IMG/VR virus record: IMGVR_UViG_3300036783_000194
Coordinates: 1 to 36,846 of that record
DNA from: a virus
Taxonomy: Duplodnaviria; Caudoviricetes
DNA length: 36,846 nt
Strand: one strand, 5' to 3'
Shown here: piece after piece, positions 1-36,846 of the stretch
Numbering within the stretch: position 1 is the stretch's first letter
How the letters are laid out: every line of letters begins with the position of its first letter
Position numbers and translations under genes: made by a program
Notes under the pieces: model-generated
Databases searched by the model: none
Told to the model about the DNA's origin: nothing
Seen by the model: only the letters and a program-made list of their open reading frames with translations

Positions 1-127
1 CGGCCGGCGTGCTCGCGGCGCTTATCCTCGATGTCTGTTTAGTACTTGTAACCAACTCTTTAGGAGCTATATACATGGATTCGATCACCGGACAACAGAA
101 CCCGGCGCAAAGGCAAAAGCGACACCG
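1..127. repeat. Terminal direct repeat, copy 1 (identical to 36720-36846); circular-assembly overlap
   Basis: First 127 nt match the last 127 nt exactly. 127 is a common assembler k-mer size. Confidence 0.95.
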
Positions 128-563
128 GGACAACCTCATCACGATTCAAGAGAACCTCGTAAACCAGCTAAGGGACATCAACGCGGGCCTCGAGACGCTA
201 CAGCAACAACATCCAACGCTCGACCTGGCGGGGCTCTTTGGCTCGGTGCATGCGCTCGACTCGAATCATAGGGCGGTACTCGACCTGGCGAAAGAAGCGG
301 CCGGCGTACCCTCTGACGAGGTTCCGGCGCCTCCGCGCTTGATCAACGTCTCGACTCTGCCGGCGGGCGAAGCGGCGCCGCGGCCGTTTACGCATATCTC
401 GATCGACCAAACCGAACAACCGGCGGGGAACAATCCGGCGCTGAATCCGGGCTCGGTGCGGCATCACTCGCCGGATCTGGCGCCGGCGGATGAGGGGACG
501 CAACCGAACACGCAACCGAACAGGAATACCATTGTCACGGACACCGGAACGGCGCAAGGGTAA
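75..563 (+). CDS. Hypothetical protein (helical N-half, Pro/Gln-rich disordered C-half)
   Basis: ATG at 75 preceded by TAGGAG (61-66), within ORF 9..563. Confidence 0.7.
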   Translation: MDSITGQQNPAQRQKRHRDNLITIQENLVNQLRDINAGLETLQQQHPTLDLAGLFGSVHALDSNHRAVLDLAKEAAGVPSDEVPAPPRLINVSTLPAGEAAPRPFTHISIDQTEQPAGNNPALNPGSVRHHSPDLAPADEGTQPNTQPNRNTIVTDTGTAQG

Positions 564-849
564 CGAGAAAAGGGCCTCCGCGCGGGCACTAAAAAGAAAC
601 CGTCAAAATTCCCGTCGCGCCTCTGAACGGCCAAAGTTGGATTCTTCTCTCGAACTGAGGCGCGATCTTGACGGCAATGTTCATACTCCTAGCGGCTTCC
701 TGCCGGCCGAAGCGTACAAGAAAACGCGCGCGGCGAATCCCGCGGCCGGCCTCCCGGAGTACGATTCAATCCCTCTCCTCTAGCGCGGTGGGCGTCCTGT
801 GACTACCAAATTTCATAAGTCGCTGAATCCGGGCGCGTTCCGCGCTTTG

Positions 850-871
850 AAATTGTCTGTACAGGTTTTTT
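850..871. repeat. 22-bp site AAATTGTCTGTACAGGTTTTTT, identical to 31373-31394; its 16-bp core is inverted at 31110-31125
   Basis: Direct sequence comparison. Confidence 0.9.
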
Positions 872-972
872 GGTACTCAAAAGTAGCTCACCGGGCGAGC
901 TACTTCTTACGCGCTTTCTTCGCCTCATAGCGCCGGCGCGCGCTATTGCATAATGCTGAATAGTGCGCGATC

Positions 973-1737
973 GTGACGCGCCGGTTTATTGGCACAATGG
1001 CCTCAAACGCGAACCTCGCTCGAGCTCGAGACGTTCTCCCGCGCAACCTGCCGCGGCTGGCGGAGCTCCTCAATGAACGCCGGCGCCGGGCGCGCAACAA
1101 ATTTGCGCGCATGTATCCGGATCATGGGCCGTATCGCCGGGAGCTCTACGCAAAACACATGCAAGTCGTGGAAGCAACACGCCTCGCGAATCAAGTTGCA
1201 TTCATCGCTGGAAACAAGGTCGGAAAGTCGGAGCTCGGCTGCTATTGCCTGGCGGCCTGGCTCACTGGCTTATTCCCGGCGTGGTGGCACGGCCGGCGCT
1301 TCGCGGGTCCGATTACGGGCTGGATCGCGGGCGAGAAAAACTCCGTCGTTCGCGACTCACTCCAACTGAAGTTATTAGGGCCGCTAAACGATCTCGGAAC
1401 CGGCTTGATACCTGGAGACCATATTTTCCGGGCGACGCGAAAGAGCGGGCTCTCGGACGCGATAGACACGCTAACAATACGGCACGTCTCCGGCGGGCTC
1501 TCCTCGCTGCGCTTCAAAAGCTACGAAGAGGGCCGGCGCGCGTTTCAGGCTACCGATATCGACGTGCTCATGCTCGATGAAGAACCTCCGATGGATGTAT
1601 GGGTCGAAGGGCTCATGCGCTTGATGGTACGGCAAGGGCTCGCGCTCTTGACGTTCACGCCTCTATCGGGCTGGTCGGAGGTAGTATCTGAGTTTCTCGA
1701 CGCGGCGGATCTGTTACATCCGCCGGCAGAAGTTTAG
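973..1737 (+). CDS. terL: Terminase large subunit, ATPase half (P22 gp2-like); start may be ATG 997
   Basis: Walker A-like AGNKVGKS, FKSYEEGR, Walker B VLMLDEEPP, motif III TFTPL. Confidence 0.92.
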   Translation: MTRRFIGTMASNANLARARDVLPRNLPRLAELLNERRRRARNKFARMYPDHGPYRRELYAKHMQVVEATRLANQVAFIAGNKVGKSELGCYCLAAWLTGLFPAWWHGRRFAGPITGWIAGEKNSVVRDSLQLKLLGPLNDLGTGLIPGDHIFRATRKSGLSDAIDTLTIRHVSGGLSSLRFKSYEEGRRAFQATDIDVLMLDEEPPMDVWVEGLMRLMVRQGLALLTFTPLSGWSEVVSEFLDAADLLHPPAEV

Positions 1738-1912
1738 AAAACTCCATTGCAGTGTCGACCATATCGGAAACGCATCCGGGCGCGTGGCCTCCGCCTCTGA
1801 TGGCCTCAAATTCAAGCTCAACCTCGCGCGTGGCGCCGCGCTTCACTAACCAAAAGACTTTTTTCCATTCCTCCGCGGTCATTGAAACCGCGATCATTTC
1901 CGGTTTATCCAT
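1655..1912 (-). CDS. Small antisense ORF (85 aa) occupying the gap between the two terminase halves
   Basis: ATG start at the edge of the insertion; protein-like sequence MDKPEMIAVSMTAEEWKKVFWLVKRG; only a weak GAAGG upstream. Confidence 0.45.
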   Translation of the reverse strand: MDKPEMIAVSMTAEEWKKVFWLVKRGATREVELEFEAIRGGGHAPGCVSDMVDTAMEFSKLLPADVTDPPRRETQILPPTSPIEA

Positions 1913-2646
1913 TGCCTTCGAAAATTACCATTCAAGCCGGCTGGGACGATGTTCCGCACCTGAGCGAAGCGTACAAGCGGGAGATGCTCGACGCCATTCC
2001 TCCGTATCAACGCGACGCGCGTTCAAAGGGTATTCCGGACATGGGCGCCGGCGCCGTGTATCCACTCGCGCCGGAAGATTACACGACGGACAGAAAACCG
2101 GATCCGCTCTGGCCGCGCGCCTATGGCCTTGATGTGGGCTGGGAGCAAACGGCCGCTACGTGGTTAGCCTGGGATCCGGAGGCCTCTTTCGGGCTCGTGT
2201 ATGACGAATACTTTCGAGGGCAAGCGGAACCGGCGATACATGCGGCCGCGATTCGCGCGAAGGGCGACTGGATACCGGGCGCGATTGATCCGGCCTCCGC
2301 GGGCTCGAGTCAAAAGGACGGCGAGAAATTGATTGAGACTTACGTTGAGCTCGGCCTCGTGCTCACGCCGGCGGATAACGCGGTAACGGCCGGGACGACG
2401 TTGATTTATAACCTGCTCTCGACGGGGCAATTAAAGATTGCGCGGCATTGTGTCAACTTACTCAAGCAAATGAAAATGTATCGACGCGACGAACGCGGCC
2501 GCATCGTTAAGAAAAACGATCACGGGCCGGATGCGCTCCGCTATGGGTGCATGACGGGGCCGAAGATTCGTAGAACACGGCCGGCGAAGATCTCCGTTGA
2601 TAACTGGCTCCGGCCGGATCTCAACGCCGGCGGCTGGGCTGGATAG
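1882..2646 (+). CDS. terL: Terminase large subunit, nuclease half; likely start TTG 1912 (MPSKITIQAGWDDVPHL)
   Basis: WDDVPHL, RSKGIP, YGLDVGW (RNase H-fold Asp) and KKNDHGPDALRY motifs typical of P22-type TerL C-termini. Confidence 0.9.
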   Translation: MKPRSFPVYPLPSKITIQAGWDDVPHLSEAYKREMLDAIPPYQRDARSKGIPDMGAGAVYPLAPEDYTTDRKPDPLWPRAYGLDVGWEQTAATWLAWDPEASFGLVYDEYFRGQAEPAIHAAAIRAKGDWIPGAIDPASAGSSQKDGEKLIETYVELGLVLTPADNAVTAGTTLIYNLLSTGQLKIARHCVNLLKQMKMYRRDERGRIVKKNDHGPDALRYGCMTGPKIRRTRPAKISVDNWLRPDLNAGGWAG

Positions 2647-2652
2647 GCTCTC

Positions 2653-4776
2653 ATGGCGAATGAAAGTTATAACTCCGGGTTAGTCGAGGAACTCGATGAC
2701 CTCGCGCTTATGCGGAAGCGGTTCCAGCAGTCCTCCGACGCTGAGACGCGCGATCGGGACTCGGCGCGCGATTGCATCGAATTCTACTTTGGCGAACAGT
2801 GGGCGGCCGATATCCTCCATCAGCGACACGATAGGCCGTCATTCACTCTGAATAAGCTGCCGGCCATCATGCGGCAAATTCTCAACGAAGAGTTGCAGAA
2901 TCCGCCGGCTATCGAAGTATCTCCGGATGGTGAGGGCGCGGATGAGGAAACCGCGGAAGCGCAACAAGGGCTCGCGCGCCACGTCGAACTACACTCAAAC
3001 GCCGAATTCGCATACTCGAACGCGTTTCTTTATATGGTGCTCGGGGGCTTCGGTTCCTGGCGCGTGGTGCACGATTATCTACCGCGGAGTTTCGATCAGG
3101 AGCTCTACATCAAGCCGATTTATAACCCGTTCTCGGTGTACTGGGACCCGGCCGCGATCGAACCGGATAAGAGCGACGCGCGCTTTTGTTTCGTGGTGCT
3201 CGACTTCGGGGTGGATGAGTTCAAAGCGCAATATCCGAACTCTGATCTGGTCGGAATGAAAAATTTCGAGGGCATCGGGAACCGGGCGCCGGGCTGGGTA
3301 TGGCGGGACGGCTGCCGGGTGGTCGAGTATTTTTACGTCGAGACTGAAGACGCTACGCTCGTGAGACTCACTGACGGGCGCATTGTTTACGACGATGAAA
3401 TCCCGAAGGGCGCGCGCATCATGACGGATGAGGACGGCGCGCCGGTCGAACGGCCGGATACTCGCCGGCGCGTGTACCTGGCTCACTCTAACGGCGTCGA
3501 ATGGCTACGCAAACCGGAGGCGCTTCCGGTGCCTCAAATTCCGATCGTTACCGTCCTCGGGGAGCGGCTCTGGATCGAAAGCGAAGGGATGTTCAGAGTT
3601 AAGGGCGCGGTTTTCGATCTGGTCGAAGCGCAAAAAATGTTTAACTTCAACTCGAGCGCGATCGCCGAAACGATGGCGCTCGGCGCGCGCGCGAACTGGC
3701 TCGCGACGGTTGAGCAGATTGAACCGTTTATGGAATTGTGGCGCTCGGCGAACACGCGTAACATTTCCGTGCTGCCTTATCACAACATTCCAGGGGTGAA
3801 CGCGCCGGTAAAGATCGCGAGCGAACCTCCGATACAGGGGATGAGCGCGGTACGCATGCAGTCGGAACAAGATTTGCGCTCGATCTCTGGCGTCTATGAC
3901 GCGGCGACGGCCGGCGGCGGGCTCACGCAACCGGAAAGCGGGAAAGCGGTTCTCGCGCGCCGCTGGCAAACTTCGACGGGTAACGTTCACTGGACAAAGC
4001 ACCTGGCGGTCGGAGTGAAGCGGACGGCTGATATTCTGCTCGACTACTTCCCGCATATCTACGACACCGGGCGCGTGATGCGGATACTCGGCAAGGATCG
4101 GCAACAAAAACAAATCATGGTGCACGCCGGCCGGCCGGAAACCGTTCCGCCGATGCTGCCGGATGGGGTCTCCGATGTCATCGACCTGACGGCGGGCCGC
4201 TATTCCTCAACGGTGAGCATTAACAAGAACTACGACACACAACAGCAGGAATCCGTTCAATTGATGCTCTCGCTTATCGAGGTGAATCCGGCGCTCGCGC
4301 CGCTACTCGCGGATTTGGTCATCGGTGAAATGGACTTTCCGAATAAACAAGCGTTCGTCGATCGACTCCAGCGGGCGCTTCCTCCGGGCCTCCAAGATCA
4401 AAAGAACCCGCAAGACCCGAACACGCTCGCGGCGACGAACTCCCAACTGATGCAACAAAATCAGAAGCTCATGGCGCAAGTTCAGCAACTCTCGCAGATG
4501 ATACAGACCAAATCAGTCGAGGGGCAATCGCGCGAACGCATCGAGAAAATGAAGCTAATGGCTACTCAGATTTCGAGCGCGGCGCGCCTCGAACAAGAGC
4601 GGGTCAAAGCACAAGCGGGGATTCTAACGCGGGCCGCGGATCAACACTTTACCGCGGTGCATGATCACGCGATGAGCACGAAAGAGCATTTACACGATGT
4701 CATGCTGGCGGGCCATCAACGGGCGCTGAATCCGCCGGCGCCTCCGCCTCCGGCCGCGGCCGAAGTAACGCAGTAA
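2653..4776 (+). CDS. Portal protein, P22-like
   Basis: 707 aa directly after TerL; FYFGEQW, PSFTLNKL, VYWDP..DKSDARFCF and ESGKAVLAR motifs; C-terminal coiled coil. Confidence 0.92.
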   Translation: MANESYNSGLVEELDDLALMRKRFQQSSDAETRDRDSARDCIEFYFGEQWAADILHQRHDRPSFTLNKLPAIMRQILNEELQNPPAIEVSPDGEGADEETAEAQQGLARHVELHSNAEFAYSNAFLYMVLGGFGSWRVVHDYLPRSFDQELYIKPIYNPFSVYWDPAAIEPDKSDARFCFVVLDFGVDEFKAQYPNSDLVGMKNFEGIGNRAPGWVWRDGCRVVEYFYVETEDATLVRLTDGRIVYDDEIPKGARIMTDEDGAPVERPDTRRRVYLAHSNGVEWLRKPEALPVPQIPIVTVLGERLWIESEGMFRVKGAVFDLVEAQKMFNFNSSAIAETMALGARANWLATVEQIEPFMELWRSANTRNISVLPYHNIPGVNAPVKIASEPPIQGMSAVRMQSEQDLRSISGVYDAATAGGGLTQPESGKAVLARRWQTSTGNVHWTKHLAVGVKRTADILLDYFPHIYDTGRVMRILGKDRQQKQIMVHAGRPETVPPMLPDGVSDVIDLTAGRYSSTVSINKNYDTQQQESVQLMLSLIEVNPALAPLLADLVIGEMDFPNKQAFVDRLQRALPPGLQDQKNPQDPNTLAATNSQLMQQNQKLMAQVQQLSQMIQTKSVEGQSRERIEKMKLMATQISSAARLEQERVKAQAGILTRAADQHFTAVHDHAMSTKEHLHDVMLAGHQRALNPPAPPPPAAAEVTQ

Positions 4777-4855
4777 ACAACGATCTTCACGCGTAAGCGT
4801 AAGGGCCTCCCGGCGGCCTCCAATGCCGGCGATACCCCAACACTCGGGAGAAACT

Positions 4856-5851
4856 ATGGCAGATAACAACGGAGCTCCGGCACTTGACGCGCCGGAGCTC
4901 TCACAGTCGGACTATCGCGCGCTGCGCGAAGGTCGCACGATTGCGGTAAAAACCTCCGAAGCTCCGCCTCCGGCTCCTCCGCCGGCGGATGCTGAAAGCG
5001 GCGCCGGCTCGGAACCGGCGGATGATCTCGAGGGGCAAGGCGGCTCCGACGAAGGTAAAGACGGACAGCAGCAACAAGGCGAGAAGAAACCAGCGGGCGC
5101 GCAACAAAAGCGCGGCCTGGTGGATGAGGTTATCAAGCTCAGAAGAGAGAATCGTGATCTAAAGACGCGCGGCGCGGCGCCTCCGCCTCCGCTACCAGAG
5201 CAACCGAAGCCGGCGCCTCAAGGCGCGCCGGGCGAAGCTGCTCGAGCGGGTCGGCTCGAGGAACCGGATATATCCAAATTCACCGATTACGACAAGTTCA
5301 ATCGGGAGTTTATCCGGGTGCAGGTGCATAACGCGCAACTCGACGCGGCCGAAGCAAGGGCGGCCGCGGATAAGGCGAGCGCGGAGCAAACGGCGCTCCA
5401 GCAACGCATCGGAACCTGGCAAGGGCGCCTCCGCGCGGCCGCGGTTGAGTTCCCGGACTTCGAAGCGGTCGCGTTCCAGACTACGCTTCCGGTCTCGGCG
5501 ACGATGGGCGACGCCATCATGGGCTCGGAGCTCGGGCCAAAGGTGCTCTATCATCTCGGCTCGCATCCGGACGAAGCGGCGCGGATCTCGAAACTCTCAC
5601 CAATTGATCAAGTGCGCGAAATTGGAAAGCTCGAACACTCACTCTCACAAGCTGCCGCGGCCTTGGCCTCCGGCGAAGAAGAAGAAGAAGAAGTACCGCC
5701 TCCCTCTGCAAAATCAGCCATCAGCAAAGCTCCGCCTCCGGTTCCACGGCCGGCGGGCGCCGCGAAAGCGGGAGCTCCTTCGATGAAAAGTCTCGAGGGT
5801 ATCTCGCAAGCGGAGTACCGCGCGCTGCGCGAATCCGGCCGGCTGCGCTGA
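4856..5851 (+). CDS. Scaffolding protein
   Basis: Between portal and coat; acidic disordered N-part, GPKVLYHLGSHPDEA..IGKLE core, SKAPPP and C-terminal EYRALR helix; ATG 4856 after GGGAGA. Confidence 0.85.
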   Translation: MADNNGAPALDAPELSQSDYRALREGRTIAVKTSEAPPPAPPPADAESGAGSEPADDLEGQGGSDEGKDGQQQQGEKKPAGAQQKRGLVDEVIKLRRENRDLKTRGAAPPPPLPEQPKPAPQGAPGEAARAGRLEEPDISKFTDYDKFNREFIRVQVHNAQLDAAEARAAADKASAEQTALQQRIGTWQGRLRAAAVEFPDFEAVAFQTTLPVSATMGDAIMGSELGPKVLYHLGSHPDEAARISKLSPIDQVREIGKLEHSLSQAAAALASGEEEEEEVPPPSAKSAISKAPPPVPRPAGAAKAGAPSMKSLEGISQAEYRALRESGRLR

Positions 5852-5888
5852 GTAACGGCCGCCATAGAAGCGGCAACCCTAAAACCAC

Positions 5889-7115
5889 TTGGCAAATACA
5901 ATCCTTACTCCGACAGCGATCACGCGCGAAGCGTTGATGCTGTTGGAGAACAGCCTCACCTTCACAAAATACGTTCGGCGCGCTTACGATGATAAGTTCG
6001 CTATCTCGGGCGCCAAAATTGGCGCGACTATCAACCTTCGGATTCCGCCTGTTTTCGCGGTCACGAAAGGGCCTAACCTCTCCATCCAGAACTACACGGA
6101 AACGCAGTTTCCGCTAACACTCAATCAACAGGCTCACATCGACGTGAGCTTTTCCTCGGCCGAACTCACGCTCTCAATTCAGGACTTCTCTGATCGCGTT
6201 CTCAAGCCTCAAATTGCACAACTCGCGAACCAAATAGATCAGGATGGGCTCGCTCAGTTCGTCAATGTTTATAAGTCCATCGGCGTGTCGGGCACACCTA
6301 ACACGACGTTTGCGCCGTTCTTGGCTGCCGGCGTCGCGCTCGATAACTCGGCCACTCCGCGCGATGGCGAACGCTCTATCGTGCTCTCGCCGCAAGGTCA
6401 AGCCGATGCAGTTGGCGGGCAATTTACAACGTCTTTCAACGATCAAGACACCATCGCCAAACAATACTTAAACGGCACAATGGGCCGCGCGCTGGGTTTC
6501 CGCTGGTCAATGGATCAGAACGTTAATTCATTGACGGTGGGGCCAATGGGCGGGGCGCCTGTCGCCGCGGGCGCGGGACAAACGGGCGCCACGCTAGCGA
6601 CTTCCGCATGGACGGCGGCCGCGGCCTCGCGGCTGCTCGGCGGCGAAACATTCACTCTTCCACTGGTCTATGAGTGGAATCCGATTGCAAAACAGTCAAC
6701 CGGCAAATTGCAAAGTTTCACGGTAACGGGGCCGGTCTCGAGCGATGGCGCGGGCCTGGCTACGGTTCCCATTTCGCCTTCTATCATCACTTCCGGCACT
6801 TCGCAAACGGTGACAAACTCACCGGCGAATAACGCCGCGCTTACCTTCACATCGGGCGCGGCCGGCGCAATTACACCTGTAGGGCTCGCCTTCCATTCGA
6901 ACGCGTTCGCCTTCGCAACGGTTGACCTTGAGGACGTGAGCAAATACGGCGCCTGGGGCGCGCGCGTCTCTGATGATCAACTCGGCGTTTCTATGCGCGT
7001 AGCTCGCCAGTACGCGATCGGCTCGGATACCGTTCCGTGTCGCATTGATGTTCTCTACGGATGGGGCACGCCGCGGCCGCAAATGGCTTGCCGTGTCCTG
7101 GGCTCGAACACTTAG
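5889..7115 (+). CDS. Major capsid protein, P22 coat (gp5) family
   Basis: MANTILTPTAITREAL, KIGATINLRIP, ELTLSIQDFSDRVLKP, MDQNV and RIDVLYGW motifs; position after scaffold. Confidence 0.93.
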   Translation: MANTILTPTAITREALMLLENSLTFTKYVRRAYDDKFAISGAKIGATINLRIPPVFAVTKGPNLSIQNYTETQFPLTLNQQAHIDVSFSSAELTLSIQDFSDRVLKPQIAQLANQIDQDGLAQFVNVYKSIGVSGTPNTTFAPFLAAGVALDNSATPRDGERSIVLSPQGQADAVGGQFTTSFNDQDTIAKQYLNGTMGRALGFRWSMDQNVNSLTVGPMGGAPVAAGAGQTGATLATSAWTAAAASRLLGGETFTLPLVYEWNPIAKQSTGKLQSFTVTGPVSSDGAGLATVPISPSIITSGTSQTVTNSPANNAALTFTSGAAGAITPVGLAFHSNAFAFATVDLEDVSKYGAWGARVSDDQLGVSMRVARQYAIGSDTVPCRIDVLYGWGTPRPQMACRVLGSNT

Positions 7116-7123
7116 TAACTAAC

Positions 7124-7150
7124 GAGGGGCTCGCCGGCGGCGGGCCTCTC
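7124..7150 (+). terminator. 12-bp GC-rich hairpin after the coat gene (terminator or mRNA stabiliser)
   Basis: GAGGGGCTCGCC-ggc-GGCGGGCCTCTC with two G-U pairs; only a weak U-tract follows. Confidence 0.55.
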
Positions 7151-7181
7151 ACGTTTCACAATTCAAAAGAGGAGTAAAAGC

Positions 7182-7517
7182 ATGGCTGATTTTCAGGAAT
7201 ACCCGAAAATGCTGTATCACAAGAAAAAAGGAAACCGCTCGGCGAAGTCGGCGGAAGAGGAAGCCACGCTAAAGAGGCAGGGCTACACGACGGAGGCGCC
7301 GAAGCAATTCGAGGAAGAGGCGGAGGAAAACGGCGAGAACGGCGACGATCTGACGCGTGAACCTGCGCTCGTCAGTGAAATTGATCAGGAGAAAACGCGG
7401 CTCGCCGGCAATCAAGGCGCGAAGGATCCGAAGGAACTGCTCGGCGAGAATCCCGATGAACACGCCGAAGACCCGGAACCAGCGGCGCGGCCGGGAACAG
7501 CAAAGAAGGGTAAGTAA
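7182..7517 (+). CDS. Small charged protein after coat gene (MADFQEYPKMLYH)
   Basis: Strong SD GAGGAG; position in the head module. Confidence 0.75.
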   Translation: MADFQEYPKMLYHKKKGNRSAKSAEEEATLKRQGYTTEAPKQFEEEAEENGENGDDLTREPALVSEIDQEKTRLAGNQGAKDPKELLGENPDEHAEDPEPAARPGTAKKGK

Positions 7518-7522
7518 ACGCG

Positions 7523-8254
7523 ATGGGTGCACCGATTACCGTACTCGATCTCATCACGGAAACGCTCTCGATCTTTGGGGAATACACTCCGGGGGAACCT
7601 CTCGACGCGGCTTCGGTGCAATCTCTTTTGTTCACCTTAAACGGCGCCGTCGATGGCATGGGGGCGGAGTCGCTCGCGATCTTCGCTAACTCCGTCCTTC
7701 CGTTCACGACGGCCGCCGGCAAGCAAAACTATACCCTCGGGCCGGATCCGGGAAATGATTGGATCACGGCGGCCGCGGCGCCGTCCGAAATTTCGCGCGT
7801 CGGCGTCGTACTGAACGGGGCGGAGCTCCCGGTTAAGCTGCTGAACGCGGATGAGTGGGCGCTCCAAGCTCTAAAGACGCTGCAATCTACGCTTGTTTCC
7901 GCGGTATGGCTACAGTACGGGCCGGTCTCGCATACTCTGACGTTCTGGCCTATCCCTACGCTCGGGCTGGCCGTGAACCTCTACGCCGCGCAACAAACGC
8001 CGCGGTTTGCGGCGCTCACTGACTCGGTAATTCTTCCGCCGGGCTATCAAGAATTTCTCACTTACGATCTGGTGATTAAGAGCGCGTCGAAGTTCGGGGC
8101 GGCGCTTCCGGACTGGGTTCCTCCGGCCTGGCGCGAAGCGCGAACGCGGATTAAGGAATACAATTATCAGGCGCTCGAGTCGCGCTCGGAGGATGCGCTT
8201 CTCACTTCCAGGGGCCGCGGCGCGGCTTTGCTGCGCTTCTACACTGGCGATTAA
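7523..8254 (+). CDS. Head-tail adaptor (P22 gp4-like position)
   Basis: Position; TVLDLITETL..GE, LTFWPIP and LPPGYQEFL motifs. Confidence 0.7.
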   Translation: MGAPITVLDLITETLSIFGEYTPGEPLDAASVQSLLFTLNGAVDGMGAESLAIFANSVLPFTTAAGKQNYTLGPDPGNDWITAAAAPSEISRVGVVLNGAELPVKLLNADEWALQALKTLQSTLVSAVWLQYGPVSHTLTFWPIPTLGLAVNLYAAQQTPRFAALTDSVILPPGYQEFLTYDLVIKSASKFGAALPDWVPPAWREARTRIKEYNYQALESRSEDALLTSRGRGAALLRFYTGD

Positions 8255-9715
8255 ATGCGATTCAAGGGCTTTATCGGGCCGTCGTACCAGACGCCGGCGG
8301 TACAGGTGGACGCGCAACGAAGCGTGAACCTGTACCCGGAGATGATCGCGGGCGACGGGGGCGCCTCCGAAGAGTCGGTGCTCGTTCGCACACCGGGCCT
8401 GTTACTTGTCAACGATCAACTCGGCGCCGGCCACGGCCGCGCGCTGTTCGCGGTCAATGGTCGATTGTTTGCGCTCGTCGCTGATCAGTTTTTCGAGATT
8501 AAGCAAACGGGCGCCGTCGCTCCGTATAACTACGTTGGTTATCCCTTGGGCTCGATCGCGGGCGGAGTCACGGAACCGGCGCTCATCAAAACCAACGGGG
8601 TGCAACTGCTCATACTCTCCACTGGCGCCGCATGGCTGTATGATCTCCGCTCCAATGTTTTAAGCGGGCTCGGCTACCTGGGCTTCAATTGGTCGAATTA
8701 TGGCCTGGCCGTGGTCGACACTTACTTTGTAGCCTCGAGCGCAAACTCGACTCAGTTTCAAATTTCGGCGCCTCTCAATGGCCTAAGCTGGACGGCGATC
8801 GACTTCGGGAGTACTCAAGAGGCCGATAACATCGTGGCGCTCGAGGAGCTCCACGGCTATCTGTGGATCTTCGGCTCTAACAGTATCGTCGTGTATCAAG
8901 ACACCGGAAACTCGAGTTTTCCCTTTCAACGCGTTCCCGGTTCCAAAGTCGAAATGGGGCTCGGCGCCGCGCTCTCGCTCGTGAAACTGGACAATTCGAT
9001 TTTCTGGCTCGGTGCGAGCTCGCGCGGGCCGGCGGTGATCTATCGCGCGGATGGGTTTCTTCCCTCGCGAATCTCGACTCACGCGGTCGAGGCCGCGCTT
9101 CAAGGCTATAGCAGGGTAGATGATGCGACGGCTTACGCCTATGAGGAGCGCGGGCATCTGTTCTATCGGCTCGACCTTCCCACGGCCGGCGCGACGTGGT
9201 GTTATGACGTGGCGACAAAGGCATGGCATGAGCGCGGTTTATGGAGCTCGGCCGCGGGCGCTTTCGGGATCCATCCGGCGCGCTTTCATGCGTTCTGCTT
9301 CGGCCTCCATTTTGTTCTCGACGGGGCGACGGGCAAACTATACGATCAGTCGCTCACTCACTATGACGACGCCGGCGCGCCTCTGCGCTGGATGCGGCGC
9401 GCGCCTCATATTGACGACAAGAGCGGCCGGCGGCGGATCTTTTACCGGCGCTTTGAGCTCGTGATGAATACCGGATGGAACGCTCCGCAAGCCTGGGCGC
9501 CGCAAGTCTTCCTCCGCTGGTCGAACGACGGCGGGGCTACCTGGGGCGCGGATCACGGCGCCGATGCGGGCTCGCTCGGTGAGTATAGGCGCCGTGTGAT
9601 CTGGCGTCAACTCGGCGCGGCGCGTTCGCGGGTGTTCGAGGTCTCGGGCTCGGATCCGCTTCCGGATTTGGTTCTGATCGGGGCGGAGCTCCTCGCGGAG
9701 CAGGGGATGAGTTAA
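8255..9715 (+). CDS. Tail hub / DNA stabilisation protein (P22 gp10-like)
   Basis: GFIGPSY, NLYPE, TPGL, RISTHAVE, TWCYD, LRWSNDGGATW and WRQLG..RSRVFEV motifs. Confidence 0.88.
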   Translation: MRFKGFIGPSYQTPAVQVDAQRSVNLYPEMIAGDGGASEESVLVRTPGLLLVNDQLGAGHGRALFAVNGRLFALVADQFFEIKQTGAVAPYNYVGYPLGSIAGGVTEPALIKTNGVQLLILSTGAAWLYDLRSNVLSGLGYLGFNWSNYGLAVVDTYFVASSANSTQFQISAPLNGLSWTAIDFGSTQEADNIVALEELHGYLWIFGSNSIVVYQDTGNSSFPFQRVPGSKVEMGLGAALSLVKLDNSIFWLGASSRGPAVIYRADGFLPSRISTHAVEAALQGYSRVDDATAYAYEERGHLFYRLDLPTAGATWCYDVATKAWHERGLWSSAAGAFGIHPARFHAFCFGLHFVLDGATGKLYDQSLTHYDDAGAPLRWMRRAPHIDDKSGRRRIFYRRFELVMNTGWNAPQAWAPQVFLRWSNDGGATWGADHGADAGSLGEYRRRVIWRQLGAARSRVFEVSGSDPLPDLVLIGAELLAEQGMS

Positions 9716-11064
9716 TGGGCTTTTCGATCGTCAACGGGGCGCCTCCAAAAGAGTCGGCTCTGACGGACACGCGCGGCCGTGTCACGGCGCCTTGGTTCTC
9801 GTACCTCGTCTCACTCCAGAAATCAAATAGCGGTGTCGTTGTGGGGCTCGGCGGGCTCGATCTTAACGGGCAAATTGTAACGGGCTCGGCAACCTTCAAC
9901 GGGCCTATATATTTCGGCGTGGCTCCCACGTTCGGCGACGCGCCGGGCACTCGAGCAAACCTCGGGCTCGGCTCTGCTGCCACTCAACCCTCGAGCGCGT
10001 TCGATGCAGCGGGCGCGGCTGCCGCGGCGCAAGCGGCCGCGATCGCGGCTTCACTCCAGCGGGCCTCGAATCTTTCGGACCTGGGCAACGTGGCGACGGC
10101 GAGAACAAATCTCGGGCTCGGCTCCGCTGCCACTCAACCCTCGAGCGCGTTCGATGCGGCGGGGGCGGCGACTGCGGCGCAAGCGGCCGCGATCGCGGCT
10201 TCACTCCAGCGGGCCTCGAACCTCTCGGACCTGGCGAACGTGGCGACGGCGAGAACGAATCTCGGCGTACCAGTGCTCGCCGGCGCGAATGCCTTCACTG
10301 GCTCGCAAACGATGAGCAACACCGGGGCCTCGTGTCTGCTCACTGTTACCGGCAATCTCAATACCGGCTTCGGGGGCTGGACTGCCATTGCGGACGGGGC
10401 GCCGTTCCTCTCCGGGCGCATGTATGGCTCAACAGCTACAACGGTGCTCGCCGGGATCACGCTCGCAAATTGGGCCGTCATGTATCACAATTCGGGCTCC
10501 GGCCTCCTGATTCAAACGGCGAATGCGGCGCCTCTCGTCTTCGGGACTTCGAACCTCGAACGCGCGCGCCTGGTCGCCGCGGGCCGGCTGCTGCTCGGCA
10601 CAACAACCGACGACGGCGTGAACCTGCTGCAAGTCGCGGCCGGCGCATCCTTCGCGGCCGGGGTCTCGTTCACGGCGCCGCAAAGTATCGTGTTTGGCTC
10701 GGGCTGGGTCTCCTGGACTCCCACATATAGCGCCTCTGGCTCCATGACGGCCACGCAAAACACTCTCTACGCGGCCTCCTACTGCCGGGTTTCCAATCTG
10801 GTGTTCGTGCAGTTCTATTGCACGGTGAGCCTGGGGGGAACGGCCTCGAATCAAGTGAACATTTCTCTTCCGGTCTCGGCAAGTGCCGCGCTTACGCTGC
10901 AAACGTTGGCGTGTACGATCTCGCCGGGCGGCTCAACCGATGCGGGGCTGGCGCGCATCAATGGCTCCACAACTCCGGGAACGATCAACATCATTCCGCG
11001 CTTGGGGGGCAACTTCACGCTCGGCCTAACGGATATCTCATTCTCTGGCGTTTATCGCGTCTGA
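9715..11064 (+). CDS. Tail needle/fibre-like protein with ARTNLGLG repeats
   Basis: NLSDL..VATARTNLG repeats; C-terminal WVSWTPT..YCRVSNLVFV..FSGVYRV tip domain. Confidence 0.75.
   Translation: MGFSIVNGAPPKESALTDTRGRVTAPWFSYLVSLQKSNSGVVVGLGGLDLNGQIVTGSATFNGPIYFGVAPTFGDAPGTRANLGLGSAATQPSSAFDAAGAAAAAQAAAIAASLQRASNLSDLGNVATARTNLGLGSAATQPSSAFDAAGAATAAQAAAIAASLQRASNLSDLANVATARTNLGVPVLAGANAFTGSQTMSNTGASCLLTVTGNLNTGFGGWTAIADGAPFLSGRMYGSTATTVLAGITLANWAVMYHNSGSGLLIQTANAAPLVFGTSNLERARLVAAGRLLLGTTTDDGVNLLQVAAGASFAAGVSFTAPQSIVFGSGWVSWTPTYSASGSMTATQNTLYAASYCRVSNLVFVQFYCTVSLGGTASNQVNISLPVSASAALTLQTLACTISPGGSTDAGLARINGSTTPGTINIIPRLGGNFTLGLTDISFSGVYRV
9961..10260 (+). repeat. Tandem 150-bp (50-aa) duplication inside the fibre gene
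   Basis: 9961-10110 and 10111-10260 are near-identical, with a few substitutions. Confidence 0.92.
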
Positions 11065-11087
11065 TCACTTAGAAAGGGCTTCTCTCG

Positions 11088-11288
11088 ATGGATTCTCCGG
11101 CCGCGCAAGAGTACAGCTTCACTGATAAAGAGCGCGCCTTCTTCGGAGCGCAACTCGAGGAACTAAATCGGCGCGTCCTGGCGGTGAATACGGCCGCGGC
11201 GCTCGTCGTAGCGCAAAACGGGCTCGCCGGGCAATGGATCGTAAAACCGGATGGGTCGGGCTTGATGCAGCAGGGGGCGAACGGATGA
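11088..11288 (+). CDS. Small hypothetical protein (possible fibre chaperone)
   Basis: ORF in tail operon with ATGA coupling to the next gene. Confidence 0.55.
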   Translation: MDSPAAQEYSFTDKERAFFGAQLEELNRRVLAVNTAAALVVAQNGLAGQWIVKPDGSGLMQQGANG

Positions 11289-11596
11289 GTTTTGAGGTTC
11301 TCACCGAAACGTATCACCGGGTACGGCCGGATATGGAAGCGGCGCGCATCCTGGCCGTGATGGAAGCGGCGATGCAACGCGCGCGCTCGAAACATGCGGA
11401 CTGGGATCACTTCGCGCCGGCGATTGAGTTTCTCTCGCTGGTCATTTTCACGGATCACGCGCGAATCCCGCTCGATGATTACCTGGAAAGTCTCTACTGT
11501 GCGGTGAAGCATGGCGACTTTTCCCGCAAGTGGCGGGAAAAACTCCGGGCCACGAAAGCGGCCGCGGCGCCGGCGCCGGCGAACGCTACCCAATGA
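11285..11596 (+). CDS. Hypothetical protein (MSFEVLTETY)
   Basis: ATG 11285 overlaps the previous stop; its stop overlaps the GNAT start. Confidence 0.65.
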   Translation: MSFEVLTETYHRVRPDMEAARILAVMEAAMQRARSKHADWDHFAPAIEFLSLVIFTDHARIPLDDYLESLYCAVKHGDFSRKWREKLRATKAAAAPAPANATQ

Positions 11597-12018
11597 TCCG
11601 GCTCGCTACTGAGTCGGACGTTCCGCGTCTCGTTGAGATGGGCCTCCGCTTCCGGCGTGAAAGCGACTATAGCTTGCACCTGGGAGAGAATCCCGTAAAA
11701 ATGGCGGCGCTCGCGCGCAACCTGGCCGCGGCTGAATCCATACTCGTGAGTGAACGCGATGGGCGCCTGGTCGGGATGTTCGGCTATATCGTGTTCCCGC
11801 ACTTTATGAGCGGTGAGATAACCGCGGGGGAGGTGTTCTGGTGGGTGGAACCGGAACACCGGGGCGACGGTGTAAAGCTGCTGCGGGCCGCGGAAATACG
11901 CGCGCGGGCTGGCGGGGCAACGCGTATGCAGATGATCGCGCCGAATGAACGCGTGGCGGGCCTGTATCGCCGGCTTAAATACGATTTTGTCGAGGCAACT
12001 TACCAGCGGGGCCTATGA
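11593..12018 (+). CDS. GNAT-family acetyltransferase
   Basis: MIRLATESDVPRL, FWWVEPEHRG..KLL and VAGLYRRLKY motifs. Confidence 0.85.
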   Translation: MIRLATESDVPRLVEMGLRFRRESDYSLHLGENPVKMAALARNLAAAESILVSERDGRLVGMFGYIVFPHFMSGEITAGEVFWWVEPEHRGDGVKLLRAAEIRARAGGATRMQMIAPNERVAGLYRRLKYDFVEATYQRGL

Positions 12019-12626
12019 ATCCTGACTTCCTTCCGTTCCTGGTGATCGATGATTTTTGCGTGGACGCGCTCGATGTGAGAGATGCGGTACTCGAGGCTGG
12101 CTTTGAAACGAAACAGGGGCCGGATGGGGCGATGTATACGGGCATTTCTCAATATGCCGTTCCGGATTGGTTCCGGCTCATTGAGCATTACCTCGGCGGG
12201 CTGATCACGCCGAAGCTCTCATGCTTCCGGCTGAACCTCGAGGGGGAACTCCCTCACTCGTGGGTGCACTCGGATGATATCTGCGCGCAATGGGCATCGG
12301 TGCTCTATCTGAACCTGCCGGGCCAATGCCGCGGCGGTACGGCGTTCTGGCGACATCGCGGCTTCGGTATGAACCGGCTTCTTTCGCGGGAGGAGCTCGC
12401 GGCGCGCGGGGTGGACGCGGACGCGTTCTATCGGCAGATGAGCTCCGAATGGAAGCGGCGCGCGCCGTGGGAGCAAACCGCGCTCGTGCCGATGGCGTTC
12501 AATCGCTTCCTCACGTATCCAACTAAGTTTTTCCATTCGAGGTTCCCGTTCGAGGGCTTCGGTGTGGGGCCGGAGAACGGGCGCCTGATCTGGATTTGTT
12601 TTTATGACCGATTGGAGGGCTCATGA
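12015..12626 (+). CDS. 2OG-Fe(II) oxygenase-like protein (DUF6445-like)
   Basis: VIDDF, HxD (VHSD), VLYLN, GGTAFW, MAFNR, distal His (FHSR) and RLIWICF. Confidence 0.8.
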   Translation: MNPDFLPFLVIDDFCVDALDVRDAVLEAGFETKQGPDGAMYTGISQYAVPDWFRLIEHYLGGLITPKLSCFRLNLEGELPHSWVHSDDICAQWASVLYLNLPGQCRGGTAFWRHRGFGMNRLLSREELAARGVDADAFYRQMSSEWKRRAPWEQTALVPMAFNRFLTYPTKFFHSRFPFEGFGVGPENGRLIWICFYDRLEGS

Positions 12627-13450
12627 GTGTAGCAACGGGTACTGCGATCGCGATCGGAGCGACGGCGGCCGCGGGCGTGGCGGGCTCGGCAATTGGAGCT
12701 CACGCGCAAGGCTCGGCGACGGATAAGGCGGTCAATGCGGAACAAAGCTCCGCGGCGAATACGCTCGCCTTCAATCGCGACGTTTATAACCAAACATCCG
12801 CAAATGAGGCGCCGTATATGGCGCTGGGCAATCAAGCGGGCGCGGCTCTCGGCTCGCGGCTCGATTCGCTCACGTCTTCATTTCCGGGCGGTGCGTTCTC
12901 GTTCACGCCGGCGAATTTCCAGAATGATCCGGCGTATCAATTCAACCGGGATCAAGGAATACAGGGCATCCAACGCACGGCCGCGGCGCAAGGCGGCCTC
13001 GTCTCGGGCGGGCTACTCAAGGATGTTGGAACCTTCGCGTCGGGCCTGGCGGCGAACACGTACCAGCAACAATACGCGAACGCGTTAGGGGCCTATCAAA
13101 TGGCCTATAACCAGTTTCAGGACACGAACGCGAACGCGTTCTCTCGCCTCATGGGTGTAGCGGGCCTGGGACAAAGCGCGGCAAGTAACACGGCGGCCGC
13201 CGGGAATGCGGCCTCTAGTACGGCGGCCGGCATCTCGGGCTCGAATGCAAACGCGCTCGCGGGCCTCTATACCGGGCAAGGGAACGCGATGGCGGGCGCG
13301 ATCGGGGCCGGCTCGAACGCGATCTCTGGCGCTGGAAACACGATCGCGAATTACCTCGCTCAACAGCAACAAATGAGCGGCTCGAGCTATGGGCAACCAA
13401 TGACGCCGTACAATCCCACTTATCCAGTGGATCCGCGGACGGGGCTCTAA
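12623..13450 (+). CDS. Ejection/DNA-transfer protein (P22 gp7-like)
   Basis: Gly/Ala-rich N-terminus; DPAYQF..QG..AAAQGGLVSG motif; position. Confidence 0.75.
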   Translation: MSVATGTAIAIGATAAAGVAGSAIGAHAQGSATDKAVNAEQSSAANTLAFNRDVYNQTSANEAPYMALGNQAGAALGSRLDSLTSSFPGGAFSFTPANFQNDPAYQFNRDQGIQGIQRTAAAQGGLVSGGLLKDVGTFASGLAANTYQQQYANALGAYQMAYNQFQDTNANAFSRLMGVAGLGQSAASNTAAAGNAASSTAAGISGSNANALAGLYTGQGNAMAGAIGAGSNAISGAGNTIANYLAQQQQMSGSSYGQPMTPYNPTYPVDPRTGL

Positions 13451-13452
13451 CG

Positions 13453-15408
13453 ATGGCCTCCGACGCGGGCGTTTACGGGCTTTTCAACCATCCGACTACA
13501 GAGCTACTCGACCCGTTCGAGCTCCAAAGGCGGCGCCTGGCGATTCAAAACGCGCTCGCGGCTCAACAGATACAGCAGCAACAAATTACACAGGGCGCAA
13601 TGGGCCTGGAACAAACGCGGCGCGATCAAGCGGCCGAAGAAGCATTCCGGGCTCAATTCATGCCGGGAACGGCGCCGGCGGGCGCGGCTGCTGCTGCTCC
13701 GGCTCCTCCTCCGGCTCCTCCTCCGGCCTCAGTGCTTCCGGGCGCGCCTGGGGATGGGTCCGCGGCCTGGTCTCCGGCGCTGGCCTCGCCCGCGATCGCG
13801 GCGCCTCCTCCTGCGCCTCCGGCGGCCGCGGCGCCTGGCGGAGCTCCTCCGCTCATGCGAACTCCGGCGGGGCCGGCGCCGGTCGAAATTCCGGATAGTG
13901 CGCTTTATGCTGCCTTCGGTTCAAAGGCGCCGGGCCTCATCAAAGCGCGCGATGAGGCGGCCGCGGCGGTCGCGACGCGAACGCAAAAGCTCGGCGAAGT
14001 TCGGGAGCAGGATCAAAAATACTGGGGCGCGCTCGCCGGCGGATGGGAACACTCTGGCTATGATCCGCGCATGGTTCCCGGCTTGCTGCAAATGGCGGCC
14101 GGGCATGGGCTACAGAATACGCCGGAGTTTCAACAATTCTCGCAACTCGCACAAAGCAACGATTTGGACGGGCTGAAGCGGCTGGCGTCTCTCGCGATCA
14201 CTCCGGAAATTCGAAAGTCGATCGCGGAAACGGGCGCCGCGGACGCGCTCACGACGGGCCGGAAAACCGAGAACACGCAAAACGCGATCAAAAACACCGG
14301 CGCCTTGCTCGCGACGGTGCCGAATCAAAAGGCCTGGGATTCGGTGATCAGTCGCATTGATGATCCGGACGTAAAGAAGGTATTCGCGGATCTCGACTTT
14401 GCAAACAACGGGCGCGCGATCGCACAACAGCGGGGCCTATCGGCGCCGGAGCAGGTTACGGCCGCGGAAACGGCGCGGCGCGATAAAGAGGCGGCCGAAT
14501 GGCACAAAGGCGAGCTCGGCGCGCGCTGGGCGGAAATCAATCTCAACAAGCGTAAAACGGAATTTGATCAGGGGGCGATTCAACGCGCCGGCGAAGCTCT
14601 CGGCCGCGGCGAACTAACGCGGATCAAAGATATAGCCTCACTGCGCGGGGATCAGCGACTCCAAATTTACGACATCGCGAAGCGAACCGCGGCCGCGGAA
14701 GGGCGCACGTTTGACCTGTCCGAAGTCGATAGGAAAATCAAGAATGAGGACTACTACGCAAACGGCAAGGGCGCCGATAGTCTGCGGTCCTTCAATACCT
14801 TCCTCGAGCACGCGGGCGCGGCCTCGGACGCGGTGAACGCCATCCGGCTTACTGGTGTTCCTGCCATCAATAAGCCTCTGAACTGGTGGCGTCAACACAT
14901 GAGCGGGGATCCGGCTCTCCAGCAACTCATCGGCTCGATCGAACCCGTTCGGAAAGAGTTCGAGGGCTATCTTCTCGGCGGTCATGCGCTCTCGGTGGAT
15001 GATCGCAAAGCGGCGGACGTGATTCTGAATGAAGACTCTTCGCCGGCGCAAATGCAACAAGCGTTAAAAACGATGGGCCACACGGCGGCCGCGCGCTCGA
15101 ATGAGGAGAATTTCCGATACAAGAAAGTCTCCGGGCATGATCTCGAGGATGCGTTCTCTCCCGAAGCGATCGCGGGCGCGCAAAAGATCGGAACGGCGCT
15201 CGGCTTCGGGAGCTCTCCGGCGCCTGGCGGAGCTCCGGCGGCCGCGGGCGCTGCTCCGGCTCCGGCTCCGGCTCGAGCTCCGGCGGCGCCTCCTCTGCGA
15301 CTGCCGGCGGGCTCGGTGACTGTGACGGATCCGGCCGGCGGTACTCATTACTTCCCGGATCAAGCCTCCGCAAACCGGTTTAAGAGCGCAGCCAACATTC
15401 GCGACTAA
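13453..15408 (+). CDS. Ejection protein (gp20-like position), Pro/Ala-rich linkers
   Basis: Position between gp7-like and the large ejection gene; helical composition. Confidence 0.6.
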   Translation: MASDAGVYGLFNHPTTELLDPFELQRRRLAIQNALAAQQIQQQQITQGAMGLEQTRRDQAAEEAFRAQFMPGTAPAGAAAAAPAPPPAPPPASVLPGAPGDGSAAWSPALASPAIAAPPPAPPAAAAPGGAPPLMRTPAGPAPVEIPDSALYAAFGSKAPGLIKARDEAAAAVATRTQKLGEVREQDQKYWGALAGGWEHSGYDPRMVPGLLQMAAGHGLQNTPEFQQFSQLAQSNDLDGLKRLASLAITPEIRKSIAETGAADALTTGRKTENTQNAIKNTGALLATVPNQKAWDSVISRIDDPDVKKVFADLDFANNGRAIAQQRGLSAPEQVTAAETARRDKEAAEWHKGELGARWAEINLNKRKTEFDQGAIQRAGEALGRGELTRIKDIASLRGDQRLQIYDIAKRTAAAEGRTFDLSEVDRKIKNEDYYANGKGADSLRSFNTFLEHAGAASDAVNAIRLTGVPAINKPLNWWRQHMSGDPALQQLIGSIEPVRKEFEGYLLGGHALSVDDRKAADVILNEDSSPAQMQQALKTMGHTAAARSNEENFRYKKVSGHDLEDAFSPEAIAGAQKIGTALGFGSSPAPGGAPAAAGAAPAPAPARAPAAPPLRLPAGSVTVTDPAGGTHYFPDQASANRFKSAANIRD

Positions 15409-15410
15409 CT

Positions 15411-18400
15411 ATGTCAAGCTCTCCGATTGATTACGAAGCTCTCGCGCGCAAAGCGGGGGCGCTCGTGTCGCAACCTGCCGGCGTCGACTATACGGCGCTC
15501 GCGAAGCGCGCCGGCGCGCTCGCTTCTCGGCCGGCCGCTGCGGTTCCAGATGCGGGCGCTCAAATGCGATCGCGCGCGCTCGGGGCGGCGGGCGCCGAAA
15601 TGTCGGAAATGGATCAGCTCATGAATTACCGGCCGCCGGAAGTGGTCGATAATCGCGGGCTTCTCGAGACGGGATGGGACACCTTAACGGGCGCGCTCGG
15701 CGGCCTGGTGCACGTGCCGCGGGCGAACGAAATAGGGCCAACTCTCACGGCGGAGAACATGAAAGATGTTCCGGTGCAAACCGTGGCGCAACTCGAGAAC
15801 GAAGCGCGCTCGGGGAACCTGCCGGGCATGGCGGGAACGGTTTTAGGAACGGGCGCCGCGATCGCCGGGCCTGGTCTCATCATTCACGGCATAGCGAAGG
15901 GCGCCGGCGCTCTAGGGCGTCTCTCTCGCGGCGGGGTGCTAGAACCTCAACTCGACCCGGCGGAGGCCTCCGCGGTTCAATACGGCCACGAGGAAGGCGT
16001 TCAAATGCCGGCTTCGGTTCAATCGGGCTCGCCGGCCGTCGCTCATGGCGAAAAGGTTCTCCAACACTTTCCGCTCGCCTCCAAGGTCGCGAAAACGGCG
16101 CGCATGGCGGAGCAATCCACACTTGCGGCCGCGGGCGCTCGCGAAGTCGCCGGCCTGGGCTCGCCGGAGGCGGGGCCGGTTCCGTCTGCTATTGATGTCG
16201 GCGAAGCTATCCACGCGAAAGTAGATCAGTCGATCGCGGGGCATGCGGCCGCGGGCGCGAAACTCGCGGGCTCGGCGCCGTCGCTGCTCGATGTCGGCGA
16301 AGGGGTGAACCGGGCCTCACAAGCGGCGGTCGAAGCTCACGGCGCCGCGGCGGATAACGCCTATGATCTTTTCCGCTCGATCGAAGCGCAACCGGAATTT
16401 AAGGCGCGGCTCCAAACCGGAACGCGGCGCGTAGCTACGGGGGATCTGGACGGGGGCGGAGCTCCCATCTATAAAACTGAGCCTGTCGTTGAGGATATTC
16501 AACTCCCGGTTGATCGCCGGCCGGCTCAACTCGCGTTAAAGCCTGTTCTCGCGCGGATGCTCCGGCTTATGCCTGTGGCGCAAGAACAGAGCTCAGTAGG
16601 GATTAAGGCGCTCCGAAACATAGTCGAGGGCCCGGCGTTCGAAAGTGCCTCGATCACCGATGAGGACCTGGGCGCTATTAAGAGCATTGTTCGGGATAGC
16701 GGCGACGCTAAAACGGTCGGGCTGGCGAAAATGGCGGTCGATCAACTCTCGCGCGCGATCGACTCCGCGGCGGAGCGCGCCGGGCCGGATGCGGTCGCGG
16801 CGCTCAAAAAAGGGCGCGCGTCAACGGTCGCAAAGTACGGCGCGATCGACTTTCAAAAAGACATCGGTTTTCAAAACGCCGGCATGTATGGCGCCACGCC
16901 GGGCGAACCTGTAGGCCTGGCGAATAGCCTCCTGAAACCTGGGGATCGGTCCATTAACCTGCTCCGCAACGTGGCGGAGCAAACGCCGGCACACGTGGCA
17001 ACGATCGCGGACGGGCTCGCGCATGATCTGGTACAGCAGGTGCGAAGCGGCGACGCGGCCGGCGCGCTCGAGAAGTGGCGCGGCTACGGCGACGCGACGA
17101 AAAAGATTCTCTACCCGGAACCGGAGGCGCCGGCCGGCGGCGGAGCTCCTCCTCCCAGTAAGGCGGCCGCGCTCGGCTCGTACCTCGAACGGGCGGCGGA
17201 GCTCGAGCGCGTAAAGGGCTCGCTCCCGAAGTCGGACGCGCTCGTTTCAACCGTCGTGAGTGGCGGCGAACGCGGGACAAACACGCTCCGGACGATCGCG
17301 GCTCACGCGCCGGAACATATTCCGGCGCTCGCGCAAAGAGTGGTGCAAGATCTCATCGACACTGGAACGGCCGAAGCGGGCATGAGTAAACCGCAAAGCG
17401 TGCTCCGGAAGTGGACCGATATAGGCGACGAAAAGAAAGATATCCTCTTCCGGGATCCATACCCGAACACCGGCGCCGGGCCGCGCGTGCAACGCCTGAC
17501 GGACTTTTTCACACTGATGAAAAAGCTCGGTGAGAATCCGAACCCTAGCGGATCCGGCGCGATGCTCGCGATGGTCAAAGGGATCGGGCTGGTTCTCACG
17601 GCGCCGCATATCGGCATTCCGGTACTACTCGGCTCGCGCGCCGCGGCGCGGATGCTGTTCAATCCGGAGAGCTCGCGGTGGATGATGCAAGCTCTCAAAA
17701 TGCCGGCGACGGCGAAGGGCGCGCCAATTCTCGCGCGTCAAATCATCCAAGCGGCGGGGCCGGATGTGGATACCGTATCGACTGGTACGGAAGAGACAAT
17801 AGCGCCGGCGGCCGCAAGTGTGCAACCGTCGGGGGGCGGAGTCTCAAATGCAGAAGCGACAAATACCGGATCCGGACAAACCGCGGCGACTGGAAGCGCG
17901 GCTAGAGAAAGCGCGCCTCCTGGCGCTGGAACGGTTAGCGGGAAAAAATCCCGAAACACAACAGTCGAAATCCCTGGTAAGCCTGGCGCGGGTTACGCGG
18001 CGCGATACGAATTAAAAGAGCTCGGCGACTCGAGGGCCTCTCACTCCGGGCTCACGTTTCAGGAAACGCCGGAGTACCCTCTCGAGAATCAACGCAACTA
18101 TAAGAGCGCGGTCAATCAAGGAAAGATTGTTCATTGGAGCTCTGAGGCGGAGTTCAATCCGGATTATCACGTCGGGCCATCGGTGGACGCGATCAACGGG
18201 CCTCCGGTCGAAGATTCGGCCGGAAACACCATTTCCGGGAACGGCCGGCACATGATTCAAGAGCGCGTGTATGCGGCCGGCGGGAAAGCGGCCGCGCGCT
18301 TACGCGACGCGATCGCGCAACGGGCCGGCGAAATTGAGGGGCTGGATCCGGAGCAGGTGTACAAGATGAAACGGCCGTCTCTGCGGCTGGTCATTCCGGA

Positions 18401-19292
18401 TGAGGAATTTGCGCGCCGCGGGCCTGGCGCAAAACAAAACCTGATCGCGGACACGAACGAACCGGGAACGGCCGCGCTCACGGCCGGCGAACGCATGATC
18501 TCGGATTCGCGGCGCGTCTCCGATGCAACGGTGCATCATGTGGGCGGGCTGCTCGAGTCGATCGGGCCGGAGGCGACTCTTTCCGAAGCTCTCGACGGGC
18601 GCGCCGGCGCCGAAGTGCTTTCTAAGCTGGTCGAGGATGGCGTGGTCTCGCCTCAATCGCGCGCCTCTTTCGTGAAAGAAACGAAACTCGGGGATGTTCT
18701 CACCGAAGAGGGCAAAGAGCGGGTTACGCGGCTGATGGTCGGGCGCTTCTTCGAACATCCGGACCAACTCGCGAAGCTGCCGGCGGTGCGGAATCAAGTT
18801 GAGCGGATCGCGGCGCCTCTCTCCTCCGTCGACTCGATCAAAGAGTGGACGCTCACGCCGGCCGTACAAGAGGCGGTCGGCATCCTCGAGCGGGCGCATG
18901 ATCTCGGGGCGAAGAACCTCGATGATTTCCTGCAACAAGATTCCATTTTCGGCGCGGCCAAGTTCTCGCCGGAAGGGGTCGACCTGGCGCGGGCGCTGAA
19001 GTCGGCGCCGGCCGATGCGATCAAGGGCGCGGCTCGGCAGTACGCCGGCGACGCTGTACACGCCTCCCGCGGCGCTTCCATGTTCGGCGATACCTCAACG
19101 CCGGCGGAAGCGTTTAAGGCGGCCTTTAGTCCAGAGGCGCTCGAGGCTCGCGCGGCGGAGCTCAAAGCGGCGCGGGATGCGGCTCGAGCTCCAAAGGCGA
19201 ACGCGCTCGCGACTGTTCCGGCCGCGGCCGAAGCTCCGGCGGCGAACACTCTCGCGCCGAAGAAACCTCGCAAACCGCGCGCTAAGAAGTAG
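15411..19292 (+). CDS. Large ejection protein (gp16-like position) with C-terminal DdrB-like ParB-superfamily domain
   Basis: 1293 aa; C-terminal YAARYEL..ASH..NQRNY..GPPV...ISGNGRHM resembles DdrB/DarA-type ParB domains. Confidence 0.65.
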   Translation: MSSSPIDYEALARKAGALVSQPAGVDYTALAKRAGALASRPAAAVPDAGAQMRSRALGAAGAEMSEMDQLMNYRPPEVVDNRGLLETGWDTLTGALGGLVHVPRANEIGPTLTAENMKDVPVQTVAQLENEARSGNLPGMAGTVLGTGAAIAGPGLIIHGIAKGAGALGRLSRGGVLEPQLDPAEASAVQYGHEEGVQMPASVQSGSPAVAHGEKVLQHFPLASKVAKTARMAEQSTLAAAGAREVAGLGSPEAGPVPSAIDVGEAIHAKVDQSIAGHAAAGAKLAGSAPSLLDVGEGVNRASQAAVEAHGAAADNAYDLFRSIEAQPEFKARLQTGTRRVATGDLDGGGAPIYKTEPVVEDIQLPVDRRPAQLALKPVLARMLRLMPVAQEQSSVGIKALRNIVEGPAFESASITDEDLGAIKSIVRDSGDAKTVGLAKMAVDQLSRAIDSAAERAGPDAVAALKKGRASTVAKYGAIDFQKDIGFQNAGMYGATPGEPVGLANSLLKPGDRSINLLRNVAEQTPAHVATIADGLAHDLVQQVRSGDAAGALEKWRGYGDATKKILYPEPEAPAGGGAPPPSKAAALGSYLERAAELERVKGSLPKSDALVSTVVSGGERGTNTLRTIAAHAPEHIPALAQRVVQDLIDTGTAEAGMSKPQSVLRKWTDIGDEKKDILFRDPYPNTGAGPRVQRLTDFFTLMKKLGENPNPSGSGAMLAMVKGIGLVLTAPHIGIPVLLGSRAAARMLFNPESSRWMMQALKMPATAKGAPILARQIIQAAGPDVDTVSTGTEETIAPAAASVQPSGGGVSNAEATNTGSGQTAATGSAARESAPPGAGTVSGKKSRNTTVEIPGKPGAGYAARYELKELGDSRASHSGLTFQETPEYPLENQRNYKSAVNQGKIVHWSSEAEFNPDYHVGPSVDAINGPPVEDSAGNTISGNGRHMIQERVYAAGGKAAARLRDAIAQRAGEIEGLDPEQVYKMKRPSLRLVIPDEEFARRGPGAKQNLIADTNEPGTAALTAGERMISDSRRVSDATVHHVGGLLESIGPEATLSEALDGRAGAEVLSKLVEDGVVSPQSRASFVKETKLGDVLTEEGKERVTRLMVGRFFEHPDQLAKLPAVRNQVERIAAPLSSVDSIKEWTLTPAVQEAVGILERAHDLGAKNLDDFLQQDSIFGAAKFSPEGVDLARALKSAPADAIKGAARQYAGDAVHASRGASMFGDTSTPAEAFKAAFSPEALEARAAELKAARDAARAPKANALATVPAAAEAPAANTLAPKKPRKPRAKK

Positions 19293-19326
19293 CAGCAAAC
19301 CTCCTCCTCCTCCCTCACACAAAATC

Positions 19327-21078
19327 ATGCAAACCTGGCGGGGCCTCGCGGCTCTCTCTCTCCTCGCGCTCGTGTGCGCTGTCACGCGCGCGCAAACTCC
19401 GGCGGCGGTGCCTCTGCCGGTCGCGCGTCAACAGTTCTTCGACTCCTCCGGGCGGCCGCTGGCGGGGGGCAAGATCTACACTTACGCGGCCGGCACGTCA
19501 ACGCCTCTCGCCACATACACCGATGGAACGGGCACGGTCGCAAATAGTAATCCTGTGATCCTTGACGCCGGGGGTTTCGGCTCTCTTTGGGTCAAGGTCG
19601 GTGTGTACAAAATGGTAGTCCAGAACTCGGCCGGCGTGCTGCAATGGAGCGCGGACAATGTTACGAACCTATCCGGCTCGGGCTCGCTCTCGGCCGCTAA
19701 TATCACGTTTACGGCCTCGGGCGGCGGGGTATCTCAATCGGTCGCGAATCGGCTCGGACAGACTTATTACGCCTCTGACTTTGGCGCGGTGGGGAACAAT
19801 GTAACGGATGATTCGGGCGCGATCAATACCGGGCTCGGAAACGCATCCGGAAAGCGGCTGGTGGTCTCGCCTTCCACGGTCGGCTATTACATCAACGGGA
19901 ACCTCAGCATTTCGGCGAACTCGACACTCGAGCTCGGCGCCGGCAATTACCGGCTCGGGGCGACTGGTCAAATTACGCTCGCGGGAACGGGCTCGAAACT
20001 CGTTTGTCCTGCCGGGCCGGAAGCAACGGTTATAACGGTCCCTCTCTCGTACACTCCGACGACGGGCGCCATTGTGCTGAGTTCCGGAGAACCGGCCGGC
20101 ACGGTGGAAGGGTGCCAGATCGCATTTACACAAGCGGACACATCGACGCGGGCGACGCTCACGCGCGCGGCCTGGGCAATCTCGGCGCCGGCGCAAGCGC
20201 GCGCGCGGATCCGGAACGTCAAAATCGTTAGGGCCTGGAACGGGATTGATCTAAGCTCAAACGCCGGCGGCGCCACGGTCTCGGATGTCCAGATCTCGAG
20301 TTTTAACATCGGGCTTTTTATCGACGGGGCGCAAGATACTATCCGGGTGAGTCAATATCACTGGTGGCCTTTCGGCCTCACCACAAACCAATCAAACGCG
20401 ATGTACGACACGGTGAACAGCTTCGGAATGTATGTCGGGCGCGTCGATGGCCTCCTGATCGATTCGAGTTTATTTTTCGGCGGGCAAGCTCTCGGGCTGA
20501 TCGCCGGCTCCGGAGGCGGCGCGCCGATTGTGTTCATTTCCAATTCCGCCTTCGACACGTTCGGAGGGATCAAACAATATGCGGGGCGGTGCTCGGTCGC
20601 GGACAGCTACTTTACGCTCGCTCGGACGGGTGTGAATGCCATCAACGTGTCGGGGCTTTCGTCTATGACTGTCGCGAGCTCGTTCTTTTTCCTGGGGGTG
20701 ACTGGTAGTACGGCGCCGGTGGTCTCTGTGACGGCCGGCGCTGAGTTCAACGGAACCGGGAACGTTTTCGCAAAAATCAACACTTACGACACGACGCAAG
20801 TTTATGGGGCCGGCGCGATTTCGAAGCTCGTTCTTACCGGGAACACGTTCGAGAACTACGGCGGCGGCGGGACGTACACCAACCCGTTAATACAGATCGA
20901 CGCCGGCGCGCGCCTCATCGCGTCTGATAATCACTTCACCGATTTAGCGGGCTCGGGGATCGGGATCAAAATCGCCGCGGACGGGGGCCACATTTTGCAC
21001 GATAACGTGTTGGTCGGCTGGTCGCTCAATTTGCCGGGCGGGTACACGACGATGAAAGTTCATGACAATATCCCGTAA
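19327..21078 (+). CDS. Tailspike / beta-helix depolymerase with N-terminal virion-binding domain and signal-peptide-like leader
   Basis: QFFDSSGRPLAGGKIYTYAAGTSTPLATY..NPVILD head-binding-type domain; DFGAVGNNVTDDS beta-helix start; leader MQTWRGLAALSLLALVCAVTRAQ. Confidence 0.8.
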   Translation: MQTWRGLAALSLLALVCAVTRAQTPAAVPLPVARQQFFDSSGRPLAGGKIYTYAAGTSTPLATYTDGTGTVANSNPVILDAGGFGSLWVKVGVYKMVVQNSAGVLQWSADNVTNLSGSGSLSAANITFTASGGGVSQSVANRLGQTYYASDFGAVGNNVTDDSGAINTGLGNASGKRLVVSPSTVGYYINGNLSISANSTLELGAGNYRLGATGQITLAGTGSKLVCPAGPEATVITVPLSYTPTTGAIVLSSGEPAGTVEGCQIAFTQADTSTRATLTRAAWAISAPAQARARIRNVKIVRAWNGIDLSSNAGGATVSDVQISSFNIGLFIDGAQDTIRVSQYHWWPFGLTTNQSNAMYDTVNSFGMYVGRVDGLLIDSSLFFGGQALGLIAGSGGGAPIVFISNSAFDTFGGIKQYAGRCSVADSYFTLARTGVNAINVSGLSSMTVASSFFFLGVTGSTAPVVSVTAGAEFNGTGNVFAKINTYDTTQVYGAGAISKLVLTGNTFENYGGGGTYTNPLIQIDAGARLIASDNHFTDLAGSGIGIKIAADGGHILHDNVLVGWSLNLPGGYTTMKVHDNIP

Positions 21079-21094
21079 GTTGTGATACAACAGA

Positions 21095-21180
21095 TTCCGG
21101 GATGGCCTGGAAAGGGCTGGCGAGCTCTTAAAACCAGTACAGGAAACGGCCGCGGCTCAACCCGCGGCCTTTTTCTTTTT
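21095..21180 (+). ncRNA. Putative small structured RNA ending in an intrinsic terminator
   Basis: Upstream TGTGATAC; hairpins TTCCGGG/CCTGGAA and GCTGG/CCAGT; terminator follows. Confidence 0.35.
21148..21180 (+). terminator. Rho-independent terminator ending the late operon
   Basis: GGCCGCGG-ctcaac-CCGCGGCC followed by TTTTTCTTTTT. Confidence 0.85.
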
Positions 21181-21445
21181 AGCGCGGCGGCGGCATCCTC
21201 GCGATAAGTTCACCGATTGCGCTTACTAACTGAGCAATCCGCGCGTCGGTTTGCTCGTTCATCAAGCGGTGGGCTTCGTCTCGCTCCGAAAGTTCCTTTA
21301 GCCTTTTGCTTTGTGCGTCATCGTTCTCGGCAAGGATGCGGATCTGTTCGCTTTGCCGCTTTTCCAAGTGCGCCATCACTAAGAGCGCGTCTTCAATCTC
21401 TGTCCGGGCTTGTTCTAATTTGCTGATTCGGGTCTCGTGTTCCAT
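21179..21445 (-). CDS. Small coiled-coil protein (..RIAQLVSAIGELI..)
   Basis: Heptad-rich 88-aa ORF; GCCGATAA 7 nt upstream of ATG. Confidence 0.75.
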   Translation of the reverse strand: MEHETRISKLEQARTEIEDALLVMAHLEKRQSEQIRILAENDDAQSKRLKELSERDEAHRLMNEQTDARIAQLVSAIGELIARMPPPR

Positions 21446-21504
21446 GTATTTCTTATCGGCGCAAATGGCCGTTTTCCCCTTTATTTATGGGCCTTTCGTG
21501 CGTG

Positions 21505-21750
21505 TCAACCGGCCTTTTTTTTGGCCTCTTCCTCTTTAACGGCTCGCGTCCAACTCGTAGACGTGCGAAGGCGAAGGCTCGGGAGCATCAACGCGAATGA
21601 TGCGGTGGTGCATTCGGGAGATTTGGCTCGGTGCGCGCCGATTACCTGATTTAGAAAGTCCACGGATGCGCCGCGGCGCGATGGGGTAACAACTCCACTC
21701 TTTCGACATTCTTCGCAGTGCCATTCAAAAACGGGGCCGCGCGTGCTCAT
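21505..21750 (-). CDS. Small Cys/His protein (WHCEEC..H...C)
   Basis: ATG 21750 coupled (ATGA) to the stop of 21747..21944. Confidence 0.6.
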   Translation of the reverse strand: MSTRGPVFEWHCEECRKSGVVTPSRRGASVDFLNQVIGAHRAKSPECTTASFALMLPSLRLRTSTSWTRAVKEEEAKKKAG

Positions 21751-21944
21751 GGCTTCTTCTTCCCTTTCCATCGTGCGTTTGCGGCCGCGCGTCCTGCTTC
21801 CTTCTTCTCCTCCTTTGTAGCTTTGCTCCATCGCGCGTCTGCGAGCTCGCGGCCGTGTTCCTCCCTTTGCTTTTTGGTCGTTTTCTTCCATCGCTGGCGT
21901 ACTAGCGCGGCGGCCGCGTCTGAGGCTTCTTTATTCTTCGGCAT
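21747..21944 (-). CDS. Small very basic protein with three RW repeats; putative DNA-binding regulator
   Basis: RQRW / ADARW / ANARW repeats; first gene after the leftward promoter of the divergent switch. Confidence 0.7.
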   Translation of the reverse strand: MPKNKEASDAAAALVRQRWKKTTKKQREEHGRELADARWSKATKEEKKEAGRAAANARWKGKKKP

Positions 21945-21957
21945 GATTCCGGATTCT

Positions 21958-22036
21958 ACTATACGTGCATACGTGCGCGCGTACCACCAGGAAATTGCGG
22001 CGGCTTATTGTTCTTACGCACGTATGCACGCATACT
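21958..22036. promoter_or_regulatory. Back-to-back sigma70-type promoters, each with the same operator between -35 and -10
   Basis: Rightward TTGTTC-17-CATACT (22008-22036); leftward TGGTAC-17-TATAGT (21986-21958); CGCACGTATGCACG at 22017-22030 and inverted at 21964-21977. Confidence 0.75.
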
Positions 22037-22083
22037 TGCTATGTAACCAATCGCCGGCGGGCGTCAAAACGCGGGAGAAAAGC

Positions 22084-22638
22084 ATGGCGGTAAAACTTCA
22101 GATCAATAAGCCGGAAACGTTCGAGCTCGAATACCCGGAAGGTCTCACGGTCTCCTCGAAATTCGGCGGCGATCAGGTGATGTTCAGTTTGACGAATGGC
22201 GAGCGATGGTACGCGGATCCATTCATAGCGGCCAAAATCAAGGCGGCCGGCATCGGCGCCTATACGCCGTTCACTATCACGAAGCGCGAAGAGTTCCAGG
22301 GGAACCGGCGCCGCGTCGAGTACGACATCGAAGTAATTCGCGAAGAGTCACGGCCGGCCGCGGATGCGCGTCCAACTGTGCGAGCGGTGGAATCACACGA
22401 CGGTAAAGCGGTCGCGGTGTTTCAAGGCGCCGGCGCCTCGGTGAATCCTCCGGCCGCGGCTCCTTCTTCGGTCGCTGTGATGAAAATGGCTGGCCTGGGC
22501 GCGATCGATGCGGTTCTCGAAATTGAGAAATATGCTCAATCGCGCGGTATGACTGACTTCAATTTCGGGCCGGATAACATTCAAAAGCTCACGGCTTGCC
22601 TCTTTATCGAGATGTCGAAGAAAGCGGGCCGCGCGTGA
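22084..22638 (+). CDS. Hypothetical early protein (MAVKLQINK), possibly ssDNA-binding/OB-like
   Basis: ATG 22084 after GGGAGA; first gene after the rightward promoter; upstream of the exonuclease. Confidence 0.65.
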   Translation: MAVKLQINKPETFELEYPEGLTVSSKFGGDQVMFSLTNGERWYADPFIAAKIKAAGIGAYTPFTITKREEFQGNRRRVEYDIEVIREESRPAADARPTVRAVESHDGKAVAVFQGAGASVNPPAAAPSSVAVMKMAGLGAIDAVLEIEKYAQSRGMTDFNFGPDNIQKLTACLFIEMSKKAGRA

Positions 22639-22844
22639 AAACTGCATCGCCTCACTGCAAAATGCGCTTTTCTTTTACGGGCCTCAAGCGCGCTCTGGAG
22701 TTCCGCGAAGCGGTCCGCGGCCACGGCTACACGGCGGAGCTCGAGCTCATGAGCTCGGGCGCCGGCTGGCATATCGTCACGGATTCGCGCTGTCTCACGC
22801 ATGCGGCGGAGCTCTATAAGTTCATTTACGGAGGTCGCGCATGA
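22635..22844 (+). CDS. Small hypothetical protein
   Basis: GTG 22635 overlaps the previous stop; its stop overlaps the next ATG. Confidence 0.55.
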   Translation: MKTASPHCKMRFSFTGLKRALEFREAVRGHGYTAELELMSSGAGWHIVTDSRCLTHAAELYKFIYGGRA

Positions 22845-23818
22845 GCGCGGCCTCTCTCTCGGCGAAGGGCGGCGCCGGTAATCCGTTCTGGTCTGCCTCT
22901 AACGCGGAGCTCACGCATAGTCATGAACAAATCGCGGAAGTACTCGGCTTCCGCGGCTGGCTGGCGCGTGGCGCCGCGGCTGGTCAAATCGCGATGTTTG
23001 AGGCGCCGGAGGCCTCGGCCGCGCTCGAGCTCGTTCCGACGCGCGCGCCGGAACCTGCGCTCGTTCCGGAAATTCTCTCGCCTTCCTCCGTCAATAAATT
23101 TGCTTACGGCTGCCAAGTGAAATGGTTTTACTCGCGGGTGCTCCGGCTGCCGGAGACGCGCGGCGCGGCGCTCGCGCTCGGCTCGGCGGTGCATGATGCG
23201 CTGCTCGGCAATTTCCGCGTGAAACTCGATCGCGGTGTAGATATGCCGGCCGCGGATGTGGTCTCACTGTTCGGCGACTTCCTGACGGATCAACTCGACA
23301 CATGCGTGTTAGCGCCTGATGATGATGTGGACGATTTGAAAACCTGCGGCGAGGTCATGGTCTCGATGTATATGGAGCGCGTCGCGCCGGCCGTCACTCC
23401 GGCCGCAATTGAGCATAGGGTGGAAGGCGCGATCGGCGACGTTCCGGTGTGCGGCTATATCGACATTCTCGACGTAAACGGCCGCGTCATTGACTTGAAA
23501 ACGGCCTCAAAGAAACCCTCGGGCACGCCGGCGCCGTATCGAAACCAGATCACTACTTACTCGATGCTCGAGCCGAAGGCCTCCGGCGAAGCGCGTTTGA
23601 CGACGCTCACGAAAACCAAAACGGTCGGGCTTCACGAGACTAGCTTCACGGTCGCCGATAGCGATCGCAAACTCACGGAGCGGCTCTACAGCATCTCACG
23701 CGATCAGATGCGCTCCGGGCTGTACCTGCCGAATCGCGACTCGTACACCTGCTCGCGAACGTATTGCTCTCACTGGGAGCGGTGCGAGGCGGAGTACGGC
23801 GGCGAGGTGAAACCGTGA
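22841..23818 (+). CDS. PD-(D/E)XK RecB/Cas4-like exonuclease
   Basis: LSPSSVN..C, GSAVHDAL, IEHRV, GYIDIL, VIDLKT, QITTY, and C-terminal CSRTYCSHWERC (Fe-S staple pattern). Confidence 0.88.
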   Translation: MSAASLSAKGGAGNPFWSASNAELTHSHEQIAEVLGFRGWLARGAAAGQIAMFEAPEASAALELVPTRAPEPALVPEILSPSSVNKFAYGCQVKWFYSRVLRLPETRGAALALGSAVHDALLGNFRVKLDRGVDMPAADVVSLFGDFLTDQLDTCVLAPDDDVDDLKTCGEVMVSMYMERVAPAVTPAAIEHRVEGAIGDVPVCGYIDILDVNGRVIDLKTASKKPSGTPAPYRNQITTYSMLEPKASGEARLTTLTKTKTVGLHETSFTVADSDRKLTERLYSISRDQMRSGLYLPNRDSYTCSRTYCSHWERCEAEYGGEVKP

Positions 23819-23949
23819 GAGCGGAGCGACTCTATCCGGTGCTGTGCTTAACGCTGCTCGGCTGCCGCGTGACTGTGCAAACTAATCACAAGGGCCGGCG
23901 GTACATAACCAATTTCGGCACGCTTCGCGAGCTCGAGACGTGATACTCT

Positions 23950-24041
23950 GAGCGGGTCATCGGCTGATAGCTGGTCGGTGCGGATGTCCACAATTCAAAC
24001 TCGGAAGCGAGAAGGGCGGCTCTAAACGGGCCGCCTTTTTT
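23950..24041 (+). ncRNA. Putative small RNA with G-U-rich hairpin and intrinsic terminator
   Basis: Upstream GTGATACT; stem CATCGGCTG/TGGTCGGTG; terminator GGGCGGCTC-taaac-GGGCCGCCT with T-run (24014-24041). Confidence 0.4.
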
Positions 24042-24045
24042 GCGT

Positions 24046-24432
24046 TTACTGCTTCTTTGTCGGGTCGAAGGGCTTCCCGGTTCGCTGTATCGCGATATCG
24101 TCCATTACTGCATTCCAGTGGGCCTCATCTGCGGGCGTGGAAGTGCCGAACTCGGCGCGCAAGTTCCGGAACTCGATCATGATCATCGCTAGTCTCTCAG
24201 GGTCGAGGCCTACGTGCTCTTTCATGAATTTGAGAATGAGCGCGTCGGACTGCGCGGCCTCGGCCGCACTGAGCGCGGCTAAGGCTGTATCGCGCGTCTG
24301 CCACGGATCAAGCTGGGCGATGAGTTCGCGCTTCCCGGATTTGTAGGCCTTGGCGAGTTGAATAAAGGGCTCGTTCTTTCGATTGACTCCGGAAACCCAT
24401 TCCAGCGTGAAAGGCTCTGCGTCGCGTGGCAT
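24046..24432 (-). CDS. Hypothetical protein (MPRDAEPFTLEW)
   Basis: Protein-like C-terminal part of ORF 24046..24603; ATG at 24432. Confidence 0.65.
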   Translation of the reverse strand: MPRDAEPFTLEWVSGVNRKNEPFIQLAKAYKSGKRELIAQLDPWQTRDTALAALSAAEAAQSDALILKFMKEHVGLDPERLAMIMIEFRNLRAEFGTSTPADEAHWNAVMDDIAIQRTGKPFDPTKKQ

Positions 24433-24437
24433 GGTCT

Positions 24438-24743
24438 CTATTGAACCCTGTCCGTCGCTGGCTGCGCTCGGAACAGGTGGACGCGGGCGACGGTGCGCGC
24501 AAGTTCGTCCATCGTTTCCGCGTCCGCGGTGAGCGCGTCCATCTCGGCCTCGGTCATGCCGCGCGGCGTGAGATCGTCCGCGAACATCATCACGGCGCCG
24601 CACTTAATACAGATCAGAAGCTCGCCTGGGTTTGGAAGCGCGCCGCGGTGCTCCGGGGATCCGGCCGCGTTTAGCTTGGCTCCGCACTCGAGGCAGGGCG
24701 ACTCCTTGAATTTAACGATTCCGGGCTCATAGGTTTCTGGCAT
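24438..24743 (-). CDS. Zinc-ribbon protein (CLEC..CIKC)
   Basis: Two CxxC pairs; ATG at 24743. Confidence 0.65.
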   Translation of the reverse strand: MPETYEPGIVKFKESPCLECGAKLNAAGSPEHRGALPNPGELLICIKCGAVMMFADDLTPRGMTEAEMDALTADAETMDELARTVARVHLFRAQPATDRVQ

Positions 24744-24907
24744 CGGCTCAAACACTTTAGCGCGTGAACGCGCGCGGGCTGGCAGCTTCGCCGGCGGATC
24801 CGGGCTCGAAACACGGCCGCGATCTTCCGGCGCGCGCCTGGCTCCGGCGATTGCGTTCTGAGGGGCACTGGCACACACAAAGCGATTGATTCTATTCGCT
24901 TGTTGAG

Positions 24908-24928
24908 TTGTACAGAATTCTTGTACAA
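24908..24928. promoter_or_regulatory. Inverted repeat TTGTACA-7nt-TGTACAA upstream of the recombinase (candidate crossover or operator site)
   Basis: 7-bp arms with 7-bp spacer GAATTCT, 22 nt before the recombinase ATG. Confidence 0.5.
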
Positions 24929-24950
24929 ATAATACGAGGGCCTCGAATAT

Positions 24951-25586
24951 ATGGGCAAAAAAGGGCGGTTTTCCCGCTCAGTTAGTCAGTCTGCTGAGAC
25001 TGTACAACCCGCAAAACGCGCCTCTCTGTCGAGAGAAGAAACCTATAAGTACTTGGAAATAGAGGAGATACGCGCGCTCTTTTCCGTCATCAAATCAAAG
25101 CGCGATCGCGCGATTTTCCGCGTTTCCTACCATCGCGGGCTCCGGGCTCACGAGGTCGGGCTTCTTCAGATGGCAGATTTTCGCGATCGCGACGGTGTTT
25201 TGTTTGTGAGACGCGGGAAAGGTTCGATTTCTCGAGAACATTCGCTCTGTGATGAGGAGCTCCGATCGCTCCGGGCCTGGTTGAAAGAGCGCGGCACTTA
25301 TCCGGGTCCGTTGTTTCCATCTCGGCAAGGTCGGAAGGGAATCACGCGGATCCGGCTCGATCAACTCATGAAGGAATACTGCAAATTAGCGCGGATTCCG
25401 GGCGATAAAGCCCACATGCACGCTCTGAAGCATAGCTGCGGAACGCATCTCGCGGAGCGCGGCGCGACGGCCGCGGAGATTCAGGATTGGCTCGGCCATC
25501 GCGACTCCAGTTCCACGGACATCTATCTTCACTTCTCGCGCCGGCGACGGGCGCGCGTAACAGATGCTCATCGGGATTGGGTCTAA
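24951..25586 (+). CDS. Tyrosine recombinase, catalytic domain only (FimB/FimE-like)
   Basis: HRGLRAHEV, RRGKGS, LFPSRQG, HALKHSCGT, WLGH, TDIY; 211 aa, no arm-binding domain. Confidence 0.9.
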   Translation: MGKKGRFSRSVSQSAETVQPAKRASLSREETYKYLEIEEIRALFSVIKSKRDRAIFRVSYHRGLRAHEVGLLQMADFRDRDGVLFVRRGKGSISREHSLCDEELRSLRAWLKERGTYPGPLFPSRQGRKGITRIRLDQLMKEYCKLARIPGDKAHMHALKHSCGTHLAERGATAAEIQDWLGHRDSSSTDIYLHFSRRRRARVTDAHRDWV

Positions 25587-25682
25587 GCGTCCGCGGCGGG
25601 CCGGCGGCGCCGGGGGGCCGGTTTTTCGGCATAAGTATACGGCGGGCTCGGCTTAAAAAACGCGGTCCGCGGCCTCGGTCCT

Positions 25683-26315
25683 TTGTTTTGTGTAACCTGC
25701 ATGTGCACTATGCCTGCATTTTGTGTCAGAATTGAGCCGAATAAGAGGCGCAAATTATGCCGAAAACGGGGGGCTATTCTGGCGACGGCGCCGGCCGGCG
25801 CGTTTGATCGGAGTGGGCTTGTTGAAGCTCATCTCTACCTAATCGATTTATTGGCGCGGCCGTTGGCGCGTGTTCTGCCGCGTTCGTTTTCCGTTGATGA
25901 TCTTCACGGCGCCGGCCGGCTGGCCTTGGTCGAATCGGCTCGCAACTATCGGCCGGAGCTCCACGGCGGCGCGCCGTTCTCGGCCTATGCGCGGCCGCGG
26001 ATCCGCGGCGCCATGATCGACACAGTACGGCGCGGGGCCTTTGTCGAAGCAAAGCGGCCGTCAATTGAGGGAACGGAACCGGCTTCCGAATGTTTAGCCG
26101 ATGCGGTCGCGGCCATTGATCGCGCGGCGCTCGGTGTTCGCATAGCGGCCGCGCTGCGCGGTCTGCCGGCGCTCGAGCGGCGCGTGGTACTGCTGCATTA
26201 CGAGGATGGGCTCCGCATGCGCGCGATCGGCGATAAATACGGCGTGTGCAAGAGTCGGGCTTCGCAAATACACCGGGCGGCTCTGCGATCGCTACGCCGG
26301 CGGCTGGTGGCGTGA
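25683..26315 (+). CDS. RNA polymerase sigma factor, FliA/WhiG (sigma28)-like; true start probably ~25780
   Basis: Region 2 DDLHGAGRLALVESARNY..FSAYARPRIRGAMID; region 4 LPALERRVVLLHY..IG...VCKSRASQIHRAALRSLR. Confidence 0.85.
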   Translation: MFCVTCMCTMPAFCVRIEPNKRRKLCRKRGAILATAPAGAFDRSGLVEAHLYLIDLLARPLARVLPRSFSVDDLHGAGRLALVESARNYRPELHGGAPFSAYARPRIRGAMIDTVRRGAFVEAKRPSIEGTEPASECLADAVAAIDRAALGVRIAAALRGLPALERRVVLLHYEDGLRMRAIGDKYGVCKSRASQIHRAALRSLRRRLVA

Positions 26316-26425
26316 TTAAGGGGCTGGTGTACTCGTTCCTGGGCGCGGCCGCGGGCGCGCTATTTGTGGCTCTGCGCGGCGGGCGCCGGCGCCGAAAACA
26401 TTCCGTCAAACTGCATATCGACTAG
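26312..26425 (+). CDS. 37-aa single-TM peptide (MIKGLVYSFLGAAAGALFVALRGGRRRRK)
   Basis: GTG overlaps the sigma stop; hydrophobic stretch then basic tail; translated by hand. Confidence 0.5.
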   Translation: MIKGLVYSFLGAAAGALFVALRGGRRRRKHSVKLHID

Positions 26426-26460
26426 GTGTTTGCAAGTAAAGGGCTTCAGCCTGGAAAACG

Positions 26461-26694
26461 GTGAAAATGAGGCTACATCTGCATAATGCCCATGTGGATA
26501 CTAACGAAATTCCTCAAGCCTGGGAGCTCGAGCGCGGAATGCTCGCGTATGAGGCCTATCGTCGCGCTTGCGCCGGCGTGAGTCTCGAGACGCGCGCGCC
26601 GTTAAAGGACTGGTCAGAGCTCGGCGATGAAATTCAGCGGGTCTGGGTCACTGTGGCGGATGAGATTTGCCGGCGCTTCGGCGCGATCTCCTGA
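26461..26694 (+). CDS. Hypothetical protein (LAYEAY..WSEL...QRVW); start may be GTG 26494
   Basis: Protein-like ORF with a motif style common in small phage proteins. Confidence 0.6.
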   Translation: MKMRLHLHNAHVDTNEIPQAWELERGMLAYEAYRRACAGVSLETRAPLKDWSELGDEIQRVWVTVADEICRRFGAIS

Positions 26695-27042
26695 ACGCAT
26701 CGCGTCAAGCTGCGGGCGAAGTACGCGCTCGGAAAAGTCTCGAATGGATAGCGTGAGCTCTGCGGGCTGAGTGAATAGCGGCGGGATTTTGAGATTGATC
26801 GTTTTTCCGATCTTCGGGCCGGTGATGGCGAACCTTTCCGATAAACCCTCCAGGTCGGAGGGCTTGATGCGGGCTCTGGTCAATTGGAGATTCCGCTCGA
26901 GCAACATCAAGGCCTCGCGCGTTATGGCTGTCGGCGTGAGAATCGTACTCCGGGCCGGCGGCCGCATGGCGCGCGGCGCGAAGCGGGCAAACCTGCCGGC
27001 GAATGCGGCCGCGATCGCGGCGATAAAACCTCGGCGGTTCAT
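26614..27042 (-). CDS. Twin-arginine-signal protein carrying a truncated paralogue of the major capsid N-terminus
   Basis: MNRRGFIAAIAAAFAG leader; three blocks match coat residues 4-20, 37-56 and 91-109. Confidence 0.85.
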   Translation of the reverse strand: MNRRGFIAAIAAAFAGRFARFAPRAMRPPARSTILTPTAITREALMLLERNLQLTRARIKPSDLEGLSERFAITGPKIGKTINLKIPPLFTQPAELTLSIRDFSERVLRPQLDAMRSGDRAEAPANLIRHSDPDPLNFIAEL

Positions 27043-27090
27043 GGCTTCTATTGTGGGGCCGGCGGCTTACGTTGTAGTACCCTTGGCCGC

Positions 27091-27303
27091 GTGCATGGTT
27101 GGGTTTCGTTCATCGTCGGTTATACGCTCGGCCTGTCTTCCGGCTTTGTCCTGCTCTACTATTGCGTTTTTAAGCCTTCGTTGGAGTGTGCGCGGCGCGA
27201 ATCAAGCCGATTCATGCGTGAGAGCTCGGAGCTCAACAGAAAATTTCAAGCGGAACTGATGCGGGCCTTTGAGAGCACGCTCGCGGAACGTCGGCGCGAA
27301 TAA
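27091..27303 (+). CDS. Small membrane protein with C-terminal coiled coil
   Basis: GTG 27091; WVSFIVGYTLGLSSGFVLLYYCVF hydrophobic segment; divergent from the coat-like gene. Confidence 0.6.
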   Translation: MHGWVSFIVGYTLGLSSGFVLLYYCVFKPSLECARRESSRFMRESSELNRKFQAELMRAFESTLAERRRE

Positions 27304-27326
27304 TGCGGGCTGGTTTATTGTCACGA

Positions 27327-27860
27327 TTACATCGTGCGCGCTCGGCTGGCCTCGAGGTATTCGTTAACGCACTGCGGGCAATAAGCGTACTCCTGGCTCA
27401 CTGGCGGCGGAATCGGATATAAGCTCTGATGGCGGCAAGCGAGAACGATAAGCTCGCTCCCGTCGTTTGGATCCGGAATGCGCTCCTCGATCAAGCGAAA
27501 AAAGCGAAGCTCCTCGAAGTTCGGGCGCTCGAGGCGGCCGAATGCGGCCGGCGGGATCTCCGGGCCTGGCGCGCGCGGTATGTCCTCGGCCGTGTTGTTT
27601 CCGCGGCGGATGGCCTCGGCGACGTGCGGCGCGCTTCCTCGCGCGAATTTGAGCTCTACCAAGTCGATAAACTCGCGAACCATCTCGGCCGCGGCTCCGG
27701 TGGTCGCGTCCGGGTGCCTCAGTCCTAGCTGGCACATGGCGACGACGGCGAACGCGGCCTCTGGCGCGATCTCGAGGCGCATCCCTGCGCCGGAGGTCCG
27801 GAGGTCGATCATCTCCTGGGTAACTCGCTGGAGAAGCTCCTCGCTCGTGAGCTCGTTCAT
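27327..27860 (-). CDS. Hypothetical protein with C-terminal Zn-binding motif (LACRH..CPQC)
   Basis: ORF track; SD GGAGAG. Confidence 0.7.
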   Translation of the reverse strand: MNELTSEELLQRVTQEMIDLRTSGAGMRLEIAPEAAFAVVAMCQLGLRHPDATTGAAAEMVREFIDLVELKFARGSAPHVAEAIRRGNNTAEDIPRAPGPEIPPAAFGRLERPNFEELRFFRLIEERIPDPNDGSELIVLACRHQSLYPIPPPVSQEYAYCPQCVNEYLEASRARTM

Positions 27861-28092
27861 AAGCTCTCCAGACTAGCGCGCCGGCTCACTGAAGGCTTTC
27901 AATTCTCCGCTGCACTTCCGGCAAAAGCGAGACAGTTATAGGGAGTAACGGATGCTCGAGTCGGGCTCTCGCGACGTATTCAAGAGCAGCATCAACGGCG
28001 TGATAGTCGCGATTATGTAGCAGAATAATTAGGTTCTGAATGATCTCCGCGGCCTTGGGGTCGCTCATAAGCTCTCCAGACTGGCGCGCCGG
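27857..28092. repeat. 28-bp direct repeats (27857-27884, 28065-28092; 1 mismatch) flanking a 60-aa gene
   Basis: TCATAAGCTCTCCAGACT[A/G]GCGCGCCGG at both positions. Confidence 0.9.
27886..28068 (-). CDS. 60-aa hypothetical protein, AT-richer than neighbours
   Basis: ATGA-coupled to the upstream gene; lies between the 28-bp repeats. Confidence 0.6.
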   Translation of the reverse strand: MSDPKAAEIIQNLIILLHNRDYHAVDAALEYVARARLEHPLLPITVSLLPEVQRRIESLQ

Positions 28093-28610
28093 ATGATGAG
28101 AGCTCCGCGGCGTCCGTCCTTCGTCGCGTGCAAGCGGCCGTCCTTGATGGCCTGGCTCAACTTCCGCGCGGAGTATCCGGAGTACACGGCGGCCTCCTCG
28201 AGTGTGAGGTTCAATTTCAGGTGAAGCGGCACGGCCGGCGCCGGCGCGATCGCCGCGGCCTCCGGCGCCGGTAACATGCGCTGGCTGGTGAGCTCGCGGA
28301 GCGCGTCGAGGAAACGCTCGATGTGGTCTCCGGTAAGCGGCGGGGTGGTCATCGTGAACGCGTCCGGATGAAATTGGAGCGGGGCGGCCGCGGGCATGTT
28401 CACCGGGAACGGCTTCGGCTCCTGGCTCTCGAGTAGCTTTTTCAAGTCGTCCGGATTAACGACGTTCTCCGGCTTGCGGCCGGCGCGCGCGCGCTTCCGG
28501 AACTCAAGTTTTCCGCGCTCGTTGGCTCGAATAACGGAACGTCTCGACGTGCGAAGCTGTACGGCGGCCTGGTCGACGGAGGGCCACTCGGAAAGGTCTA
28601 TCTCGGGCAT
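28065..28610 (-). CDS. DNA-binding protein with two excisionase-like HTH domains
   Basis: N-terminal SVDQAAVQLRTSRRSV..G.L; C-terminal LTLEEAAVYSGYS..L..AIKDGRL..IIRRASLE. Confidence 0.78.
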   Translation of the reverse strand: MPEIDLSEWPSVDQAAVQLRTSRRSVIRANERGKLEFRKRARAGRKPENVVNPDDLKKLLESQEPKPFPVNMPAAAPLQFHPDAFTMTTPPLTGDHIERFLDALRELTSQRMLPAPEAAAIAPAPAVPLHLKLNLTLEEAAVYSGYSARKLSQAIKDGRLHATKDGRRGALIIRRASLESL

Positions 28611-28636
28611 CGTGACAATGATGCAATGTCACGATG
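28608..28636. promoter_or_regulatory. 10-bp perfect inverted repeat over the HTH gene start (candidate autoregulatory operator)
   Basis: CATCGTGACA-9nt-TGTCACGATG; half-site ATTGTCACGAT at 27317-27327. Confidence 0.6.
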
Positions 28637-28658
28637 TCCCGCACAATAGAAAACTGTA

Positions 28659-28985
28659 CTACTGAACGCGCGGCAAGTGCTCGGCCGGCGGCGCCGCGGG
28701 TTCGCGCTCCACGTCTCCGGGCGCGTCTTCGACGTGATCAAGCGCAACGGGTAACGATTCCGGAAAGAGGCGCTTAATCTCCGGCTCGCATAAGAGGCGG
28801 CCGATGGCCTCGGCGGGGATCGCTTCGCCGGCCGGGATCGGGGTTGTACAGGCTTCGCAGATATGCGGGTTTCTGCTCATGACTACGGCCACATCTGCGG
28901 CCTCGCTCGCGCTCGGGCGGTTGATGATCGCGACTCCTAGAAACTCGCCGGTCTTGTAACACGCGACACTGACCCAGTACAACAT
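28659..28985 (-). CDS. Hypothetical protein (MLYWVSVACYKTGEFLGVAII)
   Basis: ATG 28985 within ORF 28659..29051. Confidence 0.6.
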   Translation of the reverse strand: MLYWVSVACYKTGEFLGVAIINRPSASEAADVAVVMSRNPHICEACTTPIPAGEAIPAEAIGRLLCEPEIKRLFPESLPVALDHVEDAPGDVEREPAAPPAEHLPRVQ

Positions 28986-28990
28986 GCGCT

Positions 28991-29173
28991 TTAGGCGGCC
29001 GCGGGCGCGCTCGCTTCGGGCGGCGCCGTCATCGTTCCGCACTTCGGGCAAGCGTGCGGCTCTGGTTTCGCGTACACGTACACTAGCTCGCCGCGGCGGG
29101 TCTCAAACGTTCCGCCGGGCCTGACCTGGAAGCAGTGAAAGCACGCCGGGCACATATAGACGGGCTCTATCAT
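28991..29173 (-). CDS. Small zinc-ribbon protein (CPAC..CPKC)
   Basis: ATG 29173 coupled to the upstream stop; two CxxC pairs. Confidence 0.6.
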   Translation of the reverse strand: MIEPVYMCPACFHCFQVRPGGTFETRRGELVYVYAKPEPHACPKCGTMTAPPEASAPAAA

Positions 29174-29445
29174 TTCGGATCGAACGCGGCCGCGTCCGCG
29201 GTGGCGAATAGGCTCGCTTGCGCCGGCGGATCGAACACGGCGGGCGCCTCGCCTGGTCTCAAAACCTGCTCGGTGCACTTCCCGCGGCATTTCGGGCAAG
29301 TGATGTACCGCGTTGAATCCTCCGGAACCTCTCCGGTTCCGTGACAATAGCGACAATCGCGGTTTACGGTGTGGGTCTCTGCTGGCAGTACGCGCGCCAC
29401 TCTCTCAGAGAATACTCTTTCTCGGGCGCCTCTGTGCGAATCCAA
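29170..29445 (-). CDS. DnaJ-type zinc-finger mini protein (CRYCHGTG..CPKCRG); start uncertain
   Basis: CxxCxGxG motif; 5' part overlaps the upstream gene. Confidence 0.5.
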   Translation of the reverse strand: MDSHRGARERVFSERVARVLPAETHTVNRDCRYCHGTGEVPEDSTRYITCPKCRGKCTEQVLRPGEAPAVFDPPAQASLFATADAAAFDPK

Positions 29446-29597
29446 CGTAAGAGCTCCTCGATTGGTACAGAAGCCTCTTCCGCTATGGTTATTAGGCTTT
29501 GCGCGCGTTCCTCGAGCTCGGCGCGGTCGCTGTGTGGGAGTTCGTCAATGAGGGCGCTCAGAGCGCGTTTTAGCGCGAAATCCCGTAATTCGAGCAT
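29364..29597 (-). CDS. Hypothetical helical protein
   Basis: SD AAGGA upstream; 77 aa. Confidence 0.6.
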   Translation of the reverse strand: MLELRDFALKRALSALIDELPHSDRAELEERAQSLITIAEEASVPIEELLRWIRTEAPEKEYSLREWRAYCQQRPTP

Positions 29598-29767
29598 TTT
29601 TCCTTCTTTGCCCTACTGAATCAAGACTATGATGCGAAGCAACGCCGGCGGCGCTGGCGTTCGTCAAATTGTTACGGGTCGCGCGCCGGGTGTGGGCGCG
29701 AAAACTTCAGTGTTTGTGTGTGGTGTTCGTTGAGTCTTTCCAGGGAGAAACAAACTTGGTTATTGAA

Positions 29768-30130
29768 ATGAAGCGTCGCAAGTCGCCGGAGGATCCGGAA
29801 TCGCGGCGGAAATTGGCGGAGTTCGCGCTCGAGTTTCGGGAGCGGATCCGGGAATTAAAACTAGCGCGTGATTACGTGCTCAAACACAAGCGTAGAGACC
29901 AAAGTTCTAAAGCTATCCGGAGGCGTTTCCAAGCAACGGAACAGAAGATGCGGCTCGAGTACGCGAAAACGCGGCGCACGTTCGAGAGTCTCGATGGCTT
30001 CCGCGCGGAAGCGGGTCTGCGGCTACTGAAGGAAATGGGTATCCCGCGGCCGCATGATATGAACGGCCGGCCGTATAGTGGCGAAGAAATTTGGCGCGAA
30101 CTCGGGAAAGCGTTGGGCGTCGGCTCTTAG
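29768..30130 (+). CDS. Basic hypothetical protein (MKRRKSPEDP)
   Basis: ATG 29768 in ORF 29669..30130; start uncertain. Confidence 0.5.
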   Translation: MKRRKSPEDPESRRKLAEFALEFRERIRELKLARDYVLKHKRRDQSSKAIRRRFQATEQKMRLEYAKTRRTFESLDGFRAEAGLRLLKEMGIPRPHDMNGRPYSGEEIWRELGKALGVGS

Positions 30131-31812
30131 CTGCCGGCGGCGCGGCGCTTCGACTCGAGAACGCGCCGGAGTTTCTCAATCCGGGCGCGCCGTTCGCGTT
30201 CCGGGCCTTCCGGGTGCGCCGCGATGTACTCCACGGCCGCGACTAGCTCCGCTGCGAGTAGCTCGCGGATTCCCGCAATTTTCTTTTTCAATACATAGCG
30301 GGCCGGTCGATCGTCTGCCGGCGTCTCGGTGAGTTGGGCCTCTAGCCTGGCGAGCTCGTTTTCCGGCGGCTCCGGCTGGTAGGGCGCCGGCGCGTCTGCT
30401 CCCAGGTGCGCGCGGAGCTCGGCCGCGTCGCGTCGCCATTCGTCAATCTGCGGGTGGTCCGGTGTTTCGGCTATAAAACGCTCTAGGCTGGCGAGTTTCT
30501 CCGCGGGGGTGTCAAAGGGCTCGGGCACGTCCGCGGCGGGCGTCTGCGCCGCTGTGCGCGCAAGATAGGGCCGATTTAACGCAATCCACGCCGGTAAGTC
30601 GGCCTGGGCGAACTTCAGCAACGCCGGCGGGCCGTCGATCGCGTACCCTTTGCGGATCTTCTCTTCCGTCTTGTCGAGTAGGAAGCGCGCCGCGGCGATC
30701 TGGCTAATTCCGTGCTCCGGTGCGAGTTTTACAAACTGGCTCCGGAGTGTGGGGTTGAGGGGTTTACAGAACAGCTTTTCGACATAAGCCACGGCCGGGC
30801 CGTCGTTCACTGCGGCCGCTGGCGTGCTCTCCCCGCATTCAACAGGAAGGGGGTTCGCTGGTGTCGTGTCATCGGCTGCTGGTGTTCCGTCTTCCTGGGC
30901 TTCCGCTACTACTGCGGCCGCGTCTTCGTCAGTGAGTGAGTCCTCGCAACTGAAACCGGCCGGCGCCTCTGGCTCTCCTGCACTTACTCTGTTCTCTTCT
31001 CTGTCCTCTGGTGAATAAGGATGCGAAACGTGTACGGTGTCGCTTTCGACGGTGTACGGCGCCGTTTGCATTGCCTGTACGAGTTGCTCGTCGGCCGCGG
31101 CGTAAATTTCCTGTACAGACAATTTCGGCGTAATCAACTTTACAATTCGCGCCGTGTTTGCTGCCTCATCGTCTGCGGCTTTTTGCCGGCGGAGAACGAT
31201 TCCCTCTTGGGCTAGAACCTCATACAAGAGCTCCATCAGCAACTCGCGGGCGCCGAAAATGGCATCTCTAACGTACTGCTTTTCGAGTTCGCTTACCTTC
31301 TCGATCGCGAGGTGCACCCTGCGCTGGCTGATTTCTGGAAGTCGTTCAATTTGAACGACAATGTACCGCGGCAAATTGTCTGTACAGGTTTTTTTGTGGA
31401 TACCCGTTTCTTCTAATTCGCTTTTCTTTCGCCACGGCTGAACGGTGCCATTTAGCCATAGCTTTCCGTCCTTGTCTTTGGTTACGAGGCTTTTCTCCTC
31501 GAGCTCTTTCCAGACGCGCCATGCGGCCGGCGCATCCCATCCGAGTTGGTCCGCGGCATCCGACAAGCGGAGCGGCCGCTTCCGCTCGTCCGCGGCGTAT
31601 GGAGTGCGGCCGCATCGCTTCGGCCGGAGGCAACTCGAGCGCAACCAAGCGAGCATCCGATGGGCTCGCGGCGTGAGTTGGAGCTCCTCATCTAAAAACG
31701 CCTCGTACTGATCCGGCGGGATGGGGTCGTATCCGCGCTCGCGGCTGCCTCCCATCGCGACGATGAGCGCGAGGTTCTGGTCTTTTATCGGCGCGGTCGC
31801 GGCCGCGCTCAT
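30127..31812 (-). CDS. Replication-initiator-like protein with N-terminal winged HTH
   Basis: LRLSDAADQLGW..AWRVWKELEEKSLV wHTH pattern, then a low-complexity linker holding repeated GTACA motifs (lambda O-like layout); SD GGGAGG. Confidence 0.6.
   Translation of the reverse strand: MSAAATAPIKDQNLALIVAMGGSRERGYDPIPPDQYEAFLDEELQLTPRAHRMLAWLRSSCLRPKRCGRTPYAADERKRPLRLSDAADQLGWDAPAAWRVWKELEEKSLVTKDKDGKLWLNGTVQPWRKKSELEETGIHKKTCTDNLPRYIVVQIERLPEISQRRVHLAIEKVSELEKQYVRDAIFGARELLMELLYEVLAQEGIVLRRQKAADDEAANTARIVKLITPKLSVQEIYAAADEQLVQAMQTAPYTVESDTVHVSHPYSPEDREENRVSAGEPEAPAGFSCEDSLTDEDAAAVVAEAQEDGTPAADDTTPANPLPVECGESTPAAAVNDGPAVAYVEKLFCKPLNPTLRSQFVKLAPEHGISQIAAARFLLDKTEEKIRKGYAIDGPPALLKFAQADLPAWIALNRPYLARTAAQTPAADVPEPFDTPAEKLASLERFIAETPDHPQIDEWRRDAAELRAHLGADAPAPYQPEPPENELARLEAQLTETPADDRPARYVLKKKIAGIRELLAAELVAAVEYIAAHPEGPERERRARIEKLRRVLESKRRAAGS
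31031..31394. repeat. Iteron-like TGTAC cluster within the rep gene (candidate origin), including a 16-bp inverted pair
   Basis: TGTAC at 31031, 31053, 31076, 31112, 31381; CCTGTACAGACAATTT (31110-31125) is the reverse complement of 31373-31388. Confidence 0.55.
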
Positions 31813-31904
31813 TGTTGGCCTCCCGACATCGAAGCGGGGGCGGATTCACTTTTTGGTGAATGAGAGAGAAAAGTTCTATCTGACATGATTTCTGGTTCCA
31901 GTAC

Positions 31905-32110
31905 GGCCGCGGGGCAAAAAAACCGCGGCGGTTTGGCGTCCCAGCTAAGAACAGGTCAGAATGGGATCTGTTCTTAGGCATCACACACTGGGCGCCTGAA
32001 AAACAACTCGAGTCTCACTTCCGCCGGCGGTGGCACGTTGACGGGCTCACAAGTGAGCTCAAAACAAAAGAGCGCGGCCGGATTAACACACCGGCCGCGC
32101 TTTTAACTTT
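31905..32110. promoter_or_regulatory. Structured non-coding region upstream of rep: long hairpin plus bidirectional terminator
   Basis: CTAAGAACAG (31945-54) / CTGTTCTTAG (31968-77) inside CCCAG/CTGGG and GGCG/CGCC; AGCGCGGCCGG/CCGGCCGCGCT (32071-32101) flanked by A- and T-runs. Confidence 0.6.
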
Positions 32111-32312
32111 TTCCGGGGGATCGCGATCGCGCGCGCGTCTTCGTCTGCGCTTCGCCTTTGTTTACTTTGGATTGCCTGAACACAGAAACAGCATAGGCGG
32201 ATAATCGGGCCTTGGGAATGCGCGGCGGTACTATTTCAATAGCGTTTTTTGTGGATAATTTCGCGCCGGCGAACGTGTCTCAAGTTCGGATCGCGGCGCC
32301 TTCGCGCGTCCG

Positions 32313-32642
32313 TTAGTTCCGGCTGGCGCGGCGCTCGGCGATGATGGCGGCCTGGGTCGCAAGTTGGGCGGCCTCCTGGTGCTTGAGCGCGGGTAAGAGC
32401 TCGGCGAGTTTGCGGTTCTCGATGGTCGCCACTTCGAAGCTCCACTGATCGCGCGGCGCTCGGCAAAGCTCACACCAGGGATTCATTCCGCCGGCCGCGA
32501 TCGCTTCTTCAATTCCTGCCTTGAGTCCGTCGACGGCGCCGGCCGCGGTGCCTGGCGGTTCCTCGCCGGCGCCGGCCATGATGCAATGACGCGCGGGACA
32601 AAGACACTGGACGAGGTGCACGCGCGGCGCGGGCTCGCTCAT
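32313..32642 (-). CDS. Hypothetical Cys-containing protein (QCLCPARHC..NPWCELC)
   Basis: ATGA-coupled to the HNH gene. Confidence 0.65.
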   Translation of the reverse strand: MSEPAPRVHLVQCLCPARHCIMAGAGEEPPGTAAGAVDGLKAGIEEAIAAGGMNPWCELCRAPRDQWSFEVATIENRKLAELLPALKHQEAAQLATQAAIIAERRASRN

Positions 32643-33085
32643 GCGCTGGCCACTCCAAGAAACTGGCGGCCGTCATCGAATAGCGCCGGCTGCTCGGCGG
32701 TCTCGAGTTGTCCGCAAAAATCGGACAACTGCAAACACAATTGCTCGGCTATACCGGGATGGGCCTCGCGCCACAATTGCCGGAGGAAATCCGGAAACGC
32801 GAAGCTCGGGTACTTGGTCCGGTGCAAGCGCGTGTGACACGCGCGCCGGAGTGTGATCAACCAGCGGGCCTGATCGACGCGCCGGCGGTGATGTACGAGT
32901 AAATCCTCGATCGCGCCGCAACATTGACACCGGAAACCGTCGCGCTCGAGAACGTCTCCGCGCTGGCCTCCGAATTTCTCGCGGCTGAGACGCTCGCGCC
33001 GGTTGCAGGTGCTACAGCGTCCGTTGCTTTGCATCTGTGCTTGGCCGCACGCACACCATAGCGCGCTTTGTTGAGTCTCGAGCAT
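32639..33085 (-). CDS. HNH endonuclease-like protein, apparently degenerate
   Basis: VLERDGFRCQCCG..LLVHH..WLITLRRACHTRLH; the usual NL.TLC reads WL.TLR. Confidence 0.75.
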   Translation of the reverse strand: MLETQQSALWCACGQAQMQSNGRCSTCNRRERLSREKFGGQRGDVLERDGFRCQCCGAIEDLLVHHRRRVDQARWLITLRRACHTRLHRTKYPSFAFPDFLRQLWREAHPGIAEQLCLQLSDFCGQLETAEQPALFDDGRQFLGVASA

Positions 33086-33318
33086 GACTCACTCATCATA
33101 GGCAAATTCGGCGCGGCGCCGCGGCGCCGTGTGTATTCGGTGTAATTGGTTTTCGGGGTCTTGCTTATGGGAGGGAATCTCCCGGTGTTGCGCCGGGAAA
33201 TGAATGGTTCAAACGTACCAGAATGCCCTTCGCATTTCCAGTAGCATTTCAAATAAGGGCGGTACGAGATAGGGGATCGCACTCGCCACTCGCGCGCGGG
33301 TGGCGACTATTTGAGGCA

Positions 33319-33729
33319 ATGACGAGAAAAGAAAAGGCTCGAGAGGCTCTCTCCAAGATGGTTGATGAGCTCGGCGACCTCGAGAAAGAAATCGAAGCAT
33401 ATAAGCCGAAATTCGCGCGCGTCGAAATACTTCGGGCCGCGATTCGGGCCGCGTTTGGAAAAAGCGATCCGGGGAAACGTTATCAAGTTGAGGGGGAAAC
33501 CTGGGTTGTTCTGCTGGGTAAAGCGGGCAATTCGAGCGTCGTTGATAAAGCCGAACTGCTCCGGCTGGTCGGGCCGGCGCGCTTCGCCGCGGCCTCTTTT
33601 CTCACGTTGAAGTCGCTCGAGGAACACTTTCCAAAAGACATCCTGGGCGCCGTCGTGTCGCTGGAAGCGGTCGGGCCGCGGGTGCTTACCGTGGTTGCGA
33701 AAGCGGATAACGCCGCGGCGGAAGCATGA
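33319..33729 (+). CDS. Hypothetical protein (MTRKEKAREAL..VDELGDL)
   Basis: ATG 33319 after GAGG and a TGGCGACTATT motif. Confidence 0.7.
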   Translation: MTRKEKAREALSKMVDELGDLEKEIEAYKPKFARVEILRAAIRAAFGKSDPGKRYQVEGETWVVLLGKAGNSSVVDKAELLRLVGPARFAAASFLTLKSLEEHFPKDILGAVVSLEAVGPRVLTVVAKADNAAAEA

Positions 33730-33789
33730 CCTCGACCTAACCTTTTCCTAGCCTGATTTTTGGCGGCCGCGCGCCTCTAAATCTCTGGC

Positions 33790-34080
33790 ATGTTTAGCAA
33801 AGCGCGGCTCAAAAGACTACAGCGGGAGATGAAGGCGCGGCTCCATGCGGAGCGGCTGGCGCCGGCTCGCGCGGAACGTGAGCGGCTGGTGTGGGAAGCG
33901 GGCCACGTCGCGCGCAAGCGCGAAGGGTACGCGGCGGTTGCGATGGGCTGTGTTCTGCGGGCCTCGGAGCGACGCATGAAACGCGAGCGATACGTTACCG
34001 CTATCCTGGGCGTTCGAACCTCTTGGCCGCGCATTATTGAGCATGCAAAGTACGCCGTTTGCTCGGAGTCGCGCGCATGA
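33790..34080 (+). CDS. Arg-rich hypothetical protein
   Basis: ORF whose stop overlaps the next ATG. Confidence 0.45.
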   Translation: MFSKARLKRLQREMKARLHAERLAPARAERERLVWEAGHVARKREGYAAVAMGCVLRASERRMKRERYVTAILGVRTSWPRIIEHAKYAVCSESRA

Positions 34081-34316
34081 CTTACGGGGTTAAGTACGTC
34101 GAGGGCGACGTTCCGGCGGTCGTGGGCGCTCAATTGATTCTGAAGGGTATCCCTGACGGCGACGCGGACGGCTCGAGTTTGCGGTTCTACCGGAACGGGC
34201 TGCTCATGCGGCCGGAGTTCAACGATTACACGGTGGTAGCGGGTCAGATCATCATTCCGAACCCTCCGCCGGATCCGCAAGATAAATTCATAGCGTTTTA
34301 CCGGCTGAAGCCGTGA
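34077..34316 (+). CDS. Small beta-rich protein (LRFYRNGLL..DY....I...PP..D.FIAFY)
   Basis: Pattern resembles a module repeated in phage structural proteins; ATG 34077. Confidence 0.6.
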   Translation: MTYGVKYVEGDVPAVVGAQLILKGIPDGDADGSSLRFYRNGLLMRPEFNDYTVVAGQIIIPNPPPDPQDKFIAFYRLKP

Positions 34317-34318
34317 TT

Positions 34319-34438
34319 ATGGACGCGCTCGCCTCCATTATCTCGGGCGGCCTGGTCGCGTTCGCGGTCCTACTCTGCGCGCCACTGGCCGCGGATCTGG
34401 CCGCGGCCGCGCGGAAGCTGCTCCGCCGGCCGGTCTGA
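34319..34438 (+). CDS. 39-aa hydrophobic peptide (MDALASIISGGLVAFAVLLCAPL)
   Basis: Hand translation; starts 2 nt after the previous stop. Confidence 0.45.
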   Translation: MDALASIISGGLVAFAVLLCAPLAADLAAAARKLLRRPV

Positions 34439-34462
34439 ATCCTGACAATTTCCCGCCTGTCA

Positions 34463-34618
34463 CTATGGCCGATTTTCGGCCACTTCTCCTAAAACCTTCC
34501 CTACGGTCTCCTCGATCTTCTCCGCGGTCTCTTTGCTCTGCGGGTTCTTCACAAAAATAGCGGTCGCGGCTGCGCCGGCGCTCAAAACAGCGATTAGAAT
34601 TTTGTGCCAGTTCTTCAT
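34463..34618 (-). CDS. 51-aa single-TM protein (MKNWHKILIAVLSAGAAATAIFVKNP)
   Basis: Hand translation; ATG lies 5 nt after TGGCGACTATT on the minus strand. Confidence 0.6.
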   Translation of the reverse strand: MKNWHKILIAVLSAGAAATAIFVKNPQSKETAEKIEETVGKVLGEVAENRP

Positions 34619-34620
34619 GC

Positions 34621-34660
34621 CGCAATAGTCGCCACTTTTCGAAAACTGGCGACTATTACG
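34621..34660. promoter_or_regulatory. 40-bp near-perfect palindrome between divergent genes; related site at 33283-33311
   Basis: CGCAATAGTCGCCACTTTTCGAAAACTGGCGACTATTACG; shared consensus TCGCCA-N12-TGGCGACTATT. Confidence 0.75.
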
Positions 34661-34727
34661 GGGATGGCTGTTTGCCGGCGGTTCCTGGGACTGGCGACGC
34701 CCGCGGCTGCGCTGAAACCTGCTCTAA

Positions 34728-35222
34728 ATGCTTACTTGGTTCGCTCTCCAGGTCCGACACGGCAACCGGGAGCGGCGCGTGCAGGGGCAATTGCGGGAAC
34801 TGGCGATTGAGGAATTTCTTCCGCTGTACACGGTCCAGAGTAAATGGAGCGATCGCATCAAAACGATGGAACGGCCGTTATTTCCTGGCTACCTGTTCGC
34901 GCGGGTGGATCCGGAGGCGGGCGACGTGGTGAAGCTGCTCGAGCTCCGGCCGCATATTCTACTCTTACCTTCAAACCTGGCGCCGGAGGCGGTCGCCGAT
35001 GCGGAAGTGGATACCATCGCGAAGCTCTGCGCCTCGGCGCTTCCCCTGCTGCCGGCCGAATATAAGCGCGGGCAAGCGGTCAAGATTCAACGCGGCGCGC
35101 TCGCCGGCGTCGAGGGCATCGTGTCAAAAGTGCGGACTCATTACCGCCTGGTTGTGAACGTCGAGATTTTCCATCGCGCCGTCGAGGTCGAACTCGACGC
35201 GGAAGCGGTCGCGGGGCTCTAA
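34728..35222 (+). CDS. NusG paralogue, UpxY/RfaH-like antiterminator
   Basis: WFALQVR..ERRV, EEFLPL...KWSDRIK..ERPLFPGYLF (NGN domain); GQAVKIQRGALAGVEG (KOW). Confidence 0.9.
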   Translation: MLTWFALQVRHGNRERRVQGQLRELAIEEFLPLYTVQSKWSDRIKTMERPLFPGYLFARVDPEAGDVVKLLELRPHILLLPSNLAPEAVADAEVDTIAKLCASALPLLPAEYKRGQAVKIQRGALAGVEGIVSKVRTHYRLVVNVEIFHRAVEVELDAEAVAGL

Positions 35223-35782
35223 TGCCGGCGAAACGGCGCCGCGGGCTGCCGAAGAAAGGGGCTTTCCTGGCTGCCTACGTCCGAACGGCCTCGATCACGA
35301 AAGCGGCGCGCGCGGCGCGCATTGAGCGGGCTCTCCATTATCGCTGGCTGGTGGATGATCCGGAGTATCCGGCGCAATTCGCGGCCGCACAACGCGAAGC
35401 GGCGCAAATTCTCGAGGATGAGGCGATACGGCGCGCGAACGAGGGGGTACTTGAACCTCTCACGTACAAGGGGCGATTCCAGTACAAAACGCGGCCGAAG
35501 CGCGGCGCGGATGGCGCGATCGTTCACGAGGGCGGCCGGCCGGTCTTGGAAGAGTACGGCGCGCCTCTGGCCATTCGGAAGTACTCGGACGGCATGATGA
35601 TGTTCTTACTCCGCGGCTTCCTGCCGGCGAAGTACCGCGAAAATTCCTCGGTCGAACTCTCCGGGCCGGCCGGCGGATCCATTCCGGTCGCGGATCCGCG
35701 GCTAGCGGAGCTCACAGATGAGGAGCTCGAGACGCTCGTAACACTCTCGCGGAAGCTCGAACCTGAAACGCCGGTATCATGA
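35222..35782 (+). CDS. terS: Terminase small subunit
   Basis: FLAAY..TASITKAA..A.I.R..HYRW...DPEY, LEDEAIRRA.EG, KYSD..MFLL..PAKYR and ELSGPAGG motifs. Confidence 0.8.
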   Translation: MPAKRRRGLPKKGAFLAAYVRTASITKAARAARIERALHYRWLVDDPEYPAQFAAAQREAAQILEDEAIRRANEGVLEPLTYKGRFQYKTRPKRGADGAIVHEGGRPVLEEYGAPLAIRKYSDGMMMFLLRGFLPAKYRENSSVELSGPAGGSIPVADPRLAELTDEELETLVTLSRKLEPETPVS

Positions 35783-36342
35783 CTCCTCGCCTCCGGGCGC
35801 TTATTGAGTACGCGCTCACGGCCGCGATCGTGAGTATGTGCGCCGGCGTAATGTGCGCGGTCGCCATAACGTTCGATGTGCACTCGGCGCGGCTCGAACA
35901 AGAGCGGGCGGATGTCGAATCGCGGCGCGAAACTGGCCGCCGGCTCGATCAACTGCTCTGGAAGGTAGATACTGCGCTCGAGATAGGCGCCGCGGCGCGG
36001 CTCGATCTCGGGAACCTGCTCACGCGGTTACGCGCGCAAGTGAAGCAATCCGCGGACTCGAGCGCGGCCTCCTCGAAAACGCAGACACAAGCGGCGACGG
36101 TCGCGGTTACAAAAGCTCTCGACACGACGACGCGGGCGATTCAAGCGGTGGGCGACGCGCCGAATAAGACGCCGGAAGAAACGCCGGCGCCGGCCGCGGA
36201 CCGGCCTGTAACGGTCAACGTTCCGCCTCCTACCGTGATTTCGCCTCCGGCCGCGGCGCCGCGGGTGCAGGTGCAAGAGCGGCCGCCGGAACGTCGCCGG
36301 CGCTGGTATACGTTCCTCTGGCCTGGCAACTGGCGGCGCTAA
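35779..36342 (+). CDS. Membrane-anchored coiled-coil protein with Pro-rich tail (possible spanin-like)
   Basis: N-terminal TM segment followed by helical and Pro-rich regions. Confidence 0.5.
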   Translation: MTPRLRALIEYALTAAIVSMCAGVMCAVAITFDVHSARLEQERADVESRRETGRRLDQLLWKVDTALEIGAAARLDLGNLLTRLRAQVKQSADSSAASSKTQTQAATVAVTKALDTTTRAIQAVGDAPNKTPEETPAPAADRPVTVNVPPPTVISPPAAAPRVQVQERPPERRRRWYTFLWPGNWRR

Positions 36343-36627
36343 ATGGCAGATGAAAAAACGCCGTCGCTCGGCCTGTGGGTGGAATGGAGTCTAAAAGTCG
36401 GGCCTCTGCTCGCTTCCGGCGTCCTGTTCTTCTTCACGCTGTACAGCAATCAGACGGCGATGATCAAACACGACGGCGAAGTTGATAAGCGGCTAGCGGA
36501 GCTCGAGCGCGCGGCGAACATGCAAGATCGGGAGCTCACAAACCGGCTCGCCAAAATTGACGCGGCGCTTTCTGAGCTCAATCACGATTTGCAGTTTTAC
36601 CAGCAAACCCGGAGTAATGGGAGATGA
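36343..36627 (+). CDS. Small TM plus coiled-coil protein (possible holin-like)
   Basis: VGPLLASGVLFFFTLY hydrophobic segment then heptads. Confidence 0.5.
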   Translation: MADEKTPSLGLWVEWSLKVGPLLASGVLFFFTLYSNQTAMIKHDGEVDKRLAELERAANMQDRELTNRLAKIDAALSELNHDLQFYQQTRSNGR

Positions 36628-36719
36628 TCTGGCACATTGGCCGCGGCTGTGCGGCCGGCGTCAAGTTCCGCGGCCGCGGCCGGCGGCGCGCTTGGATGAG
36701 TGTGAAATTGTCGAGGATC

Positions 36720-36846
36720 CGGCCGGCGTGCTCGCGGCGCTTATCCTCGATGTCTGTTTAGTACTTGTAACCAACTCTTTAGGAGCTATATACATGGATT
36801 CGATCACCGGACAACAGAACCCGGCGCAAAGGCAAAAGCGACACCG
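36720..36846. repeat. Terminal direct repeat, copy 2 (identical to 1-127)
   Basis: Exact match to the window start. Confidence 0.95.

Follow-up and report, generated by a model that had tools for sequence, protein, structure and literature searches.

Why do short asymmetric words face almost exclusively one way in the genome of an uncultured soil phage? A preliminary description of this DNA had noted that GGGC was common and GCCC nearly absent, and it had offered two explanations: co-orientation of target sites against Type III, Type ISP or similar enzymes, or a bias arising from unidirectional replication. Type III enzymes require inverted site pairs, and phage T7 evades EcoP15I by co-orientation of its sites. 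The window that we analyzed, the whole 36,846-nt stretch, holds a complete, circular genome of 36,719 bp; a 127-bp terminal repeat was found, and the source record also lists direct terminal repeats.

Results

Gene content of the phage

P22-type portal (PF16510) and coat (PF11651) proteins, head closure and ejection proteins were all detected, which identifies the phage as a P22-like podophage. The virion module comprises terminase, portal, scaffold, coat, head closure and tail fibre genes by PHROGs and Pfam. The features are collected in Table 1, in which "purged words" are those depleted from the + strand: GCCC, CCCC, GAGCC, CAGCC, CCGAG, GCCAG, CAGGC, GACCG, CCACC, GCACC, CCCAG, CGCAG, AGACC, TAGAG and related words.

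Table 1. Features of the phage genome, with the basis of assignment or the word content
Feature	Position	Strand	Basis or observation
Whole circular genome	1..36719	+	Strand purged of these words, nearly all copies of which sit on the - strand
P22-like packaging, head, tail and ejection module	973..21078	+	PHROGs/Pfam; polarity seen, plus-type codon use
Tyrosine recombinase, 211 aa	24951..25586	+	2 purged words vs 23 reverse complements
Partial paralogue of coat N-terminus, inverted	26614..27042	-	22 purged words vs 0 reverse complements on the coding strand
Minus-strand block, HTH/excisionase-like and unknown genes	27327..29597	-	Physical-strand polarity kept
Likely replication initiator, 561 aa	30127..31812	-	HTH, lambda O-like neighbours (a lead, no alignment); 85 purged words vs 7 reverse complements in coding sense
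HNH endonuclease gene	32639..33085	-	Word content flipped in relative G002, where the gene is on the opposite strand

An Rfam search of the genome returned zero matches, and the only PADLOC results were some weak nuclease hits and an HTH match resembling Mad1. Two clade-core proteins of unknown function were considered as phage-encoded modifiers: the predicted structure of one was weakly SSB-like (best E 0.011), and that of the other gave no match.

Strand polarity

Word counts are written here as + strand/- strand. GCCC and GGGC occurred 7 and 431 times on the + strand, the former at exactly the seven positions picked out in the preliminary description. Its reported excesses of GGCTC, CTCGG and CCTGG were borne out by the + strand counts (GGCTC/GAGCC 159/4, CTCGG/CCGAG 156/2 and CCTGG/CCAGG 87/9), but CCAGG does not count as a hole in its own right, since 3-letter bias accounts for its rarity (9 copies against an order-2 expectation of 8). 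In all, 48 five-letter words showed at least a 5-fold strand skew. Models of order 0, 1 and 2 predicted 292, 133 and 52 copies of GCCC on the + strand, the first of these figures showing that mononucleotide G/C skew fails as an explanation, and 338, 395 and 372 copies of GGGC. Because GCCC fell far below the models and GGGC was about as expected, the polarity is a loss from the + strand.

Fifteen words chosen post hoc had 67 sites on the + strand versus 1569 on the - strand, with the same direction in 13 of 13 bins and, as had been claimed by eye, no switch point anywhere around the circle. Asymmetric words are confined to one strand genome-wide. The edges of the holes were sharp: CCGAG stood at 2/156 but CCGAA at 62/68, and GCCAG at 3/107 but GCCAC at 30/29. 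Much of the signal sits in words of two to four letters; CC was the most skewed dinucleotide (1908/3532), and GGGG was found 161 times on the + strand and 4 times on the - strand.

Like phages that avoid Type II palindromes (Rusinov 2018, PMC6286503), the genome lacked 21 of 64 six-base palindromes, including 18 of the 56 with an expectation of at least 4. Three asymmetric hexamers were avoided on both strands, and GGGCAG was found on neither. The missing palindromes and the avoidance of hexamers on both strands together show restriction pressure independently, although certain genomes without the polarity matched it in palindrome loss (up to 26 of 64 absent).

Independence from gene direction and codon usage

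The polarity persisted in minus-strand genes, as had been proposed: the 23 plus-strand genes gave GCCC/GGGC counts of 3/311, the nine minus-strand genes 0/42 and the remaining DNA 4/78. It also survived a synonymous-codon shuffle, which predicted 109.6 +/- 7.0 copies of GCCC in plus-strand genes (3 observed) and 13.4 +/- 3.0 in minus-strand genes (0 observed), bearing out the earlier view that codon usage is not the cause. GGGC was close to the shuffled expectation in both sets (311 vs 279 and 42 vs 45, respectively). Correlation of 4-mer skews between + and - genes was not discriminating alone, as two distant genomes scored 0.60 and 0.75 (automatic ORF calls).

Gene direction reversed codon choice. 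Alanine was encoded by GCC in one of 293 codons followed by C and in 160 of 489 followed by G. On its coding strand, the inverted coat paralogue contained 22 purged words and no reverse complements, compared with five and seven in the first 112 codons of the coat gene itself; the inverted copy has been recoded. Neither coding strand nor codon usage determines the polarity; it follows the physical strand, affects particular words only and has been reached largely via synonymous codon choice.

Relatives

The polarity was common to five relatives, graded across them and constant in direction relative to the coat gene. In each of the six long genomes of the clade, no 4-mer was more skewed than GCCC/CCCC; minority-strand GCCC numbered 7 here, 42 in G002 and 62 in G306. 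An inverted recombinase orthologue in G002 was intermediate (11 purged words vs 11 reverse complements). Five phage loci with a recombinase 53-67% alike lacked the polarity. P22-like podophages resemble this phage in virion module, genome size, recombinase and lambdoid-like early region, but 18 distant members (portal 29-37% identical) showed no polarity, with a GCCC skew of at most 3.4-fold.

Match to known restriction sites

We compared the genome with 70 distinct non-palindromic Type III motifs, read on the methylated strand (Blow 2016 Table S4, PMC4752239). On the + strand 52 were rarer, 16 commoner and two tied, a sign test that is inflated because motifs overlap; at a threshold of at least 3-fold, 27 were rarer and three commoner. 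This depletion exceeded that in letter shuffles (p=0.001) and in shuffles preserving the last two letters (p=0.008), but the excess was gone against an order-3 model (p=0.28) and is therefore not separable from 4-mer bias. The 35 plain 5-mers were depleted beyond the order-2 model on the + strand (p=0.005) and not on the - strand (p=0.60). The 172 Type III rows of Rusinov 2018 were left out of the motif test because that list loses strand orientation.

Among m4C sites (Murray 2021, PMC8259958), CGCCC (2/161), GAGCC (4/159), CACCGC (0/28), CACC (43/159) and CGCC (335/741) were all rarer on the + strand. Some listed hexamers were fully one-sided (CCGAGC 0/82, CACCGC as above), and other listed sites were flat or opposite (GGGATC 21/0, CTAC 77/31, CCTCC 79/28, CGAAT 53/37 and GAACT 28/36). 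Inverted pairs remain for short sites, with + strand counts of 7 for GCCC, 2 for CGCCC, 4 for GAGCC and 2 for CCGAG. None of GCCC, CCCC, AGCC, GCCAG, CAGGC and GACCG was found as a complete site in the list that Rusinov 2018 (PMC6286503) derived from REBASE, and the 84 Type III entries of Blow 2016 do not include GCCC. For 54 Type IIG motifs, taken from the first 58 of 133 IIG rows of a table that does not mark ISP enzymes separately, 32 were rarer and 16 commoner on the + strand, a skew not beyond that of their shared ending (p=0.42 vs last-two-letter shuffles).

Search for the host

A coat query against 301 genomes in the phylum of a Ca. Velthaea MAG gave two matches, one to the MAG's own contig and one at 28%, and a recombinase query matched none of 401 genomes at E 1e-50. 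A 16.7-kb DNA search against the Ca. Velthaea MAG found nothing convincing beyond the phage contig, and tetranucleotide likeness to that MAG was low (0.22). Sigma-factor homologues pointed to no useful host, and a sigma-factor scan gave zero viral loci. In the candidate MAG G001, the sole MAG holding a relative, a PF01555 methyltransferase was not found; of 81 genomes from that MAG's order, 43 carried PF01555 above cut-off. A Mod-sized match adjoins a ResIII match in two genomes (G034 and G098). PF04851 alone was uninformative, since every genome scanned (61 of 61) and every control matched it.

Discussion

We think it probable that host enzymes needing inverted site pairs selected all of their targets to face one way. 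We can only infer such co-orientation, which the preliminary description had suggested, because GCCC, the strongest word, is in neither site list consulted and the Type III signal, for all that most sites were rarer on the + strand, cannot be told from 4-mer bias. The enzymes would be ones that methylate one strand and cleave only between opposed sites, namely Type III and possibly also Type ISP or MANTIS-like systems, and host strains would bear many specificities of m6A type (..AG, ..AC) and m4C type (..CC). Mixed-pair cutting, together with shared sub-words, would push every word to the same strand. Each minority-strand site lost would make methylation likelier to win, such that even an incomplete purge would be worthwhile; this reading predicts a 4-letter site, GCCC or SCCC. 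PstII and EcoP15I reportedly do not cooperate, which would weaken the mixed-pair step. Joint cutting of mixed site pairs is established for EcoPI with EcoP15I (PMC3185417) and for LlaGI with LlaBIII (PMC3553963), and T3 undergoes restriction despite few inverted pairs (PMC12707154).

T7 (NC_001604) shows the same behavior at EcoP15I CAGCAG (0/36) and PstII CATCAG (0/34; sites from PMC3874151 Table 1), both words missing from one and the same strand; in T7, as here, the purged strand is the one that encodes the coat. However, T7 has six five-letter words skewed at least 5-fold, compared with 48 here, and its Type III sites taken together show no trend (37 rarer, 31 commoner; AGACC 63/62). Its sites reach zero on the purged strand, whereas the present genome retains a few inverted sites; T7 genes are one-stranded, making codon effects inseparable there and separable here. 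The phage is T7-like in its working but not a strict T7 case, as inverted short sites persist, and our verdict is an extreme variant of T7-type site co-orientation. In Pseudomonas phages facing MANTIS and Type III systems, hemimethylated asymmetric sites are likewise depleted on one strand, and orientation matters by degree, not absolutely (bioRxiv 10.64898/2026.09.23.753747). In its accessible text, that work tests known host sites singly, finds MANTIS depletion in virulent phages only and describes no purge of a whole word family with direction-flipped codon use. In the large survey of Rusinov 2018 (PMC6286503), cultured phages showed no systematic strand-asymmetric avoidance of Type I or III sites.

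A defence striking one physical strand, whether the displaced strand of rolling-circle replication (DarT-like ADP-ribosylation or an ssDNA nuclease) or one-strand phosphorothioate marking by Ssp, would account at once for all words sharing a strand. The likely O-type initiator would be compatible with a fixed displaced strand. We nevertheless regard this explanation as unlikely, as the holes demand several unrelated specificities and the match to Type III orientation becomes a coincidence. The DarT2 motif is TNTC, and among the four TNTC words TCTC alone was rarer on the - strand. Ssp marks CC on one strand (PMC12707154), in line with CC being the most skewed dinucleotide, but CCG still occurs 1023 times on the + strand.

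The replication-linked mutation bias raised in the preliminary description, a context-dependent, strand-specific process eroding words under one-way replication without selection, fits poorly and is quite unlikely. It agrees with the lack of a switch point and the signal in short words, and the graded relatives and half-converted G002 recombinase look like amelioration. However, CCCC (4/161) shares no base on either strand with GAGAG (13/82) or AGGAG (11/53), so a single damage chemistry could not produce both kinds of hole. At 4-fold sites on the window's branch, 111 ancestral C (crude parsimony, seven genes) had become G 21, T 10 and A 7 times, with no transition excess. AG skew depended on the base to its 5' side (G statistic 204) but not on that to its 3' side (4), and holes were decided by bases three positions off (CCGAG vs CCGAA). 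Neither a deaminase nor a methyltransferase turned up in the scanned ORFs, though many ORFs had no match. No single-base mutation process fits.

A direction mark for a DNA translocase (KOPS/Chi-like, or a packaging or entry motor) or one-strand G-quadruplex avoidance is very unlikely. The uniform direction, constant relative to the coat gene, and the GGGG skew suit it, but words were lost, not gained (GGGC is near its shuffled expectation), GGGCAG is on neither strand and 19 chromosome stretches from the candidate host group had no comparable skew; G-run avoidance leaves CCGAG, GCCAG and GAGAG uncovered. There is a negligible chance that the polarity is an artefact, be it of assembly, base skew or codon usage: two-thirds of the genome codes on the plus strand, but the minus-strand genes, synonymous shuffle, model expectations and Logan contigs from run X1, possibly the source sample, with long stretches identical or nearly so (0-1 differences), refute it.

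Returning to co-orientation under restriction, we found no prior report of a genome-wide multi-word strand purge in the literature, most subscription papers being outside our reach. One-strand avoidance, hitherto a T7 anecdote, is here genome-wide, overrides codon preference in both directions and is inherited in the clade, providing a testable case of restriction enzymes moulding genome-wide strand asymmetry. The predicted host methylation motifs (GCCC/SCCC, GCCAG, CAGGC, GACCG, CCGAG and GAGCC) could reveal the host in long-read soil methylomes, and co-orienting asymmetric sites is a suggested design rule for bringing DNA into hard-to-transform soil bacteria. More tentatively, the missing words may be a negative image of the host methylome, with the GCCC/CCCC hole betraying a lineage-wide defence, so far undescribed, that senses the orientation of a 4-base site, a possibility that we hold doubtful; if it is true, strand-locked holes in phage genomes would predict defences and their specificities without host culture.

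Loss of short words from one strand

The preliminary description held that GGGC is common and GCCC nearly absent, and the counts agree: the + strand carries 431 and 7, respectively, with GCCC at exactly the seven positions found by eye. Under order-0, -1, and -2 models of this strand, GCCC is expected 292 (so that mononucleotide G/C skew is no explanation), 133, and 52 times, whereas GGGC is close to expectation under the same models; the polarity is therefore a loss from the + strand. Dinucleotides are already skewed (word/reverse complement: CC 1908/3532, AG 1419/2364), and 48 five-letter words differ at least 5-fold from their own reverse complements. All but one of these (47/48) have CC or AG somewhere in the word or AC at its end, as do 46% of all 5-mers. 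Every NGCCC word and every GCCCN word (four of each) is near zero, indicating that the depleted unit is a 4-mer. CCAGG, alone among the words originally proposed, dropped out, as 3-letter bias accounts for it.

The loss persists in minus-strand genes, as had been claimed: in a gene set picked by family hits and length, GCCC/GGGC is 0/42 in 9 minus genes vs. 3/311 in 23 plus genes, and 4/78 elsewhere in the genome. Codon usage is insufficient to produce this, since synonymous shuffles expect 110 GCCC in the plus genes and 13 in the minus genes. No bin along the genome reverses direction, consistent with the reported lack of a switch point. We conclude that the feature is real and extreme.

Codon use and inverted genes

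Codon use is driven by the strand polarity. The fraction of Gln encoded by CAA is 0.69 in plus vs. 0.32 in minus genes; the corresponding values are 0.39 vs. 0.73 for Asp GAC, 0.14 vs. 0.56 for Ser AGC, and 0.15 vs. 0.41 for Thr ACC. Only 1 of 293 Ala codons preceding C in plus genes is GCC, the rest being mostly GCG (217) and GCT (66). The coat N-terminus has an inverted paralogue that contains, in coding sense, 22 depleted words and none of their complements, compared to 5 and 7 over codons 1-112 of the coat gene. On the same measure, in a count running from stop to stop, the HNH frame scores 17:2 and 23:5 when on the – strand and 8:32 in the relative G002, where it is on +. The recombinase scores 2:23 and 4:22 when on +, and 11:11 in G002, where it is inverted; its word content there is thus incompletely flipped. 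The coat paralogue has gained a leader, presumably twin-arginine-like, lacks ~35 internal residues, and is perhaps an assembly regulator or decoy.

Gene content

The virus record is complete (127-bp terminal repeat, 36,719 bp unique, 61% G+C), and its sequence is present in one soil metagenome run, which may be its source. PHROGs and Pfam matches place a P22-like virion module on the + strand (terminase, portal PF16510, scaffold, coat PF11651, head closure, tail fibre, ejection protein), and identify an exonuclease, a tyrosine recombinase, a sigma-70-family factor, an antiterminator, and an HNH gene. Initiator-like Atlas neighbours offer a lead that a 561-aa minus-strand protein is a candidate replication initiator.

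Features of the genome
Feature	Position	Strand	Description
Large terminase ATPase and nuclease	973-1737 and 1882-2646	+	Two separate frames
Tandem duplication in tail fibre gene	9953-10265	+	150 bp, 92% identical
Likely ejected protein	15411-19292	+	1293 aa; weak ddrB-like ParB domain
Clade-conserved protein adjoining exonuclease	22084-22638	+	184 aa; predicted OB-like N-terminal domain
Tyrosine recombinase	24951-25586	+	211 aa, catalytic domain only, FimB/FimE-sized
FliA/WhiG-like sigma factor	25683-26315	+	Phage-borne
Inverted paralogue of coat N-terminus	26614-27042	-	62% identical over residues 3-57
Direct repeat	27837-27884 and 28045-28092		48 bp, 83% identical, 208 bp apart
UpxY/LoaP-like antiterminator	34728-35222	+	Phage-borne

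The terminase split site is the same in six of seven clade genomes examined, with spacers of varying length and no intron by Rfam; the gene is whole in G004, another relative. A search at E 1e-20 yields 467 homologues of the recombinase. Because it could act as a resolvase and not an integrase, its presence does not demonstrate a temperate lifestyle. The closest Atlas clusters of the likely ejected protein are ddrB-ParB polyvalent proteins, and a putative anti-defence role is possible. The predicted OB-like domain shows weak SSB likeness. Each of the two direct repeat copies lies at the start of a minus-strand gene.

Relatives and host

Five long relatives (portals 55-75% identical) are polarised in the same direction relative to their portal and coat genes (GCCC/GGGC 5/170, 10/125, 42/301, 37/204, and 62/336), and two short fragments are weaker (10/51 and 17/40). 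This common direction was probably inherited, and the relatives are therefore not independent evidence. The polarity is absent in 18 distant P22-like genomes (at most 48/164). Among loci of at least 10 kb, with a non-random phage sample as controls, a largest 4-mer skew of at least 10-fold was seen in 9 of the 19 clade loci, which are redundant, in none of 79 T7-like loci, and in 3 of the 69 others; the window tops all compared loci at 57-fold. The distant P22-like phage G316 (locus L030) has 99 CTAC vs. 3 GTAG. G002 (loci L067 and L068) has 32 CAGCAG on + and 4 on –, against the general clade polarity, an excess that may reflect Gln-Gln coding.

A Ca. Velthaea MAG (phylum Eremiobacterota) includes one relative, on a 19-kb contig whose binning may be wrong. 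This candidate host itself lacks a PF01555 gene, which occurs in 43 of 81 genomes of its order. Chromosome stretches of the candidate host group show no such skew. Genomes flagged as unpublished underpin none of these conclusions.

Comparison with known restriction sites

In shape, the skewed 5-mers resemble Type III sites as read on the strand that is methylated. Blow 2016 Table S4 has 84 Type III rows; excluding 12 duplicates and 2 palindromes left 70 motifs. Of these, 52 are rarer on the + strand, the direction expected under the suggested co-orientation of Type III targets, 16 are commoner, and 2 are tied. At 3-fold skew or more, 27 are rarer and 3 commoner, several sites being skewed in the opposite direction. 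The mean log2 ratio is -1.20; shuffling all letters gives -0.50 (p=0.001), and shuffling with the final two held in place gives -0.80 (p=0.008). The excess extends beyond an order-2 model (p=0.005) but not an order-3 model (p=0.28). For Type IIG, the first 58 of 133 rows were used; removing 2 duplicates and 2 atypical entries left 54 motifs, whose tendency in the same direction does not exceed what their endings predict (p=0.42). In Murray 2021 (Table 1), five of the six listed m4C sites are at least 2-fold rarer on +, the exception being GAACT. The Rusinov 2018 list has none of GCCC, CCCC, AGCC, GCCAG, CAGGC, or GACCG as a whole site; as a 4-mer unit, GCCC would constitute a new site. Independent signs of restriction pressure are missing six-base palindromes and hexamers avoided on both strands (e.g., CAGCTC/GAGCTG, 1+0 seen vs. 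25 expected).

Proposed mechanism

Modification by Type III enzymes falls on one strand, and their cleavage requires a pair of inverted sites; T7, the precedent invoked at the outset, indeed escapes with 36 co-oriented sites (PMC3874151, PMC12707154). In our counts, T7 CAGCAG (0/36) and CATCAG (0/34) share a strand, and AGACC is unskewed (63/62). The window works like T7 site co-orientation, although it falls short of the strict requirement that no inverted pair be left, and no host enzyme was identified. A defence acting on a single strand would likewise explain why all words lie on a common strand, but leaves the word list unexplained. Strand-specific mutation bias does not fit the chemistry: no base is common to CCCC and GAGAG on either strand, polarised changes at 4-fold sites show no transition excess, and single distant bases determine whether a word is depleted. 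A translocase direction signal would be expected as a gain of words, not the observed loss.

No comparable genome was found in the literature searched; any strand counts in the supplements of the MANTIS preprint on Pseudomonas phages (bioRxiv 10.64898/2026.09.23.753747) may bear on novelty. Its text describes graded orientation dependence and site depletion on one strand, a pattern that fits the incomplete purging of minority-strand sites in the window. Returning to co-orientation, mixed site pairs are cut by EcoPI with EcoP15I (PMC3185417) and by LlaGI with LlaBIII (PMC3553963). Wider cooperation between enzymes is extrapolated from these two pairs, both of close homologues; such mixed-pair cutting would favour one common strand for all target words.

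What the first reader, a model, noticed from the sequence alone, without database searches (positions are those of the whole stretch)
26614..27042. Tat-signal 'mini-capsid': a protein-conserved copy of the phage's own coat N-terminus with an export leader
Seen: this minus-strand gene, about 20 kb from the head module, reads MNRRGFIAAIAAAFAG (twin-arginine RRxF motif plus hydrophobic stretch). Three coat-like blocks follow: TILTPTAITREALMLLE (17/17 identical to coat 4-20), FAITGPKIGKTINLKIPPLF (15/20 vs coat 37-56) and AELTLSIRDFSERVLRPQL (15/19 vs coat 91-109). Coat 57-90 is replaced by TQP and everything after ~110 is missing. In block 1, 10 of 17 codons differ from the coat gene and all changes are synonymous, which points to selection on the protein and against a recent duplication or pseudogene. 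A CACAAT hexamer lies 7 nt before the ATG. Established: the P22 coat N-arm (D14) binds scaffold, and E14 is retained here; some defences such as CapRelSJ46 sense major capsid proteins; Tat exports folded proteins and bound partners. Inference: a capsid decoy that titrates or exports a capsid-sensing immune protein, or a dominant-negative inhibitor of assembly (superinfection control or timing). I know of no described system with this architecture.
Basis: partly seen in the sequence, partly recalled or inferred. Interest (0 to 1): 0.93.

Follow-up and report, generated by a model that had tools for sequence, protein, structure and literature searches.

The report
Tat-tagged copy of phage coat arm
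A soil phage carries a small intact gene that joins a twin-arginine export-type leader to protein-conserved pieces of its own head-shell protein, a design shared by dozens of other phage proteins and absent from the papers I searched; it likely acts as a membrane-held decoy of the shell's inner face.

Summary
Observation confirmed. ORF 26614-27042(-) is a 142-aa protein: an RRGF leader plus three blocks of the phage's own P22-type coat (47 of 56 residues identical). Synonymous sites are saturated (pS 0.82, pN 0.105), so it is an old copy under protein-level selection. It belongs to a family: 71 leader-plus-coat-arm proteins, minis in 9 other viral records (mostly inside head modules), and copies that score best on their own coat in aggregate (permutation 6 of 40320). 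It is optional (0 of 50 coat-picked records). The kept pieces are the N-arm helix and spine-helix start, which dock scaffold in P22. Relatives also carry scaffold or portal pieces. Corrections: residues 117-142 are antisense read-through into a convergent gene. The leader is a weak Tat signal (no TIGR01409 hit). Known capsid sensors read the A-domain or E-loop, which are deleted here. Best reading: a membrane-held decoy of the coat's inner face (0.42); rival: scaffold-binding assembly modulator (0.30). Function is untested. I found no paper on it. This scan noted the same family earlier on other DNA (e.g. e1-6121727, e1-5985264).

The parts
26614..27042 (-). Mini gene, 142 aa (P0001): twin-arginine-type leader plus pieces of the P22-type coat N-terminus
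   Evidence: homologues P0004, P0007, P0020, P0054 start at the same M-x-R-R-G-F, P0006 at V-N-R-R-G-F
26947..27042 (-). Leader and linker, aa 1-32: N-R-R-G-F-I motif, 12 uncharged residues, then an Arg-rich stretch (net charge +7); AxA only at 9-13, so likely uncleaved (inferred)
   Evidence: no TIGR01409 hit
26896..26946 (-). Block 1, aa 33-49 = coat 4-20, N-arm helix (model H8-22); 17/17 identical, E14 kept
26773..26832 (-). Block 2, aa 71-90 = coat 37-56, end of F-loop and first E-loop strand (model E46-52); 15/20
   Evidence: domain borders of P22 gp5 from PMC9965877 passages
26707..26763 (-). Block 3, aa 94-112 = coat 91-109, start of the spine helix (model H97-126) with the residue matching coat R103; 15/19
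   Evidence: profile position 103 aligns with P22 chain position 102
26614..26694 (-). Tail, aa 117-142: antisense overlap with the convergent gene; probably not a functional part of the mini
26461..26694 (+). Convergent 77-aa gene overlapping the mini's 3' end by 81 nt
   Evidence: independent homologue P0184, 77% over 73% of its length; weak match to Streptomyces phage Zuko gp36, E 9e-3
5889..7115 (+). Major capsid (coat) gene, P22 type, the template of the blocks
   Evidence: PF11651 E 9.9e-31; phrog_283; Foldseek to Sf6 and P22 coats, TM 0.72-0.74
4823..5851 (+). Scaffold gene; its C-terminal helix is the candidate partner, and relative P0007 carries a copy of it
   Evidence: phrog_8865

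Best explanation
The gene is an old, optional copy of the coat's N-arm helix, one strand and spine-helix start behind a twin-arginine-type leader, kept by selection on the protein, and it likely works as a membrane-held decoy that binds a host protein which would otherwise recognise the inner face of unassembled coat. Shown: the anatomy, purifying selection, family spread, tracking of the own coat in aggregate, patchy presence. Inferred: (1) the protein is made before or with the coat; (2) the basic, probably uncleaved leader docks at TatC or the membrane; (3) the two helices pair or fold on a partner to rebuild the surface that scaffold normally covers; (4) a host sensor or assembly-blocking factor binds this surface without being activated, because the A-domain, E-loop and most of the P-domain are missing, and is held at the membrane or carried out through Tat.
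For: pS 0.82 versus pN 0.105 over 56 codons against the own coat; leader pS above pN in 21 of 21 pairs of related minis. The cargo is modular: P0007 carries a scaffold C-terminal motif (4 of 300 shuffles reach the score over the window's 43 proteins) and P0072 a portal motif (0 of 300) beside the coat arm. In P0007 the scaffold helix sits in cis and would plausibly cover the scaffold site, which fits display of a surface better than titration of scaffold (inference). The gene is optional: 0 of 50 coat-picked viral records (36 at least 90% complete) have a second match, as is typical of counter-defence genes (own knowledge). Tracking of the own coat: rank 1 of 100 here and in G056, permutation 6 of 40320. 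Portal and capsid are known sensor triggers, and mimicry of a trigger is a known phage counter-measure (DSAD1; PMC10973363 passages).
Against: Avs7, 8 and 10 bind the A-domain through large folded interfaces (10.64898/2026.01.04.697583, sections 7 and 11), and Thoeris ThsB1 needs an intact E-loop (PMC12578639 section 9); the mini lacks both. I found no sensor described for the N-arm face. The mini has no confident fold (pTM 0.26 from a 9-row alignment; Atlas pTM 0.20). Its leader is a marginal Tat signal, and unfolded Tat cargo with exposed hydrophobic stretches stalls (PMC13673990 passage). Tracking fails in 2 of 8 pairs (G051 at the 66th, G059 at the 76th percentile) and may reflect shared descent. 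In other records the gene sits in the head module, which fits an assembly role equally well.
Confidence: 0.42

Rival explanations
1. Assembly modulator: the mini rebuilds the scaffold-docking site, binds the scaffold's C-terminal helix (or swaps into a coat subunit) and parks it at the membrane. This would delay or site the phage's own procapsid assembly, or poison assembly of related phages.
For: In P22 the scaffold binds coat N4, D14, E15, E18 and R101 (PMC9965877 passages). The mini keeps coat 4-20 and 91-109 with E14, E20 and the R103 position, and drops 57-90 between them. P0088 carries the same two pieces in reverse order and P0045 has its own short join. The gene lies in or just before the head module, on the head genes' strand, in 8 other records where head genes were mapped. 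Tracking of the own coat.
Against: Absent from 50 of 50 coat-picked records, so not needed for assembly. Only 6 of 71 members reach coat 100-105. Coat N3 is replaced by S here. A scaffold helix in cis (P0007) and a portal piece (P0072) are not explained by scaffold titration. An inhibitor of the phage's own assembly inside its own late operon is costly (inference).
Confidence: 0.3
2. The leader is the active part: a peptide that occupies TatC or a signal-peptide chaperone and dampens host export or envelope sensing. The coat piece serves as a tag, for example to be loaded into procapsids through scaffold and delivered to the next host.
For: The commonest leader type is conserved well beyond RRxF (up to 23 of 24 residues identical with pS 0.49-0.86), more than I would expect of a generic signal peptide (own knowledge). 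Unfolded hydrophobic Tat fusions stall the translocon.
Against: The coat copy is as constrained as the leader and tracks the own coat. The window's leader is of another, shorter subtype. There are no virion data.
Confidence: 0.13
3. A decaying or silent relic of a coat duplication or of a second phage's coat, with a chance RRxF start.
For: No expression data exist. One gene caller starts it at M46 (P0003). Blocks were chosen by similarity, which lowers pN. The tail is read-through.
Against: Saturated synonymous sites with 47 of 56 residues kept. The same leader-plus-arm layout in 71 proteins. Orthologue P0006 keeps leader, blocks and the antisense neighbour's signature.
Confidence: 0.04

Closest known systems
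P22-type coat proteins (Pfam PF11651; P22 gp5, Sf6 gp5; PDB 8I1V, 5L35)
   Same: Sequence of N-arm, F-loop end, first E-loop strand and spine-helix start; acidic N-arm residue and spine Arg that bind scaffold in P22.
   Different: About 56 of 408 coat residues kept; no E-loop hairpin, P-domain sheet, A- or I-domain; no PF11651 hit; added leader; no compact fold predicted.
Twin-arginine (Tat) signal peptides (TIGR01409, PF10518)
   Same: N-R-R-G-F-I motif at the N-terminus followed by an Ala-rich hydrophobic stretch; 27 of 63 family members hit TIGR01409 at E up to 1, 4 above its cut-off.
   Different: The window's protein has no hit, a 12-residue uncharged run, an Arg-rich continuation, no AxA after residue 15 and no folded passenger.
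DSAD1, phage SPbeta mimic of the tail tube protein that blocks DSR2 (PMC10973363, passages)
   Same: Working principle of the best explanation: a small optional phage protein that imitates a virion trigger and occupies a sensor.
   Different: DSAD1's mimicry is structural, as I recall without sequence descent from the trigger (not checked); it has a known target and, to my recall, no export leader. Here the copy is literal sequence and no target is known.
Ccm of SaPIbov5, a capsid-protein homologue that redirects helper assembly (PMC8569155, passages)
   Same: A capsid-derived protein repurposed to act on head assembly (rival reading).
   Different: Ccm keeps the whole HK97 fold, is built into procapsids, and is encoded by a satellite against its helper. 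This is a fragment with a leader, encoded by a complete phage next to its own intact coat.
Tai/Ati tail-assembly interference (PMC11364771, abstract and outline only)
   Same: Small prophage or satellite genes that act on virion assembly; convergent overlapping gene pairs are a loose parallel to the 81-nt antisense overlap.
   Different: Target is the tail; no sequence relation tested or seen; no capsid-derived sequence or Tat leader in what I read.

Membership tests
P22-type coat protein (PF11651) | Full HK97 fold with P-, A-domain and E-loop | tested here: not met
   Only coat 4-57 and 91-110 align; no Pfam hit; pTM 0.26
P22-type coat protein (PF11651) | Homologous N-arm and spine-start sequence | tested here: met
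Tat substrates | RR-x-F-hydrophobic motif near the N-terminus | tested here: met
   N-R-R-G-F-I at 2-7
Tat substrates | Match to TIGR01409 or PF10518 | tested here: not met
   No hit for P0001, P0004, P0006, P0007; 27 of 63 relatives hit weakly, 4 above cut-off
Tat substrates | Uncharged stretch of 13 or more residues after RR (TatFind-type rule, recalled) | tested here: not met
   12 here; 52 of 58 family members reach 13
Tat substrates | Signal peptidase site in a c-region | tested here: inconclusive
   AxA only at 9, 11, 13; SignalP and TatP not available
Tat substrates | Folded passenger, or small hydrophilic unfolded one | tested here: inconclusive
   Model shows loose helices; could fold on a partner
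Tat substrates | TatC-dependent, RR-dependent transport | not testable with these tools
   Needs tat mutants and RR-to-KK; a genome holding a related phage contig has TatC, but the host is not established
Sensor-blocking mimics (DSAD1 type) | Binds a defence sensor and rescues plating | not testable with these tools
   No host or sensor known
Sensor-blocking mimics (DSAD1 type) | Carries the surface that a known capsid sensor reads | tested here: not met
   A-domain (Avs7, 8, 10) and E-loop (ThsB1) absent
Ccm-type capsid redirection proteins | Whole capsid fold, encoded by a satellite | tested here: not met
   Fragment only; the record is a complete phage with its own head genes
Unnamed RRxF-leader plus P22 coat-arm family | RRxF leader followed within about 70 residues by a copy of coat 10-20, in a short protein | tested here: met

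The most novel reading that the evidence does not exclude
Phages have a modular immune-disposal platform: a Tat leader fused to copied pieces of their own head proteins (coat arm, scaffold helix, portal segment) binds a folded host sensor and has the host's own Tat machine carry it out of the cytoplasm as a hitchhiker. The copied pieces would then map which virion surfaces undiscovered sensors read, here the scaffold-facing side of P22-type coats.
Probability: 0.17. Interest if true: 0.93.

Novelty: categorically new. Interest (0 to 1): 0.74.

Why it matters
It is a widespread, undescribed design: phages keep literal, selected copies of small pieces of their own head proteins behind a host export leader. 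If these are decoys, the copied pieces point to sensor targets not yet known, and removal by export would be a new form of counter-defence. If they modulate assembly, they are natural ~100-residue inhibitors aimed at the coat-scaffold contact, testable in the P22 system. The window's member is one of the rare long forms (6 of 71) that join the two parts of the scaffold-docking face and delete what lies between, which makes it a good one to test.

Tried and rejected
Complex prediction of mini aa 30-116 with the scaffold's last 40 residues: no verdict, score 0.00 in both runs, controls not folded; not used as evidence either way. Sequencing runs: one DNA holder that may be the source, no RNA holder listed; its contig matches with no differences; no evidence on expression. 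Idea that the conserved tail is a functional motif: rejected, it is antisense to the convergent gene, and 18 of 20 P0006 tail residues (6 of the 8 that differ) can encode the same antisense residue. Idea that the LEGLSE stretch copies the scaffold: not significant, 186 of 3000 shuffles targeted, and scaffold is not among the top hits over 43 proteins. Amphipathic-helix reading of the leader: moment not above shuffles, 585 of 2000. CACAAT as promoter: not supported. Direct scans of viral contigs with P0001, P0007 and the convergent gene found no locus; P0004 found 22 loci matched through coat-like sequence. The metagenome pattern scan gave 53 matches, most in one unrelated ~295-aa bacterial Tat-leader family or out of frame, and 3 copies of one mini. 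A stricter pattern gave 1 viral and 0 genome matches. GenBank phages: only coat genes matched P0001 (5 records) and P0069 (35 records), so no cultured phage with a mini was found. ESM Atlas: best feature score 0.84, a lead only. A residue-level alignment of the coat N-terminus to P22 was not obtained; the R103-to-R101 match rests and is off by one. DNA for the true orthologues (P0004, P0006, P0007) could not be reached, so dN/dS among orthologues and their cognate coats is open.

Full report
Setting. The window is a complete 36,846-bp viral record with direct terminal repeats, held by one soil metagenome run that may be its source. It is a P22-like podophage: portal, scaffold (4823-5851, phrog_8865), coat (5889-7115, PF11651 E 9.9e-31), ejection genes, integrase, sigma factor, NusG-like and small terminase genes (the portal label is my reading from position and length, not from a family search). 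The coat model matches Sf6 and P22 coats at TM 0.72-0.74.

Observation. ORF 26614-27042(-) encodes 142 aa as described. It matches the coat at E 4e-24 in three blocks: 17/17, 15/20, 15/19. Over these 56 codons 36 of 44 synonymous sites differ (pS 0.82, saturated) against 13 of 124 non-synonymous sites (pN 0.105; Fisher p 3e-18). The blocks were picked by similarity, which biases pN down, but it cannot create saturation. The own coat differs from its four nearest foreign coats at only pS 0.53-0.58 in the same blocks, so the copy is older than those splits. Yet the mini still matches the own coat best: 47 of 56 residues against 46, 40, 39 and 38. The margin over the nearest one is a single residue.

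Corrections. Residues 117-142 are codon for codon antisense to a 77-aa gene at 26461-26694(+). That gene has an independent homologue (P0184, 77%). The tail is shared with P0006, but 18 of 20 P0006 residues, and 6 of the 8 that differ, can encode the same antisense residue, so the tail's conservation is the neighbour's. The CACAAT hexamer is common (13 copies) and no promoter consensus was found.

Family. A phmmer search of 1.84 billion representatives gave 58 hits. I read 12 in full; 5 of them (P0006, P0007, P0020, P0045, P0054), plus P0004, have an RRGF leader before a coat N-terminal copy. A 9-row profile gave 124 hits, 120 listed. Of these 58 have an RR leader by regular expression, 5 of them seeds; the other 62 are almost all pieces of ordinary coats starting at the coat's own first residue, plus the window's own protein, one truncated member and one leader that the expression missed. 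Because profile and filter both contain RR, its invariance is partly by construction. Among 71 leader-bearing proteins (at least one near-duplicate), all cover coat 10-20, 35 reach 55, 7 reach 60 and 6 cover 100-105; the search was seeded on the N-terminus, so lack of C-terminal pieces is biased, but the drop at the E-loop is sharp. The window's protein is a long form. P0004 and P0006 keep a strand that it has lost. P0045 has its own short join and P0088 puts the spine piece before the arm. No Pfam or PHROG model describes the family; 6 of 12 proteins tested (11 members and the neighbour's homologue) hit only the coat PHROG.

Context in other phages. Minis were found in 9 IMG/VR records. Seven hold a P22-type coat; the two without are 30% and 35% complete. 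Three of the nine were reached through their coat; of the six reached through the mini, 4 have a coat. The gene lies between large terminase and portal, just before portal, between scaffold and coat, or up to 3 kb ahead of these, on the head genes' strand, in the 8 records where head genes mapped; in L112 it precedes what I read as a small terminase gene. The window is the exception: opposite strand, 19.5 kb from the coat. The gene is optional: 0 of 50 records picked by coat, 36 of them at least 90% complete, have a second profile match (a partly overlapping set of 50 gave the same with P0001). Tracking: scoring each mini's 24-residue arm copy against 100 coats, the own coat ranks first in the window and in G056, in the top 12% in 5 of 8, and poorly in G051 and G059; permutation 6 of 40320, or 6 of 5040 without the window. 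This does not separate co-evolution from shared descent. In the 7 other pairs pS is 0.58 and pN 0.26; among 7 minis of the commonest leader type, leader pS exceeds pN in 21 of 21 pairs, which are not independent.

What is kept. In the coat model the blocks are the N-arm helix (8-22), strand 46-52 and the start of the spine helix (97-126). In P22 the scaffold binds coat N4, D14, E15, E18 and R101 (PMC9965877, passages). Coat R103 is present in 43 of 45 aligned coats and aligns with P22 position 102, one off. So the long form joins both parts of the scaffold-docking face and deletes the E-loop between them; N3 is not kept. The mini alone gives loose helices, pTM 0.26. Relatives carry other head pieces: P0007 a scaffold C-terminal motif (11 of 16 identical; 4 of 300 shuffles), P0072 a portal motif (0 of 300).

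The leader. The motif fits Tat, but P0001 has no TIGR01409 or PF10518 hit, only 12 uncharged residues after RR against 13 or more in 52 of 58 members (the threshold is recalled), net charge +7 in the first 32 residues and no late AxA. Of 63 members, 27 hit TIGR01409 at E up to 1 and 4 pass its cut-off. A Tat review says small hydrophilic unfolded cargo passes while unfolded cargo with exposed hydrophobic stretches stalls (PMC13673990, passages). Tethering at the translocon or membrane is thus as likely as export. The host is unknown: the closest coat in a genome (74%) is on a 19-kb phage-like contig of a Candidatus Velthaea assembly that has TatC and no mini; the contig may be misbinned.

Mechanism. 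Best: a membrane-held decoy of the coat's inner face (0.42), favoured by patchy presence, modular head-protein cargo and tracking. Against it: Avs7, 8 and 10 bind the A-domain (10.64898/2026.01.04.697583, passages and sections 7, 11) and ThsB1 needs the E-loop (PMC12578639, passages and section 9), so the target would have to be a sensor not yet described. Rival: scaffold- or coat-binding assembly modulator (0.30), favoured by the residues kept and by head-module position. Leader-as-effector 0.13; relic 0.04; the rest unassigned.

Comparison and novelty. It is not a coat, not shown to be a Tat substrate, and not a Ccm- or DSAD1-type protein by the features tested; it may work like DSAD1 (PMC10973363, passages) or Ccm (PMC8569155, passages). 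PMC11364771 was seen as abstract and outline, PMC13728456 as passages; all other papers only as search listings; no supplements were read, and those of the bioRxiv preprint are closed and could list truncation data that bear on sensor sites. Seven full-text searches aimed at this design listed no paper whose title or abstract start describes it; the library lacks most subscription journals. This scan noted the same family and the wider class on other genomes (unchecked AI notes, not counted as support); nothing was noted for this sequence or genome. I rate the design categorically new with function untested, interest 0.74.

Noticed in passing
window 973-1737 and 1882-2646 (+); L004, L005, L006, L259, L110, L175: What I read as the large terminase is encoded as two separate ORFs (ATPase-like and nuclease-like halves by my reading); the halves map to adjacent separate stretches in six related loci. 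A naturally split terminase may be a trait of this clade.
   Followed up: no
window 5864-5871 (+) and 27044-27051 (-): The 8-mer ATAGAAGC occurs exactly twice, just upstream of the coat start and just upstream of the mini start (chance mean 1.07 copies). Possibly a shared translation or timing signal, possibly chance; not seen in the translated upstream frames of near relatives at a glance.
   Followed up: partly
window 27091-27303 (+): A 70-aa ORF with one hydrophobic stretch and a charged helix diverges from the mini with only 48 nt between starts; no match in GenBank phages.
   Followed up: partly
L250:686-1500 (record G054): The coat gene is interrupted after codon 26 by about 815 nt holding an ORF that looks like an HNH-type endonuclease, probably a self-splicing intron.
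   Followed up: no
P0164, P0167: 237-aa leader-bearing proteins that join the coat N-terminus to coat ~344-397, an internally deleted coat lacking A- and I-domain parts.
   Followed up: no
window 4823-5851 (+): The scaffold carries its C-terminal motif (S-Q-x-[ED]-Y-R-A-L-R-E) a second time near its N-terminus, at about residues 27-36.
   Followed up: no
window 15411-19292 (+): A 1293-aa ejection-region protein with a weak ddrB-like ParB domain at 860-985 (PF18763, E 5.5e-4, under cut-off), like polyvalent phage proteins.
   Followed up: no
window 25683-26315 (+) and 34728-35222 (+): The phage encodes its own sigma-70-type factor and a NusG-like antiterminator, candidates for controlling the mini's timing.
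   Followed up: no
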